Source: an uncultured Chloroflexia bacterium
Lineage (GTDB): Bacteria; Chloroflexota; Anaerolineae; CG2-30-64-16
NCBI GenBank assembly: GCA_963774265.1
Contig: CAVZDU010000006.1
Coordinates: forward strand, 256,001 to 320,000
Direction: 5' to 3'
DNA: 64,000 nucleotides
Shown here: piece after piece, positions 1 to 64,000 of the stretch
Layout: each line of letters opens with the position of its first letter
Position numbering within the stretch: the first letter of the stretch is position 1
The notes under the pieces: model-generated
Databases searched by the model: none
Seen by the model: only the letters and a program-made list of their open reading frames with translations
Told to the model about the DNA's origin: nothing
Program-made: the position numbers and the translations under genes

Positions 1-250
1 GGATGCTCCTTCATAAACGCATCCGCGACCGCTTGTGGCTGACCGCTTCCTCAGGGCCGCCCCAGAACGCCCAGGTCAGGGTCACCGACTCCGCCGCAGG
101 CTGGGCGGCCGGGGCTTCGGTCGGCTGCGCAGCAGGCTGGGCTGCCGCTGCGGTCGGTTGCGTCTGCTGCGTGGGCACCGCCGCGCACGCCGATACCACC
201 AGCATCAGGACGACCAATACACTGAGGACGGACCAGAATTTACGAACCAT
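1..250 (-). CDS. Sugar ABC transporter substrate-binding lipoprotein, N-terminal part (runs off window; 1-nt frameshift near 31)
   Basis: Signal peptide with lipobox VSAC, Pro/Ala/Gln linker, then VTLTWAFWGGPEE. Restoring one G near 31 continues the frame as KAVADAFMKEHP, typical of sugar-binding proteins. Confidence 0.8.
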
Positions 251-280
251 GATCTTCTCCTTTCGAGTTTCCCTTCAATT

Positions 281-1572
281 TTATCGAGTTAACTCGGCAA
301 ACAGCGGAACCTCTCCGCTCTTGACCGCGTGATACGCGTAGATGTACATGCCGGCCGACCAGGCCTGATACGGGTAGCCCATCGGGTGGCCACTTTCGCC
401 ATGCAGCCACTCGTTGAACTCCCATTCCTCGTGCACGCCGAGCCGGTTTGCGGCGGCCAGATCGCCCAGAAGGTTGCGAGCCTCGTTCATCCAGCCCATC
501 TTCACGAGCGCGGCGATGTGGAAGCCGCCGATGAAGGGCCAGATGCCGCCATTGTGGTACTGGTGGGGCAGGTTTAGGTTGCGGCTGCGGTAGTACTCGC
601 GCCAGTCGGAGTTGCCGGGGAAGATCGGCGGGTAGATCGCCTTGCTCGGCGACGGGTGCGCGATACCCACCTGGTAGAGATAGCGCATGATGTGATCGGC
701 CCGGTGCTCATCGGCCAGGCCGGTCAGGACGGCAAGCAGGTTGCCCAGGGTGTCGCAGTAATCGCCGTACTCGCGAAACGCGACATACGGCAGATAGAAC
801 GGACGGCTGGAGATGGTGCCCACGTTGTGATAGAGCATGTACCATTCCAGGCGCATCGCCTTCAGCCGTTCCAGGTGCTCGGCGAAGTGCGCCGGCACCC
901 AGCAGCGGTCGATCCACAGCAGCAGGTTGAGCCGCTCGAACACATCGGCCCCGCAGCGCGCCTCAAGCTGCAAAACCTTCGAGGTCTCGGATGTTCGGAC
1001 GCCATCTTCACCGCACGCCTGGGCCATGCGACCATGGCCTTCAAGGCCGCGCCGTACAGCACGTTGTCGTAGAGCACGTTGTAGCGCACGGCCAGCAGGT
1101 CCATCCAGTCGCCGGCCTCGGGCACCTCAAGCAGGCCGCACTCGTTCATGTCCTGGTAGCGCAACCAAAGCGTCGCAAGTTCGAGTCGCTGCCAGTTAGC
1201 CCGCAGATACGCCAGGTCGCCGGTGCGGAGGTAGTGATAGTAGTGGCCGAGAATAAACCAGAGGTTGGCGTCCACTGCGCCGGCGTTCTCCGTGGAGCAT
1301 TCGCCGCTCTCAGGATGCACGTTGAGGGGAATCAGACCCAGCGGAGATTGGTGTTCACCGAGGGTGTCTAGCGATGCGCGGTAGGCCGCAACCAGCTCGG
1401 TCTCGCCGGTCAGGACCGCACCTAACCCGGTGATGATACTGTCGCGTGCCCATACCTGGGGGTAACCTGGGAGCAACCCGGAGGCCCGAAAGCCGTGAGG
1501 TGTCACACAGCGTCGAAGGATATCAAGCGCGTGGCCATACGCTTCTTCGATCAAGGGGTCGAGATTCTGCAT
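281..1572 (-). pseudogene. GH100 (alkaline/neutral invertase)-like or amylo-alpha-1,6-glucosidase-like glycoside hydrolase, split by a frameshift near 1029 (possibly an assembly error)
   Basis: ORF 862..1572 has YPQVWARD and AVDANLWF; ORF 281..1027 has YHNGGIWPF, FNEW and QAWSAG. The halves join with one added base. Confidence 0.75.
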
Positions 1573-1716
1573 TCCACCGCTCTCATAGCAGCATAGATTC
1601 TGGAGGCCGCCTGTGCACCGTGCTGCAGGGTTTCGAAGCCTCGAAGATCTCTATGTGCCTCTCTGCACAGGGTAGTATAGCGAGGCCTGCGAAAAACATC
1701 AAATGGGCGGTGCCCC

Positions 1717-3165
1717 GTAACTGTTCAGCGTTGGGGTAAGGGAGTTTAGATGGGTGCGGGTGCGCAGGCGGTCTGGGGTAGTTGGAGGGCGCGCAGACAC
1801 TCGGTCAGCGGATTCAGGCGGCGGGCCTGCCAGGTACCGAACACACTGGCCAAGGTGAAGCGGGTATCGGTGCCGGCGGCGGAGCGCGAGCCGCCGCTGA
1901 TTTTGCGCAGCACGACCAAGGGCCGAATGCTGCGCTCAGCCAGATTATTATCGGCTGGCACCTCCGGCAGGAGTACAAACTGAAATAACTCGTCTTGGTG
2001 GCGCAGCAGGCGTTTCGCCAGGACCGCACAGGGCTGGGCGGGCTCCAGCGCATACTGCTGACCCAGGACACAGGCGCGGGTGTGCAGGCGCAGATACTGC
2101 TGGGTCCGGGCCGCGGCGCTGGGCGTCGGGTGCTCGTGGAGCCAGGTCTGGGCGTCCTCGTAGAGTTGGCGGACGGCCGCGGCCCACGCCAGCACCTCCG
2201 CCGTCGCCCCGTGGGCCTCTTTGAGGGCATGCAGGTCGCGCAACAGATGCACCCAGCAGCGCTGATGGTGGCCGGGGATCGGGTTGTAGGCCGCATAGAA
2301 ATCCGTGACCAGACAACCCCGCCAGTCGGGACCCAAGACCCGCTGCGGCACGAAGTGGCTGCGGCCGGGATCGTACGCGTAGTAGCGCACGGCCGCCGGA
2401 CCTGCGGTCACAAAAGCCCAGGCCCAACCGTTCTGACCGCACTCGCGCCAGCTCGTTTCGTCGCCATGCACTACCGGGCTGGCCTGTACGGCCCGTTTGA
2501 GTTGCTCCGCGAGCGGCTGCAAGTGCTGCTGGACATCGTGCGCCAATTCGGCGATCTCCCCAATGCTGAGGTGCAGGCCATGCAGCGTCTGCAAGTAACT
2601 CTGCACCAGCCGCACCGGCAGTCGCAACGTCGTGCGCAAGTACGCCACCACGCTGGCGATGCGCACCCCAATCCGCCCCTGCCCAAATACCTGACCGCTC
2701 AGATCCAGTTGGGGGCTGCGCCAGCGCACACAGTGCGGACACCAGCGCTTCACCACCTGATGCTCGATCACTTCCACCGGCTGCGGCGGCGGCAACTCCA
2801 CCACTTCACGGCTATAGTCGAGGCTCTCGCCGTGCAAAGGATACTGGCAGTCCGGACAGCGCGCCAACGCATGCCGCTCGACACGCGTCGCAACCATCCG
2901 CTTGCGCGACGTGTTGTGCTCGGCCGCGCGCTTCTTACGCGGCGCGGGCGGGGTCTGAGCCTTCTGGCGATTCGGCTTTACGAACGCCGGCGGATCACCC
3001 CGCTGCTGCAGCTGCGCTTCCAGCTCATTGATCCGCGCTAGGGCGAGCGCTAACTGCTCCCGCAACTCGGCATTCGCCGCTCTCAGGCGCTCGAATGCCT
3101 GCTCTTCATCAAGGGTCATGCCCTAATCATGCCATAGCCTGTCAAGGGTAACGCTGAACAGTTAC
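1717..3165. mobile_element. IS66-family insertion sequence, single-ORF (ISBst12-like group), complete
   Basis: Perfect 16-bp terminal inverted repeats GTAACTGTTCAGCGTT (1717-1732 / 3150-3165); 8-bp direct repeat GGTGCCCC at 1709-1716 and 3166-3173. Confidence 0.95.
1746..3119 (-). CDS. IS66-family DDE transposase (TnpC-type)
   Basis: N-terminal coiled coil, CPDC...CPHC zinc finger, HGDETSW, LVTDFYAAY, QRCWVHLLR and DNNLAERSIRP motifs. Confidence 0.95.
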   Translation of the reverse strand: MTLDEEQAFERLRAANAELREQLALALARINELEAQLQQRGDPPAFVKPNRQKAQTPPAPRKKRAAEHNTSRKRMVATRVERHALARCPDCQYPLHGESLDYSREVVELPPPQPVEVIEHQVVKRWCPHCVRWRSPQLDLSGQVFGQGRIGVRIASVVAYLRTTLRLPVRLVQSYLQTLHGLHLSIGEIAELAHDVQQHLQPLAEQLKRAVQASPVVHGDETSWRECGQNGWAWAFVTAGPAAVRYYAYDPGRSHFVPQRVLGPDWRGCLVTDFYAAYNPIPGHHQRCWVHLLRDLHALKEAHGATAEVLAWAAAVRQLYEDAQTWLHEHPTPSAAARTQQYLRLHTRACVLGQQYALEPAQPCAVLAKRLLRHQDELFQFVLLPEVPADNNLAERSIRPLVVLRKISGGSRSAAGTDTRFTLASVFGTWQARRLNPLTECLRALQLPQTACAPAPI

Positions 3166-3202
3166 GGTGCCCCGTCCCATCGCGCCCTTGCCCATTTGCG
3201 AG

Positions 3203-3208
3203 TATAAT
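3203..3208 (+). promoter_or_regulatory. -10 box TATAAT 6 nt before the ATG of the pyrK-like gene (leaderless-type promoter)
   Basis: TATAATcgctccATG, with no Shine-Dalgarno sequence between box and start. Confidence 0.55.
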
Positions 3209-3214
3209 CGCTCC

Positions 3215-3991
3215 ATGACCGTGACGCAATACACTGCAACCGTCGTCGAGCGGCGGGTAACAGGTCCGGCTGTGGAGCTGGTGTTGGCCGAACCGGCGCT
3301 CAGCCGCCTTCTCCACCCCGGACAGCCGGTGCTCGTCAAAGCCGGACCGGGGTTGGCTCCTTACCTCAGGCGTACGCTCTATCCCACTTCGCTCGACGAA
3401 GAGAGTTTCACCCTGCGCATCCCGCCGTCCGCAGATTGGGGCGATGCCTGGCTGCGGACCGCGGCCGTAGGCGCGACCATCGACTGTCTCGGGCCGGTCG
3501 GCCTCGGCTTCAGCCTCGACCCGCGTGTGCGCAACCTGCTCTGTGTGGGAGAGGGCGAGGCCGCGTGGCATCTATTGCCGGTAGTGCAGTGGGCCGACGC
3601 GGCGGGGCTATCCGTGACGTTGGTTGCGGCCGCGAGGAGCACGCGCGGTAGCCTGCCTGCCGGGCGGCTGCCCGCAGGGGTCGAGTACCAGATGGTCACG
3701 AGCGACGGCCGGCCCGATGTGCTGCGGCCGTTGATGTCTACCCTATCCGACCTTCTGCCGTGGGCGGAAGCGTTATGTGCGTCTGCATCCCTCGACGCAT
3801 ACGGCCCGCTTGCCGAGACCGTGGCATCTGCGCGTTTCACTTTGACGCGCGGTTTCGCCCAGGTCATCTATCCGATGCAGTTATTGTGCGGCACGGGCGC
3901 GTGCCAGGCGTGCGTGGCGGACGTGGCCGGGGGCCGGCGCCGTGTCTGCCTGCGCGGGCCAGTTTTTGACCTGGTGGATCTGCGAGGCTAA
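3215..3991 (+). CDS. pyrK: Dihydroorotate dehydrogenase electron-transfer subunit-like protein (FAD/NAD-binding, 2Fe-2S)
   Basis: PGQPVLV, LRRT, GPVGLGF and C-terminal CGTGACQAC...VCLRGPVF cluster motif; start placed at ATG 3215. Confidence 0.75.
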   Translation: MTVTQYTATVVERRVTGPAVELVLAEPALSRLLHPGQPVLVKAGPGLAPYLRRTLYPTSLDEESFTLRIPPSADWGDAWLRTAAVGATIDCLGPVGLGFSLDPRVRNLLCVGEGEAAWHLLPVVQWADAAGLSVTLVAAARSTRGSLPAGRLPAGVEYQMVTSDGRPDVLRPLMSTLSDLLPWAEALCASASLDAYGPLAETVASARFTLTRGFAQVIYPMQLLCGTGACQACVADVAGGRRRVCLRGPVFDLVDLRG

Positions 3992-4002
3992 CGGCCAGGT
4001 CT

Positions 4003-4983
4003 TCAGGCAGGCCCCACCGGAGCGCGACCCTGCGCCATCGCCACCTGCCGCTCTATCCACGGATAGGTTTCCGAAATCCCTTGCCGCAACGAATATCGCG
4101 CGCGCCACCCCAGCGAGTAGATTCGTTCATTGCTGAAATTGCGCGACTGCACGCCCACCGGACCCTTGACCCACTCGACATTAATACGCTTCCCCGCGAC
4201 CGCAGCCACAATGTCGACCAGTTCCTTCACCGACACGTACTCGGGGCTCCCGATATTGACCGCACCTTCCAGGTCCGATTGCATAAGCCGGTAGATGCCG
4301 TCAACCATGTCGTTGACATAGGTATACGACCGGATGGCGGTGCCGTCGCCCCACACTGGGATCGTGCCGCCATCTGGGACTTCCGCAACTTTCCGGCAGG
4401 TCGCGGCGGGCGCCTTCTCACGGCCCCCGGTCCATGTACCCTCAGGTCCAAAACAATTCTGGAAGCGCGCGATCCGCACCTTCATGCCATGGTGCCGGCC
4501 GTAGGCCTGCAGCATCCGCTCCGAATAGAGTTTCTCCCACCCATACTCATTGTCGGGATTCGCCGGCACTGCTTGCGCCTCGGTCATCTCCGGCTCGCCT
4601 GGCTGCATGTCGCGGTAGACACAAACCGATGACGAGAAAAAGTAGCGCGGCACGCCCAGCTCAGCCGCCGTGTGCGTCATGTGGACGTTGATCAACACGC
4701 TATTGTGCATGATCTCGCACTCGGCTGAGTGAATGAACCCCATGCCGCCCATGTCCGCGGCGAGCTGGTAAACCTCGTCAAACGTGCCATCGCCCAGGGT
4801 CAATGCCGAGCGGCAGTTCTCCGGCTCACGCAGGTCCAGCACCCGAAATTCGTCGGCCGCTGACCGGGCGAATTCATGCTGCTTGATGTCCACACCGCGC
4901 ACCCAGTAGCCCTCAGCTTTTAGCTTCTTGACCAGGTGCCCTCCGATAAATCCGCCTGCTCCACATACGATTGCTTTCTTCAT
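4003..4983 (-). CDS. NAD-dependent nucleotide-sugar epimerase (GDP-mannose 3,5-epimerase-like)
   Basis: GAGGFIG, QLAADMGGMGFI, YGWEK and GGREKAPAA motifs. Confidence 0.85.
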   Translation of the reverse strand: MKKAIVCGAGGFIGGHLVKKLKAEGYWVRGVDIKQHEFARSAADEFRVLDLREPENCRSALTLGDGTFDEVYQLAADMGGMGFIHSAECEIMHNSVLINVHMTHTAAELGVPRYFFSSSVCVYRDMQPGEPEMTEAQAVPANPDNEYGWEKLYSERMLQAYGRHHGMKVRIARFQNCFGPEGTWTGGREKAPAATCRKVAEVPDGGTIPVWGDGTAIRSYTYVNDMVDGIYRLMQSDLEGAVNIGSPEYVSVKELVDIVAAVAGKRINVEWVKGPVGVQSRNFSNERIYSLGWRARYSLRQGISETYPWIERQVAMAQGRAPVGPA

Positions 4984-6140
4984 GGTTTGCTCTCCGCGCG
5001 TGCGATAGCCAACGCTGTGGCCGCTGCTGTCAGAACCATATCGACCTGCTCATCACTCATCGTTGGATACAACGGCAGGGTGACCTCGCGGGCCGCCAAC
5101 CTTTCGGTGATCGGAACAGACACACCGGGATAACGTTCACGATAGTAACTGAATTGGTGGATCGGGGGGTAGTGAATGCTCGTTTGGATCCCCGATTCCC
5201 GCATCGAATCCATGAATACCTGGCGGTCGGCGCGCTCCGGAAGCAAAATCGGCAAGATATGATGGGAGGATTCTCCGCTCGCCTTCCCAAAGGGCAGCTC
5301 GATCCCATCAAAAGAGGCGCCTGCCAATCCCCGCCAATAGCGATCGGTGAGGACCCTTCGGCGAGCGTTGTTCTTTGGAAGCTTGCCCAGTTGCGCCAAC
5401 CCTAAGGCGGAGCGAATCTCATCGATGCGATAATTATAACCCAGCGCCTCCACATCGTAAGTGGAGGCATGCCCGCGGTGGCGGTCCCAGGTGAGTGTGG
5501 TCATGCCATGAGACCGCAGCAGTCTGGCCTTCTCGGCTAACTCATCACGGTTGGTGACCAGCATCCCGCCTTCCCCGGTGGCGAGGTTCTTGTTCGAGAA
5601 AAAGCTGTAACAGCCCACGTCCCCCCATGTGCCCAGGGCCTGCCCGTCAAGCGATGCGCCAGGCGCGTGCGCAGCGTCCTCGATGACGGACAACCCATGG
5701 CGCCTGGCAATCTCCATGATATCGGGCATCCGGCAGGGATACCCGCCATAGTGAACCACGATGATGGCCTTGGTGCGGGATGTGATTTGTCTTTCAATGT
5801 CCTCGGGAGAAATATTGAGATCGTCCGCCCCGATGATATCGGCGAAGCGCACTTCAGCATTCGTGTACAAGACAGCATTCGCAGTGGCGACGAAGGTCAG
5901 GGAGGGGACAATCACCTCATCGCCGGGTCCGATCCCGAGCGCCAGGCAAGCCAGATGGAGCGCTTCCGTAGCGTTCGAAACCGCCAACGTGTATCTGGCT
6001 CGCGTGAGATCGGAGAAGGCGCGCTCGAACTCCTGGGTCACCGCGCCCATCGTCAGCCAGCGGCGCCGGATCACGTCGAGCGCGGCCTGCTCTTCTTCGG
6101 GGCCGTAGTCAAGGTCTGACAGCGGAACACGCCACTCCAT
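4980..6140 (-). CDS. DegT/DnrJ/EryC1/StrS PLP-dependent sugar aminotransferase
   Basis: IEDAAHAPG, SFFSNKNLATGEGGM, GYNYR and LPLYP motifs. Confidence 0.92.
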   Translation of the reverse strand: MEWRVPLSDLDYGPEEEQAALDVIRRRWLTMGAVTQEFERAFSDLTRARYTLAVSNATEALHLACLALGIGPGDEVIVPSLTFVATANAVLYTNAEVRFADIIGADDLNISPEDIERQITSRTKAIIVVHYGGYPCRMPDIMEIARRHGLSVIEDAAHAPGASLDGQALGTWGDVGCYSFFSNKNLATGEGGMLVTNRDELAEKARLLRSHGMTTLTWDRHRGHASTYDVEALGYNYRIDEIRSALGLAQLGKLPKNNARRRVLTDRYWRGLAGASFDGIELPFGKASGESSHHILPILLPERADRQVFMDSMRESGIQTSIHYPPIHQFSYYRERYPGVSVPITERLAAREVTLPLYPTMSDEQVDMVLTAAATALAIARAESKP

Positions 6141-6176
6141 ACCGCCCCCATCTCCAAGTGAATCAGCCGCACGCGG

Positions 6177-6944
6177 TCACGCGCCGGCCGGCGCCTGCTC
6201 AGAATACTCCGGCAGCGAAGCCGACTCGCCGTCCTGCTCTCCCAACAGCTGCGGCTTCAACCACTCGAAGTCTTTGACGGCCTGCTCATAGTCTTCGAAT
6301 CGCCCCAGGTCCATCCAATAACCATCGAACGGATAACTTACAACTTTCTCGGCTGCAGCGATCAATCGCAATACCAGGTCCGGGAAGTCCAAATGCTCAC
6401 GGTATCCGATGTAGGAAAGGACGCTAGGCTCGAAGACATAGATGCCCATGCTCACGGTAAACTCGTAGGTAGGTTTCTCTATGTATCCGACGACCTCATG
6501 GTCGGTGCTCGTGCGGAGCACCCCGAGATCGATCCGCACCTTCTTGATATACGATGCGATCGTCGCCGCGGCGCGGCTCTTTCGATGGCTGTCGATCAGA
6601 TCTGGAAAGTGCAATGAGGTCAACACGTCCCCATTCATGACCAGAAAGGTATCATCCAGACCATCCAGCAAGGAAAGTGGCCCGGCGGTGCCGAGCGGTT
6701 GATCTTCGAAGCTATAGGAGATATTCAATCCAAGCCGGCTGCCATCCTGGAAGAACGCGCGAAGCAGGCCGGCGGAGTATCCCACCGCCAGGGTCACCTC
6801 GTCGACGCCGAATCGCTTCAGCTGCCTGAGCAGGATCTCCAGTATCGGCATATCGTCGCCAATCGGCATGAGCGGTTTGGGCAACACCTTTGTGTAGGGA
6901 GCCAGGCGGCTCCCCTTCCCCCCTGCCAGAATGACCGCTTTCAT
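6177..6944 (-). CDS. Sugar-1-phosphate nucleotidyltransferase
   Basis: ILAGGKGSRLAPYT..PKPL, EDQPLGTAG, NGD and WMDLG motifs. Confidence 0.92.
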   Translation of the reverse strand: MKAVILAGGKGSRLAPYTKVLPKPLMPIGDDMPILEILLRQLKRFGVDEVTLAVGYSAGLLRAFFQDGSRLGLNISYSFEDQPLGTAGPLSLLDGLDDTFLVMNGDVLTSLHFPDLIDSHRKSRAAATIASYIKKVRIDLGVLRTSTDHEVVGYIEKPTYEFTVSMGIYVFEPSVLSYIGYREHLDFPDLVLRLIAAAEKVVSYPFDGYWMDLGRFEDYEQAVKDFEWLKPQLLGEQDGESASLPEYSEQAPAGA

Positions 6945-6956
6945 ATAATCCCTCTT

Positions 6957-7952
6957 CTACAGTTGATAGTGCTCAGGGCGATAAAGACGTAAATTCGCCG
7001 CAATCCATTCGATTGTCTCCGCAAGCCCCTGTCGCAGGCTGACGCGGGGCGTCCATCCCAGGCGAGCCCGCGCACGGCTGTTGTCTGAGATCAGACGTTG
7101 TACCTCGCTCTTCCCGGGTCGCAGGCGCATCGGGGTCACTTCGATCTCTTTCTGTACATCAAGCAGCGAGAGGATTTCCGCGGCCAGATCTCCGACCCGG
7201 ATCTCGCTCCCAAACCCCAGGTTGAACGTCTCTCCTTCTACGCCCGGCGTCTGCGCCGCTGCCAGGAAACCATCGACCGTGTCCGCGACATATGTGAAGT
7301 CACGCCGGGCATCCAGGTTCCCGAGGTGTATCACATCCTGGGTGAGCGCCTGCGTAATGATGGCCGGGATCACGGCCCGCGCAGACTGGCGCGGGCCATA
7401 AGTGTTGAACGGACGAACGGTGACCGCCGGCAGATCATAGGCGCAATAGAAGCTCTCGACCAGCTTGTCCGCGCCGATCTTGCTGGCGGAATACGGCGAT
7501 TGCCCCTGGAGCGGGTGACTCTCGTCGATCGGAACCCTCAACGCCGTCCCATACACTTCGCTCGTGGAGGTGTGCACGATGCGCCGCACGCCGTTCTCGC
7601 GGCCAGCCAGCAAGATATTCAAGGTTCCCAGCACATTGGATTCTACCACTTCCGCCGGGTGCACATAGGAGTAGGGTATCGCAATCAGGGCGCCCAGGTG
7701 AAAGACGATCTCAACGTCCCGCGATGCGGCCATCAACGCCGGCAGATCGCGCAGATCTCCCGCGATAACGTCAATGTTCGCGCGCAGCTCCGGAGGCGCC
7801 AGCGACAGCAGCCCGAGATCTCCTCGCGAGTTGTAGCGCACAAATGCCCGGACTTGCGCCCCACTCCGCGCCAGCGACTCTACCAGGTGACTCCCGATGA
7901 AGCCCCCCGCGCCGGTCACTAACACCTGCCTGCCGTGCCAGGGATCCGTCAT
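6957..7952 (-). CDS. NDP-sugar 4,6-dehydratase (extended SDR, LegB-like)
   Basis: GAGGFIGSH, LGALIAIPYSY, TSTSEVYG, YSASK and RPFNTYGPRQSARAVIP; start moved to ATG 7952. Confidence 0.88.
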   Translation of the reverse strand: MTDPWHGRQVLVTGAGGFIGSHLVESLARSGAQVRAFVRYNSRGDLGLLSLAPPELRANIDVIAGDLRDLPALMAASRDVEIVFHLGALIAIPYSYVHPAEVVESNVLGTLNILLAGRENGVRRIVHTSTSEVYGTALRVPIDESHPLQGQSPYSASKIGADKLVESFYCAYDLPAVTVRPFNTYGPRQSARAVIPAIITQALTQDVIHLGNLDARRDFTYVADTVDGFLAAAQTPGVEGETFNLGFGSEIRVGDLAAEILSLLDVQKEIEVTPMRLRPGKSEVQRLISDNSRARARLGWTPRVSLRQGLAETIEWIAANLRLYRPEHYQL

Positions 7953-9550
7953 CGGACCTTTCCTCCGTCTGATTCCTGTGACAGGGATGCCAGGTGCGGC
8001 GCGGTGCGTTTCGCGTAGCACTGCAGACAATCGACATCCGCGCCGTTTCCGGGCCCGCCTCCGGCCTGGCCCGTCGACGGTGCACCCCTGCACAGGCGGC
8101 TCAGCGAGTCAACCATATCGGGCATCACGACCAATCTGGTCTTGGCGGACTGGCAGACCTTGATGATCGAACGCTGCTGTTCGGCAGAGATGCGTCGATC
8201 GGCCAGAATGATCACCTTGATATTCAGTTGAGCCACCAGTCTCGGGATGTCGTTGCGGGTGCCCACGACACGGACGCCGTGAACGCGCATTCCCTGTTCA
8301 AGCACATCATCGTCCACAAATCCAACCACCTGGAACTGCTGCGCATTCTCAGGCTGATCCAGGACCCACGCCGCATTCCGGGCAGTATAACCGGAGCCGA
8401 CGATCAGAACGCGCTCGCTCGCGCCGATAGCTCTCATACGACGGCGGGTGATGTAACTGACGGCGCCGGTCGCCAGGCGGCCGCGATATCTGAACGCAAC
8501 GAATCCTATGAGGGCGAGTATCGAGGAGATCGCAATCAACCCGAGTGGAAAGAGACGGAGCAGGAGATTGGCCATGAAAGCGACAAGCGCGGCCACGGCC
8601 CATGCTGCGACGAGGTCGTAGGCATCTTCGGGCGCAGCCTTGGGCCACACGACACGGTCGACGCCAATCAGCGCCCCTGTGATGCCGAAGAGAAGCGCGA
8701 GCGCGACGGCCGCGCCGAAGGACTTCAGCCAGCCCACGTTCAGAGGCTCGTAGATGCGCCAGATGACGCCCACGATGCCGACAGCGACCAGTGCGATGAG
8801 CGTGTCGGCCGCGAACCAGTTGATGTGCCGGTGCATGAGACGGGTGACGGGACCGACAAACAACAGCCGCTCGGGCGGCTCGTGAGAGCCGATCCCGGGC
8901 AGGATGATATACGCGGTCCACAACAAGGTGTCCATGTCCAGGCAAAACGAGTGATAGCGCACGTAGAGCTCATCGAGGCGCTGCTTATCTGGAGCGAGCT
9001 CGCCGATGTACTGCCGGAATACGTTGGCAGTGGTCAGGAGCGTTTCCTCGTTGTGGTAAAGAACGGATGCCGGGCTGGTGACGCCCGGGCGCACCGAAAG
9101 GATCTTGACGCGAGCCACAGCAGGCCAGCTGCGCACGATGTCAGGATCTTCCGGACGAGGCCCCACGAGGCTCATGTCGCCGACCAGCACATTCCAGAAC
9201 TGGGGCAGCTCGTTCAGCTTCGTATCCCGCAGCCAGCGCCCCAACGGCGTCACCCGGGCATCGTCGCGGGCGGTGACCTTGGGGCCCGAGTAGCTGGCCT
9301 GCGTCTCGTACATGGTGCGGAACTTCAGGATCTTGAAGGGCTGCCCATTTCTACCCACGCGCGTGCCCCGATAGAAGACCGGTCCGGGTGAATCCCGCTT
9401 GATCCAGATGGCGATCAGGCAGAATAAGGGCGCGAGCCAGATCAACACGATCAGCGAGATGATGATGTCGGACGCCCTCTTCATCGGCCCGCTGCGCCAG
9501 ATGCGATAGTTGGCGACACGAGAGACGCGCCTGAGACTCTTCTCGGTCAT
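7949..9550 (-). CDS. Phosphoglycosyl (priming) transferase with N-terminal Bac_transf domain fused to TM segments and a CoA/NAD-binding-like domain
   Basis: [28 protein letters not shown], four hydrophobic segments, then VLIVGSG...VVGFVDDD; start ATG 9550. Confidence 0.85.
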   Translation of the reverse strand: MTEKSLRRVSRVANYRIWRSGPMKRASDIIISLIVLIWLAPLFCLIAIWIKRDSPGPVFYRGTRVGRNGQPFKILKFRTMYETQASYSGPKVTARDDARVTPLGRWLRDTKLNELPQFWNVLVGDMSLVGPRPEDPDIVRSWPAVARVKILSVRPGVTSPASVLYHNEETLLTTANVFRQYIGELAPDKQRLDELYVRYHSFCLDMDTLLWTAYIILPGIGSHEPPERLLFVGPVTRLMHRHINWFAADTLIALVAVGIVGVIWRIYEPLNVGWLKSFGAAVALALLFGITGALIGVDRVVWPKAAPEDAYDLVAAWAVAALVAFMANLLLRLFPLGLIAISSILALIGFVAFRYRGRLATGAVSYITRRRMRAIGASERVLIVGSGYTARNAAWVLDQPENAQQFQVVGFVDDDVLEQGMRVHGVRVVGTRNDIPRLVAQLNIKVIILADRRISAEQQRSIIKVCQSAKTRLVVMPDMVDSLSRLCRGAPSTGQAGGGPGNGADVDCLQCYAKRTAPHLASLSQESDGGKVR

Positions 9551-9572
9551 AATGAGCCCTCCCGGTACACGT

Positions 9573-10130
9573 TCAGGCTGATGGCTGGTCGATCTTCTCC
9601 AGCCATTCCTCTCTCCAGAATAGTGCACAACAACGATCACAGGGCCCAAAGTCCGCAGTGCCCTGGCAGACGACCCCATCGAGAAGCACGATGCCTTTCG
9701 ATGTCTTGACGCGCAGATCACGCTCGTCGACGAATCGCTCCAGGCGCTTGAGAACCCGCTGAGTCGTGCCGCAATACTGGGTCATTTCCGGCATAAAGGT
9801 GCACCCTCGGAGCTGCCGCCAGTGATTGAGCATGGCGTCTATCTCCGCCCTGGGCCGGACGCGCACCAGGTCACCAGCTGCCAGATGGGTGGCCGAACTG
9901 ACAGCCGGCCGGACCGCAGGAAGCTCAGGCCTGCCTCTGATCCGGCTCAACCAATTCATCAGGTCGTTCGTGCGCTTCTTGAACCGACGTTCCACTTGCG
10001 GGCTCATTCTGCGGCGGATCATCAGCTTAAGTCGCCGCGCGAGCGACTGGGGCGGCATCTCGGCGTGCCCCTCCGCGATTCGCTGCAGGCACGGAACCTG
10101 GCAGTCCTCGGCTTCTTCAGCTAGCTTCAT
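9573..10130 (-). CDS. Conserved hypothetical Cys-rich protein (SH3-like GDLVRVR motif)
   Basis: Start ATG 10130 after AAGGGAG; GDLVRVRP..EI, GCTFMPEMTQYCG and C-terminal CQG..CDRCCALFWREEWL. Confidence 0.7.
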   Translation of the reverse strand: MKLAEEAEDCQVPCLQRIAEGHAEMPPQSLARRLKLMIRRRMSPQVERRFKKRTNDLMNWLSRIRGRPELPAVRPAVSSATHLAAGDLVRVRPRAEIDAMLNHWRQLRGCTFMPEMTQYCGTTQRVLKRLERFVDERDLRVKTSKGIVLLDGVVCQGTADFGPCDRCCALFWREEWLEKIDQPSA

Positions 10131-11145
10131 ATCGGACGTCTCCCTTCTCGTGTGCTGGGTTGCCGGCAGACTTCTCTGGTCCGGCAGCCTGCCCCCGGGC
10201 TGGCGCCGGGAACTCCGCCGCTTGCGGTCGGACTTCGGCCAGGCATGCCGGCCACTCCTGATCCTCCAGTGGGTGCTTTCCTGCCAGGTGGAAGCGAAGC
10301 ATGCCCTCAGCCTTGGCAAGGAGCGGATTGCCCGGATCGCGGTCGAGCCGCCCGAGGAGGAACGCGTACGATCTGCGCGTCGCCAGGGGCCGGAGGAGGG
10401 GATGGAAGACCACCCGCTGGCGCACCGGCACTGGCTGCAGCCCCATGCGGAACTTGAACTCGTCGACGCTCTCCGGGGCATCCAACGACTGGAGGGTGAA
10501 GAAGATCTCGGCCACGCCCTTGCGCGCCAGCAGATCGCAACAGACAGCATAGAACAGGGCGTTGTTGACATGCTCCCGCAGAAACTTGGAACGACTCAGC
10601 GCGTACGGCACGCACCACCTATCGTCGATGCGGGCCGTCAGCAGCGCTGCGGCGAGCTCGCCATCGCAGATCGCCCCCCAGGCCTCGAACCCCGGCAGGC
10701 CATCCGCGGCCCGACAAATGCGCTGCCACTCCGCCTGATCCATGGACTTGGTGCGCTCCTGGCGCTCCAGCGTATCGGCCTGCAGGCTCCAGCCTTCCCC
10801 GGCCAGCCGCTCAAAGGCGATGCGTTCCACCTTAAAACGGCTCAGGCCTCGGCGAACGCCGTTGCGGGCCTGGGCACGCAGCATATCCAGGGTGTATGGA
10901 CCGCGCAGCACGACATGGTAGCTAACCATGCCCTGCGGGGCGTCCAGCGGCGTCGAGTAGCGCAAAGCCGCGATCCCCCTGCCCAGCGTGAGGCCGCGCA
11001 ATTCTCCCGCAGAGGGTTGGATGAGCCAATGGTACGGGAATGCCTGGAAGACCCGCGGCCCCGCCTCATACCAGTAGCTGCTCGGGGTGCGAATCACCTG
11101 ATGCCCCTGGCGTCTCAGCCACTCTGCAAAGGTCTCGACGTTCAT
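10117..11145 (-). CDS. GNAT/FemAB-like acyl- or aminoacyl-transferase
   Basis: ARNGVRRG, NNALFY and VDEFKFRMG segments resemble FemAB/Acetyltransf_6 family features. Confidence 0.6.
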   Translation of the reverse strand: MNVETFAEWLRRQGHQVIRTPSSYWYEAGPRVFQAFPYHWLIQPSAGELRGLTLGRGIAALRYSTPLDAPQGMVSYHVVLRGPYTLDMLRAQARNGVRRGLSRFKVERIAFERLAGEGWSLQADTLERQERTKSMDQAEWQRICRAADGLPGFEAWGAICDGELAAALLTARIDDRWCVPYALSRSKFLREHVNNALFYAVCCDLLARKGVAEIFFTLQSLDAPESVDEFKFRMGLQPVPVRQRVVFHPLLRPLATRRSYAFLLGRLDRDPGNPLLAKAEGMLRFHLAGKHPLEDQEWPACLAEVRPQAAEFPAPARGQAAGPEKSAGNPAHEKGDVRYEAS

Positions 11146-12383
11146 GGCGTTCCGGCTCCCCCCCGGCATAACCCCGACAGCATGTCCTCAAAAGCATCGA
11201 CGCAGCTTCCGCGGGAGTAACGGCTTTCGAGCTGCGTGCGCCCGTTCTGGCCCATTTCGGCCAATGCGCCAGCTTGCCCTCGCAGATCCAGCAGGGCATC
11301 CGCCAAACGCTCGGGGTGATCCGGCGGCACGACGATGCCGCAGTGCGCGTCGTCCACCAGTTGTGCGAGATCGCTATCCCCTGGCGCAACTGCCAGAATC
11401 GGCCTGGCGCTGGCCATCACGTTGAAAATCTTGCTCGGCAGGGAGGACGCGGCTGAATCGTGATTCAACGTCACGAGACCCACATCAGCTGCGGCCAGCA
11501 TTTCAGGGAAAATCTCCCTGGGCTGGTAGGGAAGGAACATAACGTTCGCGAGTTGAGCCTCCTGCGCCATGGCCTCGAGATCGTTTTTCTTGACCCCCTC
11601 GCCGATGATGACAAAGCGGATGTCAGCCTCTTCCTTCAGCAGCTTCGCCGCACCGAGAACATCCTCCAGGCAGGAGGTCAGCCCCAGGTTGCCGGCGTAC
11701 ATCACCACGAACTTTCCGGACAGGCCGAACTGCTGGCGAAAACCATTCTCCTTCGGCAGCGACCGCACGATATCAGGATCGGCCCACACCGGAATCAGGG
11801 TAATTTTCTCCGGTGGCACACCCTTGCGATCCAGGTTTCTCCGAAAACTCTCTGAGATCACCGATATATGGGTCGCATGCCGATAGAGAAAGCGCTCCAT
11901 GGCCGAAAAGAATGCGATCATGTGCTGGTTTCGTAGCACGCCAGCGGCCACCGCGGCGTCCGGATACAGGTCCTCCAGCTCAAGCACCCAGGGCCCCCGC
12001 CACAGACGGCTGAGCAACCAGGCCGACAATCCCAGGGGCAGTGGCGGCGAGTAGCTCACCACGATATCCGGCTTGCCTGCGAATAGTCCGCCGTAGAAAG
12101 CAGACGCGCTGTAGGTGCCATAATGCAGCAGCCTCGGCCAGACTGTCTTGCTCGGTGAGATATAGCTCCACGTTCGGATCACCCGCACTCCGTCCAGCCA
12201 TTCGACCTGGTAAGCCCGGTTTCGATAACCCGCGAATACGCGTCCATAGGGATAATTCGGCGCACCGGTGATGAACGTGACCTCATGCCCCCGCTTGACC
12301 AGGTCGGTAGCGAGTTCAGTGATCAGCACCGCTGCGCTGATTTCCTCCGGCGCATAGAGCTGCGCCATGAACATGATGCGCAT
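11142..12383 (-). CDS. Glycosyltransferase family 4 (WbuB/WcaI-like)
   Basis: YAPEE, PNYPYG, SPPL, EDLYPD, YAGNLG and LPSK motifs. Confidence 0.92.
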   Translation of the reverse strand: MRIMFMAQLYAPEEISAAVLITELATDLVKRGHEVTFITGAPNYPYGRVFAGYRNRAYQVEWLDGVRVIRTWSYISPSKTVWPRLLHYGTYSASAFYGGLFAGKPDIVVSYSPPLPLGLSAWLLSRLWRGPWVLELEDLYPDAAVAAGVLRNQHMIAFFSAMERFLYRHATHISVISESFRRNLDRKGVPPEKITLIPVWADPDIVRSLPKENGFRQQFGLSGKFVVMYAGNLGLTSCLEDVLGAAKLLKEEADIRFVIIGEGVKKNDLEAMAQEAQLANVMFLPYQPREIFPEMLAAADVGLVTLNHDSAASSLPSKIFNVMASARPILAVAPGDSDLAQLVDDAHCGIVVPPDHPERLADALLDLRGQAGALAEMGQNGRTQLESRYSRGSCVDAFEDMLSGLCRGGAGTP

Positions 12384-12430
12384 TTGTCAATCCGATCACA
12401 ATGCTCACCTGGCGGACGACGATCAGCCCT

Positions 12431-14677
12431 TCAAAGGGCCCCTTTATCATCGGCCAATTCCGCGTCGCGCTGCCCTGGAAACATGATCTCGAGCAGATGC
12501 GCCACGACAACGTCGGCGCTGAACTCCCGCCCCCGCTGCTGATTCGCCTTCGCCATGCGATCCCGCAGCTGAGGATCCAAGGCCAGTCGTCCAACGGCCT
12601 GGGCCAATGCCTCCGGATCGCGCGCAGGAACCAGCAACCCGTTTTCACCATCCGTGACGAGTTCCGCAAGCGCGCTGTGTTGAGTGCTGATCACAGGAAC
12701 GCCCGCGTGCATGGCCTCAATGACGACGCCCGGGTGTCCTTCGCACGCGAAGAATGTCGGTAACACGAGTGCGTCGTAGCCTGCTATCACCTGGGAGGCA
12801 TCACCAACCTTCACAGTACCGCAGTAGCGGGAATTGGGGCTCACCTCCAATTTCCGCAGAAACTCCTCGCGGATTGCCGTATGGAGCGGCCCGTAAAAGT
12901 CACAACTCACAGGTATCGGGCAGGTTTGCGCAACAAGTTGCAGCGCATCAAGGAGAACCAATGGACCCTTGTCCCTGTGAATGTGCGAAAGAAATACCAA
13001 ATGTAGCTCCGGACTGCGGCCATTTGGCGACCGCTGAATCTCCGGCAGAGGTCTGCACCCCGGCACGTAATGCACATTTGAACAGCCCAAGCGAGTCAGC
13101 CCTGCCTGAAGGAGCTGTGTTTGAGCCAGCACGCCATCTGCGGAGCGTAAGATCCTGAGCCCATAGGACTGAATCAACCTCCCATGCTTTGCCAAAAACA
13201 GGTCGAGATCTCCTCCGACAGGCTTAACATAAAAGCGCGCGTGAAAGCCTCGTGCCACCAGCAGCAGCACCGGAACGATAGTAAGCGCAAAGAGATTGTT
13301 GGCGAACACCAGGACAGCGCCGGTCCCGTGAACTCGCCGAACGTACTCCGCAAAAATGACGGCCATTCGCCGCACCTTCTCCAGGTTGAAGCCAGTCATC
13401 TTCTCCCTGGGGTCTGTGGCAGGAGACGTATTGATGATCGCCAGGCGCACTGAAGGATCCTTATGCATCTCGTCGGCGAAGGCCTGAAGGGTCAGCGGTG
13501 AGCCGCCAATGGGTGGCGGCAACGGACCAACGATCAGTAAAGACCTCTGCTTAGGCGTGAACCGATTTGGCTCATCTGGCGCGCGCAAACCGGTTCCGAA
13601 CAGCACATCCACATACTGGTCTACCACTGCCTCTGCTTCAAAGGGCCTATAGCTCTCCGGCAGTGGTCGCGGCGTCCTGCCATCAAGGGCTGCTTCAATG
13701 GCCGACGCCATGGAGACCATATCACCCAGCGGAACCAAACAGCCATATGCCCCATCGGCCAAAATCTCCTTTGGTCCACCAGGACAGTCTGTAGAAACGA
13801 TCGGTAGGCCACAGCAAAGCGCCTCGATCAGGACACCCGGCAACCCTTCCCAACGCGAAGACAGAACAAAAACCGATGCCTGGCGCATGTAGGGGTATGG
13901 GTTAGGCACGAATCCGGGAAGGCTCGTATCCTGTTCCAGGCCAAGTTGCTTCACCAATGCCTCAAGAGCAGATCGTTCCTCCCCCTCGCCCAGGATCATG
14001 AGACGCGCCATGCGCGAGCGGCGGACCCGAGCAAAAGCCTGAACCAGAGTCGTGTAGTCCTTCTGTGCGGTGAGGCGACCAACCGCCAGCACTACTGGGG
14101 GCTCACCGGGCCCGAACCAGGGATGGCAGAGTGGCGCTTGAGCCATGGCGTGCAATTCGGGTGTCACTACTGGGTTATAGATCACGCGGATACGCTCGCG
14201 AGGAATCCCCGTCACCTGAGCAAGGTCATCTGCCACTCCACGCGAGACGGCGACAATACCGTCTGCCCACCTGTAGAGGTGCTTGATAAGGCGCGGCAGG
14301 AGCCGCATGCGAGTATCGAATCTATAGTGCTGGACCGCGCTCGAGAGCGCGTTGCGCTCAGTCACCACAACGCGGGTCCGAGCCAAACGCCCAGCCACAA
14401 GCGCAATCACATTCGTAAACAAGCCCGAAAGCAGGACGTCTGGCCGCTCACGTCGCAGGTAGCGGACGAGGGAAACCACACTGAGAATAGACCTCGCAGC
14501 CCGGAGGTCAACCAGCCGAACTCCAGCCGGAACTTCGGCCAAATAGGGCCCTTCTGCGCGCACGAGCACCAGATCTACCCCATATCCGCGACGAGCCATC
14601 CCGCCGGCGAGCTTAAGCATCGTGCGCTCTGCACCACCACCATAAAGTCCGGGCAAGAAGATTGCCAGTCGTTCCAT
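12431..14677 (-). CDS. Fused double glycosyltransferase (two GT4 domains)
   Basis: First domain GGGAER...WEGLPGVLIEALCCG; second domain GPLPPPIGG...EGHPGVVIEAMHAG. Confidence 0.85.
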   Translation of the reverse strand: MERLAIFLPGLYGGGAERTMLKLAGGMARRGYGVDLVLVRAEGPYLAEVPAGVRLVDLRAARSILSVVSLVRYLRRERPDVLLSGLFTNVIALVAGRLARTRVVVTERNALSSAVQHYRFDTRMRLLPRLIKHLYRWADGIVAVSRGVADDLAQVTGIPRERIRVIYNPVVTPELHAMAQAPLCHPWFGPGEPPVVLAVGRLTAQKDYTTLVQAFARVRRSRMARLMILGEGEERSALEALVKQLGLEQDTSLPGFVPNPYPYMRQASVFVLSSRWEGLPGVLIEALCCGLPIVSTDCPGGPKEILADGAYGCLVPLGDMVSMASAIEAALDGRTPRPLPESYRPFEAEAVVDQYVDVLFGTGLRAPDEPNRFTPKQRSLLIVGPLPPPIGGSPLTLQAFADEMHKDPSVRLAIINTSPATDPREKMTGFNLEKVRRMAVIFAEYVRRVHGTGAVLVFANNLFALTIVPVLLLVARGFHARFYVKPVGGDLDLFLAKHGRLIQSYGLRILRSADGVLAQTQLLQAGLTRLGCSNVHYVPGCRPLPEIQRSPNGRSPELHLVFLSHIHRDKGPLVLLDALQLVAQTCPIPVSCDFYGPLHTAIREEFLRKLEVSPNSRYCGTVKVGDASQVIAGYDALVLPTFFACEGHPGVVIEAMHAGVPVISTQHSALAELVTDGENGLLVPARDPEALAQAVGRLALDPQLRDRMAKANQQRGREFSADVVVAHLLEIMFPGQRDAELADDKGAL

Positions 14678-14731
14678 CGTTAGGTCCCCAAGGCGAAAAC
14701 GGCGGCCGAGATTGCAAAACTCAGAAACATC

Positions 14732-15871
14732 TTAATGGCTCTCTGCCGCAGGCGCAACCCGTTTCAAATAGTGCGTCAGAAGAAACTCCCTCAGTGCCAG
14801 CTCGTGCACCCAGTATCTTCCCGGCTCAAAACGAAAAGAGCCATCATCGCCGAAAATGGTCACGCCAGGGATGCCGTTTACGTGTAGTTGTTCCGGGAGC
14901 TCCATCGCACATACGGGAGAGATCTCGATGACGTAGTACTTGTCGTCCAGGCCATGCAGCATGTCCACAACCAACATCGGGCTTGCGATGAATTTATTGG
15001 CGTCCAGGGCGATCTTCATAGCTTCTTGGGGCAGCTCACGCTTCTCCACCAGATGCATGCCGGATGCCCTGAAATCTCCCGGCGGCGTCCGTCGATAATA
15101 ACCAAACACCCAGTTGCCAACCACGATCACCCGGATGTCGTAGCCGTCATTCGGAACGAAGTCCTGAAAGTAGACGTAGTTCTTCTGACGGGAACAGACC
15201 AGGTGAGACTTTCGGCCGGTCATGGAAAAAGCCTGCCTGATGATCCGCCGTGCGTGGTCGGGCGTGCGCACTAACTCGATTCCGATGGAGCCGGAGGCGG
15301 GGACGATTTTCGAGACGACAGGGAATCGCAGGCCTTGGACCAGGCGCATCGCATCATCCCTGTCGTGTGATACATAGGTCCTGGCAGATGGAATCCCGCA
15401 CACCTCGGCCAAATACACCTCCAGGCTCTTGTCCTCATACAAATAGGCGTGATCAGGAGATGGATAGGTCGCTATCCCCAGGTACTTCTCCAGGAAGTAG
15501 TATTTCCTGCGCATCTCGTCCAGGTGCCACGGCCGAGAAGACACAAAACCAACAACGATGTCGAACTCCCTGGCATTTTCGATCCAATCATGGGCGTGAA
15601 TGTCGAAGATGCCATAACCAAACGAGTTATTGTCCAGGAACCGGCAATACTTGGTCCAGCGCGGATGCGGTGAGGGATCCCGTACAATCCCAAACCTCGG
15701 TTTCTTCACGTGCGCCGGCCAATCGATGCGCACGATTTCCGCATCATTGATGCCGGGGCGGTCATCGACGTAGCCCGGCTCAGCCATCGGGAAATGCTGC
15801 CTGAAGCGAGCGTAGCCGGGGGTCTTGCTGAACCTTAGCAGCCCCCTGTTCTGTTTCAACATCTCCATCAC
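14732..15871 (-). CDS. RimK-like ATP-grasp ligase
   Basis: FPVVSK..GSIGIELV, YFQDFVP, DIRVIVVG and DFRASG motifs. Confidence 0.82.
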   Translation of the reverse strand: MMEMLKQNRGLLRFSKTPGYARFRQHFPMAEPGYVDDRPGINDAEIVRIDWPAHVKKPRFGIVRDPSPHPRWTKYCRFLDNNSFGYGIFDIHAHDWIENAREFDIVVGFVSSRPWHLDEMRRKYYFLEKYLGIATYPSPDHAYLYEDKSLEVYLAEVCGIPSARTYVSHDRDDAMRLVQGLRFPVVSKIVPASGSIGIELVRTPDHARRIIRQAFSMTGRKSHLVCSRQKNYVYFQDFVPNDGYDIRVIVVGNWVFGYYRRTPPGDFRASGMHLVEKRELPQEAMKIALDANKFIASPMLVVDMLHGLDDKYYVIEISPVCAMELPEQLHVNGIPGVTIFGDDGSFRFEPGRYWVHELALREFLLTHYLKRVAPAAESH

Positions 15872-15895
15872 AGCGCCCCCTTCATCAGGCTTCGC

Positions 15896-16525
15896 TCACC
15901 AATGCAACGCCTCGGACCCCATCAGCTTCACCACCCTTTCGGCCTCGAGGCGGTCGCCGGCAAACCGGAAGGTGGCGAGTTCAAGGTTGGAAGGATACGT
16001 TGCGAGGGACTCGATGCAGTTCGAGCCCCTGAGCACGCCATGGAACATCTGCAGAAAGACGCCGTGTGAAACCACCAGGATATTCGAGCCCTCGTACGTT
16101 CTGAAGAGGAACCGGCGAAACTCCTTTGCGCGTTCCCACACATCCTCGAAAGGCTCCCCTCTTTGCGGATTCACGGTGTGCAGATCGTTTCCAACGGTGA
16201 TCAACAGGACAGGCGGCTGGAGGCTCTGGATCTCGTCCCATGTCAGACCCTCCATGATCCCGAAGTTGCGCTCGTTGCACAGCCTGGACTGGACGATCGG
16301 GACGGCGTCACCCACAAGGATGCGGGCGGTCTGAAATGCCCTCTGAAGCGTCGAGCTGATCACAACGTCGAAGCCTGACCCGCGGAGTTTCGTGGCAGCT
16401 TCGCTCGCGTCCCGAATCCCTGCTTCACTCAACGGCACGTCAATCGACCCGGCGTATCTCCTCTCGGCGTTGTAGCGGGTGTGAGCATGCCTGAGGGTGC
16501 TTATCGTGGTGACTGGCGAGTTCAT
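15896..16525 (-). CDS. Histidine phosphatase / phosphoglycerate mutase family protein
   Basis: LRHAHT, SSTLQRAFQTA, ERNFG and VVSHG motifs. Confidence 0.9.
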   Translation of the reverse strand: MNSPVTTISTLRHAHTRYNAERRYAGSIDVPLSEAGIRDASEAATKLRGSGFDVVISSTLQRAFQTARILVGDAVPIVQSRLCNERNFGIMEGLTWDEIQSLQPPVLLITVGNDLHTVNPQRGEPFEDVWERAKEFRRFLFRTYEGSNILVVSHGVFLQMFHGVLRGSNCIESLATYPSNLELATFRFAGDRLEAERVVKLMGSEALHW

Positions 16526-16530
16526 ATTCG

Positions 16531-17703
16531 TTACTCCGTCAGCCGGATAATCTCGTTGAGGCGCAGCACCGACGAGTAGTCGGTCAACAGCGGCCCGATT
16601 TTGATATACGGCACGCCGTACATGCAGGTAAGGGTGGAAACAAAGGTCTCCTCCGTGCTGATAGAACGGTGTGACGTGATAACGATCTGGCCGGTGCGCT
16701 GGGCGGCCTCGATCGCCCGCCTGACTGCGGTGACAGTGCCGGCCTGGTTCGGCTTGACCACTGCGCCATGTGTGTGCTTCTTGGCGGCGCCCTCCTCAAT
16801 CCGATCCGCATCGGATGAGTAGAAGTTGTCACCGATTATATAACAGGCCTGCTGTGATGTCGTCAGGCGCTGCCAACTCGCGACATCCACCTCGCGAAAC
16901 GGATCCTCCAAGAAGCGAAGGGGGTACTGATCGATGATCGAGATCCAATAGTCGTGGAATTTCTCACTCGAACGCGTCAAGCCATCGGTGATGGCCAACC
17001 GGTATCCCTCGCCGGTCCACAGGTCACCGGCCGAGGCATCGATCATCAAATCAAACCGGTCAGAAAGCCCCAGGCTGGCGCAGACGTCCAGCAGGAATTC
17101 GATGCACTCACGGTTATCGGCCGTCGAGAAGCAATGGACCGGATTGCCGCCCACGACTGTGGTCGGTTGTCTGAGCAGCCGCTCCTTGACGAGATGTTGG
17201 ATCTCGTTGTGACACCCGATCACCTCATCGATGCGGTTGTCCCTTGCGACCAGCATATACTCCGAAAAGTCACTCTGCACCGGGTTGGTGTACGCGTGCC
17301 ACCCGCCGTTGAGGATATTGCAGCAGAGGCGCGGCGGCGTCAGTGGCGCAATCGGTTTACCGAAAAGATCAAAGAGGGATCGAGAGGCGGACGTTGCGTT
17401 GAACAACGCGAGCGAGAGGCTGTAGGCGTTGTTTCTACCGAAGGCGGCGATGTGTCTCTGCAGATAGTCGTCGAATTCTGCCTGATCGACCGGGCGACCG
17501 ACATATCCATCCGCCTCCAGGCTGCGGATAATCGTCTCGGGCGTAATCGATACTTTCCGATCTTCGTAGATGCTGATCGTCTCGCCCTTGGGGGATGCGC
17601 CAACGCCCAAGGTTCCGTCGTTCAGTGTGATAATGAATTCAGTCGTCAACTCGACATGCGAGTTCAGCACACTGCGCCAGGCAATCGATCTAACGGTTGG
17701 CAT
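16531..17703 (-). CDS. Divergent enolase-family protein
   Basis: NILNGGWHA, SEYM, IDASA, LEDPF, VKPNQAGT, HRS and IKIG motifs; the GDEGG motif is absent. Start ATG 17703 after AGGAG. Confidence 0.82.
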   Translation of the reverse strand: MPTVRSIAWRSVLNSHVELTTEFIITLNDGTLGVGASPKGETISIYEDRKVSITPETIIRSLEADGYVGRPVDQAEFDDYLQRHIAAFGRNNAYSLSLALFNATSASRSLFDLFGKPIAPLTPPRLCCNILNGGWHAYTNPVQSDFSEYMLVARDNRIDEVIGCHNEIQHLVKERLLRQPTTVVGGNPVHCFSTADNRECIEFLLDVCASLGLSDRFDLMIDASAGDLWTGEGYRLAITDGLTRSSEKFHDYWISIIDQYPLRFLEDPFREVDVASWQRLTTSQQACYIIGDNFYSSDADRIEEGAAKKHTHGAVVKPNQAGTVTAVRRAIEAAQRTGQIVITSHRSISTEETFVSTLTCMYGVPYIKIGPLLTDYSSVLRLNEIIRLTE

Positions 17704-17801
17704 CGGTCTTCTCCTTATTCGACGAAAGAAGTATCCCCCGCATCCGACTACGACAATCGGAGACTCCTTTTTATGATGCGGCTCTCGCGCATCCGCCCGC
17801 T

Positions 17802-19265
17802 TCAAACATCCCCTGACCGCAATCTAGGTAGAGCCAGCCGAGCCAAGTCCAGCATTTGCTTATACAGCAATGGCTGAATGAGGCGCAGGACCGCCAGGTA
17901 AGCTAAAGCCCCCACCAAAACAAAAACGAACAAGCGCACAGGCAATCCCAGACTATCCCCGACGATAGATTTGAGCGACAGTATGATGACGATCATCACG
18001 AGAGAGCTGCACAGCGCGGGAACGTACTGCTTGAGATGGGTGCGGACAGAAACATCGATCAAGCTGCGAATCATCAGAATGTAGAGAGGCAAGAGCATGT
18101 ATCCGACGATTACATACACTGCCGCTACGGCAATGATCCCTCTGCGCACCACCAGTGCAAAACCAATCACATTCAATACAGCGGCCACTGACCATATACC
18201 GAAGCGCCAGGACGGCTTGCCGGCGGCTTTGAACACACTGCTATAGAAATAGGATGCGGAGCGGACGATGCCCATCAACATCAGTATCTGGACCACCGCG
18301 ATACTGGGCTCCCACTTCTGACCATACAAGCAAATGACCACTTCACGAGCTGTGACAGATAATCCGAGAAAGATGGGAAAAGCAACGATACTCTGCAACC
18401 GCGTGACTTGATAGAACGATTCCTTTATTTTGATACGCTCGCTCTGAAGGCGAGAAAAGACCGGAAACACTACAGCATTGGGCACGGCCACCAAGAGATC
18501 TGTCATCGCCATCAATAGCGTGTAAGCCAGGCTGTAATAACCCAACACGACTGATCCTAAAAAGTAGCCGATAAGAAAATCATCCGCGTGGACACTAAAG
18601 AAACTCACAATATTTCCGCCAAGAATGTTGATGCCGAAAGAAAACAGCTCCCTAAAGTGCCTCATCGAGAAACGGAAGCTGGGGCGCCAATCGCAGACTT
18701 GCCATAGGACTATGACGTTAGCCAGGCTGCTTACCAGTTGTTTGGCCACCAGGCTCCAGACACCATAACCAAGGAAAGCCATGCTGATGGCCACTACGCC
18801 GCTGACAATTGTCACTGCGAGCGAACGGACTGCCAGGGTCTTGAAAGCCAGATTGCGCCGAAGAAGAGATTGCTGGACGGTGGTCAGGGCACTGAAAACA
18901 AAACTGAGTGATAGCCAACTCACGATTGGCGCCAGTTTCGGCTCCCGAAAAAGTTGTGCTATCGCGCCCGAAGCGACGATGCCAACCGCCGTTAATAGGG
19001 CACCCGCGAGGAGCCCCATCCAAAAAGCCGTATTGAGATGTTCACGCTCAAGCTCGGGACATTGCACAATCGCATCGCCAAAGCCTTGTTCAACAAAAAT
19101 CTGCGCGAAAGCAATAAAGACAGATGCATAAGCCACCAGGCCAAACGCTTCTGGCAGCACGAGGCGGGCCAAAGTCAACGTCACAAGAAACGTAATGGCC
19201 CGTGCGCCCCAGGTTTGGGCGGCTGACCATACAATTCCCTCAGCTGCTTTTTGCCGTACGTTCAT
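17802..19265 (-). CDS. wzx: Wzx-type polysaccharide flippase (PST family)
   Basis: LARLVLPEAFGLVA, GVWSLV, DDFLIG..LG...LGYYSLAY; many hydrophobic segments. Confidence 0.9.
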   Translation of the reverse strand: MNVRQKAAEGIVWSAAQTWGARAITFLVTLTLARLVLPEAFGLVAYASVFIAFAQIFVEQGFGDAIVQCPELEREHLNTAFWMGLLAGALLTAVGIVASGAIAQLFREPKLAPIVSWLSLSFVFSALTTVQQSLLRRNLAFKTLAVRSLAVTIVSGVVAISMAFLGYGVWSLVAKQLVSSLANVIVLWQVCDWRPSFRFSMRHFRELFSFGINILGGNIVSFFSVHADDFLIGYFLGSVVLGYYSLAYTLLMAMTDLLVAVPNAVVFPVFSRLQSERIKIKESFYQVTRLQSIVAFPIFLGLSVTAREVVICLYGQKWEPSIAVVQILMLMGIVRSASYFYSSVFKAAGKPSWRFGIWSVAAVLNVIGFALVVRRGIIAVAAVYVIVGYMLLPLYILMIRSLIDVSVRTHLKQYVPALCSSLVMIVIILSLKSIVGDSLGLPVRLFVFVLVGALAYLAVLRLIQPLLYKQMLDLARLALPRLRSGDV

Positions 19266-19329
19266 CTATCAGCATCACTCTTGCAAAAACTGTGTCAAAT
19301 TCGTAGCGTCGAAACACACTCGCCTCTGA

Positions 19330-19989
19330 TCACTCCGTGTCGAGCGACGCCAACCATGTCTGCAGGGGTCCCCAGCTCAGGCGGTAGCGGGCGTAGTTAT
19401 AGACAAGCTTCAGGTATTCGTCTCTCACGTACGCCCGCGACTTCGCATCGGCCCACCAGCGGCGTTGATAGGGCGATACCCCGAAGGGTACCGGCGCCAT
19501 CTCCAACGTTACCCCTGGCCCCACGACCTGCCGATAGATCCATCGCGCCCGCCGCATGTGAGGAGGATCGCTGACGACGATCACGGAGCGAACCGCAGTC
19601 GGGCTGCGAGCTATGAACTCCTTCAACAGAACGGCCTCAGCATATGTGCTGGTTACTGGTGACTCATCGATGACGATGCTCTGCCGTTCTATTCCCTGGG
19701 CCTCGGCGCGTTCGACGCCGTGTTGTCCATGGTAGTAACCATGGAAGGTACACCAGCCGCCAGTAAAAAATATTACATTACCATAGCCTTGTTTGTAAAG
19801 TTGGATCGCGTGGTCCGTGCGGTCCTCTGGTCCGCTAATGACGTGGATCACGTCTGCGGGTTGCAGTGCGTCCTGAATCACAAGAAAATCGCCGACCGCC
19901 AAGAGGATCGGCTCCCGCACACCGAGCAAAAGCACGCCCACGATGACGGCTGCAGGAACGATGACCCGTGCCCTTCTTTGCATCTTCAA
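19330..19989 (-). CDS. YdcF/ElyC/SanA (DUF218) family envelope protein
   Basis: N-terminal TM segment; ADVIHVISG, FTGG, STYAEA and VVSDPPHMRRA motifs. Confidence 0.85.
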   Translation of the reverse strand: MKMQRRARVIVPAAVIVGVLLLGVREPILLAVGDFLVIQDALQPADVIHVISGPEDRTDHAIQLYKQGYGNVIFFTGGWCTFHGYYHGQHGVERAEAQGIERQSIVIDESPVTSTYAEAVLLKEFIARSPTAVRSVIVVSDPPHMRRARWIYRQVVGPGVTLEMAPVPFGVSPYQRRWWADAKSRAYVRDEYLKLVYNYARYRLSWGPLQTWLASLDTE

Positions 19990-20038
19990 CTCCGCACGCG
20001 GTGTAAAGAGAGAATGAAACGACCCTGGGTTGAGGCGA

Positions 20039-20145
20039 TTGACATTATCTAATTAAGTATATATCATTTAACTCCGGTGTCAATGTCGGAAAGCCGGGGC
20101 CCCCGGCTCCACTCGTTTGACAAACAGATAAAGTTGTCGTAGACT
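20039..20145 (+). promoter_or_regulatory. Two tandem sigma70-type promoters
   Basis: TTGACA(20039)-17 nt-TATCAT(20062) and TTGACA(20117)-17 nt-TAGACT(20140). Confidence 0.7.
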
Positions 20146-20185
20146 TGATTTTAGTTTGGCGATTCTGTCAATTGGAGTGTTGCTA

Positions 20186-20401
20186 GTGTCACCTCTACTT
20201 ATCTTGGTGGTGCCTGTCCTGGCAGCTACAGCAATCGTGATGGCATCCTGCATTCTGGCCGGGCGGACGGAACAGTTCTTGGAGAATCCGGCGCTGAACG
20301 AAGACGCATACCGGCCGGCTTTGCGCCCCACGCCTGCATCCGCCAATCCGGCGCCCATTCCGGTAAGGATGGCTGCTCGGCCCGATCACCCGGAGTTTTG
20401 A
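20186..20401 (+). CDS. 71-aa small membrane/lipoprotein-like protein, copy 1
   Basis: GGAG then GTG start aligned with the ATG of copy 2; hydrophobic N-terminus ending MASC; Pro-rich tail. Confidence 0.6.
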   Translation: MSPLLILVVPVLAATAIVMASCILAGRTEQFLENPALNEDAYRPALRPTPASANPAPIPVRMAARPDHPEF

Positions 20402-20591
20402 AGTCCGTTTTGGGCTGGCCGTGACCGGCCAGCCCCTCCCATTCTCGCGGGAAATCGTATCCGTTGTGCCCGCGCCTCGTTTGTGTTAAAGATCAGGTGT
20501 GTTTCCCGAGCGGAGCTGACCGCGGCCGGCAAAAGAAGGTTCGCTGCAAACCCGGTCGTGGATCGCCATCCTGTTGTTTGGAGCTTTCACA

Positions 20592-20807
20592 ATGACACCT
20601 CTGATTATCTTGGCCGTGCCTGTCCTGGCCGCCACATCGATCGCCATGGCATCCTGCATTCTGGCCGGACGGACGGAGCGTTTTCTGGACGACCCGGTGC
20701 TGGACGAAGACGCATACCAGCCGGTTCTGCGCCCCACGCGTGCATCCACCGACCCAGTGCCTATTCCGGTAAGGTTCGTCGCTCGGCCCGATCGCACGGA
20801 GACCTGA
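20592..20807 (+). CDS. 71-aa small membrane/lipoprotein-like protein, copy 2
   Basis: GGAG then ATG; same length as copy 1 and colinear with it (MASCILAGRTE, EDAY, PIPVR). Confidence 0.6.
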   Translation: MTPLIILAVPVLAATSIAMASCILAGRTERFLDDPVLDEDAYQPVLRPTRASTDPVPIPVRFVARPDRTET

Positions 20808-21090
20808 AGCCCGCGTTGATCTGGCCGTGACCGACCGCTTGCCTGCGAAGGCCCCCATTTGCGCTTTCCCCGCAAAGTCGCTGATTGATCCGGACGTTGC
20901 TCGCGTTGCCTTTCTGCGGCAACCCCCCCTTTTCGCGGGAGGCCGCTCCTCCGAAGGCGATACACTACTATCCGAAACCTGTATCTTCCGACCACATGTG
21001 TTATATTAGCCTCCGTCCGCAGCGGCCCGGAAAACCCGAGCTGCTCGGTCCCTCATACGAAATATCGCTGGTTTTCTGTAAGGATTATCA

Positions 21091-22620
21091 ATGAAGAGGT
21101 CAATCTTGCACTTCATACTAGCTCTTGCTTTCTTGTTGCAGGCAGCATCATGCGCACCTGGCGCCCTTGCACCCGCTGCAGCTCCCATCTCCATTCCAGA
21201 CAACACAGCGCCTGCTGGTCCGACCATCACTCCTACGATCGGCACTGTCCCACCAGCTGAGGACGGGACTCCCAACATCCAGCCACCCGCGACGCCGACT
21301 GCCCCGGCAGCGGATGCCGTCTACTACGTTTCCCGTTCGGGCAGCAATGGCGACGGCATATCCTGGGCCACGGCCTGGAACGAGCTGGATCAGATCGACT
21401 GGGGTGCGATCGAGCCGGGAGATACCATCCTGATAGACGGCGGTTCAGTCACCTGCAGGTACGCCGTGACGGTCACCCACAGCACCAACATGCCACTGCC
21501 TGCCGGCTGCGGGATGGTATACAACACCCCGCTGACGATTGGTGCGAGCGGCACGGCGGATGCGCCCATCACGATCCGGCTGGCCGACGATCCGGGGCGG
21601 AACGGCACCGCACGCATCTTTGGCGGCCGCACAACGCCCCTGCCCTTTTGTGGACAGTCGTCCTATGCCCCCGACCGGCCAGGCAGCGGCGACGGGATCC
21701 ACGTAAATGGTCGAAGCCATATCGTGATTGACGGCAGCCATTGGTCCGGGATCATGGTCTACGGCTGGACGCAAGGTATGGACCTGTCACCCAATGGGGA
21801 CAATCACGACGTGACTCTGCGCAATGCAGAGATGTTCGATAACGGCTCCTGGTCGGCCAACAACGGGTCGGACGAAGAGGCCATCACCGGCAGCGGCTCC
21901 ACCTTGCTCTTTGAACGGCTGATCCTCCACGACAATGGGCAGGATCAGTTCCAGACCGGGTACAAACTGCCGGTGAACGATGCGGTCTTTCGCCGATGCT
22001 GGTTCTACAACCAACGGCCGCACCCCACAGTTCGTGATGAACCGTTCAACTATTGCACGCACTCGGATGGCATCCAGTTCTTTGGCAACCTGACACACCA
22101 GAACATCGCCATCGAGGATTCCATCGTTGGCCCCGGTTTGATGCAGGGGGTCATCCTGGGTGAGACCGGCCGGATCAACAATGTGACGGTCCGAAATTCG
22201 CTCTTTGTCGGTTACCACGGCGATGCTGACAATGCGGGCTTCCTGGTCAAGGAGACACTTGCCGAACGCCATGGCTATGTTTTCGATCATGTGACGGTAG
22301 TCCGGGACGTGGAGGCTCCATGGTGGAGCATCTATGCTCCGGGCAGCGGATACGCGGCGTATGACTCTCTGTTTGTGGGAGGGCGGGAAGTCCGGATCGG
22401 CGCAGGCACCAAGACCGGCAATGTCTGTTGGGACATCAGCGACTATTCGGGTGTCTGCAATCAACGCGCTGATCCACAGTTTGTCGATCCCGACTATGCC
22501 GGCGTGGGCGAGGGCTTTGCCGACTTCGACTTCACAATCACCAATCCGGCAATTCCTCAGGGTGTCGGCTCCTCGATTACCTCGGTGGCACGGCTGCTAG
22601 GAGATGCCACGCCACCCTGA
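21091..22620 (+). CDS. Putative lipoprotein with right-handed beta-helix (pectate-lyase-like) domain
   Basis: Signal ending AASC, Pro/Thr linker, YYVSRSGSNGDG.SWATAW, PGDTILIDGG and HSDGIQ. Confidence 0.72.
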   Translation: MKRSILHFILALAFLLQAASCAPGALAPAAAPISIPDNTAPAGPTITPTIGTVPPAEDGTPNIQPPATPTAPAADAVYYVSRSGSNGDGISWATAWNELDQIDWGAIEPGDTILIDGGSVTCRYAVTVTHSTNMPLPAGCGMVYNTPLTIGASGTADAPITIRLADDPGRNGTARIFGGRTTPLPFCGQSSYAPDRPGSGDGIHVNGRSHIVIDGSHWSGIMVYGWTQGMDLSPNGDNHDVTLRNAEMFDNGSWSANNGSDEEAITGSGSTLLFERLILHDNGQDQFQTGYKLPVNDAVFRRCWFYNQRPHPTVRDEPFNYCTHSDGIQFFGNLTHQNIAIEDSIVGPGLMQGVILGETGRINNVTVRNSLFVGYHGDADNAGFLVKETLAERHGYVFDHVTVVRDVEAPWWSIYAPGSGYAAYDSLFVGGREVRIGAGTKTGNVCWDISDYSGVCNQRADPQFVDPDYAGVGEGFADFDFTITNPAIPQGVGSSITSVARLLGDATPP

Positions 22621-22650
22621 GCCTGGATTGGTAAGTTGCCCTCTCAGAGT
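21294..22650 (+). repeat. ~1.36-kb near-identical repeat, copy 1 (copy 2 at 27187-28543)
   Basis: Constant offset of 5893 nt at both ends. Confidence 0.92.
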
Positions 22651-22888
22651 CAACGCTTCAATTTGAAATCCCCACCCGGAAGCCCCGATAAGTTCACTCT
22701 ACCTCAAGCTCTGACACCATCTTGGGGTCTACTTTGGGGCCTACAGGAAGGCAATTGACGGCGATTCTGATACTCGCCTCCTTGTGAGTGTTCGCTTTTG
22801 GTGAACATCCGCTCTTTCCAATCTAGCATGCCACCTGATGTGCCACCGTGCCGCGAGTCAAACGAATCGACATGTCGAAAACTCGGAC

Positions 22889-22917
22889 TTGACGACTCAC
22901 TTATTATATAGTAATAT
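22889..22917 (+). promoter_or_regulatory. sigma70-type promoter for the 23011 gene
   Basis: TTGACG-17 nt-TAATAT in an AT-rich patch. Confidence 0.55.
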
Positions 22918-23010
22918 TTGCAATAGAAGAGGGTTACTGGTGATGCCACCAATTGCTGCGGCCGTCCTCTCGGCGGCAGCGGTTGCAGCCGAGATGTGGA
23001 AGAGGTCATC

Positions 23011-26000
23011 ATGTCAGAAAAGCCGACTCCGCGGCGAGTTGCAAATGTGGCCCTGGCGTTTATCGCAGTGTGGGTATTGGTTGGCTGCGTCGGCTTGCCG
23101 CCTGTTGAGACGCCTAGAGCCCCGACAGCCCCCACCTACTGGTATGTAGACAATGCTGCCACTGGAAACAACAACGGCACGTCATGGACAAATGCCTGGA
23201 AATCGTTTGCCGATATTGACTGGGGGACTGGCGGGTTAAAAGCCGGCGACACGCTCTATATTTCGGGTGGGTCTAGCTCAAAGACATACTATGAAACGCT
23301 CACGGTGGCAGCTAGTGGAAGTCCTGGCTCCTTCATTACGATTGACGTGGGAGCTAACAGCCCTTCACCTTCCGGGCACGACGGCACAGTCATCATCGAC
23401 GGCGGATCGTCGCGCAACTCCGGCATCGTGATCTACAACTACAATTACATCAATGTCAACGGCTTGTATGGAGCGGCTACCTACAAACTGCTGGTGCGAA
23501 ATCATATCGGCACGGGGGTCGGCTCTGTACAGGTGCGCAACAGTAGCTACACCTACATCGACTACGTCAAAGTGGACAATGGTAAGTCGCGAGGCGTCTT
23601 CTTCGACAACGCGGATCACAGCCGCATTCGAGGCTCCGAGGTACGCACCGGTTCCGTGAACTACAATGCTGAAACGGACGGCCTCTACCTGCAGTTCGGA
23701 AACGATAACATAGTGGAAAGTAACTACGTGGTTATCAGCAACGCGGATTCCACCAACCACATGGACTGCCTGCAGGTAGCAAATCAGGAGAACCGGCTCA
23801 TCATCCGTAGCAACTGGCTAGAATGGACGAATGGGCTGGGTAATAACCAAAGCCAGACGTTCATCATTGAAGGCTCAAGCGATTGGGTGTATTTCTACAA
23901 CAACGTGGTCCTGGGCGGCTCCAATAATCCGTATCAGGCTGCGCTGTTTAAGGCAGCTGATGGCGGCGTACACTATATCTGGAACAATATCATCATAGCA
24001 CAGCACCCCACGGGAATTGCTTTGAAGTCTAACAGTATGACTGATGCCGAGTTCGGCGCAATAAAGAACAACATCATCTACAGCCCGAACGGCTACCCCG
24101 TATTCCTCAACACTGCGGTCACCCCAAGCAAGATGGATCATAACCTCCTCTATCGGTCGAGCGGTTCATACGTGTCATACATGAACGGAACAAATAGAAC
24201 GTGGGTGCAGCATCAGGCAGCTGGCTACGACCCGAATGGCATTAACGCAGATCCGGATTACAGCAAGGGAAATGAGTACCGGCTGAACGCCACGTCGCCG
24301 TGCATTGATGCCGGAACGTCACTCAGCAGCTATTTTACCTCAGATCGCGATGGCGTCACCAGGCCAGTGGGGACAGCCTGGGACATCGGGGCTTATGAGT
24401 TTGAGGCGACAAGCGAACCCACCAAGACACCAACCGCCACGCTAACCAGGACGCCAACCGCCACGGTGCCACCGACCAGCACACCGACGGCCACCACCGG
24501 GCCGACCAACACGCCAACCGCCACGGTGCCACCGACCAGCACATCGACAGCCACGCCCACACCGACCAACACGCCAACCGCCACGATGCCACCGACCAGC
24601 ACACCGACGGCCACCACCGGGCCAACCAACACGCCAACCGCCACGATGCCACCGACCAGCACATCGACGGCCACGCCCACACCAACCAACACGCCGACCG
24701 CCACGCCTGCACCGACCGATACACCGACGGCCACCACCGGGCCGACCAACACGCCGACCACCACGCCCGCACCGACCGATACAGCGACAGCCACGCCTGC
24801 ACCGACCAATACGCCGACACAGCCGCCAACCAACACCCCCACAAGCACCAATACGCCCGAACCCACGGCAACCTCGCCCGCCGCTGAGGATCCGTCCATT
24901 TTGTACGCGAACGGATTGGCGGTTGATCCGAGAACCGATCTGGTGTACGTCACCAGCAGGGATAACGACCGGCTGTTCGTCGTGGATGGCGTCACCCTGA
25001 ACGTCGTGGGCAACGTAGGCGTGGGAAGCCTGCCGTGGGGAGTTGCCGTAAACACGGCGACCAACAAAGTCTATGTGGCCAACTGGGGCACCCATGACCT
25101 CACGGTCCTGGACGCCACCACGCGCACCTTGCTGAACAGCATATACGTAGGGGCTAGTCCAACCTTCGTGGAGGTAAACCCGCAGACAAACCGCATCTAC
25201 ACTGTGGAGTATGGCAGCAACACTCTGGTTGTCATCAATGGAGACACAGATGCGATCGAATACAACGTGGGAACCGGCGGCGTGGGATCATGGGGCCTTG
25301 CCGTAAACCCGAACCTCAATCGGGTCTACGTCAGCAATCGCGATTCGGGAACAGTGACCACGCTGGACGGCAACAACGGCTACCAAGTCCTCTCCTCGCA
25401 ATCGATCAGGCCGTGCGGAGGGACGAGTTCCGCCCCCTACAGCCTCGGCTTCAACCCCGTCAATAACAAGCTGTACATTGCTTGTTCGCCATCCCATAAT
25501 GTTGATTCGGCGGCCATTTATGTGGCCGGCCCCGCCGGCATGACGCCTCTGGCTTTCTTCAATATCGGAAATGGGAGCGATACGGGAGGAGGTGGAGTGG
25601 CCGTCAACAGGGCAAGCGGCAACGTCTTCTTCACGAACAGCGGCGACCATACTGTAAGTGTCGTGAGCGGCGCCACGGACCAGATCATCAAGAGTATTCC
25701 TGCTGGCAAAAACCCCTATGGTGCAGTGGTCAACCCCACCACCCAGAAGGTGTACATCGGCAACCGGGACAGCCACGACCTGACGGTCATCTACGACACG
25801 ATCACGCCGACAATGACGGCGACGGCCACAGCCACACGGACCAACACGCCGACAAGGACGCCGACGGCCACGGCCACACCGACCAACACGCCGACACGGA
25901 CGCCAACGGCCACGGCCACACCGACCAGCACACCGACAAGGACGCCGACGGCCACGGCCACACCGACCAGCACACCAACAGCCACACCCGAGCAGGCCGC

Positions 26001-26769
26001 CTGGCGCGGCGAGTACTTTGCCGACCCCTTGCTCTCCGGCTCACCCGGTATAGTACGGGATGATGCGACGATCAACTTCAACTGGGGCGCCGGCTCGCCC
26101 GCCTATCCGATTCCGGACGACAATTTCTCGGTCCGCTGGACGCGCACCGTGACGTTCGAGGCCGGGCGCTACCGCTTCGCGACGACCACCGATGACGGTG
26201 TCCGGCTCTATTTGGATGGTATATTGATCATCGATCGGTGGCGCGACCAGTCATCGACCGTCCACATCACCGAGCGTGACCTCGGCGCCGGACAGCACTC
26301 ACTGCGCATGGAGTATTACGAGGCATCCGGAGACGCGGAGGCGCGCCTCTCGTGGACACGCATCGACGAATCGCCCTCCCCAGATGCTTGGCACGGCGAG
26401 TACTTCGTCGGCACCTCGCTGTCTGGCTCGCCCGCCATGATCCGGGATGACGCAGCGATCAACTTCAACTGGGGAGAAGCCTCACGCGATGCCCTAATGC
26501 CAGATGACTACTTCTCGGTCCGCTGGACGCGCACCGTGACGTTCGAGGCCGGGGTCTACCGCTTTACGACAACCACCGACGACGGTGTGCGGCTTTACGT
26601 GGACGACCAGCTGCTCATCGATCGGTGGCGCGTGCAGGCGGTGGCATCCTACAGTGCCGAGTACAATCTCAGCGCCGGGCAGCACTCGCTGCGTATGGAG
26701 TACTTCGAGGTGACTGGCAAAGCGGTGGCACGCCTCTCCTGGGAGCGCGTCGACACACCGACCCCGTAG
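23011..26769 (+). CDS. Large modular surface lipoprotein: beta-helix, Pro/Thr linker, YVTN/YncE beta-propeller, Pro/Thr linker, two PA14 domains
   Basis: Lipobox LVGC; YVDNAATGNNNGTSW; SPCIDAG...WDIGAYEF; PWGVAVN..NKVYVAN repeats; two copies of FSVRWTRT...TTDDGVRLY...HSLRMEY. Confidence 0.85.
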   Translation: MSEKPTPRRVANVALAFIAVWVLVGCVGLPPVETPRAPTAPTYWYVDNAATGNNNGTSWTNAWKSFADIDWGTGGLKAGDTLYISGGSSSKTYYETLTVAASGSPGSFITIDVGANSPSPSGHDGTVIIDGGSSRNSGIVIYNYNYINVNGLYGAATYKLLVRNHIGTGVGSVQVRNSSYTYIDYVKVDNGKSRGVFFDNADHSRIRGSEVRTGSVNYNAETDGLYLQFGNDNIVESNYVVISNADSTNHMDCLQVANQENRLIIRSNWLEWTNGLGNNQSQTFIIEGSSDWVYFYNNVVLGGSNNPYQAALFKAADGGVHYIWNNIIIAQHPTGIALKSNSMTDAEFGAIKNNIIYSPNGYPVFLNTAVTPSKMDHNLLYRSSGSYVSYMNGTNRTWVQHQAAGYDPNGINADPDYSKGNEYRLNATSPCIDAGTSLSSYFTSDRDGVTRPVGTAWDIGAYEFEATSEPTKTPTATLTRTPTATVPPTSTPTATTGPTNTPTATVPPTSTSTATPTPTNTPTATMPPTSTPTATTGPTNTPTATMPPTSTSTATPTPTNTPTATPAPTDTPTATTGPTNTPTTTPAPTDTATATPAPTNTPTQPPTNTPTSTNTPEPTATSPAAEDPSILYANGLAVDPRTDLVYVTSRDNDRLFVVDGVTLNVVGNVGVGSLPWGVAVNTATNKVYVANWGTHDLTVLDATTRTLLNSIYVGASPTFVEVNPQTNRIYTVEYGSNTLVVINGDTDAIEYNVGTGGVGSWGLAVNPNLNRVYVSNRDSGTVTTLDGNNGYQVLSSQSIRPCGGTSSAPYSLGFNPVNNKLYIACSPSHNVDSAAIYVAGPAGMTPLAFFNIGNGSDTGGGGVAVNRASGNVFFTNSGDHTVSVVSGATDQIIKSIPAGKNPYGAVVNPTTQKVYIGNRDSHDLTVIYDTITPTMTATATATRTNTPTRTPTATATPTNTPTRTPTATATPTSTPTRTPTATATPTSTPTATPEQAAWRGEYFADPLLSGSPGIVRDDATINFNWGAGSPAYPIPDDNFSVRWTRTVTFEAGRYRFATTTDDGVRLYLDGILIIDRWRDQSSTVHITERDLGAGQHSLRMEYYEASGDAEARLSWTRIDESPSPDAWHGEYFVGTSLSGSPAMIRDDAAINFNWGEASRDALMPDDYFSVRWTRTVTFEAGVYRFTTTTDDGVRLYVDDQLLIDRWRVQAVASYSAEYNLSAGQHSLRMEYFEVTGKAVARLSWERVDTPTP
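24421..24870 (+). repeat. Coding tandem repeat (30/60-nt periodicity) giving a TPTAT mucin-like linker
   Basis: Repeated ACGCCAACCGCCACG...CCGACCAAC units. Confidence 0.9.
25801..25990 (+). repeat. Second Pro/Thr coding repeat (42-nt unit, TPTRTPTATATPT[NS])
   Basis: About three copies visible in both DNA and protein. Confidence 0.85.
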
Positions 26770-26851
26770 CCCAGGTGTGGGGCGAAGGCCTGGCTAACCG
26801 CTCATTGTCTGACCCGCCGACCATGATGCGGATGACGCAGCGATCAAATCA

Positions 26852-26885
26852 AGACTTGGGCGCCGGATCACCGGCGCCCAAGTCT
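26852..26885. terminator. Perfect 15-bp stem / 4-nt loop hairpin downstream of the 23011 gene
   Basis: AGACTTGGGCGCCGG-ATCA-CCGGCGCCCAAGTCT; no U-tract. Confidence 0.55.
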
Positions 26886-26971
26886 CCCACCAACAACTTC
26901 TCTGTCCATCAAACACGCAAGATCGACCTCAGTGACGATCACTACCGCTTCAGGACGCCCCCGGTATCTCA

Positions 26972-27000
26972 TTGGCCGTTCTCCCAGGTGAGTTTATAAT
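26972..27000 (+). promoter_or_regulatory. sigma70-type promoter for the 27104 gene
   Basis: TTGGCC-17 nt-TATAAT. Confidence 0.55.
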
Positions 27001-27103
27001 GCCTCGCAGTAAGAAAAACGAAGCAATGCGCGCTGACTGCTGAACAACCCAGCCAAAGGTTGTCTGCGCGTGTCACCCCACAAGCTTCGTTTAGGGAGGA
27101 CAA

Positions 27104-29788
27104 GTGAATACAAGCAAGCCGTCCATGTGGGGTGTGCTGCTTCTTCTTTTGGCTTTCTCTACCTGCAGTCAGAGAGTTCTGGCGGCGCCGACTGCCCCGG
27201 CAGCAGATGCCGTCTACTACGTTTCCCGTACGGGCAGCAATGGCGACGGTAGATCCTGGGCCACGGCCTGGAACGAGCTGGTGCAGATCGACTGGGGTGC
27301 GATCGGGCCGGGGGATACCATCCTGATAGACGGCGGTTCGGTCACCTGCAGGTACGCCGTCACGGTCACCCACAGCACCAACATGCCACTGCCTGCCGGC
27401 TGCGGGATGGTATACAATACCCCGCTAACGATTGGTGCGAGCGGCACGGCGGATGCGCCCATCACGATCCGGCTGGCCGACGATCCGGGGCGGAACGGCA
27501 CCGCACGCATCTTTGGCGGCCGCACAACGCCCCTGCCCTTTTGTGGACAGTCGTCTTATGCCCCCGACCGGCCAGGCAGCGGCGACGGGATCCACGTTTA
27601 TGGTCGAAGCTATATCACGATCGACGGCAGTCATTGGTCCGGGATCATGGTCTACGGCTGGACACGCGGTGCGTTCCTATCGTGGAATGGGGACAATCAC
27701 GACGTGACTCTGCGCAATGCAGAGATGTTCGATAACGGCTCCTGGTCGGCCAACAACGGGTCGGACGAAGAGGCCATCACCGGCAGCGGCTCCACCTTGC
27801 TCTTTGAACGGCTGATCCTCCACGACAACGGGCAGGATCAGTTCCAGACCGGGTACAAAACACCGGTGAACGATGCGGTCTTTCGCCGATGCTGGTTCTA
27901 CAATCAACGGCCGCACCCCACGGTGCGTGATGAGCCGTTCAACTATTGCATGCACTCGGATGGCATCCAGTTCTTTGGCAACCTGACACACCAGAACATC
28001 GCCATCGAAGATTCCATCGTTGGCCCCGGTTTGATGCAGGGGGTCATCCTGGGTGAGACCAGCCGGATCAACAATGTGACGGTCCGAAATTCGCTCTTTG
28101 TCGGTTACCACGGCGACGCTGACAATGCGGGCTTCCTGGCCAATGATGCACTTGCCGAACGCAATGGCTATGTTTTCGATCATGTGACGGTGGTCCGGGA
28201 CGTAGGACCTGAAGGTTGGAGCATCTATGCTCCGGGCAGCGGATACGCGGCGTATGACTCTCTGTTTGTGGGAGGGCGGGAAGTCCGGATCGGCGCAGGC
28301 ACCAAGACCGGCAATGTCTGTTGGAACATCAGCGACTACTCCGGTGTCTGCAATCAGCGCGCTGATCCGCAGTTTGTCGATCCCGACTATGCCGGCGTGG
28401 GCGAGGGCTTTGCCGACTTCGACTTCACAATCACCAATCCGGCAATTCCTCAGGGTGTCGGCTCCTCGATTACCTCGGTGACACAACTGCTGGGGGATAG
28501 CGCACCACCCTTAGCCTGGATCAATGACTTGCCCTCTCAGAGTGAGTGCGCAAATGTGTTGTTGAGTTGGGACGGTTCGGATCCTTCTCCTGGCACGGGC
28601 GTCCAGTTCTTTGATGTCCAGGCGTCTGACAATGATGGCGCCTGGACCAACTGGCTGCTGGAGACCACAGCCAGAAACAGCGTCTACGCGAGCGGTGCTC
28701 ACGGCCACACGCTGGGCTTCCGGGTGCGGGCTCACGACCAGGCCGACAACGTGGGCAGCTACAGCGCTGCGCGTTACAGCTCAATCGTCGATACCGTTTC
28801 ACCCCACGAAGCTCGAGTGAGTATTCTGCCTCCCGTACAGCAATCACCCTTTGGGGTCTACTGGACGGGAGCTGACACTTGTGGCGCGGTGACCTTTGAT
28901 GTCGAGTACCGTGTTGGCGCGTCACCGACCTGGACACGCTGGCTGACAGCGACTTCGGACACCCATGCCATGTTCGACCCAGTGGCGCCCCAATACGGTC
29001 AGACGTACACCTTCCGTGTGCGCGTTCATGACCAGGCCGGCAATTCGACTGAGTCAGAATCCGTCTCCACTATGCTGGCCAAGCACACCCTGAGGGGGGA
29101 GATAGTCACCCTCCGCCACCAACCGGTGATTTGGGCTCAGGTTACCATCAGTGGGGCAATAGCCGCCAAGTCGACCTTTGGGCGGTACATCGCCTACCTG
29201 GCAAACGACGGGGACTATGATCTCTCGGTAGCGCGCAGTGGGTTTGAAACACCGCCGCCAATGCACCTCACGTCGGTAACGTCCAGCTTGAGCGGCTTGG
29301 ACTTTGTGCTTTCACCCCGCGACGACGCGGTCGACAATGGTGGATTTGAGGCGGTTGGCTGGAGTGGCTGGTTACCGGGTGGGGCCGTAATGCCGGTCGT
29401 CATCTCAGGGGGACATACCGGCGACCGTGCGGCCAGGCTAGGAGGCGCCGGGGGGTCTTCGTGGCTGCGTCAGGATTTGTCTCTGCCGGGGGAGTTGGAA
29501 AATGCCACGCTGTCATTCCTGGTGCGGCTGGATGATGCCGCTGCTGGCGCCAGCACGCTCAACCTCGAGCTGGCTGGCACCGCCATCAGTTACACGCAGG
29601 TCGTCTCAACAGCCGATTGGATCCACGTCTGGTTCCCGGTTGATGCCGCTGTCGGCCAGGCGATGGCGCTCACCTTCACCGTATCCGGCTATTCGGCGGT
29701 GCGGCTGGACGAAGTGAGCTTGGGTTCGGCGATATCGGGCGGTTCCCAGTTCCACTTGCCGGTGATTCTTCGGGCTGGCACATCATGA
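27104..29788 (+). CDS. Secreted beta-helix protein with two Fn3-like domains, a carbohydrate-binding-like domain and a C-terminal HLPVILR tail
   Basis: AGGGAGG RBS plus GTG start; signal peptide; same beta-helix as the 21091 gene; two FRVR..DQAxN motifs; NGGFE motif. Confidence 0.8.
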   Translation: MNTSKPSMWGVLLLLLAFSTCSQRVLAAPTAPAADAVYYVSRTGSNGDGRSWATAWNELVQIDWGAIGPGDTILIDGGSVTCRYAVTVTHSTNMPLPAGCGMVYNTPLTIGASGTADAPITIRLADDPGRNGTARIFGGRTTPLPFCGQSSYAPDRPGSGDGIHVYGRSYITIDGSHWSGIMVYGWTRGAFLSWNGDNHDVTLRNAEMFDNGSWSANNGSDEEAITGSGSTLLFERLILHDNGQDQFQTGYKTPVNDAVFRRCWFYNQRPHPTVRDEPFNYCMHSDGIQFFGNLTHQNIAIEDSIVGPGLMQGVILGETSRINNVTVRNSLFVGYHGDADNAGFLANDALAERNGYVFDHVTVVRDVGPEGWSIYAPGSGYAAYDSLFVGGREVRIGAGTKTGNVCWNISDYSGVCNQRADPQFVDPDYAGVGEGFADFDFTITNPAIPQGVGSSITSVTQLLGDSAPPLAWINDLPSQSECANVLLSWDGSDPSPGTGVQFFDVQASDNDGAWTNWLLETTARNSVYASGAHGHTLGFRVRAHDQADNVGSYSAARYSSIVDTVSPHEARVSILPPVQQSPFGVYWTGADTCGAVTFDVEYRVGASPTWTRWLTATSDTHAMFDPVAPQYGQTYTFRVRVHDQAGNSTESESVSTMLAKHTLRGEIVTLRHQPVIWAQVTISGAIAAKSTFGRYIAYLANDGDYDLSVARSGFETPPPMHLTSVTSSLSGLDFVLSPRDDAVDNGGFEAVGWSGWLPGGAVMPVVISGGHTGDRAARLGGAGGSSWLRQDLSLPGELENATLSFLVRLDDAAAGASTLNLELAGTAISYTQVVSTADWIHVWFPVDAAVGQAMALTFTVSGYSAVRLDEVSLGSAISGGSQFHLPVILRAGTS
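27187..28543 (+). repeat. ~1.36-kb near-identical repeat, copy 2
   Basis: Matches 21294-22650. Confidence 0.92.
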
Positions 29789-29825
29789 ACTCAGGCGCGG
29801 TGCGGAGCTCGGGTCGCTTCCCCAC

Positions 29826-32800
29826 TCATCCTTTGGCATACGATACAGCATTGTCCACGCACATTCCCAGCTGTTTGCCCAAAATACGCGTGCCCGCTTC
29901 GTCGATGGGAACGTGATCGCCCACGATGTTGCGGTGGGTGCCAGGAATCTCATGAACTTCAACTGCGCCAATTGCCATCTTGCGCCAGCCAAGACGAGAA
30001 CTTTGAAGTGACTCTTTGGTGAGGAAGAGATGGAAACCGCCTGGATAGGGTTGGGGATGGTAACGCCGCAGATCCCAGATGTTGGCAAGCACCTTCAGCT
30101 TAAACCGGGTAAGGCTGACTAATTCGTCCAGGCCATGAGGACTATTTGGTTGACCTTCTCGATCGTGTCGATCGGCGGTCCCGGAGTTGCGTCTGAAACG
30201 GCGGCGAAAGCGAATCGCAAGGTCCTTGGCCAGATTACTATACGAGTTAGAACCCGGCAAACACAGCGGGGCCGGTTCGACCAGTGCCAGCATCGCAACG
30301 AGCTGACCCTGACGCCGAAGCTGCTGCGCCATCTCAAAAGCCACGGCGGCGCCGAGGCAACTGCCCGCCAGAAGATAAGGTCCGTTAGGCTGCATGGCCT
30401 GTATATCTTGGATGTAATGTGTTGCCAAGGCTTCAATTTGTGACGGATGCCCGATGCCATCCTGGAGACCGTAGAAGGGCTGATCGGAATCGAAATACCG
30501 GACCACGTATCTCAGATCGTTGAAGACATTTCCCATGTTGCCCGGCACGTAGTATAGCGGAAAACGGGATCGGCTGTCTCGCATCTTGACGACAGAAGTG
30601 TGTCTCCTCGGAGACTTGTCCTGATCCAGAAGATTAGCAAGCTGCTCAATGGTCGGAGCCTCAAAAATTGTGGCGAGGGGCAGCTTCTTACCGAAGACAT
30701 CAGCTATCTGGGTGAAGAGACGTGTCGCCAACAGAGAGCTCCCACCTAAATCAAAGAAGTTATCGTGGACGGTCAAGTTGTCCACACCGAGCAACCCTCG
30801 CCAGATATCCACAAGCGAGTGCTCCACTTTGGTACGGGGAGCACCTGCTCGGCGACTGCCGACAGTCTCTGCAGCGGTTAACCGATCGGCTTGAGAATTC
30901 GCTTCCGGTTCCTCAGATGAGCCTGGCGCCTTGGATGCTGCAGTGTATTGCAGTTGTGCCGGGTTGATCCAATATCTTCTGCGCTCAAAGGGATAGGTTG
31001 GCAGGGAGAGCCGGCCGCGCCGTTCGCCGGCGTAAAAACCGGACCAATCGATGGAGACGCCAGCCATCCAGAGCTGGCCTAATGTGCTCAGGATGTGGGC
31101 CTGGTCCGATGTTTGCTCGTTCGGATGGCGTGTGGAAGAAAGCATGATGTGATCTTCCGTCCTATTGGGATGCTGCTTGGACAACGCCTCGAGTGTCCGG
31201 CCCGGTCCCACCTCTAGAAAAATCCTGCCGGGCTCTTTGAGCAACTCTTGCAGGCCATCAGAAAAACGCACCGTCTGGCGAAGATGGGCAGCCCAGTAGC
31301 TCGGGCTGGTGGCTTCCTCCGAACTGATCCACGTCCCCGTAACATTAGACACGAAGGGAATGCTGGGCGGTCTTGGCCGGATCTGGTCGACCCGGGCCAT
31401 GAATGCATCCACAATCGGTTCCATCATCCTGGAATGAAAGGCATGAGAGGTATGCAACGGGCGACAGCTGATACCCGTCTCGGCAAGCTCCCGTTCCAAG
31501 ACCCCCACCGCCTGCCGCTCGCCCGATACTACACAGAGAGACGGCGCATTGACGACCGCCAGATCCAACTGTCCGTCGAGGAAGGGCTGGAGTTCCACTG
31601 GTGACAGGGGCACGGCAAGCATCGCGCCAGCTGGCAGTTCCTGCATGAGACGACCTCTGGCAACCACCAGGGACAGAGCGTCCTCCAACGAGAACACATC
31701 CGCCAGACAGGCCGCCACATATTCTCCGATACTGTGACCGATCATGGCTTGAGGGCGTATGCCCCAACTGAGCCAGAGCCTGGCCAGAGCGTATTCGATG
31801 ACAAAGAGGGCCGGCTGCGTAAACGCTGTCTGCTGTAGGATTTGCGCCGCCTCTTCCAGATTAGCATCCTTGGGATACAGAATCCCGCGCAAGTCACAGG
31901 ACAAAAGCGGTTTCAAGATCTCGGTGCAGTGGTCCACCTGTTGGCGAAATACCGGCTCACTATCGTAAAGACCCTGGCACATGTTGACGTACTGGGAGCC
32001 CTGACCCGAGAACATGAAGACGACCTCTCGCTCACGGGGCGCTTGAGTTGAAGTGATCACCTGCTTAGGATCGAGAGGGTCCAACGCAGATAGGGCATCC
32101 TCGACGCTCTGGCATACCAGCATCCTCCGTCTCTCGAAGGCTCGTCGCCCGGTCTGAAGCGTGAATGCAACATCGGCAAGATTGACATCAGGGTGCTGCC
32201 GGAGATGCCCAACCAGATTTTCGGTCGCCTGGGCCAGCGCAGCGTCAGACCTGGCAGAAAGCAGAAGGAGCTGGTGAGCTCTGCTGGACCCAGTGGGCTT
32301 AGCACGTGGGGCTTCTTCCAGGATGATGTGAGCATTCGTCCCGCCAAGCCCAAAGGAGCTGACCGCCGCCCGACGGGGTGTGGCGCCCGCGGGCCAGGGG
32401 GACAACTGGCTATTCACATAAAACGGGCTATTGACAAAGTCAATCTCCGGGTTGGGGCGCTCAAAGTTCAGGCTAGGCGGGATTTGGCCATGGTCAAGGG
32501 CAAGGACCGCCTTAATGACCCCGGCCACGCCGGCACCAGCATCGAGATGTCCGATATTAGTCTTAAGCGAACCGATGGGACAGTAGGCTTTCTTGTCCGT
32601 CCATCGCCGATAGGCCTCAGTCAGAGCGGCAATCTCAATCGGATCGCCCAGGGATGTCCCAGTTCCGTGGGCCTCAACGTACCCTATCGATTCGGGGGTG
32701 ACGTCGGCAACGGCGAGAGCCTCACTGATGACCCTGGCCTGGCCCTGGATGCTTGGGGCGGTAAATCCGACCTTCTGAGCTCCATCATTGTTAACGGCAG

Positions 32801-33635
32801 AGCCCTTGATCACGGCATATACGCGGTCACCATCCCGGATGGCCTCAGGCAGGCGCTTGAGTACGACCAGGGCGACGCCGCTGCCGCTGACTGTGCCACG
32901 GGCTTTAGCGTCAAAGGCCCGGCACTGACCATCAGGTGAATGAATGCCCCCTTCTTCATACTGATAGCCCGCCTTCAAGGGTACACCGATCCTGCCTCCG
33001 CCGGCCAGGGCCATATCACACTCATTGTTCAGTAGACTCTGACAGGCCATGTGGATGGCAACACCTGATGTCGAGCAAGCGGTGCCCACACTCACACTCG
33101 GTCCCGTCAGGTTTAATTTGAACGAAACCCGGGTGATCGCATACTCCTTTTCACTCGCGAGAAGCACCGCGTAGCGGCCGAGCAACTCAAGCATATCGGG
33201 TCTTGTTGCCAGGTTCCTCCGAAAATAGGTGTTCGGCCCCACGCCTGCGAAAACTCCAATCGGACCCGGGTAGCCTTCCGGATCGTAGCCCGCATCCTCG
33301 AGTGCTTCCCAAGCTGTCTCCAGAAGGACCCGGTGCTGGGGATCCATGATCTCGGCTTCTCGGGAGTTGATGCCAAAAAACGAGGCGTCAAAGGCGTCCG
33401 CGTCCGGCATGACCGCGCCGGCATTGACAAAAGACGGCTTTGCGAGCGTCATTTCGTCAACGCCGGATGCGGCTAATTCCTCTGCAGTGAACGGTCTGAT
33501 CGATCCAAGACCATCTCGCAGGTTGTGCCAGAACTCATCGACATTTCTGGCGTCAGGAAAACGACCAGCCATACCAATGATGGCTACGCCAAAGAGATCC
33601 TTGTCGCTGGCTGGTTCAAAGTCTTTCATTTGCAT
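29826..33635 (-). CDS. Monomodular type I PKS: KS-AT(malonyl)-ACP-TE
   Basis: KS TACSTS, EAHGTGT, NIGHL; AT GHSIG and HAFH; carrier FFDLGGSS; TE AGSCLG and PGTH; no KR or DH. Confidence 0.93.
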   Translation of the reverse strand: MQMKDFEPASDKDLFGVAIIGMAGRFPDARNVDEFWHNLRDGLGSIRPFTAEELAASGVDEMTLAKPSFVNAGAVMPDADAFDASFFGINSREAEIMDPQHRVLLETAWEALEDAGYDPEGYPGPIGVFAGVGPNTYFRRNLATRPDMLELLGRYAVLLASEKEYAITRVSFKLNLTGPSVSVGTACSTSGVAIHMACQSLLNNECDMALAGGGRIGVPLKAGYQYEEGGIHSPDGQCRAFDAKARGTVSGSGVALVVLKRLPEAIRDGDRVYAVIKGSAVNNDGAQKVGFTAPSIQGQARVISEALAVADVTPESIGYVEAHGTGTSLGDPIEIAALTEAYRRWTDKKAYCPIGSLKTNIGHLDAGAGVAGVIKAVLALDHGQIPPSLNFERPNPEIDFVNSPFYVNSQLSPWPAGATPRRAAVSSFGLGGTNAHIILEEAPRAKPTGSSRAHQLLLLSARSDAALAQATENLVGHLRQHPDVNLADVAFTLQTGRRAFERRRMLVCQSVEDALSALDPLDPKQVITSTQAPREREVVFMFSGQGSQYVNMCQGLYDSEPVFRQQVDHCTEILKPLLSCDLRGILYPKDANLEEAAQILQQTAFTQPALFVIEYALARLWLSWGIRPQAMIGHSIGEYVAACLADVFSLEDALSLVVARGRLMQELPAGAMLAVPLSPVELQPFLDGQLDLAVVNAPSLCVVSGERQAVGVLERELAETGISCRPLHTSHAFHSRMMEPIVDAFMARVDQIRPRPPSIPFVSNVTGTWISSEEATSPSYWAAHLRQTVRFSDGLQELLKEPGRIFLEVGPGRTLEALSKQHPNRTEDHIMLSSTRHPNEQTSDQAHILSTLGQLWMAGVSIDWSGFYAGERRGRLSLPTYPFERRRYWINPAQLQYTAASKAPGSSEEPEANSQADRLTAAETVGSRRAGAPRTKVEHSLVDIWRGLLGVDNLTVHDNFFDLGGSSLLATRLFTQIADVFGKKLPLATIFEAPTIEQLANLLDQDKSPRRHTSVVKMRDSRSRFPLYYVPGNMGNVFNDLRYVVRYFDSDQPFYGLQDGIGHPSQIEALATHYIQDIQAMQPNGPYLLAGSCLGAAVAFEMAQQLRRQGQLVAMLALVEPAPLCLPGSNSYSNLAKDLAIRFRRRFRRNSGTADRHDREGQPNSPHGLDELVSLTRFKLKVLANIWDLRRYHPQPYPGGFHLFLTKESLQSSRLGWRKMAIGAVEVHEIPGTHRNIVGDHVPIDEAGTRILGKQLGMCVDNAVSYAKG

Positions 33636-33772
33636 TCTCTATTTACGTTGTATCTGCATTGTCGCCACCGCAACATCGTCTCTCGACGCGCCTCTCCCCG
33701 ATCAACGCCTTTCTGTAAATTCACTACGATCAAAAGAATGCTCTCCTCTCCTGCCGCAAACCCTTGCGCTGC

Positions 33773-35707
33773 TTAGGGCGCCGGGGCCGTGGCTTGCGCC
33801 TGGAGGATGAGCGGCAGGAGGATACGATGCGGCTCGACCGTCAGCACAAAGGATGCGCTGGCCTCCAAATCTCCATCGCTCACAGTGATGGTGACTACTG
33901 CAGTGCCCACGATTCCCGGCTTGGGAGTGATAACCAGGGTGCGAGCCTTCCCAGTGCCGCCAAAAGTGACGCCGTTCAGCGGATCGACCAACGCCGGATT
34001 CGATGTGGTGAAGGTCAGGCTCAAGCTGGCGGCTGGCGTGTCGCTATCGTCGACGGTAAAGGGCACCGGTCCCACTGCAACGCCGGCCAGGGTGACCTGG
34101 TCAGGGATTGCGGAGATGGTTGGCCCGGCGTCGTTGGCCCCCGTGACGGTGATGATCACCTGAGCGCTATCCGTCAGGCCAACGGCGTCGGCAACCGTAT
34201 AGGTGAAGATATCCTCGGCCTGTTCGCCCGCGCCGAGAGAGTCGAACTCGCCGGCCGGGTCATAGTCGAAGGTGCCGTCGCCATTGTAAGTGAGTGTGCC
34301 GATCAGCGTGCTGTCGTCGTAGTTGATTAGGTTGATGGGGCCGCCGCCAGGGTCGCTGTCGTTGTTCAGCACATTCCCGGTCGTGAAAGCGGTTTCCTCG
34401 TCGGTGGTGTAGGTCGTGCCGCTGTCGTTGGCCGCAGCTGGGGGTGTCGTATCGACGGTCCAGGTGTAGGCAGCGGGGCTGGGGTCTGGGTTGCCGGCGC
34501 CATCGACCGCCCGCACCCTGAAGGTGCGGTTGCCATCGGTCAGGGCCGGGGTGGTGTAGGGGCTGGCGCAGGTGAACCAGCCACTGTTATCCAGTTGGCA
34601 CTCGAAGCCGGCCAGGCCGCTGCCGCCGGGATCGCTACCGGTGAAAGCAAAAGTGGGCGTGTTGTCCCGGTCCGGGTTGGGTGGGATGGCGGTGAGCGTG
34701 GTGTCGGGTGGGGTGGTGTCCGGGGGTGAGGGGAGGGTCATTTCGAATACCCTGCCATCGTTCTCCTCCGGATTCACGTCATTGTCGACGCCCCTGTCGC
34801 TGATGTAGATGTGCGTTACAGCAGGGTTCTGACTGCTGGGGCCAATGGTCAGGTCTGATGGGAGGATCGGATTTGCCGCCGAGATGTCGATCATCCAGAC
34901 CAAATTGCCACTCGTAGTCACCACCGCCACCATGTTGCTGAGTTGCTGGCCGCAGAGATACAGAAGGCCATTGGCGGGGTTGAAGGCGATACCCTCGAGT
35001 GCAGTAACCGCGAAGCCTGCCGTGTCGAAGCTTGTTACTTGATCATCTCCTTCAGGTGCGATGCCGTCAAACACACCGTTGGCGCCTGGCGTGACTTTGT
35101 AGACTTCGGCATTTGTATAGTCAGCGATGAAAAGCATGTCCAGGTCGGCCGAGTATGCAACGCCCAACGGTTTGAGACTGCCAAATGCTGCCGTGCCGAA
35201 AGACGTGATGGCGTCATCCAGCGTGCCATAGACCCCGTCAGCACCTGGGGCCATCTCAAAAACGCTGTCGGCATCGTCATCCACAAAGAAGAGATGCCCG
35301 TTATCGGGATTGAAGCTGACCCCCTCAGGCTCAGCTGAGAATGGTATCGTGCTTGAGGTGCGGATCACGTTGCCAGAAAGGCCGATTTCCCACAGATTGA
35401 CATCCGCATACAACAGCGGCATCTCTTCGATTTCAGAGTCGGAGATCAGCAGTCTGTTCGATGAGCTGAGGTATGCTATGCCTGTCGGGTCAGGACTGGG
35501 CGGGGAGAACTGCGAGGTATTGATGGTTCGCACCAGCGAAGCCACGTACGTGTCGGCTTCAGGAGCCGTAGGCTGGGCAGCCGGTTCCTCTTGTGCAAAG
35601 GCGGCTGAACTCATCGCAAATGAGAGGATCAAGACCAGCCCTACAAATGCCGCCAGCCGACCTGACGATGGAAATCTCACTGGATGGTGCGCATTCTTGT
35701 CCACCAT
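33773..35707 (-). CDS. Secreted beta-propeller (SdiA-regulated-like) protein with Ig/cadherin-like stalk and LLPLIL tail, copy A
   Basis: Signal AAFAQ; DPTGIAY/EPEGVSF/LEGIAF blades; DTTPPDTT Ig domain; DGTFDYDP...FTYTV cadherin-like domain. Confidence 0.8.
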   Translation of the reverse strand: MVDKNAHHPVRFPSSGRLAAFVGLVLILSFAMSSAAFAQEEPAAQPTAPEADTYVASLVRTINTSQFSPPSPDPTGIAYLSSSNRLLISDSEIEEMPLLYADVNLWEIGLSGNVIRTSSTIPFSAEPEGVSFNPDNGHLFFVDDDADSVFEMAPGADGVYGTLDDAITSFGTAAFGSLKPLGVAYSADLDMLFIADYTNAEVYKVTPGANGVFDGIAPEGDDQVTSFDTAGFAVTALEGIAFNPANGLLYLCGQQLSNMVAVVTTSGNLVWMIDISAANPILPSDLTIGPSSQNPAVTHIYISDRGVDNDVNPEENDGRVFEMTLPSPPDTTPPDTTLTAIPPNPDRDNTPTFAFTGSDPGGSGLAGFECQLDNSGWFTCASPYTTPALTDGNRTFRVRAVDGAGNPDPSPAAYTWTVDTTPPAAANDSGTTYTTDEETAFTTGNVLNNDSDPGGGPINLINYDDSTLIGTLTYNGDGTFDYDPAGEFDSLGAGEQAEDIFTYTVADAVGLTDSAQVIITVTGANDAGPTISAIPDQVTLAGVAVGPVPFTVDDSDTPAASLSLTFTTSNPALVDPLNGVTFGGTGKARTLVITPKPGIVGTAVVTITVSDGDLEASASFVLTVEPHRILLPLILQAQATAPAP

Positions 35708-35827
35708 TCAAAGCAACCCCTTTCAGGTTTGTGAATATCAAGAGGCGTGATAGTTACTTCACACAATTCGCAGTGGGCCCGGAAAATAAGCGAGAAGTGC
35801 TCACTGAGATAAAAGAATGCTCCCCTC

Positions 35828-35887
35828 TCCTGCTGCACGGCACCGGCTGCGTCGACTGTAGATCGCAGCCGGTGCCGTGCAGCAGGA
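35828..35887. terminator. Perfect 24-bp stem / 12-nt loop hairpin downstream of copy B
   Basis: TCCTGCTGCACGGCACCGGCTGCG (35828-35851) is the exact reverse complement of 35864-35887. Confidence 0.65.
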
Positions 35888-35909
35888 CCGCCGCAAGCCC
35901 TTGCGCTGC

Positions 35910-37865
35910 TTAGGGCGCCGGGGCTGCGGCTTGCGCCTGGAGGATGAGCGGCAGGAGGATACGATGCGGCTCGACCGTCAGCACAAAGGATGCGCTGGCC
36001 TCCAAATCCCCATCGCTCACAGTGATGGTGACTACTGCAGTGCCCACGATTCCCGGCTTGGGAGTGATAACCAGGGTGCGAGCCTTCCCAGTGCCGCCAA
36101 AAGTGACACCGTTCAGCGGATCGACCAACGCCGGATTCGATGTGGTGAAGGTCAGGCTCAAGCTGGCGGCTGGCGTGTCGCTATCGTCGACGGTAAAGGG
36201 CACCGGTCCCACTGCGACGCCGGCCAGGGTGACCTGGTCAGGGATTGCGGAGATGGTTGGCCCGGCGTCGTTGGCCCCCGTGACGGTGATGATCACCTGA
36301 GCGCTATCCGTCAGGCCAACGGCGTCGGCAACCGTATAGGTGAAGATATCCTCGGCCTGTTCGCCCGCGCCGAGAGAGTCGAACTCGCCGGCCGGGTCAT
36401 AGTCGAAGGTGCCGTCGCCATTATAAGTGAGTGTGCCGATCAGCGTGCTGTCGTCGTAGTTGATTAGGTTGATGGGGCCGCCGCCAGGGTCGCTGTCGTT
36501 GTTCAGCACATTCCCGGTCGTGAACGCGGTTTTCTCGTCGGTGGTGTAGGTTGTGCCGCTGTCGTTGGCCGCAGCTGGGGGTGTCGTATCGACGGTCCAG
36601 GTGTAGGCAGCGGGGCTGGGGTCTGGGTTGCCGGCGCCATCGACCGCCCGCGCCCTGAAGGTGCGGTTGCCGTCGGTCAGGGCCGGGGTGGTGTAAGGGC
36701 TGGCGCAGGTGAACCAGCCACTGTTATCCAGTTGGCACTCGAAGCCGGCCACGCCGCTGCCGCCGGGATCGCTACCGGTGAAAGCAAAAGTGGGCGTGTT
36801 GTCCCGGTCCGGGTTGGGTGGGATGGCGGTGAGCGTGGTGTCGGGTGGAGTGGTGTCCGAGGATGAGGGGAGGGTCATTTCGAATACCCTGCCGTCGTTC
36901 TCCTCCGGATTCACGTCATTGTCGACGCCCCTATCGCTGATGTAGATGTGCGTTACAGCGGGGTTCTGACTGCTGGGGCCAATGGTCAGGTCTGATGGAT
37001 TGATCGGATTTGCCGCCGAGATGTCGATCATCCAGGCCAAATTGCCACTCGTAGTCACCACCGCCACCATGTTGCTGGGTTGTTGGCCGCAGAGATACAG
37101 AAGGCCATTGGCGGGGTTGAAGGCGATGCCCTCAATTGCAGCGACTCCGAAACCTGCCGTGTCAAAACTTGTTACTTGATCATCTCCTTCAGGTGCGACG
37201 CCGTCAAACACACCGTTGGCGCCTGGCGTGACTTTGTAGACTTCGGCGTTTGTATAGTCAGCGATGAAAAGCATGTCCAGGTCGGCCGAGTATGCAACGC
37301 CCAACGGTTTGAGACTGCCAAATGCTGCCGTGCCGAAAGACGTGATGGCGTCATCCAGCGTGCCATAGACCCCGTCAGCACCTGGGGCCATCTCAAAGAC
37401 CGTAACTTGATCGTCATCCACAAAGAAGAGATGCCCGTTATCGGGATTGTAGCTGACCCCCTCTGGTTCGTAATATGCATAATACGGGAAAACGACCGTG
37501 CTTGAAGTGCGGAGCACGTTGCCAGAAAGGCCGATTTCCCACAGATTGACATCCGCATACAACAGCGGCATCTCTTCGATTTCAGAGTCGGAGATCAGCA
37601 GTCTGTTCGATGAGCTGAGGTATGCTATGCCTGTCGGGTCAGGACTGGGCGGGGAGAACTGCGAGGTATTGATGGTTCGCACCAGCGAAGCCACGTACGT
37701 GTCGGCTTCAGGGGCCGTGGGCTGGGCAGCCGGATCGTCCTGTGCAAAGGCGGCTGAACTCATCACTAACGAGAGGATCAAGATCAGCCCTACAAATACT
37801 GCCAACCGACCTGACGATGGAAATCTCACTGGATGACTCTCATACGTTTTCATCATTAGAAGCAA
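35910..37865 (-). CDS. Secreted beta-propeller + Ig/cadherin protein, copy B
   Basis: Paralog of copy A; start may be an ATG a few codons downstream. Confidence 0.8.
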   Translation of the reverse strand: MLLMMKTYESHPVRFPSSGRLAVFVGLILILSLVMSSAAFAQDDPAAQPTAPEADTYVASLVRTINTSQFSPPSPDPTGIAYLSSSNRLLISDSEIEEMPLLYADVNLWEIGLSGNVLRTSSTVVFPYYAYYEPEGVSYNPDNGHLFFVDDDQVTVFEMAPGADGVYGTLDDAITSFGTAAFGSLKPLGVAYSADLDMLFIADYTNAEVYKVTPGANGVFDGVAPEGDDQVTSFDTAGFGVAAIEGIAFNPANGLLYLCGQQPSNMVAVVTTSGNLAWMIDISAANPINPSDLTIGPSSQNPAVTHIYISDRGVDNDVNPEENDGRVFEMTLPSSSDTTPPDTTLTAIPPNPDRDNTPTFAFTGSDPGGSGVAGFECQLDNSGWFTCASPYTTPALTDGNRTFRARAVDGAGNPDPSPAAYTWTVDTTPPAAANDSGTTYTTDEKTAFTTGNVLNNDSDPGGGPINLINYDDSTLIGTLTYNGDGTFDYDPAGEFDSLGAGEQAEDIFTYTVADAVGLTDSAQVIITVTGANDAGPTISAIPDQVTLAGVAVGPVPFTVDDSDTPAASLSLTFTTSNPALVDPLNGVTFGGTGKARTLVITPKPGIVGTAVVTITVSDGDLEASASFVLTVEPHRILLPLILQAQAAAPAP

Positions 37866-38024
37866 CCCCTTTCAAATTCATGGATTTCTGGGCCTTTGTG
37901 GCCGCTTGCCGAGCGTATCCGTTTCCCCTATCAGGATGACAGGGATCAATTGAAGGCGATACACAAAAGATCCGTCTCGTCGGCTGATTATACGTTGCTC
38001 GTCGATATTCTGCGTACCTGCCTT

Positions 38025-41000
38025 TCATCTCGGTTGTCGGCGCCTCATCATGGCTTCTCGGCGCGCCATTCCTCGATCAACACCTTGCTGTGACGTGGTT
38101 TGATCGCCACCGCCCCGATCCTGGCTCAGATACCGGGCCAAAGCACGGATGGTAGGGAATCTGAACATGTCGGTAATATTGAGTTCCCTATCAGTTACTT
38201 CGGACAGCCGGCGGTGGGCCTGGATGATAAGCAAGGAATGTCCACCTAGATCAAAGAAACTGTCGTCGACGCCCACCCTTTCCACTTGCAGCAGCTCCTG
38301 CCAAATACCGGCAATGGCTCTCTCCAATCCATCTTTTGGCGCCGAATAAGCCTCCTCTGGTTGGCCTTCCCATCTCGGGGCCGGTAGACTCTGTCTGCTC
38401 ACTTTGCCATTGGGCGTCAGTGGTAGGGCCTCCAACCGCACGAAGGCGGCAGGCACCATATATTCCGGCAGCCTCTCTTTGAGATAATCACGCAACTCAT
38501 TGATGCGAAGCGGCGACTCAGGTCTTGGCACGACATAGGCCACCAATCGTTTGTCGCCAGGAACATCCTCGCGCGCCAGGGTAACCGCTTCACGGACCGC
38601 TGGGTGCTGGCTCAAGACCGCCTCAATTTCTCCTAGTTCGATTCGGAAACCCCGCACCTTTACCTGGAAATCGAGCCGGCCCAGGAACTCGATGTTGCCA
38701 TCCGATCGGTAACGGACACGATCCCCGGTTCTGAAGAGGCGGGCCTCCGGATCCTTGCTGAACGGGTCAGGCACGAACTTCTCGGCTGTCAGCTCGGGAC
38801 GGTTCAGATACCCCCGCGCGACCTGGACACCCCCAATGTATAACTCCCCTGCTACTCCGATGGGCGACGGCAGCCCGTTTCGATCAAGGATATACAACTG
38901 GGTATTGGCCACCGGTCGGCCAATGGGCACTACCCTACTCGGATCGCCCTCAGGCCGGCATTGCCAATAGCTGACATCCACGGCTGCTTCTGTCGGACCG
39001 TAAAGATTGTGCAGTTCTGCGTCCAGCCGCTCAAAGAACCGCTGCTGAAGGTCGTAGGGCAGAGCCTCACCGCTGCAGATGATGTGCTTGAGGGATCGAC
39101 ACGCTTCGACATCCTTGTCCTCAAGAAACAACTGAAGCATGGAGGGCACAAAATGGATCGTGGTGATCTTCTGGTCGATGATCGTGCTAACAAGATAGGC
39201 ACTGTCCTTGTGCCCCCCCGGCCGGGCCACGACCAAACGCGCTCCTATCAACAGCGGCCAGAAGAACTCCCAGACCGATACATCAAAACTGAAGGGGGTC
39301 TTCTGGAGAACCCGATCTGCCTCGGTCAATCGGTAAGCATCCTGCATCCAGAGTAAACGGTTGCAGATCCCACGGTGGGTGTTCATCACCCCTTTGGGCC
39401 TCCCTGTTGATCCCGAGGTATAGATCACGTAGGCCAGATTCTCAGCCGTTGCCCTACTGGCCGGGTTATCTGCACTCTCCTGAGCGACCGTCGCCCAATC
39501 GAAATCAAGACAAATTACCTGCGCACCATGCTCTGGCAGGCTTGCCGCCCACTTCTTCTGGGTGAGCAGCACTTGCACCTGAGCATCTTGGAGCATGAAG
39601 GCCACCCGGTCGGCAGGATACTCCGGGTCCAGCGGCACGTACGCCCCTCCTGCTTTGAGGATGCCGTAGAGTGCAATGACCATTTCCACGGTGCGCTCCA
39701 TGTGCACCCCCACCAGCACCTCCGGCCCCACCCCGTGCCGCTGCAGGTAATGCGCCAACTGGTTCGCTCGGCGGTTCAGTTCTCCATAAGTCAGTTGCCC
39801 GCCTTCAAAAACCACTGCCACAGCCTCCGGTGCCCGCTTCACCTGGGCCTCAAACAGGTCGTGAAGGCATATGCCCGGCGGATAGTCAGCCCGGGTGTGA
39901 TTCCACTCCACCAACAATTGATGTCGCTCGGCTGCGGTCAAGATGGGTAGATCTGACATCGGCCTGTCGAGGTTGTCGGCCATACCCTCCAGCAGCGTTT
40001 TCAGATGTGCAAGCATTCGTTCGATCGTCGCATCGTCAAATCGCCGTCTGTCAAAGAGCATCCGGAGTAGTAGTTCTGGCTCACCGTATGCGTGCAGCAC
40101 GAGAGCAAAAGCGGGGTCTTCAATGACGGAAAACTCTCTGTTGAGCCAACGTCCCCCTCGTTCTCGCAGCCTGGTATTCAGCCGGGCATGATCGAACACA
40201 ACGATGGTTTCGAACAACGGCGTCCCTCGCGGTACGTCACTCCACCCCATCACATGACTGATTGGCGTCTGCTCGTGATCCCTGACCGCGACGTGTTGCT
40301 CTCTAAGCTCTTCCAGCCATGGAACCAGATTCTTACCAGAAGAGATGCGCACTCGCACCGGCAGAGTGTTCAAGAAGAGCCCCACGATCGAACCGGCTCC
40401 CTTGATCGTCGATTGACGGCATGCTCTCACAGCCCCAAAGACCACATCCTCCGCATCGGCATAACGGCTCAATAACAGAGCCCAGGCTCCCTGAACGAGC
40501 GCGTTGAGAGTAAGATCATGTTGTCGTACAACAGTCTCCAAACGTGAAGTTGTGGACTCCGCGAGTCGAATTTCCCGTTCTCCGCGCTTCTCTCGACCGT
40601 CATTTGGGCTTCCAGTGCGGGAAATCGTATCCAGCGCGATGGGTGCTGTAAAGCCCTTCAACAACTGCCGCCAGTACGGTTCCGATCCTGATGCACCTTT
40701 CTGTCGCAGCCAATCGATATGATCGCGATAGGGCCGCGGGCATTCTAACTCGAGATCACGACCCTCACAATACGCATCGTAGAAGGCGAACACTTCCCTT
40801 ACCAGGATGTGACGGGCCCATCCATCGGCGATGATGTGGTGGTAGGTGCAAACGAGTTCATAGTCTGCGTCGCCAATTCGGAAAAGGGCCAGGCGCATAA
40901 GAGGTGCTTGGGTGAGATCAAATCCTCTCTTCCGATCCAGCTTCAGGAATTGCTCAAATCGACTTAGTTGGCTTGCCGATGTCAGATCTCGCCAATCCTG

Positions 41001-41267
41001 GTCTTCAATCGTGAGACCGATATGGTTATGCACATCTTGCAAGGGCTCGCGAGTCCCCTCCCATCGGAAACTGGTTCGCAAGACAGGGTGTCTCATCAAG
41101 ACCTGTTCCCAGGCCCTCTGGAAGAGAGGAATGTTCAGTCCCTCATGCAACGAACAAAGCACCTGCTGCATGTACAACCCGGACTTGGGGTCGAGTTGAT
41201 ATTGAAACAGCATCGCCTGCTGCATAGGAGACAGCGGGTATGTATCTTCGACGTTCCCGGTTCTCAT
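38025..41267 (-). CDS. Monomodular NRPS C-A-T, A domain predicted to activate serine
   Basis: HHIIADG; YTSGSTGRPKG; FDVSVWEFFWPL, TTIHFVPSM, IICSGE and NLYGPTEAAVDVS give code DVWHISLVDK; T domain GGHSL. Start ATG 41267 (ORF open to 41339). Confidence 0.93.
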   Translation of the reverse strand: MRTGNVEDTYPLSPMQQAMLFQYQLDPKSGLYMQQVLCSLHEGLNIPLFQRAWEQVLMRHPVLRTSFRWEGTREPLQDVHNHIGLTIEDQDWRDLTSASQLSRFEQFLKLDRKRGFDLTQAPLMRLALFRIGDADYELVCTYHHIIADGWARHILVREVFAFYDAYCEGRDLELECPRPYRDHIDWLRQKGASGSEPYWRQLLKGFTAPIALDTISRTGSPNDGREKRGEREIRLAESTTSRLETVVRQHDLTLNALVQGAWALLLSRYADAEDVVFGAVRACRQSTIKGAGSIVGLFLNTLPVRVRISSGKNLVPWLEELREQHVAVRDHEQTPISHVMGWSDVPRGTPLFETIVVFDHARLNTRLRERGGRWLNREFSVIEDPAFALVLHAYGEPELLLRMLFDRRRFDDATIERMLAHLKTLLEGMADNLDRPMSDLPILTAAERHQLLVEWNHTRADYPPGICLHDLFEAQVKRAPEAVAVVFEGGQLTYGELNRRANQLAHYLQRHGVGPEVLVGVHMERTVEMVIALYGILKAGGAYVPLDPEYPADRVAFMLQDAQVQVLLTQKKWAASLPEHGAQVICLDFDWATVAQESADNPASRATAENLAYVIYTSGSTGRPKGVMNTHRGICNRLLWMQDAYRLTEADRVLQKTPFSFDVSVWEFFWPLLIGARLVVARPGGHKDSAYLVSTIIDQKITTIHFVPSMLQLFLEDKDVEACRSLKHIICSGEALPYDLQQRFFERLDAELHNLYGPTEAAVDVSYWQCRPEGDPSRVVPIGRPVANTQLYILDRNGLPSPIGVAGELYIGGVQVARGYLNRPELTAEKFVPDPFSKDPEARLFRTGDRVRYRSDGNIEFLGRLDFQVKVRGFRIELGEIEAVLSQHPAVREAVTLAREDVPGDKRLVAYVVPRPESPLRINELRDYLKERLPEYMVPAAFVRLEALPLTPNGKVSRQSLPAPRWEGQPEEAYSAPKDGLERAIAGIWQELLQVERVGVDDSFFDLGGHSLLIIQAHRRLSEVTDRELNITDMFRFPTIRALARYLSQDRGGGDQTTSQQGVDRGMARREAMMRRRQPR

Positions 41268-41351
41268 CTCCTCATTCTCCTGGGCAGGGCGAAACACTCC
41301 ACCACCGGCTGCTCTGGCGTAAGTCGCAATCCGCTCCACATTCGGATAGAC

Positions 41352-42218
41352 TTACGTTCGAACACCATATCTCCCATTTCCTCCCTCCAGGTCAAACAGG
41401 TTTCTGAATTGCGTCGAAGACATCAGGGGCCGTTCATGCGCTTCAGCCAGGAAATGGATACGCTTGAGCAAGTCCGCGTTCCGAGCTAGGCTGGTTCGCG
41501 CCTGATCGTACCAAATATTGTCCTCCAGGCCGACGCGCACCCCACCGCCCGCAACGATGGCAACCGAATTCATTGTCAATTGATAGTCACCTATACCGGC
41601 CAAGCTCCAATAAGCCCCTGGTGGCAGGTCTCGAATCATCAAGCCAGCATGTAGGAGATCTGCCTGAGCGCAAGCGATGTTTCCCAACAGCAGATTGAAG
41701 TAATGGGGAGCAGTGAGCAACTGTTTGCGCTCAAGATAGTGAGCGTAGTTGATCATCCCCAAATCAAACGCTTCCAGCTCGGGCTTGATGCCACGTTCTT
41801 TCATCGCGCTGGCTAACGCCTGGATCATGTCCGGGGCGTTCATGCTGGCCTGCTTATTGAAGTTGAGTGAGCTCAGTGTCAAGCTCCCCATATCAGGTTT
41901 AAGTGCGCCATCTAGCTGCAGAGGCTCTGCTCGCTTCTCGAATTCCTGAAAGTCTCGTCCGCTCAACGAGACACAGATCACCAACTCCGGTGCAAACTTG
42001 CGTATTCCTGCAATGATGTCTCCGTACAACTCGGCTTTGTATGTGGGCTTGCCTGTGGATTGATCCCTGGCGTGAAGATGTACCATTGTGATCCCAATCT
42101 CCCAGGCTTCTTGCACATCTTCCACGATCTCTGCCACGGTCACTGGGACGAATGGTGTCATCTCTTTGGTGGGTATCATCCCCGTCGGTGTAAAGTTGAT
42201 GATGAGGTTCTCGGCCAT
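41352..42218 (-). CDS. Beta-keto acid cleavage enzyme (BKACE / 3-keto-5-aminohexanoate cleavage enzyme family)
   Basis: VHLHARD, SLTLSSLNF, IKPELEAFD and GVRVGLEDN motifs; start ATG 42218 after AAGGAAG. Confidence 0.9.
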   Translation of the reverse strand: MAENLIINFTPTGMIPTKEMTPFVPVTVAEIVEDVQEAWEIGITMVHLHARDQSTGKPTYKAELYGDIIAGIRKFAPELVICVSLSGRDFQEFEKRAEPLQLDGALKPDMGSLTLSSLNFNKQASMNAPDMIQALASAMKERGIKPELEAFDLGMINYAHYLERKQLLTAPHYFNLLLGNIACAQADLLHAGLMIRDLPPGAYWSLAGIGDYQLTMNSVAIVAGGGVRVGLEDNIWYDQARTSLARNADLLKRIHFLAEAHERPLMSSTQFRNLFDLEGGNGRYGVRT

Positions 42219-42293
42219 GATTACTTCCTTTTTTCGACGATTCAACATCTGCCGTCGAGGTTTTCAGCCAGAAAAAGACGCAGCGTGACTTTG

Positions 42294-43295
42294 CTACCAG
42301 TTCTTGACACTGTCCTGCCTGACCCAACTTTCGAGGTCCAAGTTCTGCTCCTGGATCCAGGCGATGTATCGGTCCAGTCCGGTGTCGATATCCGTCTCGG
42401 CCACGAAGCCAAGCTCCTGCTTTGCCTTCGTGACGTCGGCCAGGATCTTCTCGATGTCAGCGGGCCGGTCCTCGTGGAGGTACAATGGCTCGATATCCGT
42501 GCGGCCGAGCTTCTTGAGAATGAGCTGGCAGAGGGTGGTGATATCCACGTCCTGCCCGCGGGCCAGGTTCACGGCTTGCCCCACCAGCGCATCGCTCTCG
42601 GCAGCCAGGAGGATGCCCCGGACGATATCGTCGACATAGGTGAAGTCCCGCGACTGCTTGCCGTTGCCAAAGATCACCGGCCTAAGCCCCGCCATCGTTC
42701 GGAACATGAATCTGGGGATGACTTCGGCCCTGGTTCCCTCCGACTGCTCGCGTGGGCCGTAGGTATTAAAGAGTCGCACGATTGAAATGGGCAGGCCGTA
42801 TGTCTTGTAGTAACTCAGGGCGTATAGCTCGCCCGCTGCCTTGGCCGCCCCGTAAACGTTGGTCGGCCGCATGGGGTGATTCTCATCGAGCGGATAATAG
42901 AGGGCGCTGCCGTAAACTTCTCCTGTGGAGACATATAGGAACCGCTCGACCTTGTTCTGCAATGCCGCCTGGCACATATATAGGGAACCGGTGGCGACGA
43001 CCTCGTGCGCCCGGATGGGATCGTGCAGGCCGGTGCGCAAACAAATGACGGCCAGGTGCAAGATGACGTCCACACCCTGTGCCAGACGCACCATCTCGTC
43101 CCGATCGCAGATGTCGGCCCGCTCAATCTGAACCTGCGGCTTGCCCCGGTGATGGGCAATGTACTCCTCTTTGCCGAAGGAGAAATCATCCACGATCACC
43201 ACCTGGTTGTCGTTGGCCACGAGACGGTCCACCAGGTGACTCCCGATGAACCCGGCACCGCCCGTCACCATCACTCGTTTACCCGTCAATTTCAT
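42294..43295 (-). CDS. NAD-dependent nucleotide-sugar epimerase/dehydratase
   Basis: TGGAGFIGSH, YGAAK, FNTYGPRE and RDFTYV motifs. Confidence 0.9.
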   Translation of the reverse strand: MKLTGKRVMVTGGAGFIGSHLVDRLVANDNQVVIVDDFSFGKEEYIAHHRGKPQVQIERADICDRDEMVRLAQGVDVILHLAVICLRTGLHDPIRAHEVVATGSLYMCQAALQNKVERFLYVSTGEVYGSALYYPLDENHPMRPTNVYGAAKAAGELYALSYYKTYGLPISIVRLFNTYGPREQSEGTRAEVIPRFMFRTMAGLRPVIFGNGKQSRDFTYVDDIVRGILLAAESDALVGQAVNLARGQDVDITTLCQLILKKLGRTDIEPLYLHEDRPADIEKILADVTKAKQELGFVAETDIDTGLDRYIAWIQEQNLDLESWVRQDSVKNW

Positions 43296-43346
43296 GAGTT
43301 GTTACCTTTCTGCGCATGAGATTCTGTTGGTGTGAAATGCCATCCA

Positions 43347-44090
43347 TTAGCCGGCGCTCTTGCGACGCAGGACCATGAGGGGTGTTTGTACCATGATCTT
43401 GAGGTCAAGCCAGAGGGACCGATGCTCGACATAGTAAAGGTCCAACTCGATCATTTCCTGATAGTCCATCTTGCAGTGGCCAGCGACCTGCCACAGCCCC
43501 GTGAGCCCGGGTGTTGCGGCCAGCCGTTGGCGCTGCCGAGGACTGTACATCTCCCATTCATAGAGGGTCGGCGGCCGCGGGCCAACCAGGCTCATATCTC
43601 CGATGAGCACATTCCAGAGCTGCGGCAGCTCGTCAAGGCTGGTCTTGCGCAGAAGCCGACCCATGCGGGTGATCCGGGCGTCACCGGCCAAGGCGGAGGC
43701 TGCCGTCTGAGGGACATTGGAAGCGGCCGTGTCGTTTTGCCTCTCCTCAAGGAGCTTGCGGACCAGATCGCGGTGGGCCTGGGGATCGGTGTCCTTATGC
43801 ATGGTGCGAAACTTATAGAACGTGAACGGCTCGACCTGCACCTCTGCGTCGAACCCCTCTGCCTTGCGCCGCCGGGTTACTCGCGGTTGTTTGAATATAG
43901 CCGGTCCTGGGCTGTCGAACACCACCAGCAAGGCAATAAGGAGCATGACCGGCGCCAGCACGAGTAAGGCAACCGACACAACCGATACGTCAAGGAGTCT
44001 TTTGCACGCCAGGTAGATCCACTGGCGTTCGCCCTGCTCTGCAATCGGAATTGGATCGTCGGAGGCTTGTTGACTGTAGGTTTGTGTCAT
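43347..44090 (-). CDS. Phosphoglycosyl transferase (Bac_transf)
   Basis: [34 protein letters not shown] and PGLTGLWQV motifs. Confidence 0.93.
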
Positions 44091-45364
44091 GCCTTTGCGG
44101 TCCTTTCCTCGTGGTGGATGTCCGGCTCTTTCCAGGGCTCAGCAGGAAGGGAACGGGATGGTCGCTCCGGGTCATGTGCTAACACCAACCGATGACTGTT
44201 CTCGTCGAGCGTAAGAGTGCCCCACACCAGGCGAGGGTCCTGGGCTCCGGCGACGTCCCCCGAGCGAACGCGCCACCAGCGAGCTGCCTCACTCGGCAAA
44301 GCATGCCAGTACCCATTTTGTTCCTTCATCTCCCGGAGCAGGCTGGCATAAACCTGCCAGGTGATCGGGTCGCGCAGATAGTCAGGATGCGTGTTCATCA
44401 GCGCCAGGCCCGAGTACTGCTTGATGAACTCGATTTTTTGCAGCCACACCCGCGGCGTTTTCTCACCCAGGGTCCGCACCAGGGTGTAATCCTGCACCAT
44501 GGTAAGCGGCAGCTCGAGGAGCTTGCCCACCCTAAACGGCCAGATGCACATCGTGCCCCCGGGAACGGGCTCGTACGGATCGGTATCGAAGAATGACAGA
44601 TCGTATTCGACGTCCAGGACCTGCATCCACTCCGGCTGGCGATGAAAGAGAGGCGTGCGAAAGCCCACCGCGCCCAAGGCACGCAGGTGATCGTTGATCC
44701 GCCGCGCTCGTCGCTCAAACTCGGCGCGCGAGCGAAACAAATGTCCATCGTGTTTGAGCCCGTGAACCCCAATCTCGAACCCGCGCGTGCGCAACTCATC
44801 CATGAGGGCAAGATCCAGGGGATAACGCTCCGCGACGAAGTTAAAACTGGATCGAAACCCCAGGCTTTCCTCCAAATCCGCTACCGCCCGCACAAAGGCC
44901 TGGCCCTGGGCTGTCTCGATGTCGTGAGTCAGCACGAACGCGAACTGGCAGCCATCGGGCCAGAAATGGCGGTACCTGATGGATGGGTGGCTGCTGCCGA
45001 GCAACACGTCCAACATCACCTGCCACAAGAAGCGGACATATCGATCCTCGATGGGCCAGCCGAGAACAAACTCCCGGGAGGCGGAGCGGCTGTGGATTCG
45101 CCGCAGGAGGGCGATGAGCGGTCGTGGCATGAACGGCTTGACCCGGTAGTACATCCGCCGCGGATAACTCAGCCGCCAGTGGTCCGGGCCAAACTGGCCT
45201 TCGCCCAGGACAAGTGCCAGTAGCTCGTCCACGTCGTGTGGCTGAAGGGACAGACCCAAGACAGGGAGCGCCCGCTGGATTGCCGCTTTCCACTGATCCT
45301 CCGGAACACCAGGCTGGGGGAGCCAAAAATGTGCCGGGGTATTGGAACTCCAAAGGTTCGTCAT
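44087..45364 (-). CDS. Polysaccharide deacetylase-like (NodB/CE4 fold) protein
   Basis: LTHDIE, EIGVHGLKH, GFRTP, YDLS and THPDY motifs. Confidence 0.8.
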   Translation of the reverse strand: MTNLWSSNTPAHFWLPQPGVPEDQWKAAIQRALPVLGLSLQPHDVDELLALVLGEGQFGPDHWRLSYPRRMYYRVKPFMPRPLIALLRRIHSRSASREFVLGWPIEDRYVRFLWQVMLDVLLGSSHPSIRYRHFWPDGCQFAFVLTHDIETAQGQAFVRAVADLEESLGFRSSFNFVAERYPLDLALMDELRTRGFEIGVHGLKHDGHLFRSRAEFERRARRINDHLRALGAVGFRTPLFHRQPEWMQVLDVEYDLSFFDTDPYEPVPGGTMCIWPFRVGKLLELPLTMVQDYTLVRTLGEKTPRVWLQKIEFIKQYSGLALMNTHPDYLRDPITWQVYASLLREMKEQNGYWHALPSEAARWWRVRSGDVAGAQDPRLVWGTLTLDENSHRLVLAHDPERPSRSLPAEPWKEPDIHHEERTAKA

Positions 45365-46185
45365 TATCCGTCCTCAACATTATAACGAGCCAGGATTGAG
45401 CTTCCAGCCTTGACGTAGTCGCCTGGCGTCACCTCAATCTTTACATCCTCTCGGTCCGGAATAATGATGGCAACCAGCGAACCGAACCGGATCATGCCCA
45501 ACCGTTGTCCTGCACCTACGGTGTCTCCCACTTTCAGATAGGTCTGAACGCATCGCACAAGGCGCGAGGCGATCTGAACAACGCCGACGTTCAGGGAATC
45601 ACCCTCGATGACGGTCGTGGCGCGCTCGTTAACAAATGGCGCCTCGTCTCTCCGCAAGGATATGAACTTGCCGGCGATATGCTTTGTCAACTTGACTTGG
45701 CCAGGAATCGGGCACCGGTTTACATGCACATCCAGCAAGCTCATGCCCACTCCAACCACGTGGACCGCACTCGTCGCCAGGGCAGTGCCTGTGAGCTCGT
45801 CAAGACGGTAGTCCCTTCCACCCTTGCTCACCACCGTCGTCGCGTCCTCAGCAATATGCCAGACATACGCTACCTCTCCATCCGCAGCAGACAGAACAAC
45901 CCCGTTCATCTCGGGTGGGACGCGCTCCGGATCTCTCCAGAAACGTCGCAGGACCAGGAACAATGCGAAGACAAGAGCAGCTGATATCTGACCGACGGCA
46001 ATGATACCAAGACCAAACACCGACCTGGCCAGGGGATAGATCCAGATAAACGGCAAAGCTGTCAGAACCACGGTAACTGCTATTCCGACCAAGGCCTGTC
46101 GCTTCGGCAAATCCCACTTCATCGCCAATGCTGACATAAGTAGCCCGGAAAGTGCAGCGCCGAGGGCCGTTAGTTCTAAGCTCAT
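45364..46185 (-). CDS. psd: Phosphatidylserine decarboxylase-family (pyruvoyl) proenzyme with N-terminal TM segments
   Basis: FWRDPER, SAADGEV, DVHVNRCP, NER and GMIRFGS cleavage motif. Confidence 0.85.
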   Translation of the reverse strand: MSLELTALGAALSGLLMSALAMKWDLPKRQALVGIAVTVVLTALPFIWIYPLARSVFGLGIIAVGQISAALVFALFLVLRRFWRDPERVPPEMNGVVLSAADGEVAYVWHIAEDATTVVSKGGRDYRLDELTGTALATSAVHVVGVGMSLLDVHVNRCPIPGQVKLTKHIAGKFISLRRDEAPFVNERATTVIEGDSLNVGVVQIASRLVRCVQTYLKVGDTVGAGQRLGMIRFGSLVAIIIPDREDVKIEVTPGDYVKAGSSILARYNVEDG

Positions 46186-46211
46186 ATTAGCCTCACAACC
46201 TCGGAGACCAT

Positions 46212-47393
46212 CTAGAACCCCCTGTTCGACAAGTAGTTATAGGGACCGAGAAACAGGTCAGCTATGAATGGCAGGGGATCGCGAAAGGAGAGCACTGCGT
46301 CCTCTATATCACCAGACATAGATGTCAAGTACTGGCGTAGGGTCAGTCGACCGGACAGAATCTCAGAGGCAACTGTGGGAATGTCCGTCACGAGCCGGAC
46401 CCACTTTACGTTCTCACGGGCTGAACCGACTGGCGCTTCCTTTCCGGCAGCGTGGGCGTAGGCCAGGTAGGGTAGATCAAGCCCGGCGCGAATCGCAATA
46501 GTGTGCCAGCCCCAAATTCTGGGATTGACCTCCAGGAACTCAAATCGCCCATCTTTGCTATCGTACATGAATTCGACCTCGGCCAGGCCAGTGAAGGCGA
46601 TGCCCGTCAGCAATTGGGTCGCCAGCTTCTCCAATTCGGGAACGTTGACGGTCTCAACGTAGGTGCTGGCCCGGCCAAATTCCATCGGGTGTTGGCGCCG
46701 CCGTCTCGCTGACAGACCGGCAATCGGTGTGCCATCCCTAAAGAACCCGACGTATGAATACAGACTCTCAGCCCCGCCGGGGATAAGCTCCTGGATCAGG
46801 ATCTCAGATGGTTTCATGATTTCGGTGGTTTGCCTATAGAGACTGATGAGTTCTTCCTGATTGTTCGCCCGATATGCTTTTTTCTTGGTGGCAGCCATGA
46901 AATGCTTGCTTACAGTGGGTTTGATAACCAATGGAAAATCCAGGTTTAGCGACATGAGTTCATTCACGTCCCGCGGATTGCAGGTCTTGGGAATAGGTAC
47001 TGCCTGCTCTTCGGCTAACCGCTGGGTGAGCCGTTTATCGTATAGGAACTGGACAGTCTCCCATGGCGGAACCGTGACGAGGTAGCGCTCGCTTATGCGC
47101 CTCCAATGCTGCGCCAGTATTCTTACCGAGTCGTCGGTGCTGGGGAAAAGGACCCAACCATCCATGTTCTTCTCCGCAGCAATTCGCAGAAGGAACTCGA
47201 CGAAACCAGCTTCATCGTCAAACGATGGGCACCTCAGGAAACTCCTCACGTATCTTGAGAACTGGCTGACACAGACCCCGTTGTCTAGAACGCACACGGG
47301 CACGCCGTGTTTGGCCAAATTTCGAGCCGCTCCCAGGCTGTGAAAGCCGCCGCCGATAATCACGGCCCCGGGTTCTCTGCTGCTTCGACTCAT
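46212..47393 (-). CDS. ATP-grasp carboxylate-amine ligase (D-aspartate-ligase-like)
   Basis: FPLVIKP, IQELIPGG, RRRQHPMEFG and EVNPRIWGW motifs. Confidence 0.85.
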   Translation of the reverse strand: MSRSSREPGAVIIGGGFHSLGAARNLAKHGVPVCVLDNGVCVSQFSRYVRSFLRCPSFDDEAGFVEFLLRIAAEKNMDGWVLFPSTDDSVRILAQHWRRISERYLVTVPPWETVQFLYDKRLTQRLAEEQAVPIPKTCNPRDVNELMSLNLDFPLVIKPTVSKHFMAATKKKAYRANNQEELISLYRQTTEIMKPSEILIQELIPGGAESLYSYVGFFRDGTPIAGLSARRRRQHPMEFGRASTYVETVNVPELEKLATQLLTGIAFTGLAEVEFMYDSKDGRFEFLEVNPRIWGWHTIAIRAGLDLPYLAYAHAAGKEAPVGSARENVKWVRLVTDIPTVASEILSGRLTLRQYLTSMSGDIEDAVLSFRDPLPFIADLFLGPYNYLSNRGF

Positions 47394-47431
47394 AGTACAA
47401 ACACCCCCCGAACGAATAGGTCAGCCAACAT

Positions 47432-48664
47432 CTACGAATTTTTCCCCGCCAGGGCAGTGTCGTAGGCCCGGAGTAGCTCGTCTTTTTGACCTTCCCAGCT
47501 CAGATAGTTCACAAATCTCTGGCGACCCAGCGCACCCATGCGTTGCCGACGCTCAGAATCGTCCAGCAGAGCCACAATCGCCCTGCCATAGCCCTGTATG
47601 TCCCCCGACTGCACGTAGGTGGCCGATTCCTGAGCAGTGTATCGAGATTCAGGGAGGTCATAGGCCACGATCGGCTTGCCCATCGCCATGTACTCACCGA
47701 TCTTGATGAAGGTCGAACGCGCATTGAAGGGCGTTAGCGGCTCGGGGGACAGGCAGACGTCGGCGGTGCACAGATACTGACGCATGAGCAAGTTATCGAG
47801 CATACCCGGCATAACCACGACGTCCTGCAACCCCCAGGCGACCACCTGTTTCAGCGCTTGGGAGCGAACAGCCCCGTCGCCCAGGAGATTAAAGAGGATA
47901 TCGCGTCGGCCCAGATCGTGGACCAGGTAGCGGATGGACGAAAGCAGCTCCAGCACTCCATCGTCTTCGCCCATCACCCCTGCATAGCAGGCTGAGTAGG
48001 GGAACCCGCGTTTCAGGGCGGGTACGGGCTCAACCGGCACGAATCGGTCCTGTTTCGGGCCATTGCGCACAACCCTGACCCGGTTCGCCGGCACCCCTCC
48101 CCGTTCCATCGCGATCCGTCGGTAGGACTCATTGGTCGATATGACGGCATTAGCGCTGCGGAACGTCAGATATTCCGTCACTCGAGCCAGGGCATGAAGA
48201 AGTCTGCCAGGCAGGCCACGGAAGCGCCAGGCTACGACCTCGGGGAAAAGATCATGATGATCGAAAACGACCCGGGCGCCTAGCAACCGGTAGAAGAAGC
48301 CGATCGGGAAGAAGATATCAGGTGGATTGCAGAAGTGGATGACGTCAAAGTGCTTAGCGCGCCATACACGCCATGACAGTCTGGCAATGGAAATCCAGGC
48401 AGTGATGTATTCATTCACGTAGCCCAACGCGCCGTCCTGTGCATGGTCCAGCGGGAAACGGAAGATCATCACACCCTCAAGGCTGTCCGCTAGGCCAAAC
48501 ACCACGGGAGCCGGTTTGCGCGCGCCGATTTTTTCTTCAGTTGGACAGATTACGGTTGTCTGCCAACCAGCATCTCGCAGCGTTGTAGCTTCATACCAGA
48601 CACGAACGTCTTCCGGTACGGACGCATTCTCTACAACAATCAGGGCCTTCCTGGTGTTCGACAC
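47432..48664 (-). CDS. Glycosyltransferase family 4 (WbuB-like)
   Basis: D.RVWYEA, CNPPD, FDHHDLFPE and KIGEYMAMGKP motifs. Confidence 0.9.
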   Translation of the reverse strand: MSNTRKALIVVENASVPEDVRVWYEATTLRDAGWQTTVICPTEEKIGARKPAPVVFGLADSLEGVMIFRFPLDHAQDGALGYVNEYITAWISIARLSWRVWRAKHFDVIHFCNPPDIFFPIGFFYRLLGARVVFDHHDLFPEVVAWRFRGLPGRLLHALARVTEYLTFRSANAVISTNESYRRIAMERGGVPANRVRVVRNGPKQDRFVPVEPVPALKRGFPYSACYAGVMGEDDGVLELLSSIRYLVHDLGRRDILFNLLGDGAVRSQALKQVVAWGLQDVVVMPGMLDNLLMRQYLCTADVCLSPEPLTPFNARSTFIKIGEYMAMGKPIVAYDLPESRYTAQESATYVQSGDIQGYGRAIVALLDDSERRQRMGALGRQRFVNYLSWEGQKDELLRAYDTALAGKNS

Positions 48665-48729
48665 GCCTTAGTCTCCTTCTTGCCCCAGGTTCAACTACGA
48701 ATTGCACGACGATGCATCTTCGATATCCA

Positions 48730-49704
48730 CTATACCGGTTGTCCATGTAATAACCGCTGGAGTTCGGCGAACTTCTGTTCCCACTCGGCTTGAAGCCGCT
48801 CCTGCAAGACAAGAATCTCTTGCTGCAACCTGGTCTGTTCCCGCCGGGCCAGGCACACTCCTTCACAGATACCCTCTGCAGTGTTGGAGACGTGAACTGT
48901 CCCTGCTGAGAAGTAGTCCCGCAGAACCGGCCAGTCGGATACAATCAGAGGAGTCCCAACGGATACGGCCTCAAACGCGCCCATGAGCAGAGTATGATCG
49001 CCAGTCGTCAAGACCATGATGGCATCCACTCCTCGTAACAACCCCACGTAGTGTTCATAGGAGAGATAGCCTGTCAAGAGGCAATTGCCAGGTATCTTGG
49101 ACAACAAAGGCTGCGCGATGCGCCTAGAGTCCCCCGTGACATAGAAACGCACCTCTGGAAGGAGCGCCGCCGCCTGGAACACAAGGTCGACGGGCTCATC
49201 CGACAGAAAGCTGCTGACCACCGCCACATTGAACTGCCCATCGAGGGCAAAGTCGTCACCTGGGGGATAGCTGCCAGGCGTGAAACCAATCACCAGGTAG
49301 CGACATCCCCACTCCTTCACGATCTGCTCTTGCGAGGAATTGTGCACGATAGTGGCTAGCGCGCCCTTCGAGAGTCGACGATGAAGCCCCACGGACCAGC
49401 GCCATTTTGGCGAAAGGAAAGCCCCCGTGTGGGAATCAATGACATATTTGGCGCCGTATCGTCGTGCATAGAAAAAAGCAACCAAGACACAGAATATCGG
49501 TGGGTTCTGCACAAAGACGATATCAGGCCGATCTTTACACAGCGCGCGCCAAGTCCGCCAAGCTTGCACCGCATATTTGATCGGGAGACGGAGCACCCTG
49601 CATGGTGGCTCATAGTGAATGAAATATGCCGTAGCGCCTAAGTGCTGTGCAAGAAGGTCACTACGACGGTGGTAACCCATCCAGGCAACGAACGCAATCT
49701 TCAA
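48730..49704 (-). CDS. Glycosyltransferase, GT4-like
   Basis: QNPP, DSHTGAF and AFEAVSVGTPLIVSD motifs. Confidence 0.85.
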   Translation of the reverse strand: MKIAFVAWMGYHRRSDLLAQHLGATAYFIHYEPPCRVLRLPIKYAVQAWRTWRALCKDRPDIVFVQNPPIFCVLVAFFYARRYGAKYVIDSHTGAFLSPKWRWSVGLHRRLSKGALATIVHNSSQEQIVKEWGCRYLVIGFTPGSYPPGDDFALDGQFNVAVVSSFLSDEPVDLVFQAAALLPEVRFYVTGDSRRIAQPLLSKIPGNCLLTGYLSYEHYVGLLRGVDAIMVLTTGDHTLLMGAFEAVSVGTPLIVSDWPVLRDYFSAGTVHVSNTAEGICEGVCLARREQTRLQQEILVLQERLQAEWEQKFAELQRLLHGQPV

Positions 49705-51017
49705 CTTGCGTCCATCTCTGAGCGGGCGCCAGCGTACTTACTCTTGGCTCCACCAGGTAGATGCTGGTGCAGTACGCGATGAATTTCTTCAACCCGATGA
49801 TCCCAGGTGTTCTCCCGGGCTACCGCAACCCTAGCCGCAATCGCCTCCGGAGTGTGGTCCTGGAGTGCCAATCGAGTCTGGTGGACAAACTCGTCATGAG
49901 TTACAGCCGTGCGCACCACATGACTGTAGGGTTGCAGCTCCGGCAGGTTAATCGATACAACCGCCCGACCTGCCGCCAGGTACTCGTGCAGCTTCATAGG
50001 ATAAATGGAAAGCACGTGTCCTTCCAGCACATAGGGTATGAGTGCCACGTCAAAGGCCTGGAGGTAGTCCGGAAGTTGCTCAAGCTCTTTGCGACCCAGG
50101 AAGAACACATTAGGCCGAGCCTTTAGCTGTGCCCGCGCCGCTGCATCAGGCAGTTCGTCCGGTCCGACCAGCACGAGCGAGCATTCTGGAAAAGCTTCAC
50201 TCAACCGCAACAGCAGCCCAGTATCAATCTGATATCCCAGCCAACCGGCGAAGCCAATAATCGGCCGCCGCAAGGCGCCGATGTCGCTTGGCAGCGGCCG
50301 GCTAGACGTCAGCGCACGATTGAAAAGATCGAAATCAACGCCGTTTGGTGAAAAATAGGTGTTCGGGTTGACGTCATGGCGCCGTTTCCATTGGGAGCGC
50401 GAGGTGGCAAAGACAACGTCAGCGCGACTTGACAGCTGATTGTCGAACTCACGCAGCATAGTTTTGACGCGCTTGTTTTGCACGAATTCGGGGAACTCGT
50501 CGTAGTTGTAATAGCAAACGATCTTCTCGTTGAACTTGCCGGCCAGGCTGACTTGATATGGCGAGTACAGCCACAGGATTGGCGCCCGAACATCGTAAGC
50601 CTTCATCACGCGGCGCACATGCCGGGTCAGAATGGAGGCATTGATCCTGACCACCCACGGCGTCGTGACCTGCAGCACTGAGCGCGGCAGATGGTGGCGC
50701 ATGATCGGCAGGGTCGAAGGTGACCCAATTGTAATCAGATTCTGGTTGACGGACTCGGTGCGCAGGCGGACGAAATTGGGCAAGTTGCGCCACATCTCGG
50801 CCGAATGCCGCCTATCCGGATTGCGCCCGGGCTCGAAATACAAAACCCGATTCTGCTTGGCGATACGCGACATGACGTGTTGGGAGTCCCGCCATAGAGA
50901 ATGCCAGACTCGGGGCGCAATACATAGGAACGTCTCGCCACGCACTGTCCCTTCCTGCATTTCATTCACTTGCGCAGTTGCCTCTTGAGTTGGCTGCATC
51001 GATATCATTCCTCTCAA
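49701..51017 (-). CDS. Glycosyltransferase (GT4-like, TuaH-type)
   Basis: SPNGVDF, FDVALIPY and PMKLHEYLAAGRAVVS motifs. Confidence 0.85.
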   Translation of the reverse strand: MRGMISMQPTQEATAQVNEMQEGTVRGETFLCIAPRVWHSLWRDSQHVMSRIAKQNRVLYFEPGRNPDRRHSAEMWRNLPNFVRLRTESVNQNLITIGSPSTLPIMRHHLPRSVLQVTTPWVVRINASILTRHVRRVMKAYDVRAPILWLYSPYQVSLAGKFNEKIVCYYNYDEFPEFVQNKRVKTMLREFDNQLSSRADVVFATSRSQWKRRHDVNPNTYFSPNGVDFDLFNRALTSSRPLPSDIGALRRPIIGFAGWLGYQIDTGLLLRLSEAFPECSLVLVGPDELPDAAARAQLKARPNVFFLGRKELEQLPDYLQAFDVALIPYVLEGHVLSIYPMKLHEYLAAGRAVVSINLPELQPYSHVVRTAVTHDEFVHQTRLALQDHTPEAIAARVAVARENTWDHRVEEIHRVLHQHLPGGAKSKYAGARSEMDAS

Positions 51018-51033
51018 CGGTCCCTCTATGTTG

Positions 51034-52551
51034 TTACCGACCGTGAGCTAGAGTTTCCTTTAGAAAGTCCAGGCGCCTGGTCACGCCCTCGGGCAGAACG
51101 AACTTTAGATCCTCGATCGAGATGGTCGCCAGCGCAACATTGAGCACGGCAAAGAGAACGACGATCGCCAGCTTGTAGACCAACCCATCAGGTTTGGTCA
51201 ACCAGAATAACGCTGCGCACAGCCAGAGCAGCAATGTCTGCTTTGCGTAATGAGTCACCGTCAGGCGGATGCCGCTTCGCCGCAGCAACCAAACCGCAAC
51301 AGGATTTGCCACGTATGAAGATGTCAGATGCGCCACAGCCGGCCCAACGAAACCTAAGCGGGGAATCAGCAAAAGATTTAGCACAACAGCTGTTACCACC
51401 CGGACGGTGTTCTGGCCCAGCGAGCGCCCAGGAGCGCCGGCTGCAGTCAAAGCATAGCCAGTCAGCATCACCACAAACGTCATGTGGAAACCCAACATGA
51501 GTAGTGCAAAGGCCACGCTGCTGGATGCGTATTTCTCCGAAAATACCAGCGTTACGATCTCCTTGCTTAACACCACTGCGCCGATGGCGACGAAAGCCCC
51601 AGCAAATGAGCACAAGCGTACCGAGTGGTCAAGCATCCAGGTAGCCTGTCTGCGCTTTCCCTCACCCAGCAAAGAAACCATCGTTGGATAGAACACCGCC
51701 GCGTACGATTGTGTCAGACGGCTGAGGGCGCTAGGGATCGTTGTTGCAACGTTGTAGAGGGCCACTCCGGTGGGTCCAATAAACGCGCCCAACAACAATA
51801 CGTCAACCCGGCTGGATACGAACCAGAGAATACGGTCTAGTTGAAGCGGAAATCCGAAACGCAGTATCTCCCTCAGTAACGAACGCTGCCACAGCAAGCG
51901 CTTTGGAATCGGTAGAACAAGGTACTGGTACGCACTGGATATGGCGAAGGAGATTACCCATGAATAGACCAGACCCATTATCCCCAGCTTGAACACAGCC
52001 AAAAAGATGATCGATAGGAGCAATCGGAATATGCTGCGAACGATCTGGGCGATGGCCATTTGCTGAAAGGTCCGGAAGCCTTGAAGAAGCGCCTGGAACA
52101 GCTCATCCAGGCTGGCGAAAGCCAGCATCACCCCAATGTAGGCAGCGTAGCGCACAAGCTCTGCCGATGGATCCACCAATCGCAGAATGTCACGTGCCAA
52201 CCAGATAATCACAGAGACAACAGCAAGGACCAAGAGGCGGAAAATCAGAGTGCTGTATGCTACTAGCGCCTGCCGGCTATGATCGCCGCCGGAGATATAC
52301 TGGGTCACCGATGTTTTGAATCCAAAATCAACGACCGTCACGAGGAAGTTCACAACTGCGGTCATGAGAACATAGATGCCATAGCTTTCCGTGGAAACTA
52401 ACCGTACAACGATCATCGTCTCCAGGAAGATAGAAATGATATTAACAACGGTGCCGAGACTCGTGAAAAAAACCCCCTGGCGAAAGCCCGATCGATGAGT
52501 CGGCGGCGGCGGCGGTTCTTCCCCGATGGCATCAGTGCTGTGGGGCATCAA
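51034..52551 (-). CDS. wzx: Wzx-type flippase
   Basis: YGIYVL, DFGF, RVDVLLLG...VALYNVA, LLIPRLGFVG; many TM segments. Confidence 0.85.
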   Translation of the reverse strand: MMPHSTDAIGEEPPPPPTHRSGFRQGVFFTSLGTVVNIISIFLETMIVVRLVSTESYGIYVLMTAVVNFLVTVVDFGFKTSVTQYISGGDHSRQALVAYSTLIFRLLVLAVVSVIIWLARDILRLVDPSAELVRYAAYIGVMLAFASLDELFQALLQGFRTFQQMAIAQIVRSIFRLLLSIIFLAVFKLGIMGLVYSWVISFAISSAYQYLVLPIPKRLLWQRSLLREILRFGFPLQLDRILWFVSSRVDVLLLGAFIGPTGVALYNVATTIPSALSRLTQSYAAVFYPTMVSLLGEGKRRQATWMLDHSVRLCSFAGAFVAIGAVVLSKEIVTLVFSEKYASSSVAFALLMLGFHMTFVVMLTGYALTAAGAPGRSLGQNTVRVVTAVVLNLLLIPRLGFVGPAVAHLTSSYVANPVAVWLLRRSGIRLTVTHYAKQTLLLWLCAALFWLTKPDGLVYKLAIVVLFAVLNVALATISIEDLKFVLPEGVTRRLDFLKETLAHGR

Positions 52552-54185
52552 GAGCTCAGTCTCGCGGATGCTTTATGCGACGGCTGGAGCAGACCATTCC
52601 GGCTCTCGGCGCCATGATGGAGGCTTGCGGCTAATCCGGCCATGAGGCCGACGATCGCTGTGCTCTCTTCCTGTACGAAATGCTGGTGAAAAAAGGACCA
52701 TTGCATCAGGCCCACAGAGCCAGCCAATAGCGCCAAGGCGATCGCTCTGAGCTGCCCCTCGGATAGAGTTCTGTAGAGCCGCCCGCTGTTGATCACAAGT
52801 GCCACGCAGAACCAAATGAAACAAGCCAAGCCCGGAAGACCCATCTTGACGGCAATAAACAGGTAGCTATTGTGGAGAAACCGCGTGAAGCGTGAGATCA
52901 CCCCTGCCACCAGACTGCCTTTTGTCATCCACCCGATGGCCTCTCCTTGAAGAGTGGTGATCGCACGATAGGAATTGCCCAGACCAACGCCCATCAACGG
53001 GTGCTCAGACACAGACTGCAACCCCAGCGAAGTCTCGAAAGCACGCCACTCCAAGGAATTACTCGCCAATGCCTCCTTGGGTGCAAGGATGGAAAGGCCT
53101 CGCTGAATAAATGAGGTGGCCAATGCCGAATTGCCTATGCTTCGTCTTAGCTCGGCGCCCAATAGACCGAATAACAAACCGAAGAGCAGCAAAAGCAGCG
53201 GGATGCCTATCGCGAAGTAGCGGATCAGACGAGCTTTGTAACTCAAGAAGATGGCGATCAGGACCAGCCCCACCGCGATGGCAGCCGCAAGCCACAGAGC
53301 CCGGGTATAAGTGAGCAGGAGGCCAACGTTGAGATACACTAGCTGTAGGCCAAGGATGGCGCGCATATGCCGGCCGTGTGGAGCAAGTACCATCAGGCAG
53401 AAAGCCAAGAGCATCACGAAATAGACCAGCACGACCCCTGGCGGCATGATCCGCACCATCCCGAAGCTCCCTGCGCCACCGGTCTGCTCCACCGCGTACA
53501 ACTGCCAATTGCTGGCCGACATTGCGGCCAACAAAGGATGGTTTACCCCAAGGAACTGCTGGAGGATAATGACTCCGGCTATAAGGTCCGCAATGATGAA
53601 CATGCCGATGAGCACGGTTGTTAGTTGGCGTCTGGTTGTGACGGCCCAACCAGTCACAAAAAAAACGCAGTAGTAAGCCAGGGCGCGGAGTTCGTTGAAT
53701 GCCCAGTTCAATTCCACATGCTGATAGGTCAGTGCGTATAAAGTCGAGAAGACGGCAAGACCCAGGAAAACAAGCAGCGGGGTACTAACAGGCAACCATG
53801 GTACTGACAGAGTCTTGCGGATCAGCCCTCGCAGGATCAAGAGTCCTAGCATCCCGATAAAAACCAGATCGCGGAACTCCAACCCACCACCGATCGAAAG
53901 ACGTAAGTCAATGATGTCGGTTGGAACAAGGCTGGACGTCAGGAAGATAATCGCCAGCAGCCCAAACTCAGGCCGGCGCCAGAGCAGCAAAAAAAGGGGT
54001 ATCCCCAAGCTGAGAAAGGCCAGGCCATAAGCAGTCAGTGAGGGGGCGAAATATGCTCCGGCTGCCAAGACCGCCAAGACAAGGACGCAAATCAAGGTCC
54101 TCACGGTGTTGGGTGCGCGGTAAAACGTGGCCGGAAACGGTGTCCCGGCCCCGCTTGATTTGCTTGAGAATTCGGCCTGTTGCAC
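52548..54185 (-). CDS. O-antigen ligase / Wzy polymerase family membrane protein
   Basis: LLTYTRALW, HPLMGVGLG and LHNSYLFIAVKMGLPG (Wzy_C) motifs. Confidence 0.85.
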   Translation of the reverse strand: MQQAEFSSKSSGAGTPFPATFYRAPNTVRTLICVLVLAVLAAGAYFAPSLTAYGLAFLSLGIPLFLLLWRRPEFGLLAIIFLTSSLVPTDIIDLRLSIGGGLEFRDLVFIGMLGLLILRGLIRKTLSVPWLPVSTPLLVFLGLAVFSTLYALTYQHVELNWAFNELRALAYYCVFFVTGWAVTTRRQLTTVLIGMFIIADLIAGVIILQQFLGVNHPLLAAMSASNWQLYAVEQTGGAGSFGMVRIMPPGVVLVYFVMLLAFCLMVLAPHGRHMRAILGLQLVYLNVGLLLTYTRALWLAAAIAVGLVLIAIFLSYKARLIRYFAIGIPLLLLLFGLLFGLLGAELRRSIGNSALATSFIQRGLSILAPKEALASNSLEWRAFETSLGLQSVSEHPLMGVGLGNSYRAITTLQGEAIGWMTKGSLVAGVISRFTRFLHNSYLFIAVKMGLPGLACFIWFCVALVINSGRLYRTLSEGQLRAIALALLAGSVGLMQWSFFHQHFVQEESTAIVGLMAGLAASLHHGAESRNGLLQPSHKASARLSS

Positions 54186-54242
54186 GTCAGTTGCCCTACT
54201 TCACGCTGTCTCTTACTGATCTTCCATCAAGGATGTCATAGG

Positions 54243-55412
54243 CTACCGATTTTGACGGAGTCTCCAGGATGGCATGGAAGGGAGCTCCGCTTGCCCTTCG
54301 GGCGTCAACGCTTCACGCTTTCGAGCCGGCGTAGCAACGCCCGCTGTTTTGAAACCGGAAAGGTACTCCAGCAAAAAAGCCAGCGCCACACCCAGGCCCA
54401 AACTGCCGACCAAAGCGAGCACCGCCAGCATGGGCCAGTTAGCATCAGGCTCAGATGGCGGGTACGCAGGCTTGATGACCTGGATGAAGTTGGCAGCCTG
54501 AATCGCAGTGACCTTTACCTCCGCCTCGCCATATTTGCTGAGGAGATGTTGATAAGTGGCGCGTGCCTGCTCCGCCTTCTGTACCAGGACGTTGTACTGA
54601 GGGGCCAGAGCCGAGAATTGATCCAGCTCTTTCTGGCGCTGGGCAATCAGTTTGTCAACCTCGCCTACAGGATCGATGATCGCAGTGGTGATAGCCGAAG
54701 TAGTGGTGATAGCCGAAGTAGTAGTGATAGCCGAAGTAGTAGTGATAGCCGAAGTAGTAGTGTCTTGGGTCGCCGCTTCCAACAAGCGCTCATCGCGTCT
54801 CAACTGCAGTTGTTGGAGGAGCACTTGCTGCGTGGATAACTGACTTTCGAGTGAGTAGATGCCGTTCTGGTTCCGGAAATCACCCAGGGCCATCTCAGCA
54901 GTGTGGAACTCTTCCTCGGCAACCCGCAGCTGTCCGGCCAAGAGCGCCATCTCCGCCTTAGTCGCCTGAGCACGCAACTCGCCGTAGTAGGCGATAGCGA
55001 CGGGGATGTGAGCGTTGGCAATCTCCGCTGCCAGACTGGGCGTCCGTGCTTTGACAGTAACATCGACGAAATCCGCGTCGGTGACGGACTCGCCCTTCAG
55101 ATCATAGTCAGCATCTTTGCCCTTCAAACCGAGCTGGCTAACGGTACGTGCGAATACCTCCTCACTCTGCAACAACTCAACGAAGTTGTTGATGGCAACG
55201 GTGATCTCGTCGCGCAGGCCGATGGAGCGGTACTCGTCGTATAACGCCACTTCCTCGCGCTGTGGCGTTGATATCTGCAGCCTGAGGGTAGCGGTGTAAA
55301 CTGGTTCAGCGGCGCGCGTGCCCAACCACAGTCCTAGCTCAGTCACCACCACCACGGCCACGATCAGCCAAAACCAGCGCCGCATGGCTCGCAGTATATC
55401 GATCAGTTCCAT
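54243..55412 (-). CDS. Wzz/GumC-like chain-length determinant
   Basis: MELIDIL..RRWFWLI, PVYTAT, long coiled coil, VIKPAYPP and C-terminal TM segment; start ATG 55412. Confidence 0.82.
   Translation of the reverse strand: MELIDILRAMRRWFWLIVAVVVVTELGLWLGTRAAEPVYTATLRLQISTPQREEVALYDEYRSIGLRDEITVAINNFVELLQSEEVFARTVSQLGLKGKDADYDLKGESVTDADFVDVTVKARTPSLAAEIANAHIPVAIAYYGELRAQATKAEMALLAGQLRVAEEEFHTAEMALGDFRNQNGIYSLESQLSTQQVLLQQLQLRRDERLLEAATQDTTTSAITTTSAITTTSAITTTSAITTAIIDPVGEVDKLIAQRQKELDQFSALAPQYNVLVQKAEQARATYQHLLSKYGEAEVKVTAIQAANFIQVIKPAYPPSEPDANWPMLAVLALVGSLGLGVALAFLLEYLSGFKTAGVATPARKREALTPEGQAELPSMPSWRLRQNR
54688..54759. repeat. Four copies of an 18-bp in-frame tandem repeat (TTTSAI) inside the Wzz-like gene
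   Basis: GTGATAGCCGAAGTAGT[AG] x4. Confidence 0.95.
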
Positions 55413-55449
55413 ATTCTGTCTCTCCTTCGGCAGACCACTTCGGTTCAAA

Positions 55450-56549
55450 CTAGCCGAGAAGGCTCATTCGTCCATGGATGAAGCTGATTTGCTCATCGTT
55501 CAATTCCGGATACATAGGCAGCGAAAGGATTTCCTCGACAATACGCTCGGTTACGGGCAGATCGCCGGCCTGGTAGCCGAGGTACGCCATCGCTTTCTGC
55601 AGGTGCACGGGCACGGGGTAGTGGATGCCGCTTCCAATCCCATGTTCTTTCAGATACGCCTGAATCCGGTCGCGGTCAGACACCCGGATCACATACAGAT
55701 GATACACATGCCGGTTGCCGGAGCGCTCCACCGGGGTGGTCACCGGGAGGCCGTTCAGTAGCTCATTGTAGCGCGCCGCGTGCGAACGCCGCGCCTCGTT
55801 CCACGCCTCCAGGTGCGGCAGCTTGGCGCGCAGCACCACCGCCTGCAGCTCGTCGAGGCGCGCGTTCCAGCCGATCAGGTCGTGGTAGTAACGGCGCTCG
55901 GAACCGTGGTCCCGGATCATGCGGACCTTGTGCGCCAGATCGTCGTCGTTCGTCGTGATGAAACCGCCCTCACCGTAAGCTCCCAGGTTCTTGGAGAAGT
56001 AGAAGCTGAAGGCCGCGGCATCGCCCAGGCCGCCCGCGCGCCGGCCCTTGTACTCGGCGCCGTGCGCCTGACAGGCGTCCTCGATCACTTTCAGGCCGTG
56101 ACGGCCCGCCAATTCCATCAGGGGATCCATGTCAACGGTCTGACCGTAGAGGTGCACCGGCATGATGGCCTTCGTATGAGGGGTGATTCTCGCCTCGATC
56201 TGCTGGACGTCCATCAGATAGGTGTCGGGATCGATATCCACGAAGACCGGGCGCGCGCCGGCCAGGATGATGGCCTCGGCCGTGGCGATGAAAGTGTGCG
56301 AGACGGTGATCACCTCGTCACCTGCCCCAATGCCCATCGCGCGAAGAATGACTGTGTAGCGCTGTGGTGCCGTCACTCACGCCGATTCCGTGCTTCACGC
56401 CGCAGAACTGCGCGAACTCTTTCTCGAAAGCCTGGACGTTGTCGACCCAGAAAGAGGTGCATGCCCTCCAGCGCCTGCTCCATGCCGGCAATGATCTCAT
56501 CTTTGAGTGGTTGGTATTGGGCGCCCAGGTCGACCAATGGGATGTTCAT
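55450..56549 (-). pseudogene. DegT-family aminotransferase (WbpE-like) with frameshifts near 56445 and 56365 (possibly assembly errors)
   Basis: MNIPLVDLGAQY..., then NVQAFEKEFA..SDGTTALH, then EDACQAHGA and SFYFSKNLGAYGEGG in successive frames. Confidence 0.8.
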
Positions 56550-57049
56550 CCTGCCTCTCCTTTGGGTTCGTCAATCCAGCGAATGATGCGTGCGGGATTT
56601 CCCGCGACAATCGTGCGCGCTGGCACGTCGTGCGTGACAACAGCGCCGGCGCCGACAATCGCCCCTTCACCAATGGTCACGCCGCACAGGATCGTGGCAT
56701 TGCTGCCGATCGACGCGCCATGCTTGACCAGGGTCGGCACCACCTGCCAATCTGCCTCGGTTTGCAGCACACCGCTGTCAGTCGCTGCGCGTGGGTATCG
56801 ATCGTTGATGAACATCACGCCGTGGCCGATAAATACCTCGTCCTCGATGGTGACCCCTTCGCAGATGAAGGTGTGGCTCGATATTTTGACTCGCCGACCG
56901 ATCCTGGCTCCCTTCTGGATCTCCACGAACGTGCCGATCTTGCTCTCGTCGCCCACTTCGCAGCCATAGAGGTTGACGAAGGCATACACCTTAACGTCGC
57001 GCCCAAGCTTGACGTCGGACGCTATGCGGATGGTTGGGTTCTCGCTCAC
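56546..57049 (-). CDS. Hexapeptide-repeat N-acetyltransferase (WbpD-like)
   Basis: IGTFVEIQKGARIG, MFINDRYPR and VAGNPAR motifs. Confidence 0.9.
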   Translation of the reverse strand: MSENPTIRIASDVKLGRDVKVYAFVNLYGCEVGDESKIGTFVEIQKGARIGRRVKISSHTFICEGVTIEDEVFIGHGVMFINDRYPRAATDSGVLQTEADWQVVPTLVKHGASIGSNATILCGVTIGEGAIVGAGAVVTHDVPARTIVAGNPARIIRWIDEPKGEAG

Positions 57050-58060
57050 AGGTCGATGTTCTCCCGGCCGCCGTTATTCAACAGCGACTTTTGGGCCGCT
57101 TCGAGAATGCGCACCACCTTCGTGCCCATCCAGGCATCGCTGCAGGCCGGACGGCCGGTCTCGATATAATCTACGAATGCCTGGCATTCGAGTCGAAGCG
57201 GCTCTTGCCAGGGCACCGGCACGGAGGTCTCGGCCCCATGGCGATACGACATGTGGAATTGCTCCGGCGTATCCGAGTAGGGCGGGACTTCCACCCCGTT
57301 GTCGAAGAGCCGCACCTTATCGTTCGCGATGTCATCATAGACCAGCATCTTGCGACTGCCGACGACCGTGATGCTGCGCTGCTTCACGGGGTCGAGCCAC
57401 GACACCCGTACGTTGGCGAGGATATGGGAAGGGAAATAGAAGGTTAGATAGGCCACCTCGTGAAGAACCTTGCGGCGTTGAATGTACGCCTGCCCGCTCG
57501 CACTGACCTGGAAGGGATCGGTCCCCAGGATGTGCAAGCAGGATCGACACATCGTGCGGGGCCAGGTCCCACATGACGTTGACGTCGGGTTGCAGCAGGC
57601 CCAGGTTGGCGCGGGTGGCGTTGATGTTGTAGATTTGGCCGAGTTCTCCATCGCGGATCAGGTCACGCACGACATTGACGGCCGGGTTATACTGGAAGGT
57701 ATGACCGACCATTGCAGCCAGGTGCAGACGGTCGGCCGTCTCGGCGATGTCCATCGCCTCGGACATGGACGCCGCCAGCGGTTTCTCGACCATCACGTGC
57801 TTGCCTGCGCGCAGAGCGGCCATAGCGAGTGGGTGATGAGTGGATACGGGAGTGGCTATGACAACTGCATCCACACCCGACGCCAGCAACTCCCGGTAGT
57901 CCCGCGTTGCCTGGGTCCCGGCGTAGAGGCTTGTCACGTGATCTAGCCGCGACTGGTCCAGGTCGCAGACCCAGGAGAGATGCGTGCTCGGCAATTCATA
58001 GAAGTTGCGGGCCAACTTGGGGCCCCAATAGCCGAGGCCCACCACACCCACTGTTATCAT
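57046..58060 (-). pseudogene. Gfo/Idh/MocA oxidoreductase (WbpB-like sugar 3-dehydrogenase) with a frameshift near 57537 (possibly an assembly error)
   Basis: GLGYWG, VEKP and DLAPHDVS in one frame; VSWLDPVKQR and EPLRLEC in the next. Confidence 0.8.
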
Positions 58061-58115
58061 GTTCCGAATCTCCTTTCCAAGGGGCTGCGCCGGGTCCCGC
58101 AGCCAGGATCCCCTG

Positions 58116-58871
58116 TCACCCGGCTCCGTCGCCCACGGCATCCTTGGCGACCGCCAGGGGAGTCAGTAGCAGAATCTGCAGGTCCAACCCGAATGACATG
58201 TGTTCGATATAGTATAAATCTATCCGCACCATTTCATCGAATGGGACCCGGTTTCTTGCTTTGACCTGCCAGAGACCGGTGATTCCCGGGATGGCTGACA
58301 GCCGGCCTTTGTGCCAGTCCTCGTAGAGCTCGACCTCGTACGAGAGAGCAGGCCGGGGCCCGACCAGGCTCATGTCTCCCTTGAGAACGTTGATCAACTG
58401 CGGTAGTTCGTCCAAGCTCGTCTTACGCAGGATGCGCCCTACTTCAGTGATGCGGCGGTCGCCCTGCATCTTCAAGCTGTCATAGGATGCGCTCGGTACG
58501 GTCTTGTTCCGGATGACTTCAGCCATATACTCGCGATGGCGATCGGGGTCAGCGTCGGAGTGCATCGAACGAAACTTGTACATCTTGAACAGCCGCGGGG
58601 TTCCCGTTCGGGCATCATAACCAACCCGCTCCTGTGCGAACAGCGCCGACCCTGGTGAATAGGCTCTGATAAGCACCGCGATCAACGCGAGTAACGGTGC
58701 GAGCACCACCAGTGATGTAAGGGCTACGATCATGTCGATACCCCGCTTCACGACCGGGTAAAGCCGGCGGCCGCGGGTCAGGGTTCCAGATGGTGCATAA
58801 CTTTGGGAAGTCGAGATAAAGCCCTTCGGATCAACACCCATCGACAATTGGATCGCCTCCTTCATCGTCAC
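58116..58871 (-). CDS. Phosphoglycosyl transferase (Bac_transf), first gene of the main glycan operon
   Basis: KRGID, KFRSM and [24 protein letters not shown] motifs. Confidence 0.93.
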
Positions 58872-59082
58872 ACATCGTCACAACCTTTTTCAGGGACACA
58901 GCAGGCCTACCCGTCCGCTCTGAGCCCGATCTCTAGCCGGGCTTCCAAGCATGCTCCGAGGTCGGTCGCCGCGCTCCGCCCGGCGGCCGATCTACCCCGG
59001 CGCATGTTATACACTGGCGATGCGCTGGAGCCAAAGCTACAACAAACGCACCGATTTGCCACGATCCGACGGCGAGACGTAA

Positions 59083-59445
59083 CTATCGCCCCTCTACGCC
59101 GGCGTGTTTGTGCTGTCCGTCCTCTGCCAAAAGGACCTGCAAAAGATCGTCCACGGTCGCAAGGCGAGCGGCCTCGCCAGAGAGCAGGTACATTTGTTGG
59201 GTTGCCAGATCGAAGCCAACCAGCTTCAGATCAAGGTGGGTCAGCAACTCGAGGACGGGCCGATCCGGCAGGTCCATCGCCATGTCAAAAATCACTGCAT
59301 CCGGCGCCAAGACAGGCACATTGTTGAGGTAATCGACCGGGGGACACTCGAAACGCAATAGTTCTAATCCCGGGACGGCTGCAAGTGCAGCAGCGACGCT
59401 GTCGATCGCGATCGACGTTCCCAACAGAGCGATCCTTCGATTCAT
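59083..59445 (-). CDS. Small receiver-domain-like hypothetical protein
   Basis: AAGGGGG RBS; PDAVIFD segment resembles the REC beta3 strand; other REC residues not evident. Confidence 0.5.
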   Translation of the reverse strand: MNRRIALLGTSIAIDSVAAALAAVPGLELLRFECPPVDYLNNVPVLAPDAVIFDMAMDLPDRPVLELLTHLDLKLVGFDLATQQMYLLSGEAARLATVDDLLQVLLAEDGQHKHAGVEGR

Positions 59446-59615
59446 CGTGACCCCCTTCGGAGAACAAGCGCATTTTCACTCATCTAAGCATACCCTATTC
59501 AGCGCGGGTGTCACTGTCCGCAGGCGCGGCACAAGGACAGTGGCCGGGGGCGAAAAAGTGCAGTCAGCAGGGGACAAAAGTACAGTCTGAGGAGACACCG
59601 AGCCACCCACCGCGC

Positions 59616-60263
59616 TCAGCTCCGGCGGTCGAGTCCACGAGCGCGGGCATACGCCACAGCCTCGCTGCGATTCTTGAGATGCAAGTCGGCAAGGATTTCG
59701 CCCATATGGTATTTCACGGTCCGCTCGGCCAGGCCCAATTGGATGCCGACCTCTTTGTAGGTAAGACCGTGACAGATCAGCGTCAAAATCTGTATCTGCC
59801 TGGGAGAGAGGTGGCCGTCTCCTTCGCCTTCGGGATTGGACCACTCGACGAGGCGCGAAAACTCGCCCATCACCCGCCTGACCAAACCAGGCGCCAAGGC
59901 CACCTCGCCACGGCCAAGCTCTGCCAGCGAAGAAAAGAAAGTTTCAGTATTTTGCGTTTTGACCAGGTAGCCGGAAGCCCCAACGCGGATCGCCTCGAAC
60001 AGATCCTCGTCGTCGGCCGATGCGGTGAGTATCACAACTCGAACCTCGGGAAATTCGGCCTTCACGAGGCGCGTTCCGTCCAGGCCGTTGCAGTTAGGCA
60101 TCTGGATGTCCATCAGCACCAAGTCCGGGTGCAATGCACGGACCTGCGCCAATGCCTCGAATCCATCACGCGCCGTGCCTACAACCTCAAGCCCGCGGCC
60201 GGTCAAGAGGTTGCGAAGACCCTCCAAAAACAGGGGATGGTCATCCACGAGAAGCAGTCGCAT
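59616..60263 (-). CDS. NarL/LuxR-family response regulator
   Basis: LVDDHPLF, DLVLMDIQMP and LSPRQ..L.LICHGLTYKEVG HTH. Confidence 0.95.
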   Translation of the reverse strand: MRLLLVDDHPLFLEGLRNLLTGRGLEVVGTARDGFEALAQVRALHPDLVLMDIQMPNCNGLDGTRLVKAEFPEVRVVILTASADDEDLFEAIRVGASGYLVKTQNTETFFSSLAELGRGEVALAPGLVRRVMGEFSRLVEWSNPEGEGDGHLSPRQIQILTLICHGLTYKEVGIQLGLAERTVKYHMGEILADLHLKNRSEAVAYARARGLDRRS

Positions 60264-61978
60264 ACGCTCCGTTCCTCTTGACCACCGGCGCCTGCACGAA
60301 GATCGCCGTTCCTTGCCCCGGTGCGCTGGTCACATCCAGGCGACCGCCAATCTCCTCGAGCGCGCTGTCGCATGAAGCCCAGGCCGTAATGATCGTCCTC
60401 AGCGCCCAGGACCGCGTGCGGATCGAATCCTTTCCCGTCGTCACGTACGGTCAAGTGCAGACAATTGCCCTCGCAGGTGATCGTGAGGCTTGCCGAAGAG
60501 ACGCCGGCATGCCTTCGCACGTTGGCAAGAGATTCCTGGATGATGCGCAGAAGCTGGGCTTGTGTAGCCAGGTCAAGGTTGAGGTCGTTGGCCTGTGGCG
60601 GCATAGACACCTGAACGCCCAGGCCATGCAGCGAAGTGTACCGCTCCACATAATCGGCAACCGCGCTCCAAAAGCAGCTCCCCAGGCGCGTCGCCGTCCT
60701 GGATCCCAGCAAGAAGTCCCGAATTTCCTCGTGGGCATCCTGTGAGATTGCGAGGATGCTTCCCAGGTCTTCGTTGGCCTCATCAGGGCGATCCCGATCG
60801 AGCGCATCACGGGCAGCCTGGGCCTGCAGTTTAACGTACCCAAACGCTTGTGCCAGGCCATCATGCAACTCGCGTCCCACCCGTTCCCGCTCCTCCAGGC
60901 ACGCTAACGCAGCCCGCTGTCGCTCAACTTCGGCTTGCGCGGCCTTCATCTCAGTCACGTCATTCCAGATCACCACTTTTCCCAGACGGCCAGCAGTGGG
61001 ATCGACAAGCGGAGAGACACTGACGTCGAAGATATTTTTCGTCTGCCCTTCACCGATTGTGACTTCGGTGCGGCCCGTTCCGCCGTTGCAGGCAATCTGC
61101 TGAAGCTCAGGCCATGCGCTCAAAGCTAGCATCGCGTCCTGGCCGACTGTACTCCAACCCTCAACATGGAGCAAGCCCCTCGCCGCCGGATTCAAGTCCA
61201 CTACCCGATTCATCTCGTCAAGCACCATCACTCCGTTGCTCATTTGCTCGAAAAGAGCCTGGCGGTTGACCGGTGCCAGATCAAACGCTCGGAATCTGAA
61301 GATCGCGATGGCGACAATCAGCAGCCCGACTGAGCATAAGATGGACGAGATCGCAGAATCGGCAGTGACAAGAAGACGACTTTTTTCCGGTATGAAGCCG
61401 AGGGAGATAATTAGCCCGCCCACAGCGAGCATGGTGACCTGCCAGCGCAAGGCGCCATGCGCCCCCCTCCACAGCGAGAGAAGGATGGCCATGCACATCG
61501 ACGCGAGGACGCAGGCGTAAGACACGCCCAGGACGCCCGCGATACCCAACGTGCTCCGCAGCCCACCATCATCCCATAATCGCAACCAGACCAATCCGGT
61601 TGCTGCGTTCGTCGCGATTAAAGCGGTGAAGATCAAGAGCGGCAGTGAAAGCAGCACCCACATTCGGCGAGAGACCCGCGTTATCAGTCCTACGTAGTCT
61701 GCCGCGAGCCACAGCCCCACCAGACTGCTCCACGCAGCCAAAGCCATCCACGCCTGGTAAAAAAGAACCTTGAGAGGGAGGGTGTTAGCAGTAATTATCA
61801 GAATCTGCATGAGGAAAAGAAGGCAGAGCACAAGTAGGCAGGCGACGAACGGCGCACCTCCGCGTACGGACCGTCGCGGCCAAGTATAAGCGGCCAACAG
61901 CATGGCCACCCCAGTGACCACCAAATAGTGCCAAACCTGTGGTGACCAGGAAAAAGCTGGCATCACCGTCTCACCCAA
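60241..61978 (-). CDS. Sensor histidine kinase (7TM - PAS - HisKA_3 - HATPase) with a frameshift near 60361 in the last domain
   Basis: ERERVGRELHDGLAQ, QESLANVRRHA and DDGKGF; the C-terminus EEIGGRLDVTSAPGQGT is in the adjacent frame ending at 60241. Confidence 0.85.
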
Positions 61979-62368
61979 ACCCTCAGAAGGACCAGACCTG
62001 CCACACCCACTACGGACGAGGTAGCATCCTCACACCATTAGTAAATTCTGACACACTTTAGCATAGACGATTGCCTGAGTCAAATCTTCGCAGGGGAAAA
62101 TCCTTAAAGATTGCCAAACATGAGAAGTTGTGCAACGTAATTATTTGTTCGGATATGTTGAGGCGACAAAGATCGTTTATCGACAACCTAAACAGGAATA
62201 TTCACTTGCACCTTTGTCCCCCTGCCCGTCTGGCTCTCGACAATCACGGTCCCCCTACCAGGCTGTGTAGTCGCTGCGAGGACCACAAATGCCTGTATGT
62301 AGGGTCGGACACCCCGTTCTAGACACCTCGTCTCAATCTCTGAGTCTTCGACATGACCGCTGATCCGG

Positions 62369-62374
62369 TATAAT
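62369..62374 (+). promoter_or_regulatory. -10 box TATAAT 7 nt before the ATG of the pyrD-like gene (leaderless-type)
   Basis: TATAATagcggccATG. Confidence 0.55.
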
Positions 62375-62381
62375 AGCGGCC

Positions 62382-63213
62382 ATGATCGAATTGGCGCCCA
62401 ACAGCAAAACCGGCCTCAGCCTCCGCTCCCCCTTCCTGCTTGGCAGCGCCGCGGTGGGCTGGGGGGACGCGTGGCCGCCCGGTGTGGAGCCGGGATGGTT
62501 CGGAGCGCTCGTGACGCCTCCCCTCACGCTGCAGGGGCGGCGCGGGATGGCCGGACCGCGGCTGGCCGAGATCCCTGGCGGTTTCATCCTCAATACTGGC
62601 GATCATAACCCCGGATTGCGCCGCGTGCTGCGCGACGACGTGGTCACCTGGGACAGCCTGGGACTGCCGGTGATCGTGGCGCTTGCGGGCAGTGCACCGG
62701 ACGATTGGTTGCGGCTGGGCGAGCGGCTAGAGGAGATCGGGATCGCCGCGCTCGAGGCGCAACTGCCCGCGGGCGTGACCCCGCGCGAGGCCGGCGGGTG
62801 GATTGCCAACCTGAAACGGGGATGCCAGTTGCCGGTGCTGGCGAAGGTGCGCGCGACGAACGCCGTCCTCCTGGCCGAGGTCTGCCGCGGGTGCTGGCGC
62901 AGGTGCGCTGGTCGTGGCGACGCCGCCGCAGGCCGCTGCGCGGGCGCCCGGAGGAGCAATTGTCGAGGGCCCAGTCGGTGGACCGGCCGCGTTTCCGTTC
63001 ACATTGCGGGCGCTGCGGGTCGTGGCCGAGCTGAACCTTGGCCTGCCGCTGATCGCTGCCGGCGGGATTACGACGGAAGACGATGTGCAGATCTGCTGGG
63101 AAGTAGGCGCGGACGCGCTTCAGTTGCGAAGCGTGTTGTGGACCGCGCCGGCCATCGTGGGAACACTGACCGCCCTAAAGCACGATCCCGATCGCGATCG
63201 CGAGCGCATATAG
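62382..63213 (+). pseudogene. pyrD: Dihydroorotate dehydrogenase family-1-like protein with a frameshift near 62886 (possibly an assembly error)
   Basis: PRLAE, NPGL and LPVLAK, then GGPAAFP and LPLIAAGGI...GADALQL in the second frame; the usual NxSCPN catalytic motif is not evident. Confidence 0.65.
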
Positions 63214-64000
63214 CACCGCCAACTGTGCAGTCCCGCCAAGGGTCTTGTTCAGCGCCGGTCCCAGCACGGTGAACAGCGTCCACGCGTGGCGGATAGCCAG
63301 CGGCAGGGTGACAAAGGGCAGCAGCACGGTGATGCGCATCCCGTACCCCGACCACAACAGCAGAGGCACCGCGTAAGCCAGGCCAAGCATGATCAGGTAC
63401 TCGATGCGCGCGCCGCGGCGGCCCAGCACCACGGCTAGCGTCCGCTTTCCCGCGCGGCGGTCCGTGTCCGCGTCCCGCACGTTGTTGACTACCAGGATCG
63501 CGGTGACAAGTGCGCCCATGGGAATGGCGGCAAGCCACACGAGCGGCGGCGCGGCGTGGGCCTGAGTGTAGTATGTCCCGACAACCGCGATCAGGCCGAA
63601 GAAGATGAACGTGGCGACATCGCCCAATCCGTAGTAGCCGAACGGCAGAGGGCCGTAGGTGTAGGCGACCGCCGCGACCATCGAGAGGAGGCCGACCGCG
63701 AGGATCGGCCAGCCCCCGACGACGATCAGGTAAATCCCACAGATCGCGGCCAGCCCCAGGACGACGAGAATGCCGCGTTTGATGTCACCCTCACTGATCA
63801 GCCCCACGGTGGTCACCCGCAAGGGTCCCACACGCTCGGGCGTATCCGTCCCCTTCTTGAAGTCGCCCAGGTCATTGGCGAGGTTGGAGGCGATCTGAAG
63901 GAGCAGCGCGGCCAGGAGCGCGGCCAAGCTGGCAAAGGGGTCGAACGCACCGTCGCGGATGGCCAGCGCCGTCCCGACGACGACGGGCGCGACCGAAGCG
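63175..64000 (-). CDS. menA: 1,4-dihydroxy-2-naphthoate polyprenyltransferase (5' end outside window)
   Basis: NLANDLGDFKKGTD, YTYGP..GYYGLGD and NNVRDADTDRRAGKRTLAV motifs. Confidence 0.93.
   Translation of the reverse strand, partial: ASVAPVVVGTALAIRDGAFDPFASLAALLAALLLQIASNLANDLGDFKKGTDTPERVGPLRVTTVGLISEGDIKRGILVVLGLAAICGIYLIVVGGWPILAVGLLSMVAAVAYTYGPLPFGYYGLGDVATFIFFGLIAVVGTYYTQAHAAPPLVWLAAIPMGALVTAILVVNNVRDADTDRRAGKRTLAVVLGRRGARIEYLIMLGLAYAVPLLLWSGYGMRITVLLPFVTLPLAIRHAWTLFTVLGPALNKTLGGTAQLAVLYALAIAIGIVL

Follow-up and report, generated by a model that had tools for sequence, protein, structure and literature searches.

The stretch from the ATP-grasp gene to the PKS gene of the window (the whole 64,000-nucleotide stretch analysed here) is tentatively read as a horizontally acquired, conserved module within a Wzx/Wzy operon, whose product would be an acyl group derived from serine and destined for a glycoconjugate of the cell envelope. 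The gene block suggests an undescribed route of surface-sugar decoration. It contains an NRPS/PKS pair which, as judged from sequence, belongs to a large uncharacterised family in which the Ser code is fixed, the AT is of the malonyl type and most thioesterases use Cys.

ORF prediction and Pfam searches placed all named genes, co-oriented, on the minus strand (Table 1), as the earlier note on this DNA had described. The glycosyltransferase, flippase, polymerase and chain-length genes form the upstream part of the same run, and a Wzx/Wzy-dependent polysaccharide locus (priming transferase, glycosyltransferases, flippase, polymerase, chain-length protein) is complete on one strand. The priming transferase listed is the second of two in the operon, the other copy being located at 58116-58871. 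From the ATP-grasp gene through the NRPS gene, successive genes overlap or are separated by gaps of 13-52 nt; the two surface-protein genes lie between the NRPS and PKS genes and are flanked by gaps of 138-203 nt. An IS66 transposase is encoded at 1746-3119.

Table 1. Coordinates of the co-oriented genes in the window.
Feature	Coordinates	Strand	Details
PKS KS-AT-ACP-TE	29826..33635	-	type I, 1269 aa; Pfam
Secreted NHL-repeat/Big_9 surface protein B	33773..35707	-	644 aa, signal peptide; Pfam
Secreted NHL-repeat/Big_9 surface protein A	35910..37865	-	651 aa, tandem paralogue of B; Pfam
NRPS C-A-T	38025..41339	-	Condensation 302 bits, AMP-binding 337, PP-binding 53 (Pfam)
BKACE (DUF849)	41352..42248	-	PF05853
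Extended SDR nucleotide-sugar epimerase/dehydratase	42294..43295	-	333 aa; Pfam
Bac_transf small polyprenyl-phosphate glycosylphosphotransferase	43347..44090	-	247 aa; Pfam, NCBIfam
Divergent CE4/NodB-type deacetylase	44087..45364	-	425 aa; family profile vs PDB
PS_Dcarbxylase (PSD) homologue	45364..46185	-	273 aa, membrane-bound; PF02666 137 bits
ATP-grasp ligase	46212..47393	-	393 aa; Pfam, NCBIfam
Three GT4s, Wzx flippase, Wzy-like polymerase, Wzz-like chain-length protein	47432..55448	-	Pfam, NCBIfam

The best NCBIfam matches of the SDR protein were LegB-like, RmlB and GalE, all below their cut-offs. The deacetylase gave no Pfam match as a single sequence; its family profile matched the CE4 enzymes 3rxz (1.2e-14) and 3qbu (3.3e-8) in the PDB, which upholds the earlier deacetylase call, as a divergent CE4, even though Pfam is silent. 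H201 and H205 are invariant in the family and T146-H147-D148 nearly so; we take these conserved His and Asp residues to be the Asp/His/His metal site. Nine of ten longer relatives are fused to a GT4, indicating that CE4 relatives act with glycosyltransferases. The PSD-like protein has a candidate FGS self-cleavage site (residues 234-236) and falls below the cut-off in all 15 NCBIfam PSD models (best score 159 bits vs 183). Surface proteins A and B are 92% identical over 434 aa; A also matches the NCBIfam tandem-95 repeat and VCBS domain, and the C-terminus of B reads ...HRILLPLILQAQATAPAP. Exosortase PF09721 was not found in the window genome (84% complete) nor in the Nitrospirota genome discussed below. 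Pfam scanning of the ORFs within 29.8-47.4 kb returned no transporter, regulator or resistance gene, consistent with the earlier remark that no exporter or resistance gene was visible.

The longest NRPS reading frame has 1104 aa; the database copy begins at Met25 and has 1080 aa. The C domain carries HHIIADG and the T domain a GGHS attachment site, and HHxxxDG is intact in 31 of 34 aligned family members. The ten specificity positions of the A domain, taken from the HMMER alignment, read DVWHISLVDK, identical to the code given previously, and predict Ser. This code is found in 30 of the 34 members, is assigned to Ser in PMC12964202, and is one position off the EntF code quoted in PMC3795760. 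The protein ends in a basic, docking-like tail (...DRGMARREAMMRRRQPR), and a similar tail occurs in most of the 34 sequences. In apparently full-length members the C domain is preceded by a few to about 25 residues; this short N-terminus, with no upstream NRPS partner, fits an acyl-CoA or acyl-ACP donor for the C domain. The best PDB matches of the C domain were McyB C1 (379 bits) and PvdL (287 bits), and the surfactin synthetase entries 2vsq and 8f7f scored about 240 bits each.

The PKS matched the Pfam models ketoacyl-synt (236 bits), Acyl_transf_1 (180), PP-binding (59) and Thioesterase (69) and the PDB entry 8xju (871 bits). It is a malonyl-specific non-reducing module, with a condensing-type KS bearing the active Cys (TACSTS), a malonyl-type AT (GHSIGE, HAFH) and an ACP; KR, DH and ER are absent by Pfam and alignment, and the interval from AT to ACP spans only about 120 aa. 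HAFH is kept in 91 of 92 PKS family members. The malonyl AT, the missing KR and the docking-like NRPS tail had been described before and were all recovered here. The genes are not fragments of a larger cluster: the line is self-contained, with the only Condensation match in the whole 5.5 Mb genome and the only one of four ketoacyl-synt matches that lies inside a PKS-sized frame (about 1270 aa), hence the sole C domain and the sole type I PKS. A candidate Sfp-type PPTase is present elsewhere in the genome.

In the alignment, the nucleophile of the window TE is Cys, within the motif GSCLG (GxCxG). Across 92 family members the nucleophile was Cys in 64, Ser in 25 and another residue in 3, and it was Cys in all close PKS relatives listed in the motif survey. 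The L101-type TE has no His in the alignment column that holds the His of the window TE. Pks13 TE chains were among the weak matches (29 bits), a likeness confined to the general TE fold; the Pks13 TE delivers a beta-ketoacyl chain to trehalose. According to PMC6668435, a GXCXG TE moves its chain by transthioesterification, and the known enzymes of this kind, ObiF (PMC6668435) and SulM, are cyclising enzymes. The window TE resembles them in having Cys for Ser in the nucleophile motif and in a predicted substrate with a Ser-type hydroxyl (PMC6668435). Unlike the window TE, those of ObiF and SulM end NRPS modules and make four-membered rings; the window TE comes after the ACP of a PKS, with the hydroxyl expected to lie four carbons further from the thioester.

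The BKACE protein matched PF05853 with 260.3 bits (cut-off 24.8) over profile positions 2-274 of 274, and its HLH and GLEDN motifs are identical in the aligned structures 3no5, 3chv and 3fa5; we take these to be the metal-binding and catalytic motifs of DUF849. In this it resembles Kce and BsfD, that is, in a full-length PF05853 match with HxH and GLEDN aligned to solved DUF849 proteins. It falls under the NCBIfam cut-offs of every named BKACE function, including the Kce equivalog NF052387 (223 bits vs 382), the 3-oxoadipate enzyme (199 bits vs 350) and the dioxohexanoate enzyme. Unlike Kce and BsfD, its clade sits in glycan clusters beside LbH acyltransferases: 77 NRPS-free loci likewise carry a member of this clade, as a rule next to LbH or GNAT acyltransferases in such clusters. 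Immediate neighbours included Hexapep (14 of 93) and GT2 (7 of 93) proteins, those at positions 2-3 included GT1/GT4 and GT2 (8 of 124 each) and DegT (4 of 124), and in 17 loci a PglD-like LbH gene on the same strand lies no more than 1.5 kb away. In the tree, the four BKACEs linked to an NRPS group together (aLRT 93), with an LbH-linked pair as sister (98). The nearest relatives (83% identity) have a PglD-like acyltransferase in their loci, which are free of NRPS and PKS (in L104, across the visible 1 kb of upstream and 6.7 kb of downstream sequence), so the BKACE substrate is probably the same with or without the line. This glycan-cluster context was not met in a full-text literature search on BKACE that covered main texts, and the occurrence of relatives of 70-76% identity typically in glycan clusters beside acyltransferases offers a lead to a non-catabolic BKACE function.

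Two BKACE roles had been put forward. Supply of the starter fits better, given the 77 NRPS-free loci with LbH or GNAT genes beside BKACE; the role of making an N-acyl-seryl-CoA donor fits less well. In the latter arrangement BKACE would act after the line on the released beta-keto acid, either canonically, giving N-acyl-seryl-CoA and acetoacetate, or by BsfD-like C-acetylation and decarboxylation to a 1,3-diketone. The line product would indeed be a beta-keto acid, the substrate class of BKACE, whose gene directly precedes that of the NRPS in four loci, and bioRxiv 10.64898/2026.01.15.699783 gives a precedent within a biosynthetic cluster, the BKACE homologue BsfD of flavophos synthesis, in which acetylation of a beta-keto acid replaces its cleavage. 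We regard action after the line as improbable, since the nearest relatives occur with PglD-like acyltransferases in loci without the line, canonical cleavage would merely reverse the PKS step, and orthologous NRPS/PKS pairs occur without BKACE.

Of 80 metagenome loci retrieved through BKACE, 3 conserve the block, at 50-92% identity. In L100 the order is GT4, ATP-grasp, PSD, CE4, priming transferase, SDR, BKACE and NRPS at 72-92% identity (SDR 92%, ATP-grasp 83%, PSD-like 75%, priming transferase 74%). In L102 it is CE4, priming transferase, SDR, PPTase, BKACE and NRPS, with the PPTase inserted between SDR and BKACE (SDR 68%, priming transferase 50%). L101 has BKACE, adjacent NRPS and PKS genes, CE4 and an NHL protein, the last being a homologue of surface protein B (64-67%) downstream of the PKS. 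BKACE is the gene directly before the NRPS in all four loci (window, L100, L101, L102). Orthologous NRPS (62%) and PKS (56%) genes were also found in an XrtA-type EPS locus of the Nitrospirota genome G721, where they immediately follow pepcterm_export, ChnLen, TyrKin and ATPase genes, each above its NCBIfam cut-off, and a PPTase gene; the PKS there ends in Acetyltransf_9 (GNAT; 26.6 bits, cut-off 25) instead of a TE. The NRPS/PKS family is large and extends over several phyla, and in each NRPS or PKS search the best 120 matches include dozens of homologues that stand alone and exceed 50% identity.

BKACE is absent from the G721 locus, and for seven further putative NRPS/PKS pairs, matched through contigs of identical length, no close BKACE was seen on those contigs among the 120 BKACE relatives listed. 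Starter supply by BKACE therefore cannot be general, and the earlier view of BKACE as a part of the NRPS/PKS system does not hold as an obligatory one. The proposed functional tie of the line to glycan genes was strengthened by the recurring block in L100 and L102, by L101 and by the EPS locus of G721; attachment of the product to a glycan is what we infer from synteny at five loci, the window included. Incidental juxtaposition, by which a small mobile NRPS/PKS cassette would have been inserted in a variable polysaccharide locus with no functional tie, would suit the status of such loci as gene-gain hot spots, the lack of NRPS and BKACE orthologues in all 40 relatives of the window genome (which also marks these genes as acquired), the IS66 transposase and the interruption of the NRPS-PKS pair by surface-protein genes. 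It is considered very unlikely, in view of the same neighbours in three other contigs, other EPS genes in another phylum, and co-oriented genes from ATP-grasp to NRPS with overlapping or near-abutting ends.

In the preferred reading, still a tentative one, the starter would be an acyl-CoA made by BKACE, from which the line would assemble an N-acyl-Ser-ketide thioester for transfer by the TE to a lipid-linked sugar that has lost its N-acetyl group. We infer each chemical step below, and likewise the acceptor and which acyl-CoA is used. The SDR enzyme and the small priming transferase would load a HexNAc-type sugar phosphate onto polyprenyl phosphate, and the CE4 enzyme would strip the N-acetyl group and expose the amine. 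BKACE would convert a beta-keto acid and acetyl-CoA to an acyl-CoA, with which the N-terminal C domain would N-acylate T-bound Ser. The KS would then add one malonyl unit and, because there is no KR, the keto group would be retained, giving N-acyl-4-amino-5-hydroxy-3-oxopentanoyl-S-ACP. Finally, the Cys-TE would accept the chain as a thioester and hand it to the sugar amine or hydroxyl, a step that the GNAT domain would take over in the Nitrospirota relative. The known GXCXG thioesterases cyclise, and transfer to an amino sugar is without established precedent for this type.

The core layout, contrary to the earlier statement that no pathway of this layout had been described, is already known, because MucD/MucE share its order and logic. 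According to PMC10161427, MucD/MucE and RtcN/RtcK (mutanocyclin, reutericyclin) extend an N-acyl amino acid by one malonate; like the window line, they comprise a stand-alone C-A-T NRPS and then a one-module, KR-less PKS ending in a TE, a likeness of architecture. The amino acid is Ser in the window and Leu in theirs, the AT is integrated in the window and loading is in trans in MucE (KS-ACP-TE), and the window TE, unlike that of MucE, has a Cys nucleophile. Unlike the mutanocyclin cluster, the window provides an EPS operon with BKACE, CE4 deacetylase and priming transferase, and the ORFs scanned from 1.7 to 63.9 kb revealed neither MucABC-type C-3 acetylation genes (no thiolase, HMG-CoA synthase or DUF35 family) nor a MucF deacylase.

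From this likeness comes the main rival to glycan decoration, a free reutericyclin-type tetramate, which we hold to be possible and on the unlikely side. As with MucD/MucE, malonate would extend an N-acyl-Ser, an N-acyl-5-hydroxymethyl tetramic acid (lactam), or a six-membered lactone formed via the Ser hydroxyl, would be released by the Cys-TE, and the EPS location would reflect co-regulated or co-transferred biofilm traits; such a small molecule is rated doubtful. The domain order equals that of MucD (C-A-PCP) and MucE (KS-ACP-TE), makers of a free tetramate (PMC10161427); the known GXCXG enzymes, ObiF and SulM, cyclise; and the wide phyletic spread of the family and the seven contig-matched pairs with no BKACE among the relatives listed point the same way. 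Against it stand the gene-by-gene synteny that L100 and L102 maintain with the priming transferase, SDR and CE4 genes, at protein identities of 50-92%, the placement of the L102 PPTase between SDR and BKACE, the absence of an exporter, immunity gene or pathway regulator, and that of MucABC-type acetylation genes among the window ORFs scanned. The GNAT in place of the TE in G721 also points to transfer onto an amine, away from cyclisation.

Glycan decoration has parallels in envelope chemistry. In Nod factor acylation, the NodB deacetylase is followed by the acyltransferase NodA, with the carrier protein NodF and the KS NodE. By analogy with this pathway and with LpxC/LpxD, a sugar may here be de-N-acetylated by a CE4-type or related enzyme and its amine re-acylated with a carrier-built chain; unlike those systems, the window has no NodA or LpxD homologue; an NRPS-PKS line would build the chain, and a TE or GNAT domain would deliver it. 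In its widest form the proposal is speculative: it would be the first NRPS-PKS decoration of a polysaccharide, in which a carrier-built Ser beta-ketoacyl unit is passed to a de-N-acetylated lipid-linked sugar by a Cys-TE or, in other phyla, a GNAT domain, with the widespread and highly conserved BKACE clade as a general source of non-standard acyl-CoA for sugar acylation in glycan clusters, its acyl-CoA going to LbH acyltransferases in most bacteria and, in this case, to the C domain of an NRPS. If true, the glycans of uncultured bacteria that are widespread in soil and sediment would carry a new class of substituent. The fixed Ser code, malonyl AT, mostly Cys-type TE and many stand-alone homologues make the family tractable for heterologous expression. 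Carrier-protein-bound acyl or aminoacyl groups go to envelope glycopolymers or sugars in the Dlt and AlmEFG systems, and such chemistry has so far been described in simple adenylation/carrier systems of this kind. Dlt and Alm, unlike the window line, operate without C, KS or TE domains, and a glycan-attached product would extend carrier-protein envelope chemistry to a full C-A-T/KS-AT-ACP-TE line.

The earlier note's co-oriented run of minus-strand genes was borne out by an ORF list and Pfam scans (see table). Neighbouring genes from ATP-grasp to NRPS overlap or lie 13-52 nt apart, and the surface-protein genes are flanked by gaps of 138-203 nt; scanning 29.5-48.8 kb for promoters and terminators gave counts equal to those of shuffled sequence and was uninformative on operon structure. 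The ten specificity positions of the NRPS A domain read DVWHISLVDK, a code for which Ser is predicted in a 2026 paper (PMC12964202) and which differs at one position from the Ser code given for EntF in PMC3795760. In the PKS, GHSIGE and HAFH were identified in the AT domain and TACSTS in the KS domain, and a KR was absent. Because of this domain set and established NRPS/PKS rules, the colinear product of the line would be N-acyl-4-amino-5-hydroxy-3-oxopentanoyl-S-ACP. A basic tail closes the NRPS, and similar tails occur in most of the 34 family members aligned. Among sequencing runs, one DNA run matched a share of 0.07 of the words sampled, and no RNA run was listed as containing them.

Genes of the polysaccharide operon that includes the NRPS and PKS
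Feature	Position	Strand	Assignment
Bac_transf, first copy	58116-58871	minus	Pfam
GFO/IDH/MocA oxidoreductase, apparently split	57046-58141	minus	Pfam
Hexapeptide acetyltransferase	56546-57049	minus	Pfam
DegT aminotransferase	55450-56376	minus	Pfam
Wzz-like, Wzy-like, Wzx, three GT4s	47432-55448	minus	Pfam
ATP-grasp	46212-47393	minus	Pfam
PSD-like	45364-46185	minus	Pfam
425-aa protein, no Pfam match	44087-45364	minus	
Bac_transf, second copy	43347-44090	minus	Pfam
SDR epimerase/dehydratase	42294-43295	minus	Pfam
BKACE	41352-42248	minus	Pfam
NRPS C-A-T	38025-41339	minus	Pfam
Two NHL/Big_9 proteins	35910-37865, 33773-35707	minus	Pfam
PKS KS-AT-ACP-TE	29826-33635	minus	Pfam

The oxidoreductase, DegT and hexapeptide acetyltransferase genes form a WbpB/WbpE/WbpD-like trio at 55450-58871. 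The oxidoreductase is present as two overlapping frames (57335-58141 and 57046-57651) and about 50 profile positions are missing at the N-terminal end of the DegT ORF, features that may reflect frameshifts or assembly errors. A second polysaccharide locus, on the same strand as the NRPS/PKS operon, occupies 4003-19989. It contains DegT, SDR, a Bac_transf of 590 aa, GT4s (one double), an ATP-grasp of RimK type, a histidine phosphatase, an enolase-C-like protein and a flippase of the Polysacc_synt_3 family. Positions 1746-3119 encode an IS66 transposase.

The possibility, raised in the earlier note, that the NRPS and PKS are fragments of a larger cluster was rejected because the genome (5.5 Mb, 10 contigs, 84% complete by marker genes) contains a single Condensation-domain match and, among four ketoacyl-synt matches, a PKS-sized frame for only one. 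The PPTase for the line may be encoded by a 256-aa frame that has an ACPS match and lies elsewhere in the genome. When 40 genomes from the same genus, family and class were compared, NRPS matches were obtained in 15 (best identity 49%), the frames of all those listed above E = 1e-250 exceeded 1150 aa, and no orthologue of the NRPS or of the BKACE (best identity 32%) was found. An NRPS search of 400 genomes from the window's own phylum likewise yielded no orthologue and only matches at 46%, the one inspected (genome G320) being multimodular; the corresponding BKACE search of 400 genomes produced one close match, at 68%. The line is therefore read as both complete and acquired.

A BKACE scan of metagenome contigs gave 80 loci, and tblastn with all window proteins showed that the window arrangement recurs in the three whose BKACEs are most similar to the window's (85-89%). 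Contig L100 carries GT4 (77% identity to the window), ATP-grasp (83%), PSD (75%), the 425-aa protein (74%), Bac_transf (74%), SDR (92%), BKACE (89%) and NRPS (72%), at which the contig ends. Contig L102 carries a 447-aa Polysacc_deac_1 protein, Bac_transf (50%), SDR (68%), an Sfp-type PPTase, BKACE (86%) and NRPS (71%), and also ends there. In contig L101, BKACE (85%), NRPS (73%) and PKS (69%) are directly adjacent, and the genes that follow encode a 425-aa-protein homologue (60%) and an NHL protein (64-67%). Only L100 and the window have kept the ATP-grasp and PSD-like genes, whose products may, by analogy with other capsule systems, join Ser to a uronic acid through an amide bond and then decarboxylate the product. 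An NRPS scan of genome contigs returned 80 further loci, all at 55% identity or less and all lacking BKACE; almost all were multimodular or cut by a contig end, and they were set aside as uninformative on this family.

NHL surface-protein genes were found in the neighbourhood of two loci and between NRPS and PKS in the window only; the NHL/Big_9 pair separates the two genes in the window, and in L101 they are adjacent. The pair (33773-37865) is a recent tandem duplication, with 92% identity over 434 aa. Both surface proteins and an 894-aa secreted protein (27104-29788) share a short hydrophobic C-terminal motif (..LLPLILQ.., ..HLPVILR..), which may be a sorting signal. A loose version of the pattern was present in 14 of the 7043 ORFs of at least 150 aa in the genome, about half of which have the exact end ..(Y/F)LP(L/I)(I/V)(L/M)(R/K) and an apparent signal peptide at the start.

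BKACE relatives at 73-92% identity are very numerous, and the window BKACE scored below the cut-off of every named NCBIfam BKACE function. The NRPS-free clade L103-L179, 70-83% identical to the window's BKACE, is typically found in glycan clusters (e.g. L104:415-2003), which suggests BKACE-fed sugar acylation independent of any NRPS. The 93 immediate neighbours in these 77 loci included 14 Hexapep, 7 GT2, 3 flippases, 3 PglD_N, several GNATs and 2 DegT, and the 124 neighbours at positions 2-3 of the BKACE included 8 GT1/GT4, 8 GT2, 6 methyltransferases, 4 DegT, 2 FdtA and 2 Bac_transf. In 17 loci the BKACE had a PglD-like LbH gene on its own strand within 1.5 kb, many loci being too short to show neighbours. 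Weak A-domain matches (23-32% identity) a few kb downstream in two NRPS-free loci (L134:6064-7434 and L167:18390-19946) may be acyl-CoA ligases. In a quick IQ-TREE analysis of 79 sequences, the four NRPS-linked BKACEs formed one group (aLRT 93), with the LbH-linked pair L103/L104 as sister (98). We infer from these contexts that the enzyme would do the same job in NRPS and LbH settings, providing a neighbouring acyltransferase with an acyl-CoA, and that in the NRPS-linked sub-clade this acyltransferase would be the NRPS C domain. Action of BKACE downstream of the line, either canonical or BsfD-like (bioRxiv 10.64898/2026.01.15.699783), is less likely in view of the clade's inferred role as acyl-CoA supplier with and without NRPS.

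An exhaustive search with the 425-aa protein recovered 2014 relatives, and a 40-sequence profile matched solved CE4 deacetylases (3rxz, 1.2e-14; 3qbu, 3.3e-8). H201 and H205 are invariant in the family and T146-H147-D148 nearly so; fusion to GT4, in either domain order, was observed in nine of ten longer relatives scanned (P0241, P0242 and P0245 among them). The CE4 call was weakly supported by the protein atlas. Judged by these sequence features, the protein is a CE4 deacetylase working with glycosyltransferases.

Among the matches listed in protein searches, stand-alone C-A-T proteins (~1010-1115 aa, 54-78% identity) were many, their sources being metagenomes as well as MAGs with Nitrospirota, Acidobacteriia or Anaerolineae labels, and KS-AT-ACP-TE proteins (~1250-1320 aa, 51-78% identity) were equally common. 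Seven contig sizes common to both lists (62268, 64685, 31271, 11293, 15622, 16966 and 17690) indicate that both genes lie on the same contigs, and none of these sizes occurred among the best 120 BKACE relatives listed. The exact DVWHISLVDK code was conserved in 30 of 34 aligned NRPS members and an intact HHxxxDG in 31. In seemingly full-length members of this alignment, the conserved part of the C domain begins after only a few to about 25 residues, and therefore no upstream docking partner is expected. HAFH was present in 91 of 92 PKS members, in which the TE nucleophile column held Cys (64), Ser (25) or another residue (3); all close orthologues among those listed have Cys. The NRPS/PKS pair represents a broad and uncharacterised family.

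With only 2-3 candidates scored per genome, so that misses are possible, no orthologue was found in 300 genomes from the phylum of genome G440 or in 250 from that of genome G1044, and a single orthologue-bearing genome, the Nitrospirota-type G721, was found among 300 from the phylum to which G439 belongs (its locus L032 bears the title Nitrospiraceae). The G721 NRPS (62% identity, 1105-aa frame) is preceded on the same strand by pepcterm_export (NCBIfam 238 bits versus a cut-off of 180), pepcterm_ChnLen (445 versus 279), pepcterm_TyrKin (236 versus 231), a GGDEF protein, pepcterm_ATPase (385 versus 325), an Sfp-type PPTase and a nitroreductase-like protein, and is followed by a PKS (56%) of KS-AT-ACP-Acetyltransf_9 type with no TE. 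On these family assignments it is an XrtA/PEP-CTERM-type EPS locus. The GNAT-like Acetyltransf_9 domain (26.6 bits) takes the place of the thioesterase at the C-terminus of this PKS (L194:4051-8001, G721:C14). No BKACE or other window glycan gene was detectable in the 19 kb upstream, and the 383-aa gene before the NRPS was ruled out as a BKACE analogue, as it looks nitroreductase-like in the protein atlas. An exosortase/PEP-CTERM link for the window was dropped, PF09721 having been found in neither the window's genome nor G721. The earlier note had tied its proposal to homologues accompanied by both glycan genes and BKACE; the pair does occur without BKACE, in G721, and the glycan association stood, every locus with a visible upstream flank (window, L100, L102 and G721) being a glycan locus.

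Five loci point to a product that would be handed to a de-N-acetylated, lipid-linked sugar. The main rival is release of a free tetramate or lactone in the fashion of MucD/MucE, which have the same architecture as the line (PMC10161427); the GXCXG TEs known so far cyclise (PMC6668435). Five features favour transfer to the sugar: the conserved block includes both a CE4 deacetylase and a second, dedicated priming transferase; L102 has an inserted PPTase gene amid its sugar genes; the G721 PKS carries a GNAT domain in place of the TE; the TE uses Cys, a nucleophile that preserves the thioester; and an exporter is absent.

A search of the literature on NRPS, PKS, exopolysaccharide, Wzx and glycosyltransferase clusters gave nothing relevant by title or abstract. 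Embedding in EPS loci of two phyla, the BKACE partner and the Cys-TE/GNAT alternation were not found in the literature searched, which included full text on BKACE but no subscription journals or supplements, and prior description is possible. The core NRPS-PKS layout is already known from reutericyclin/mutanocyclin-type clusters.
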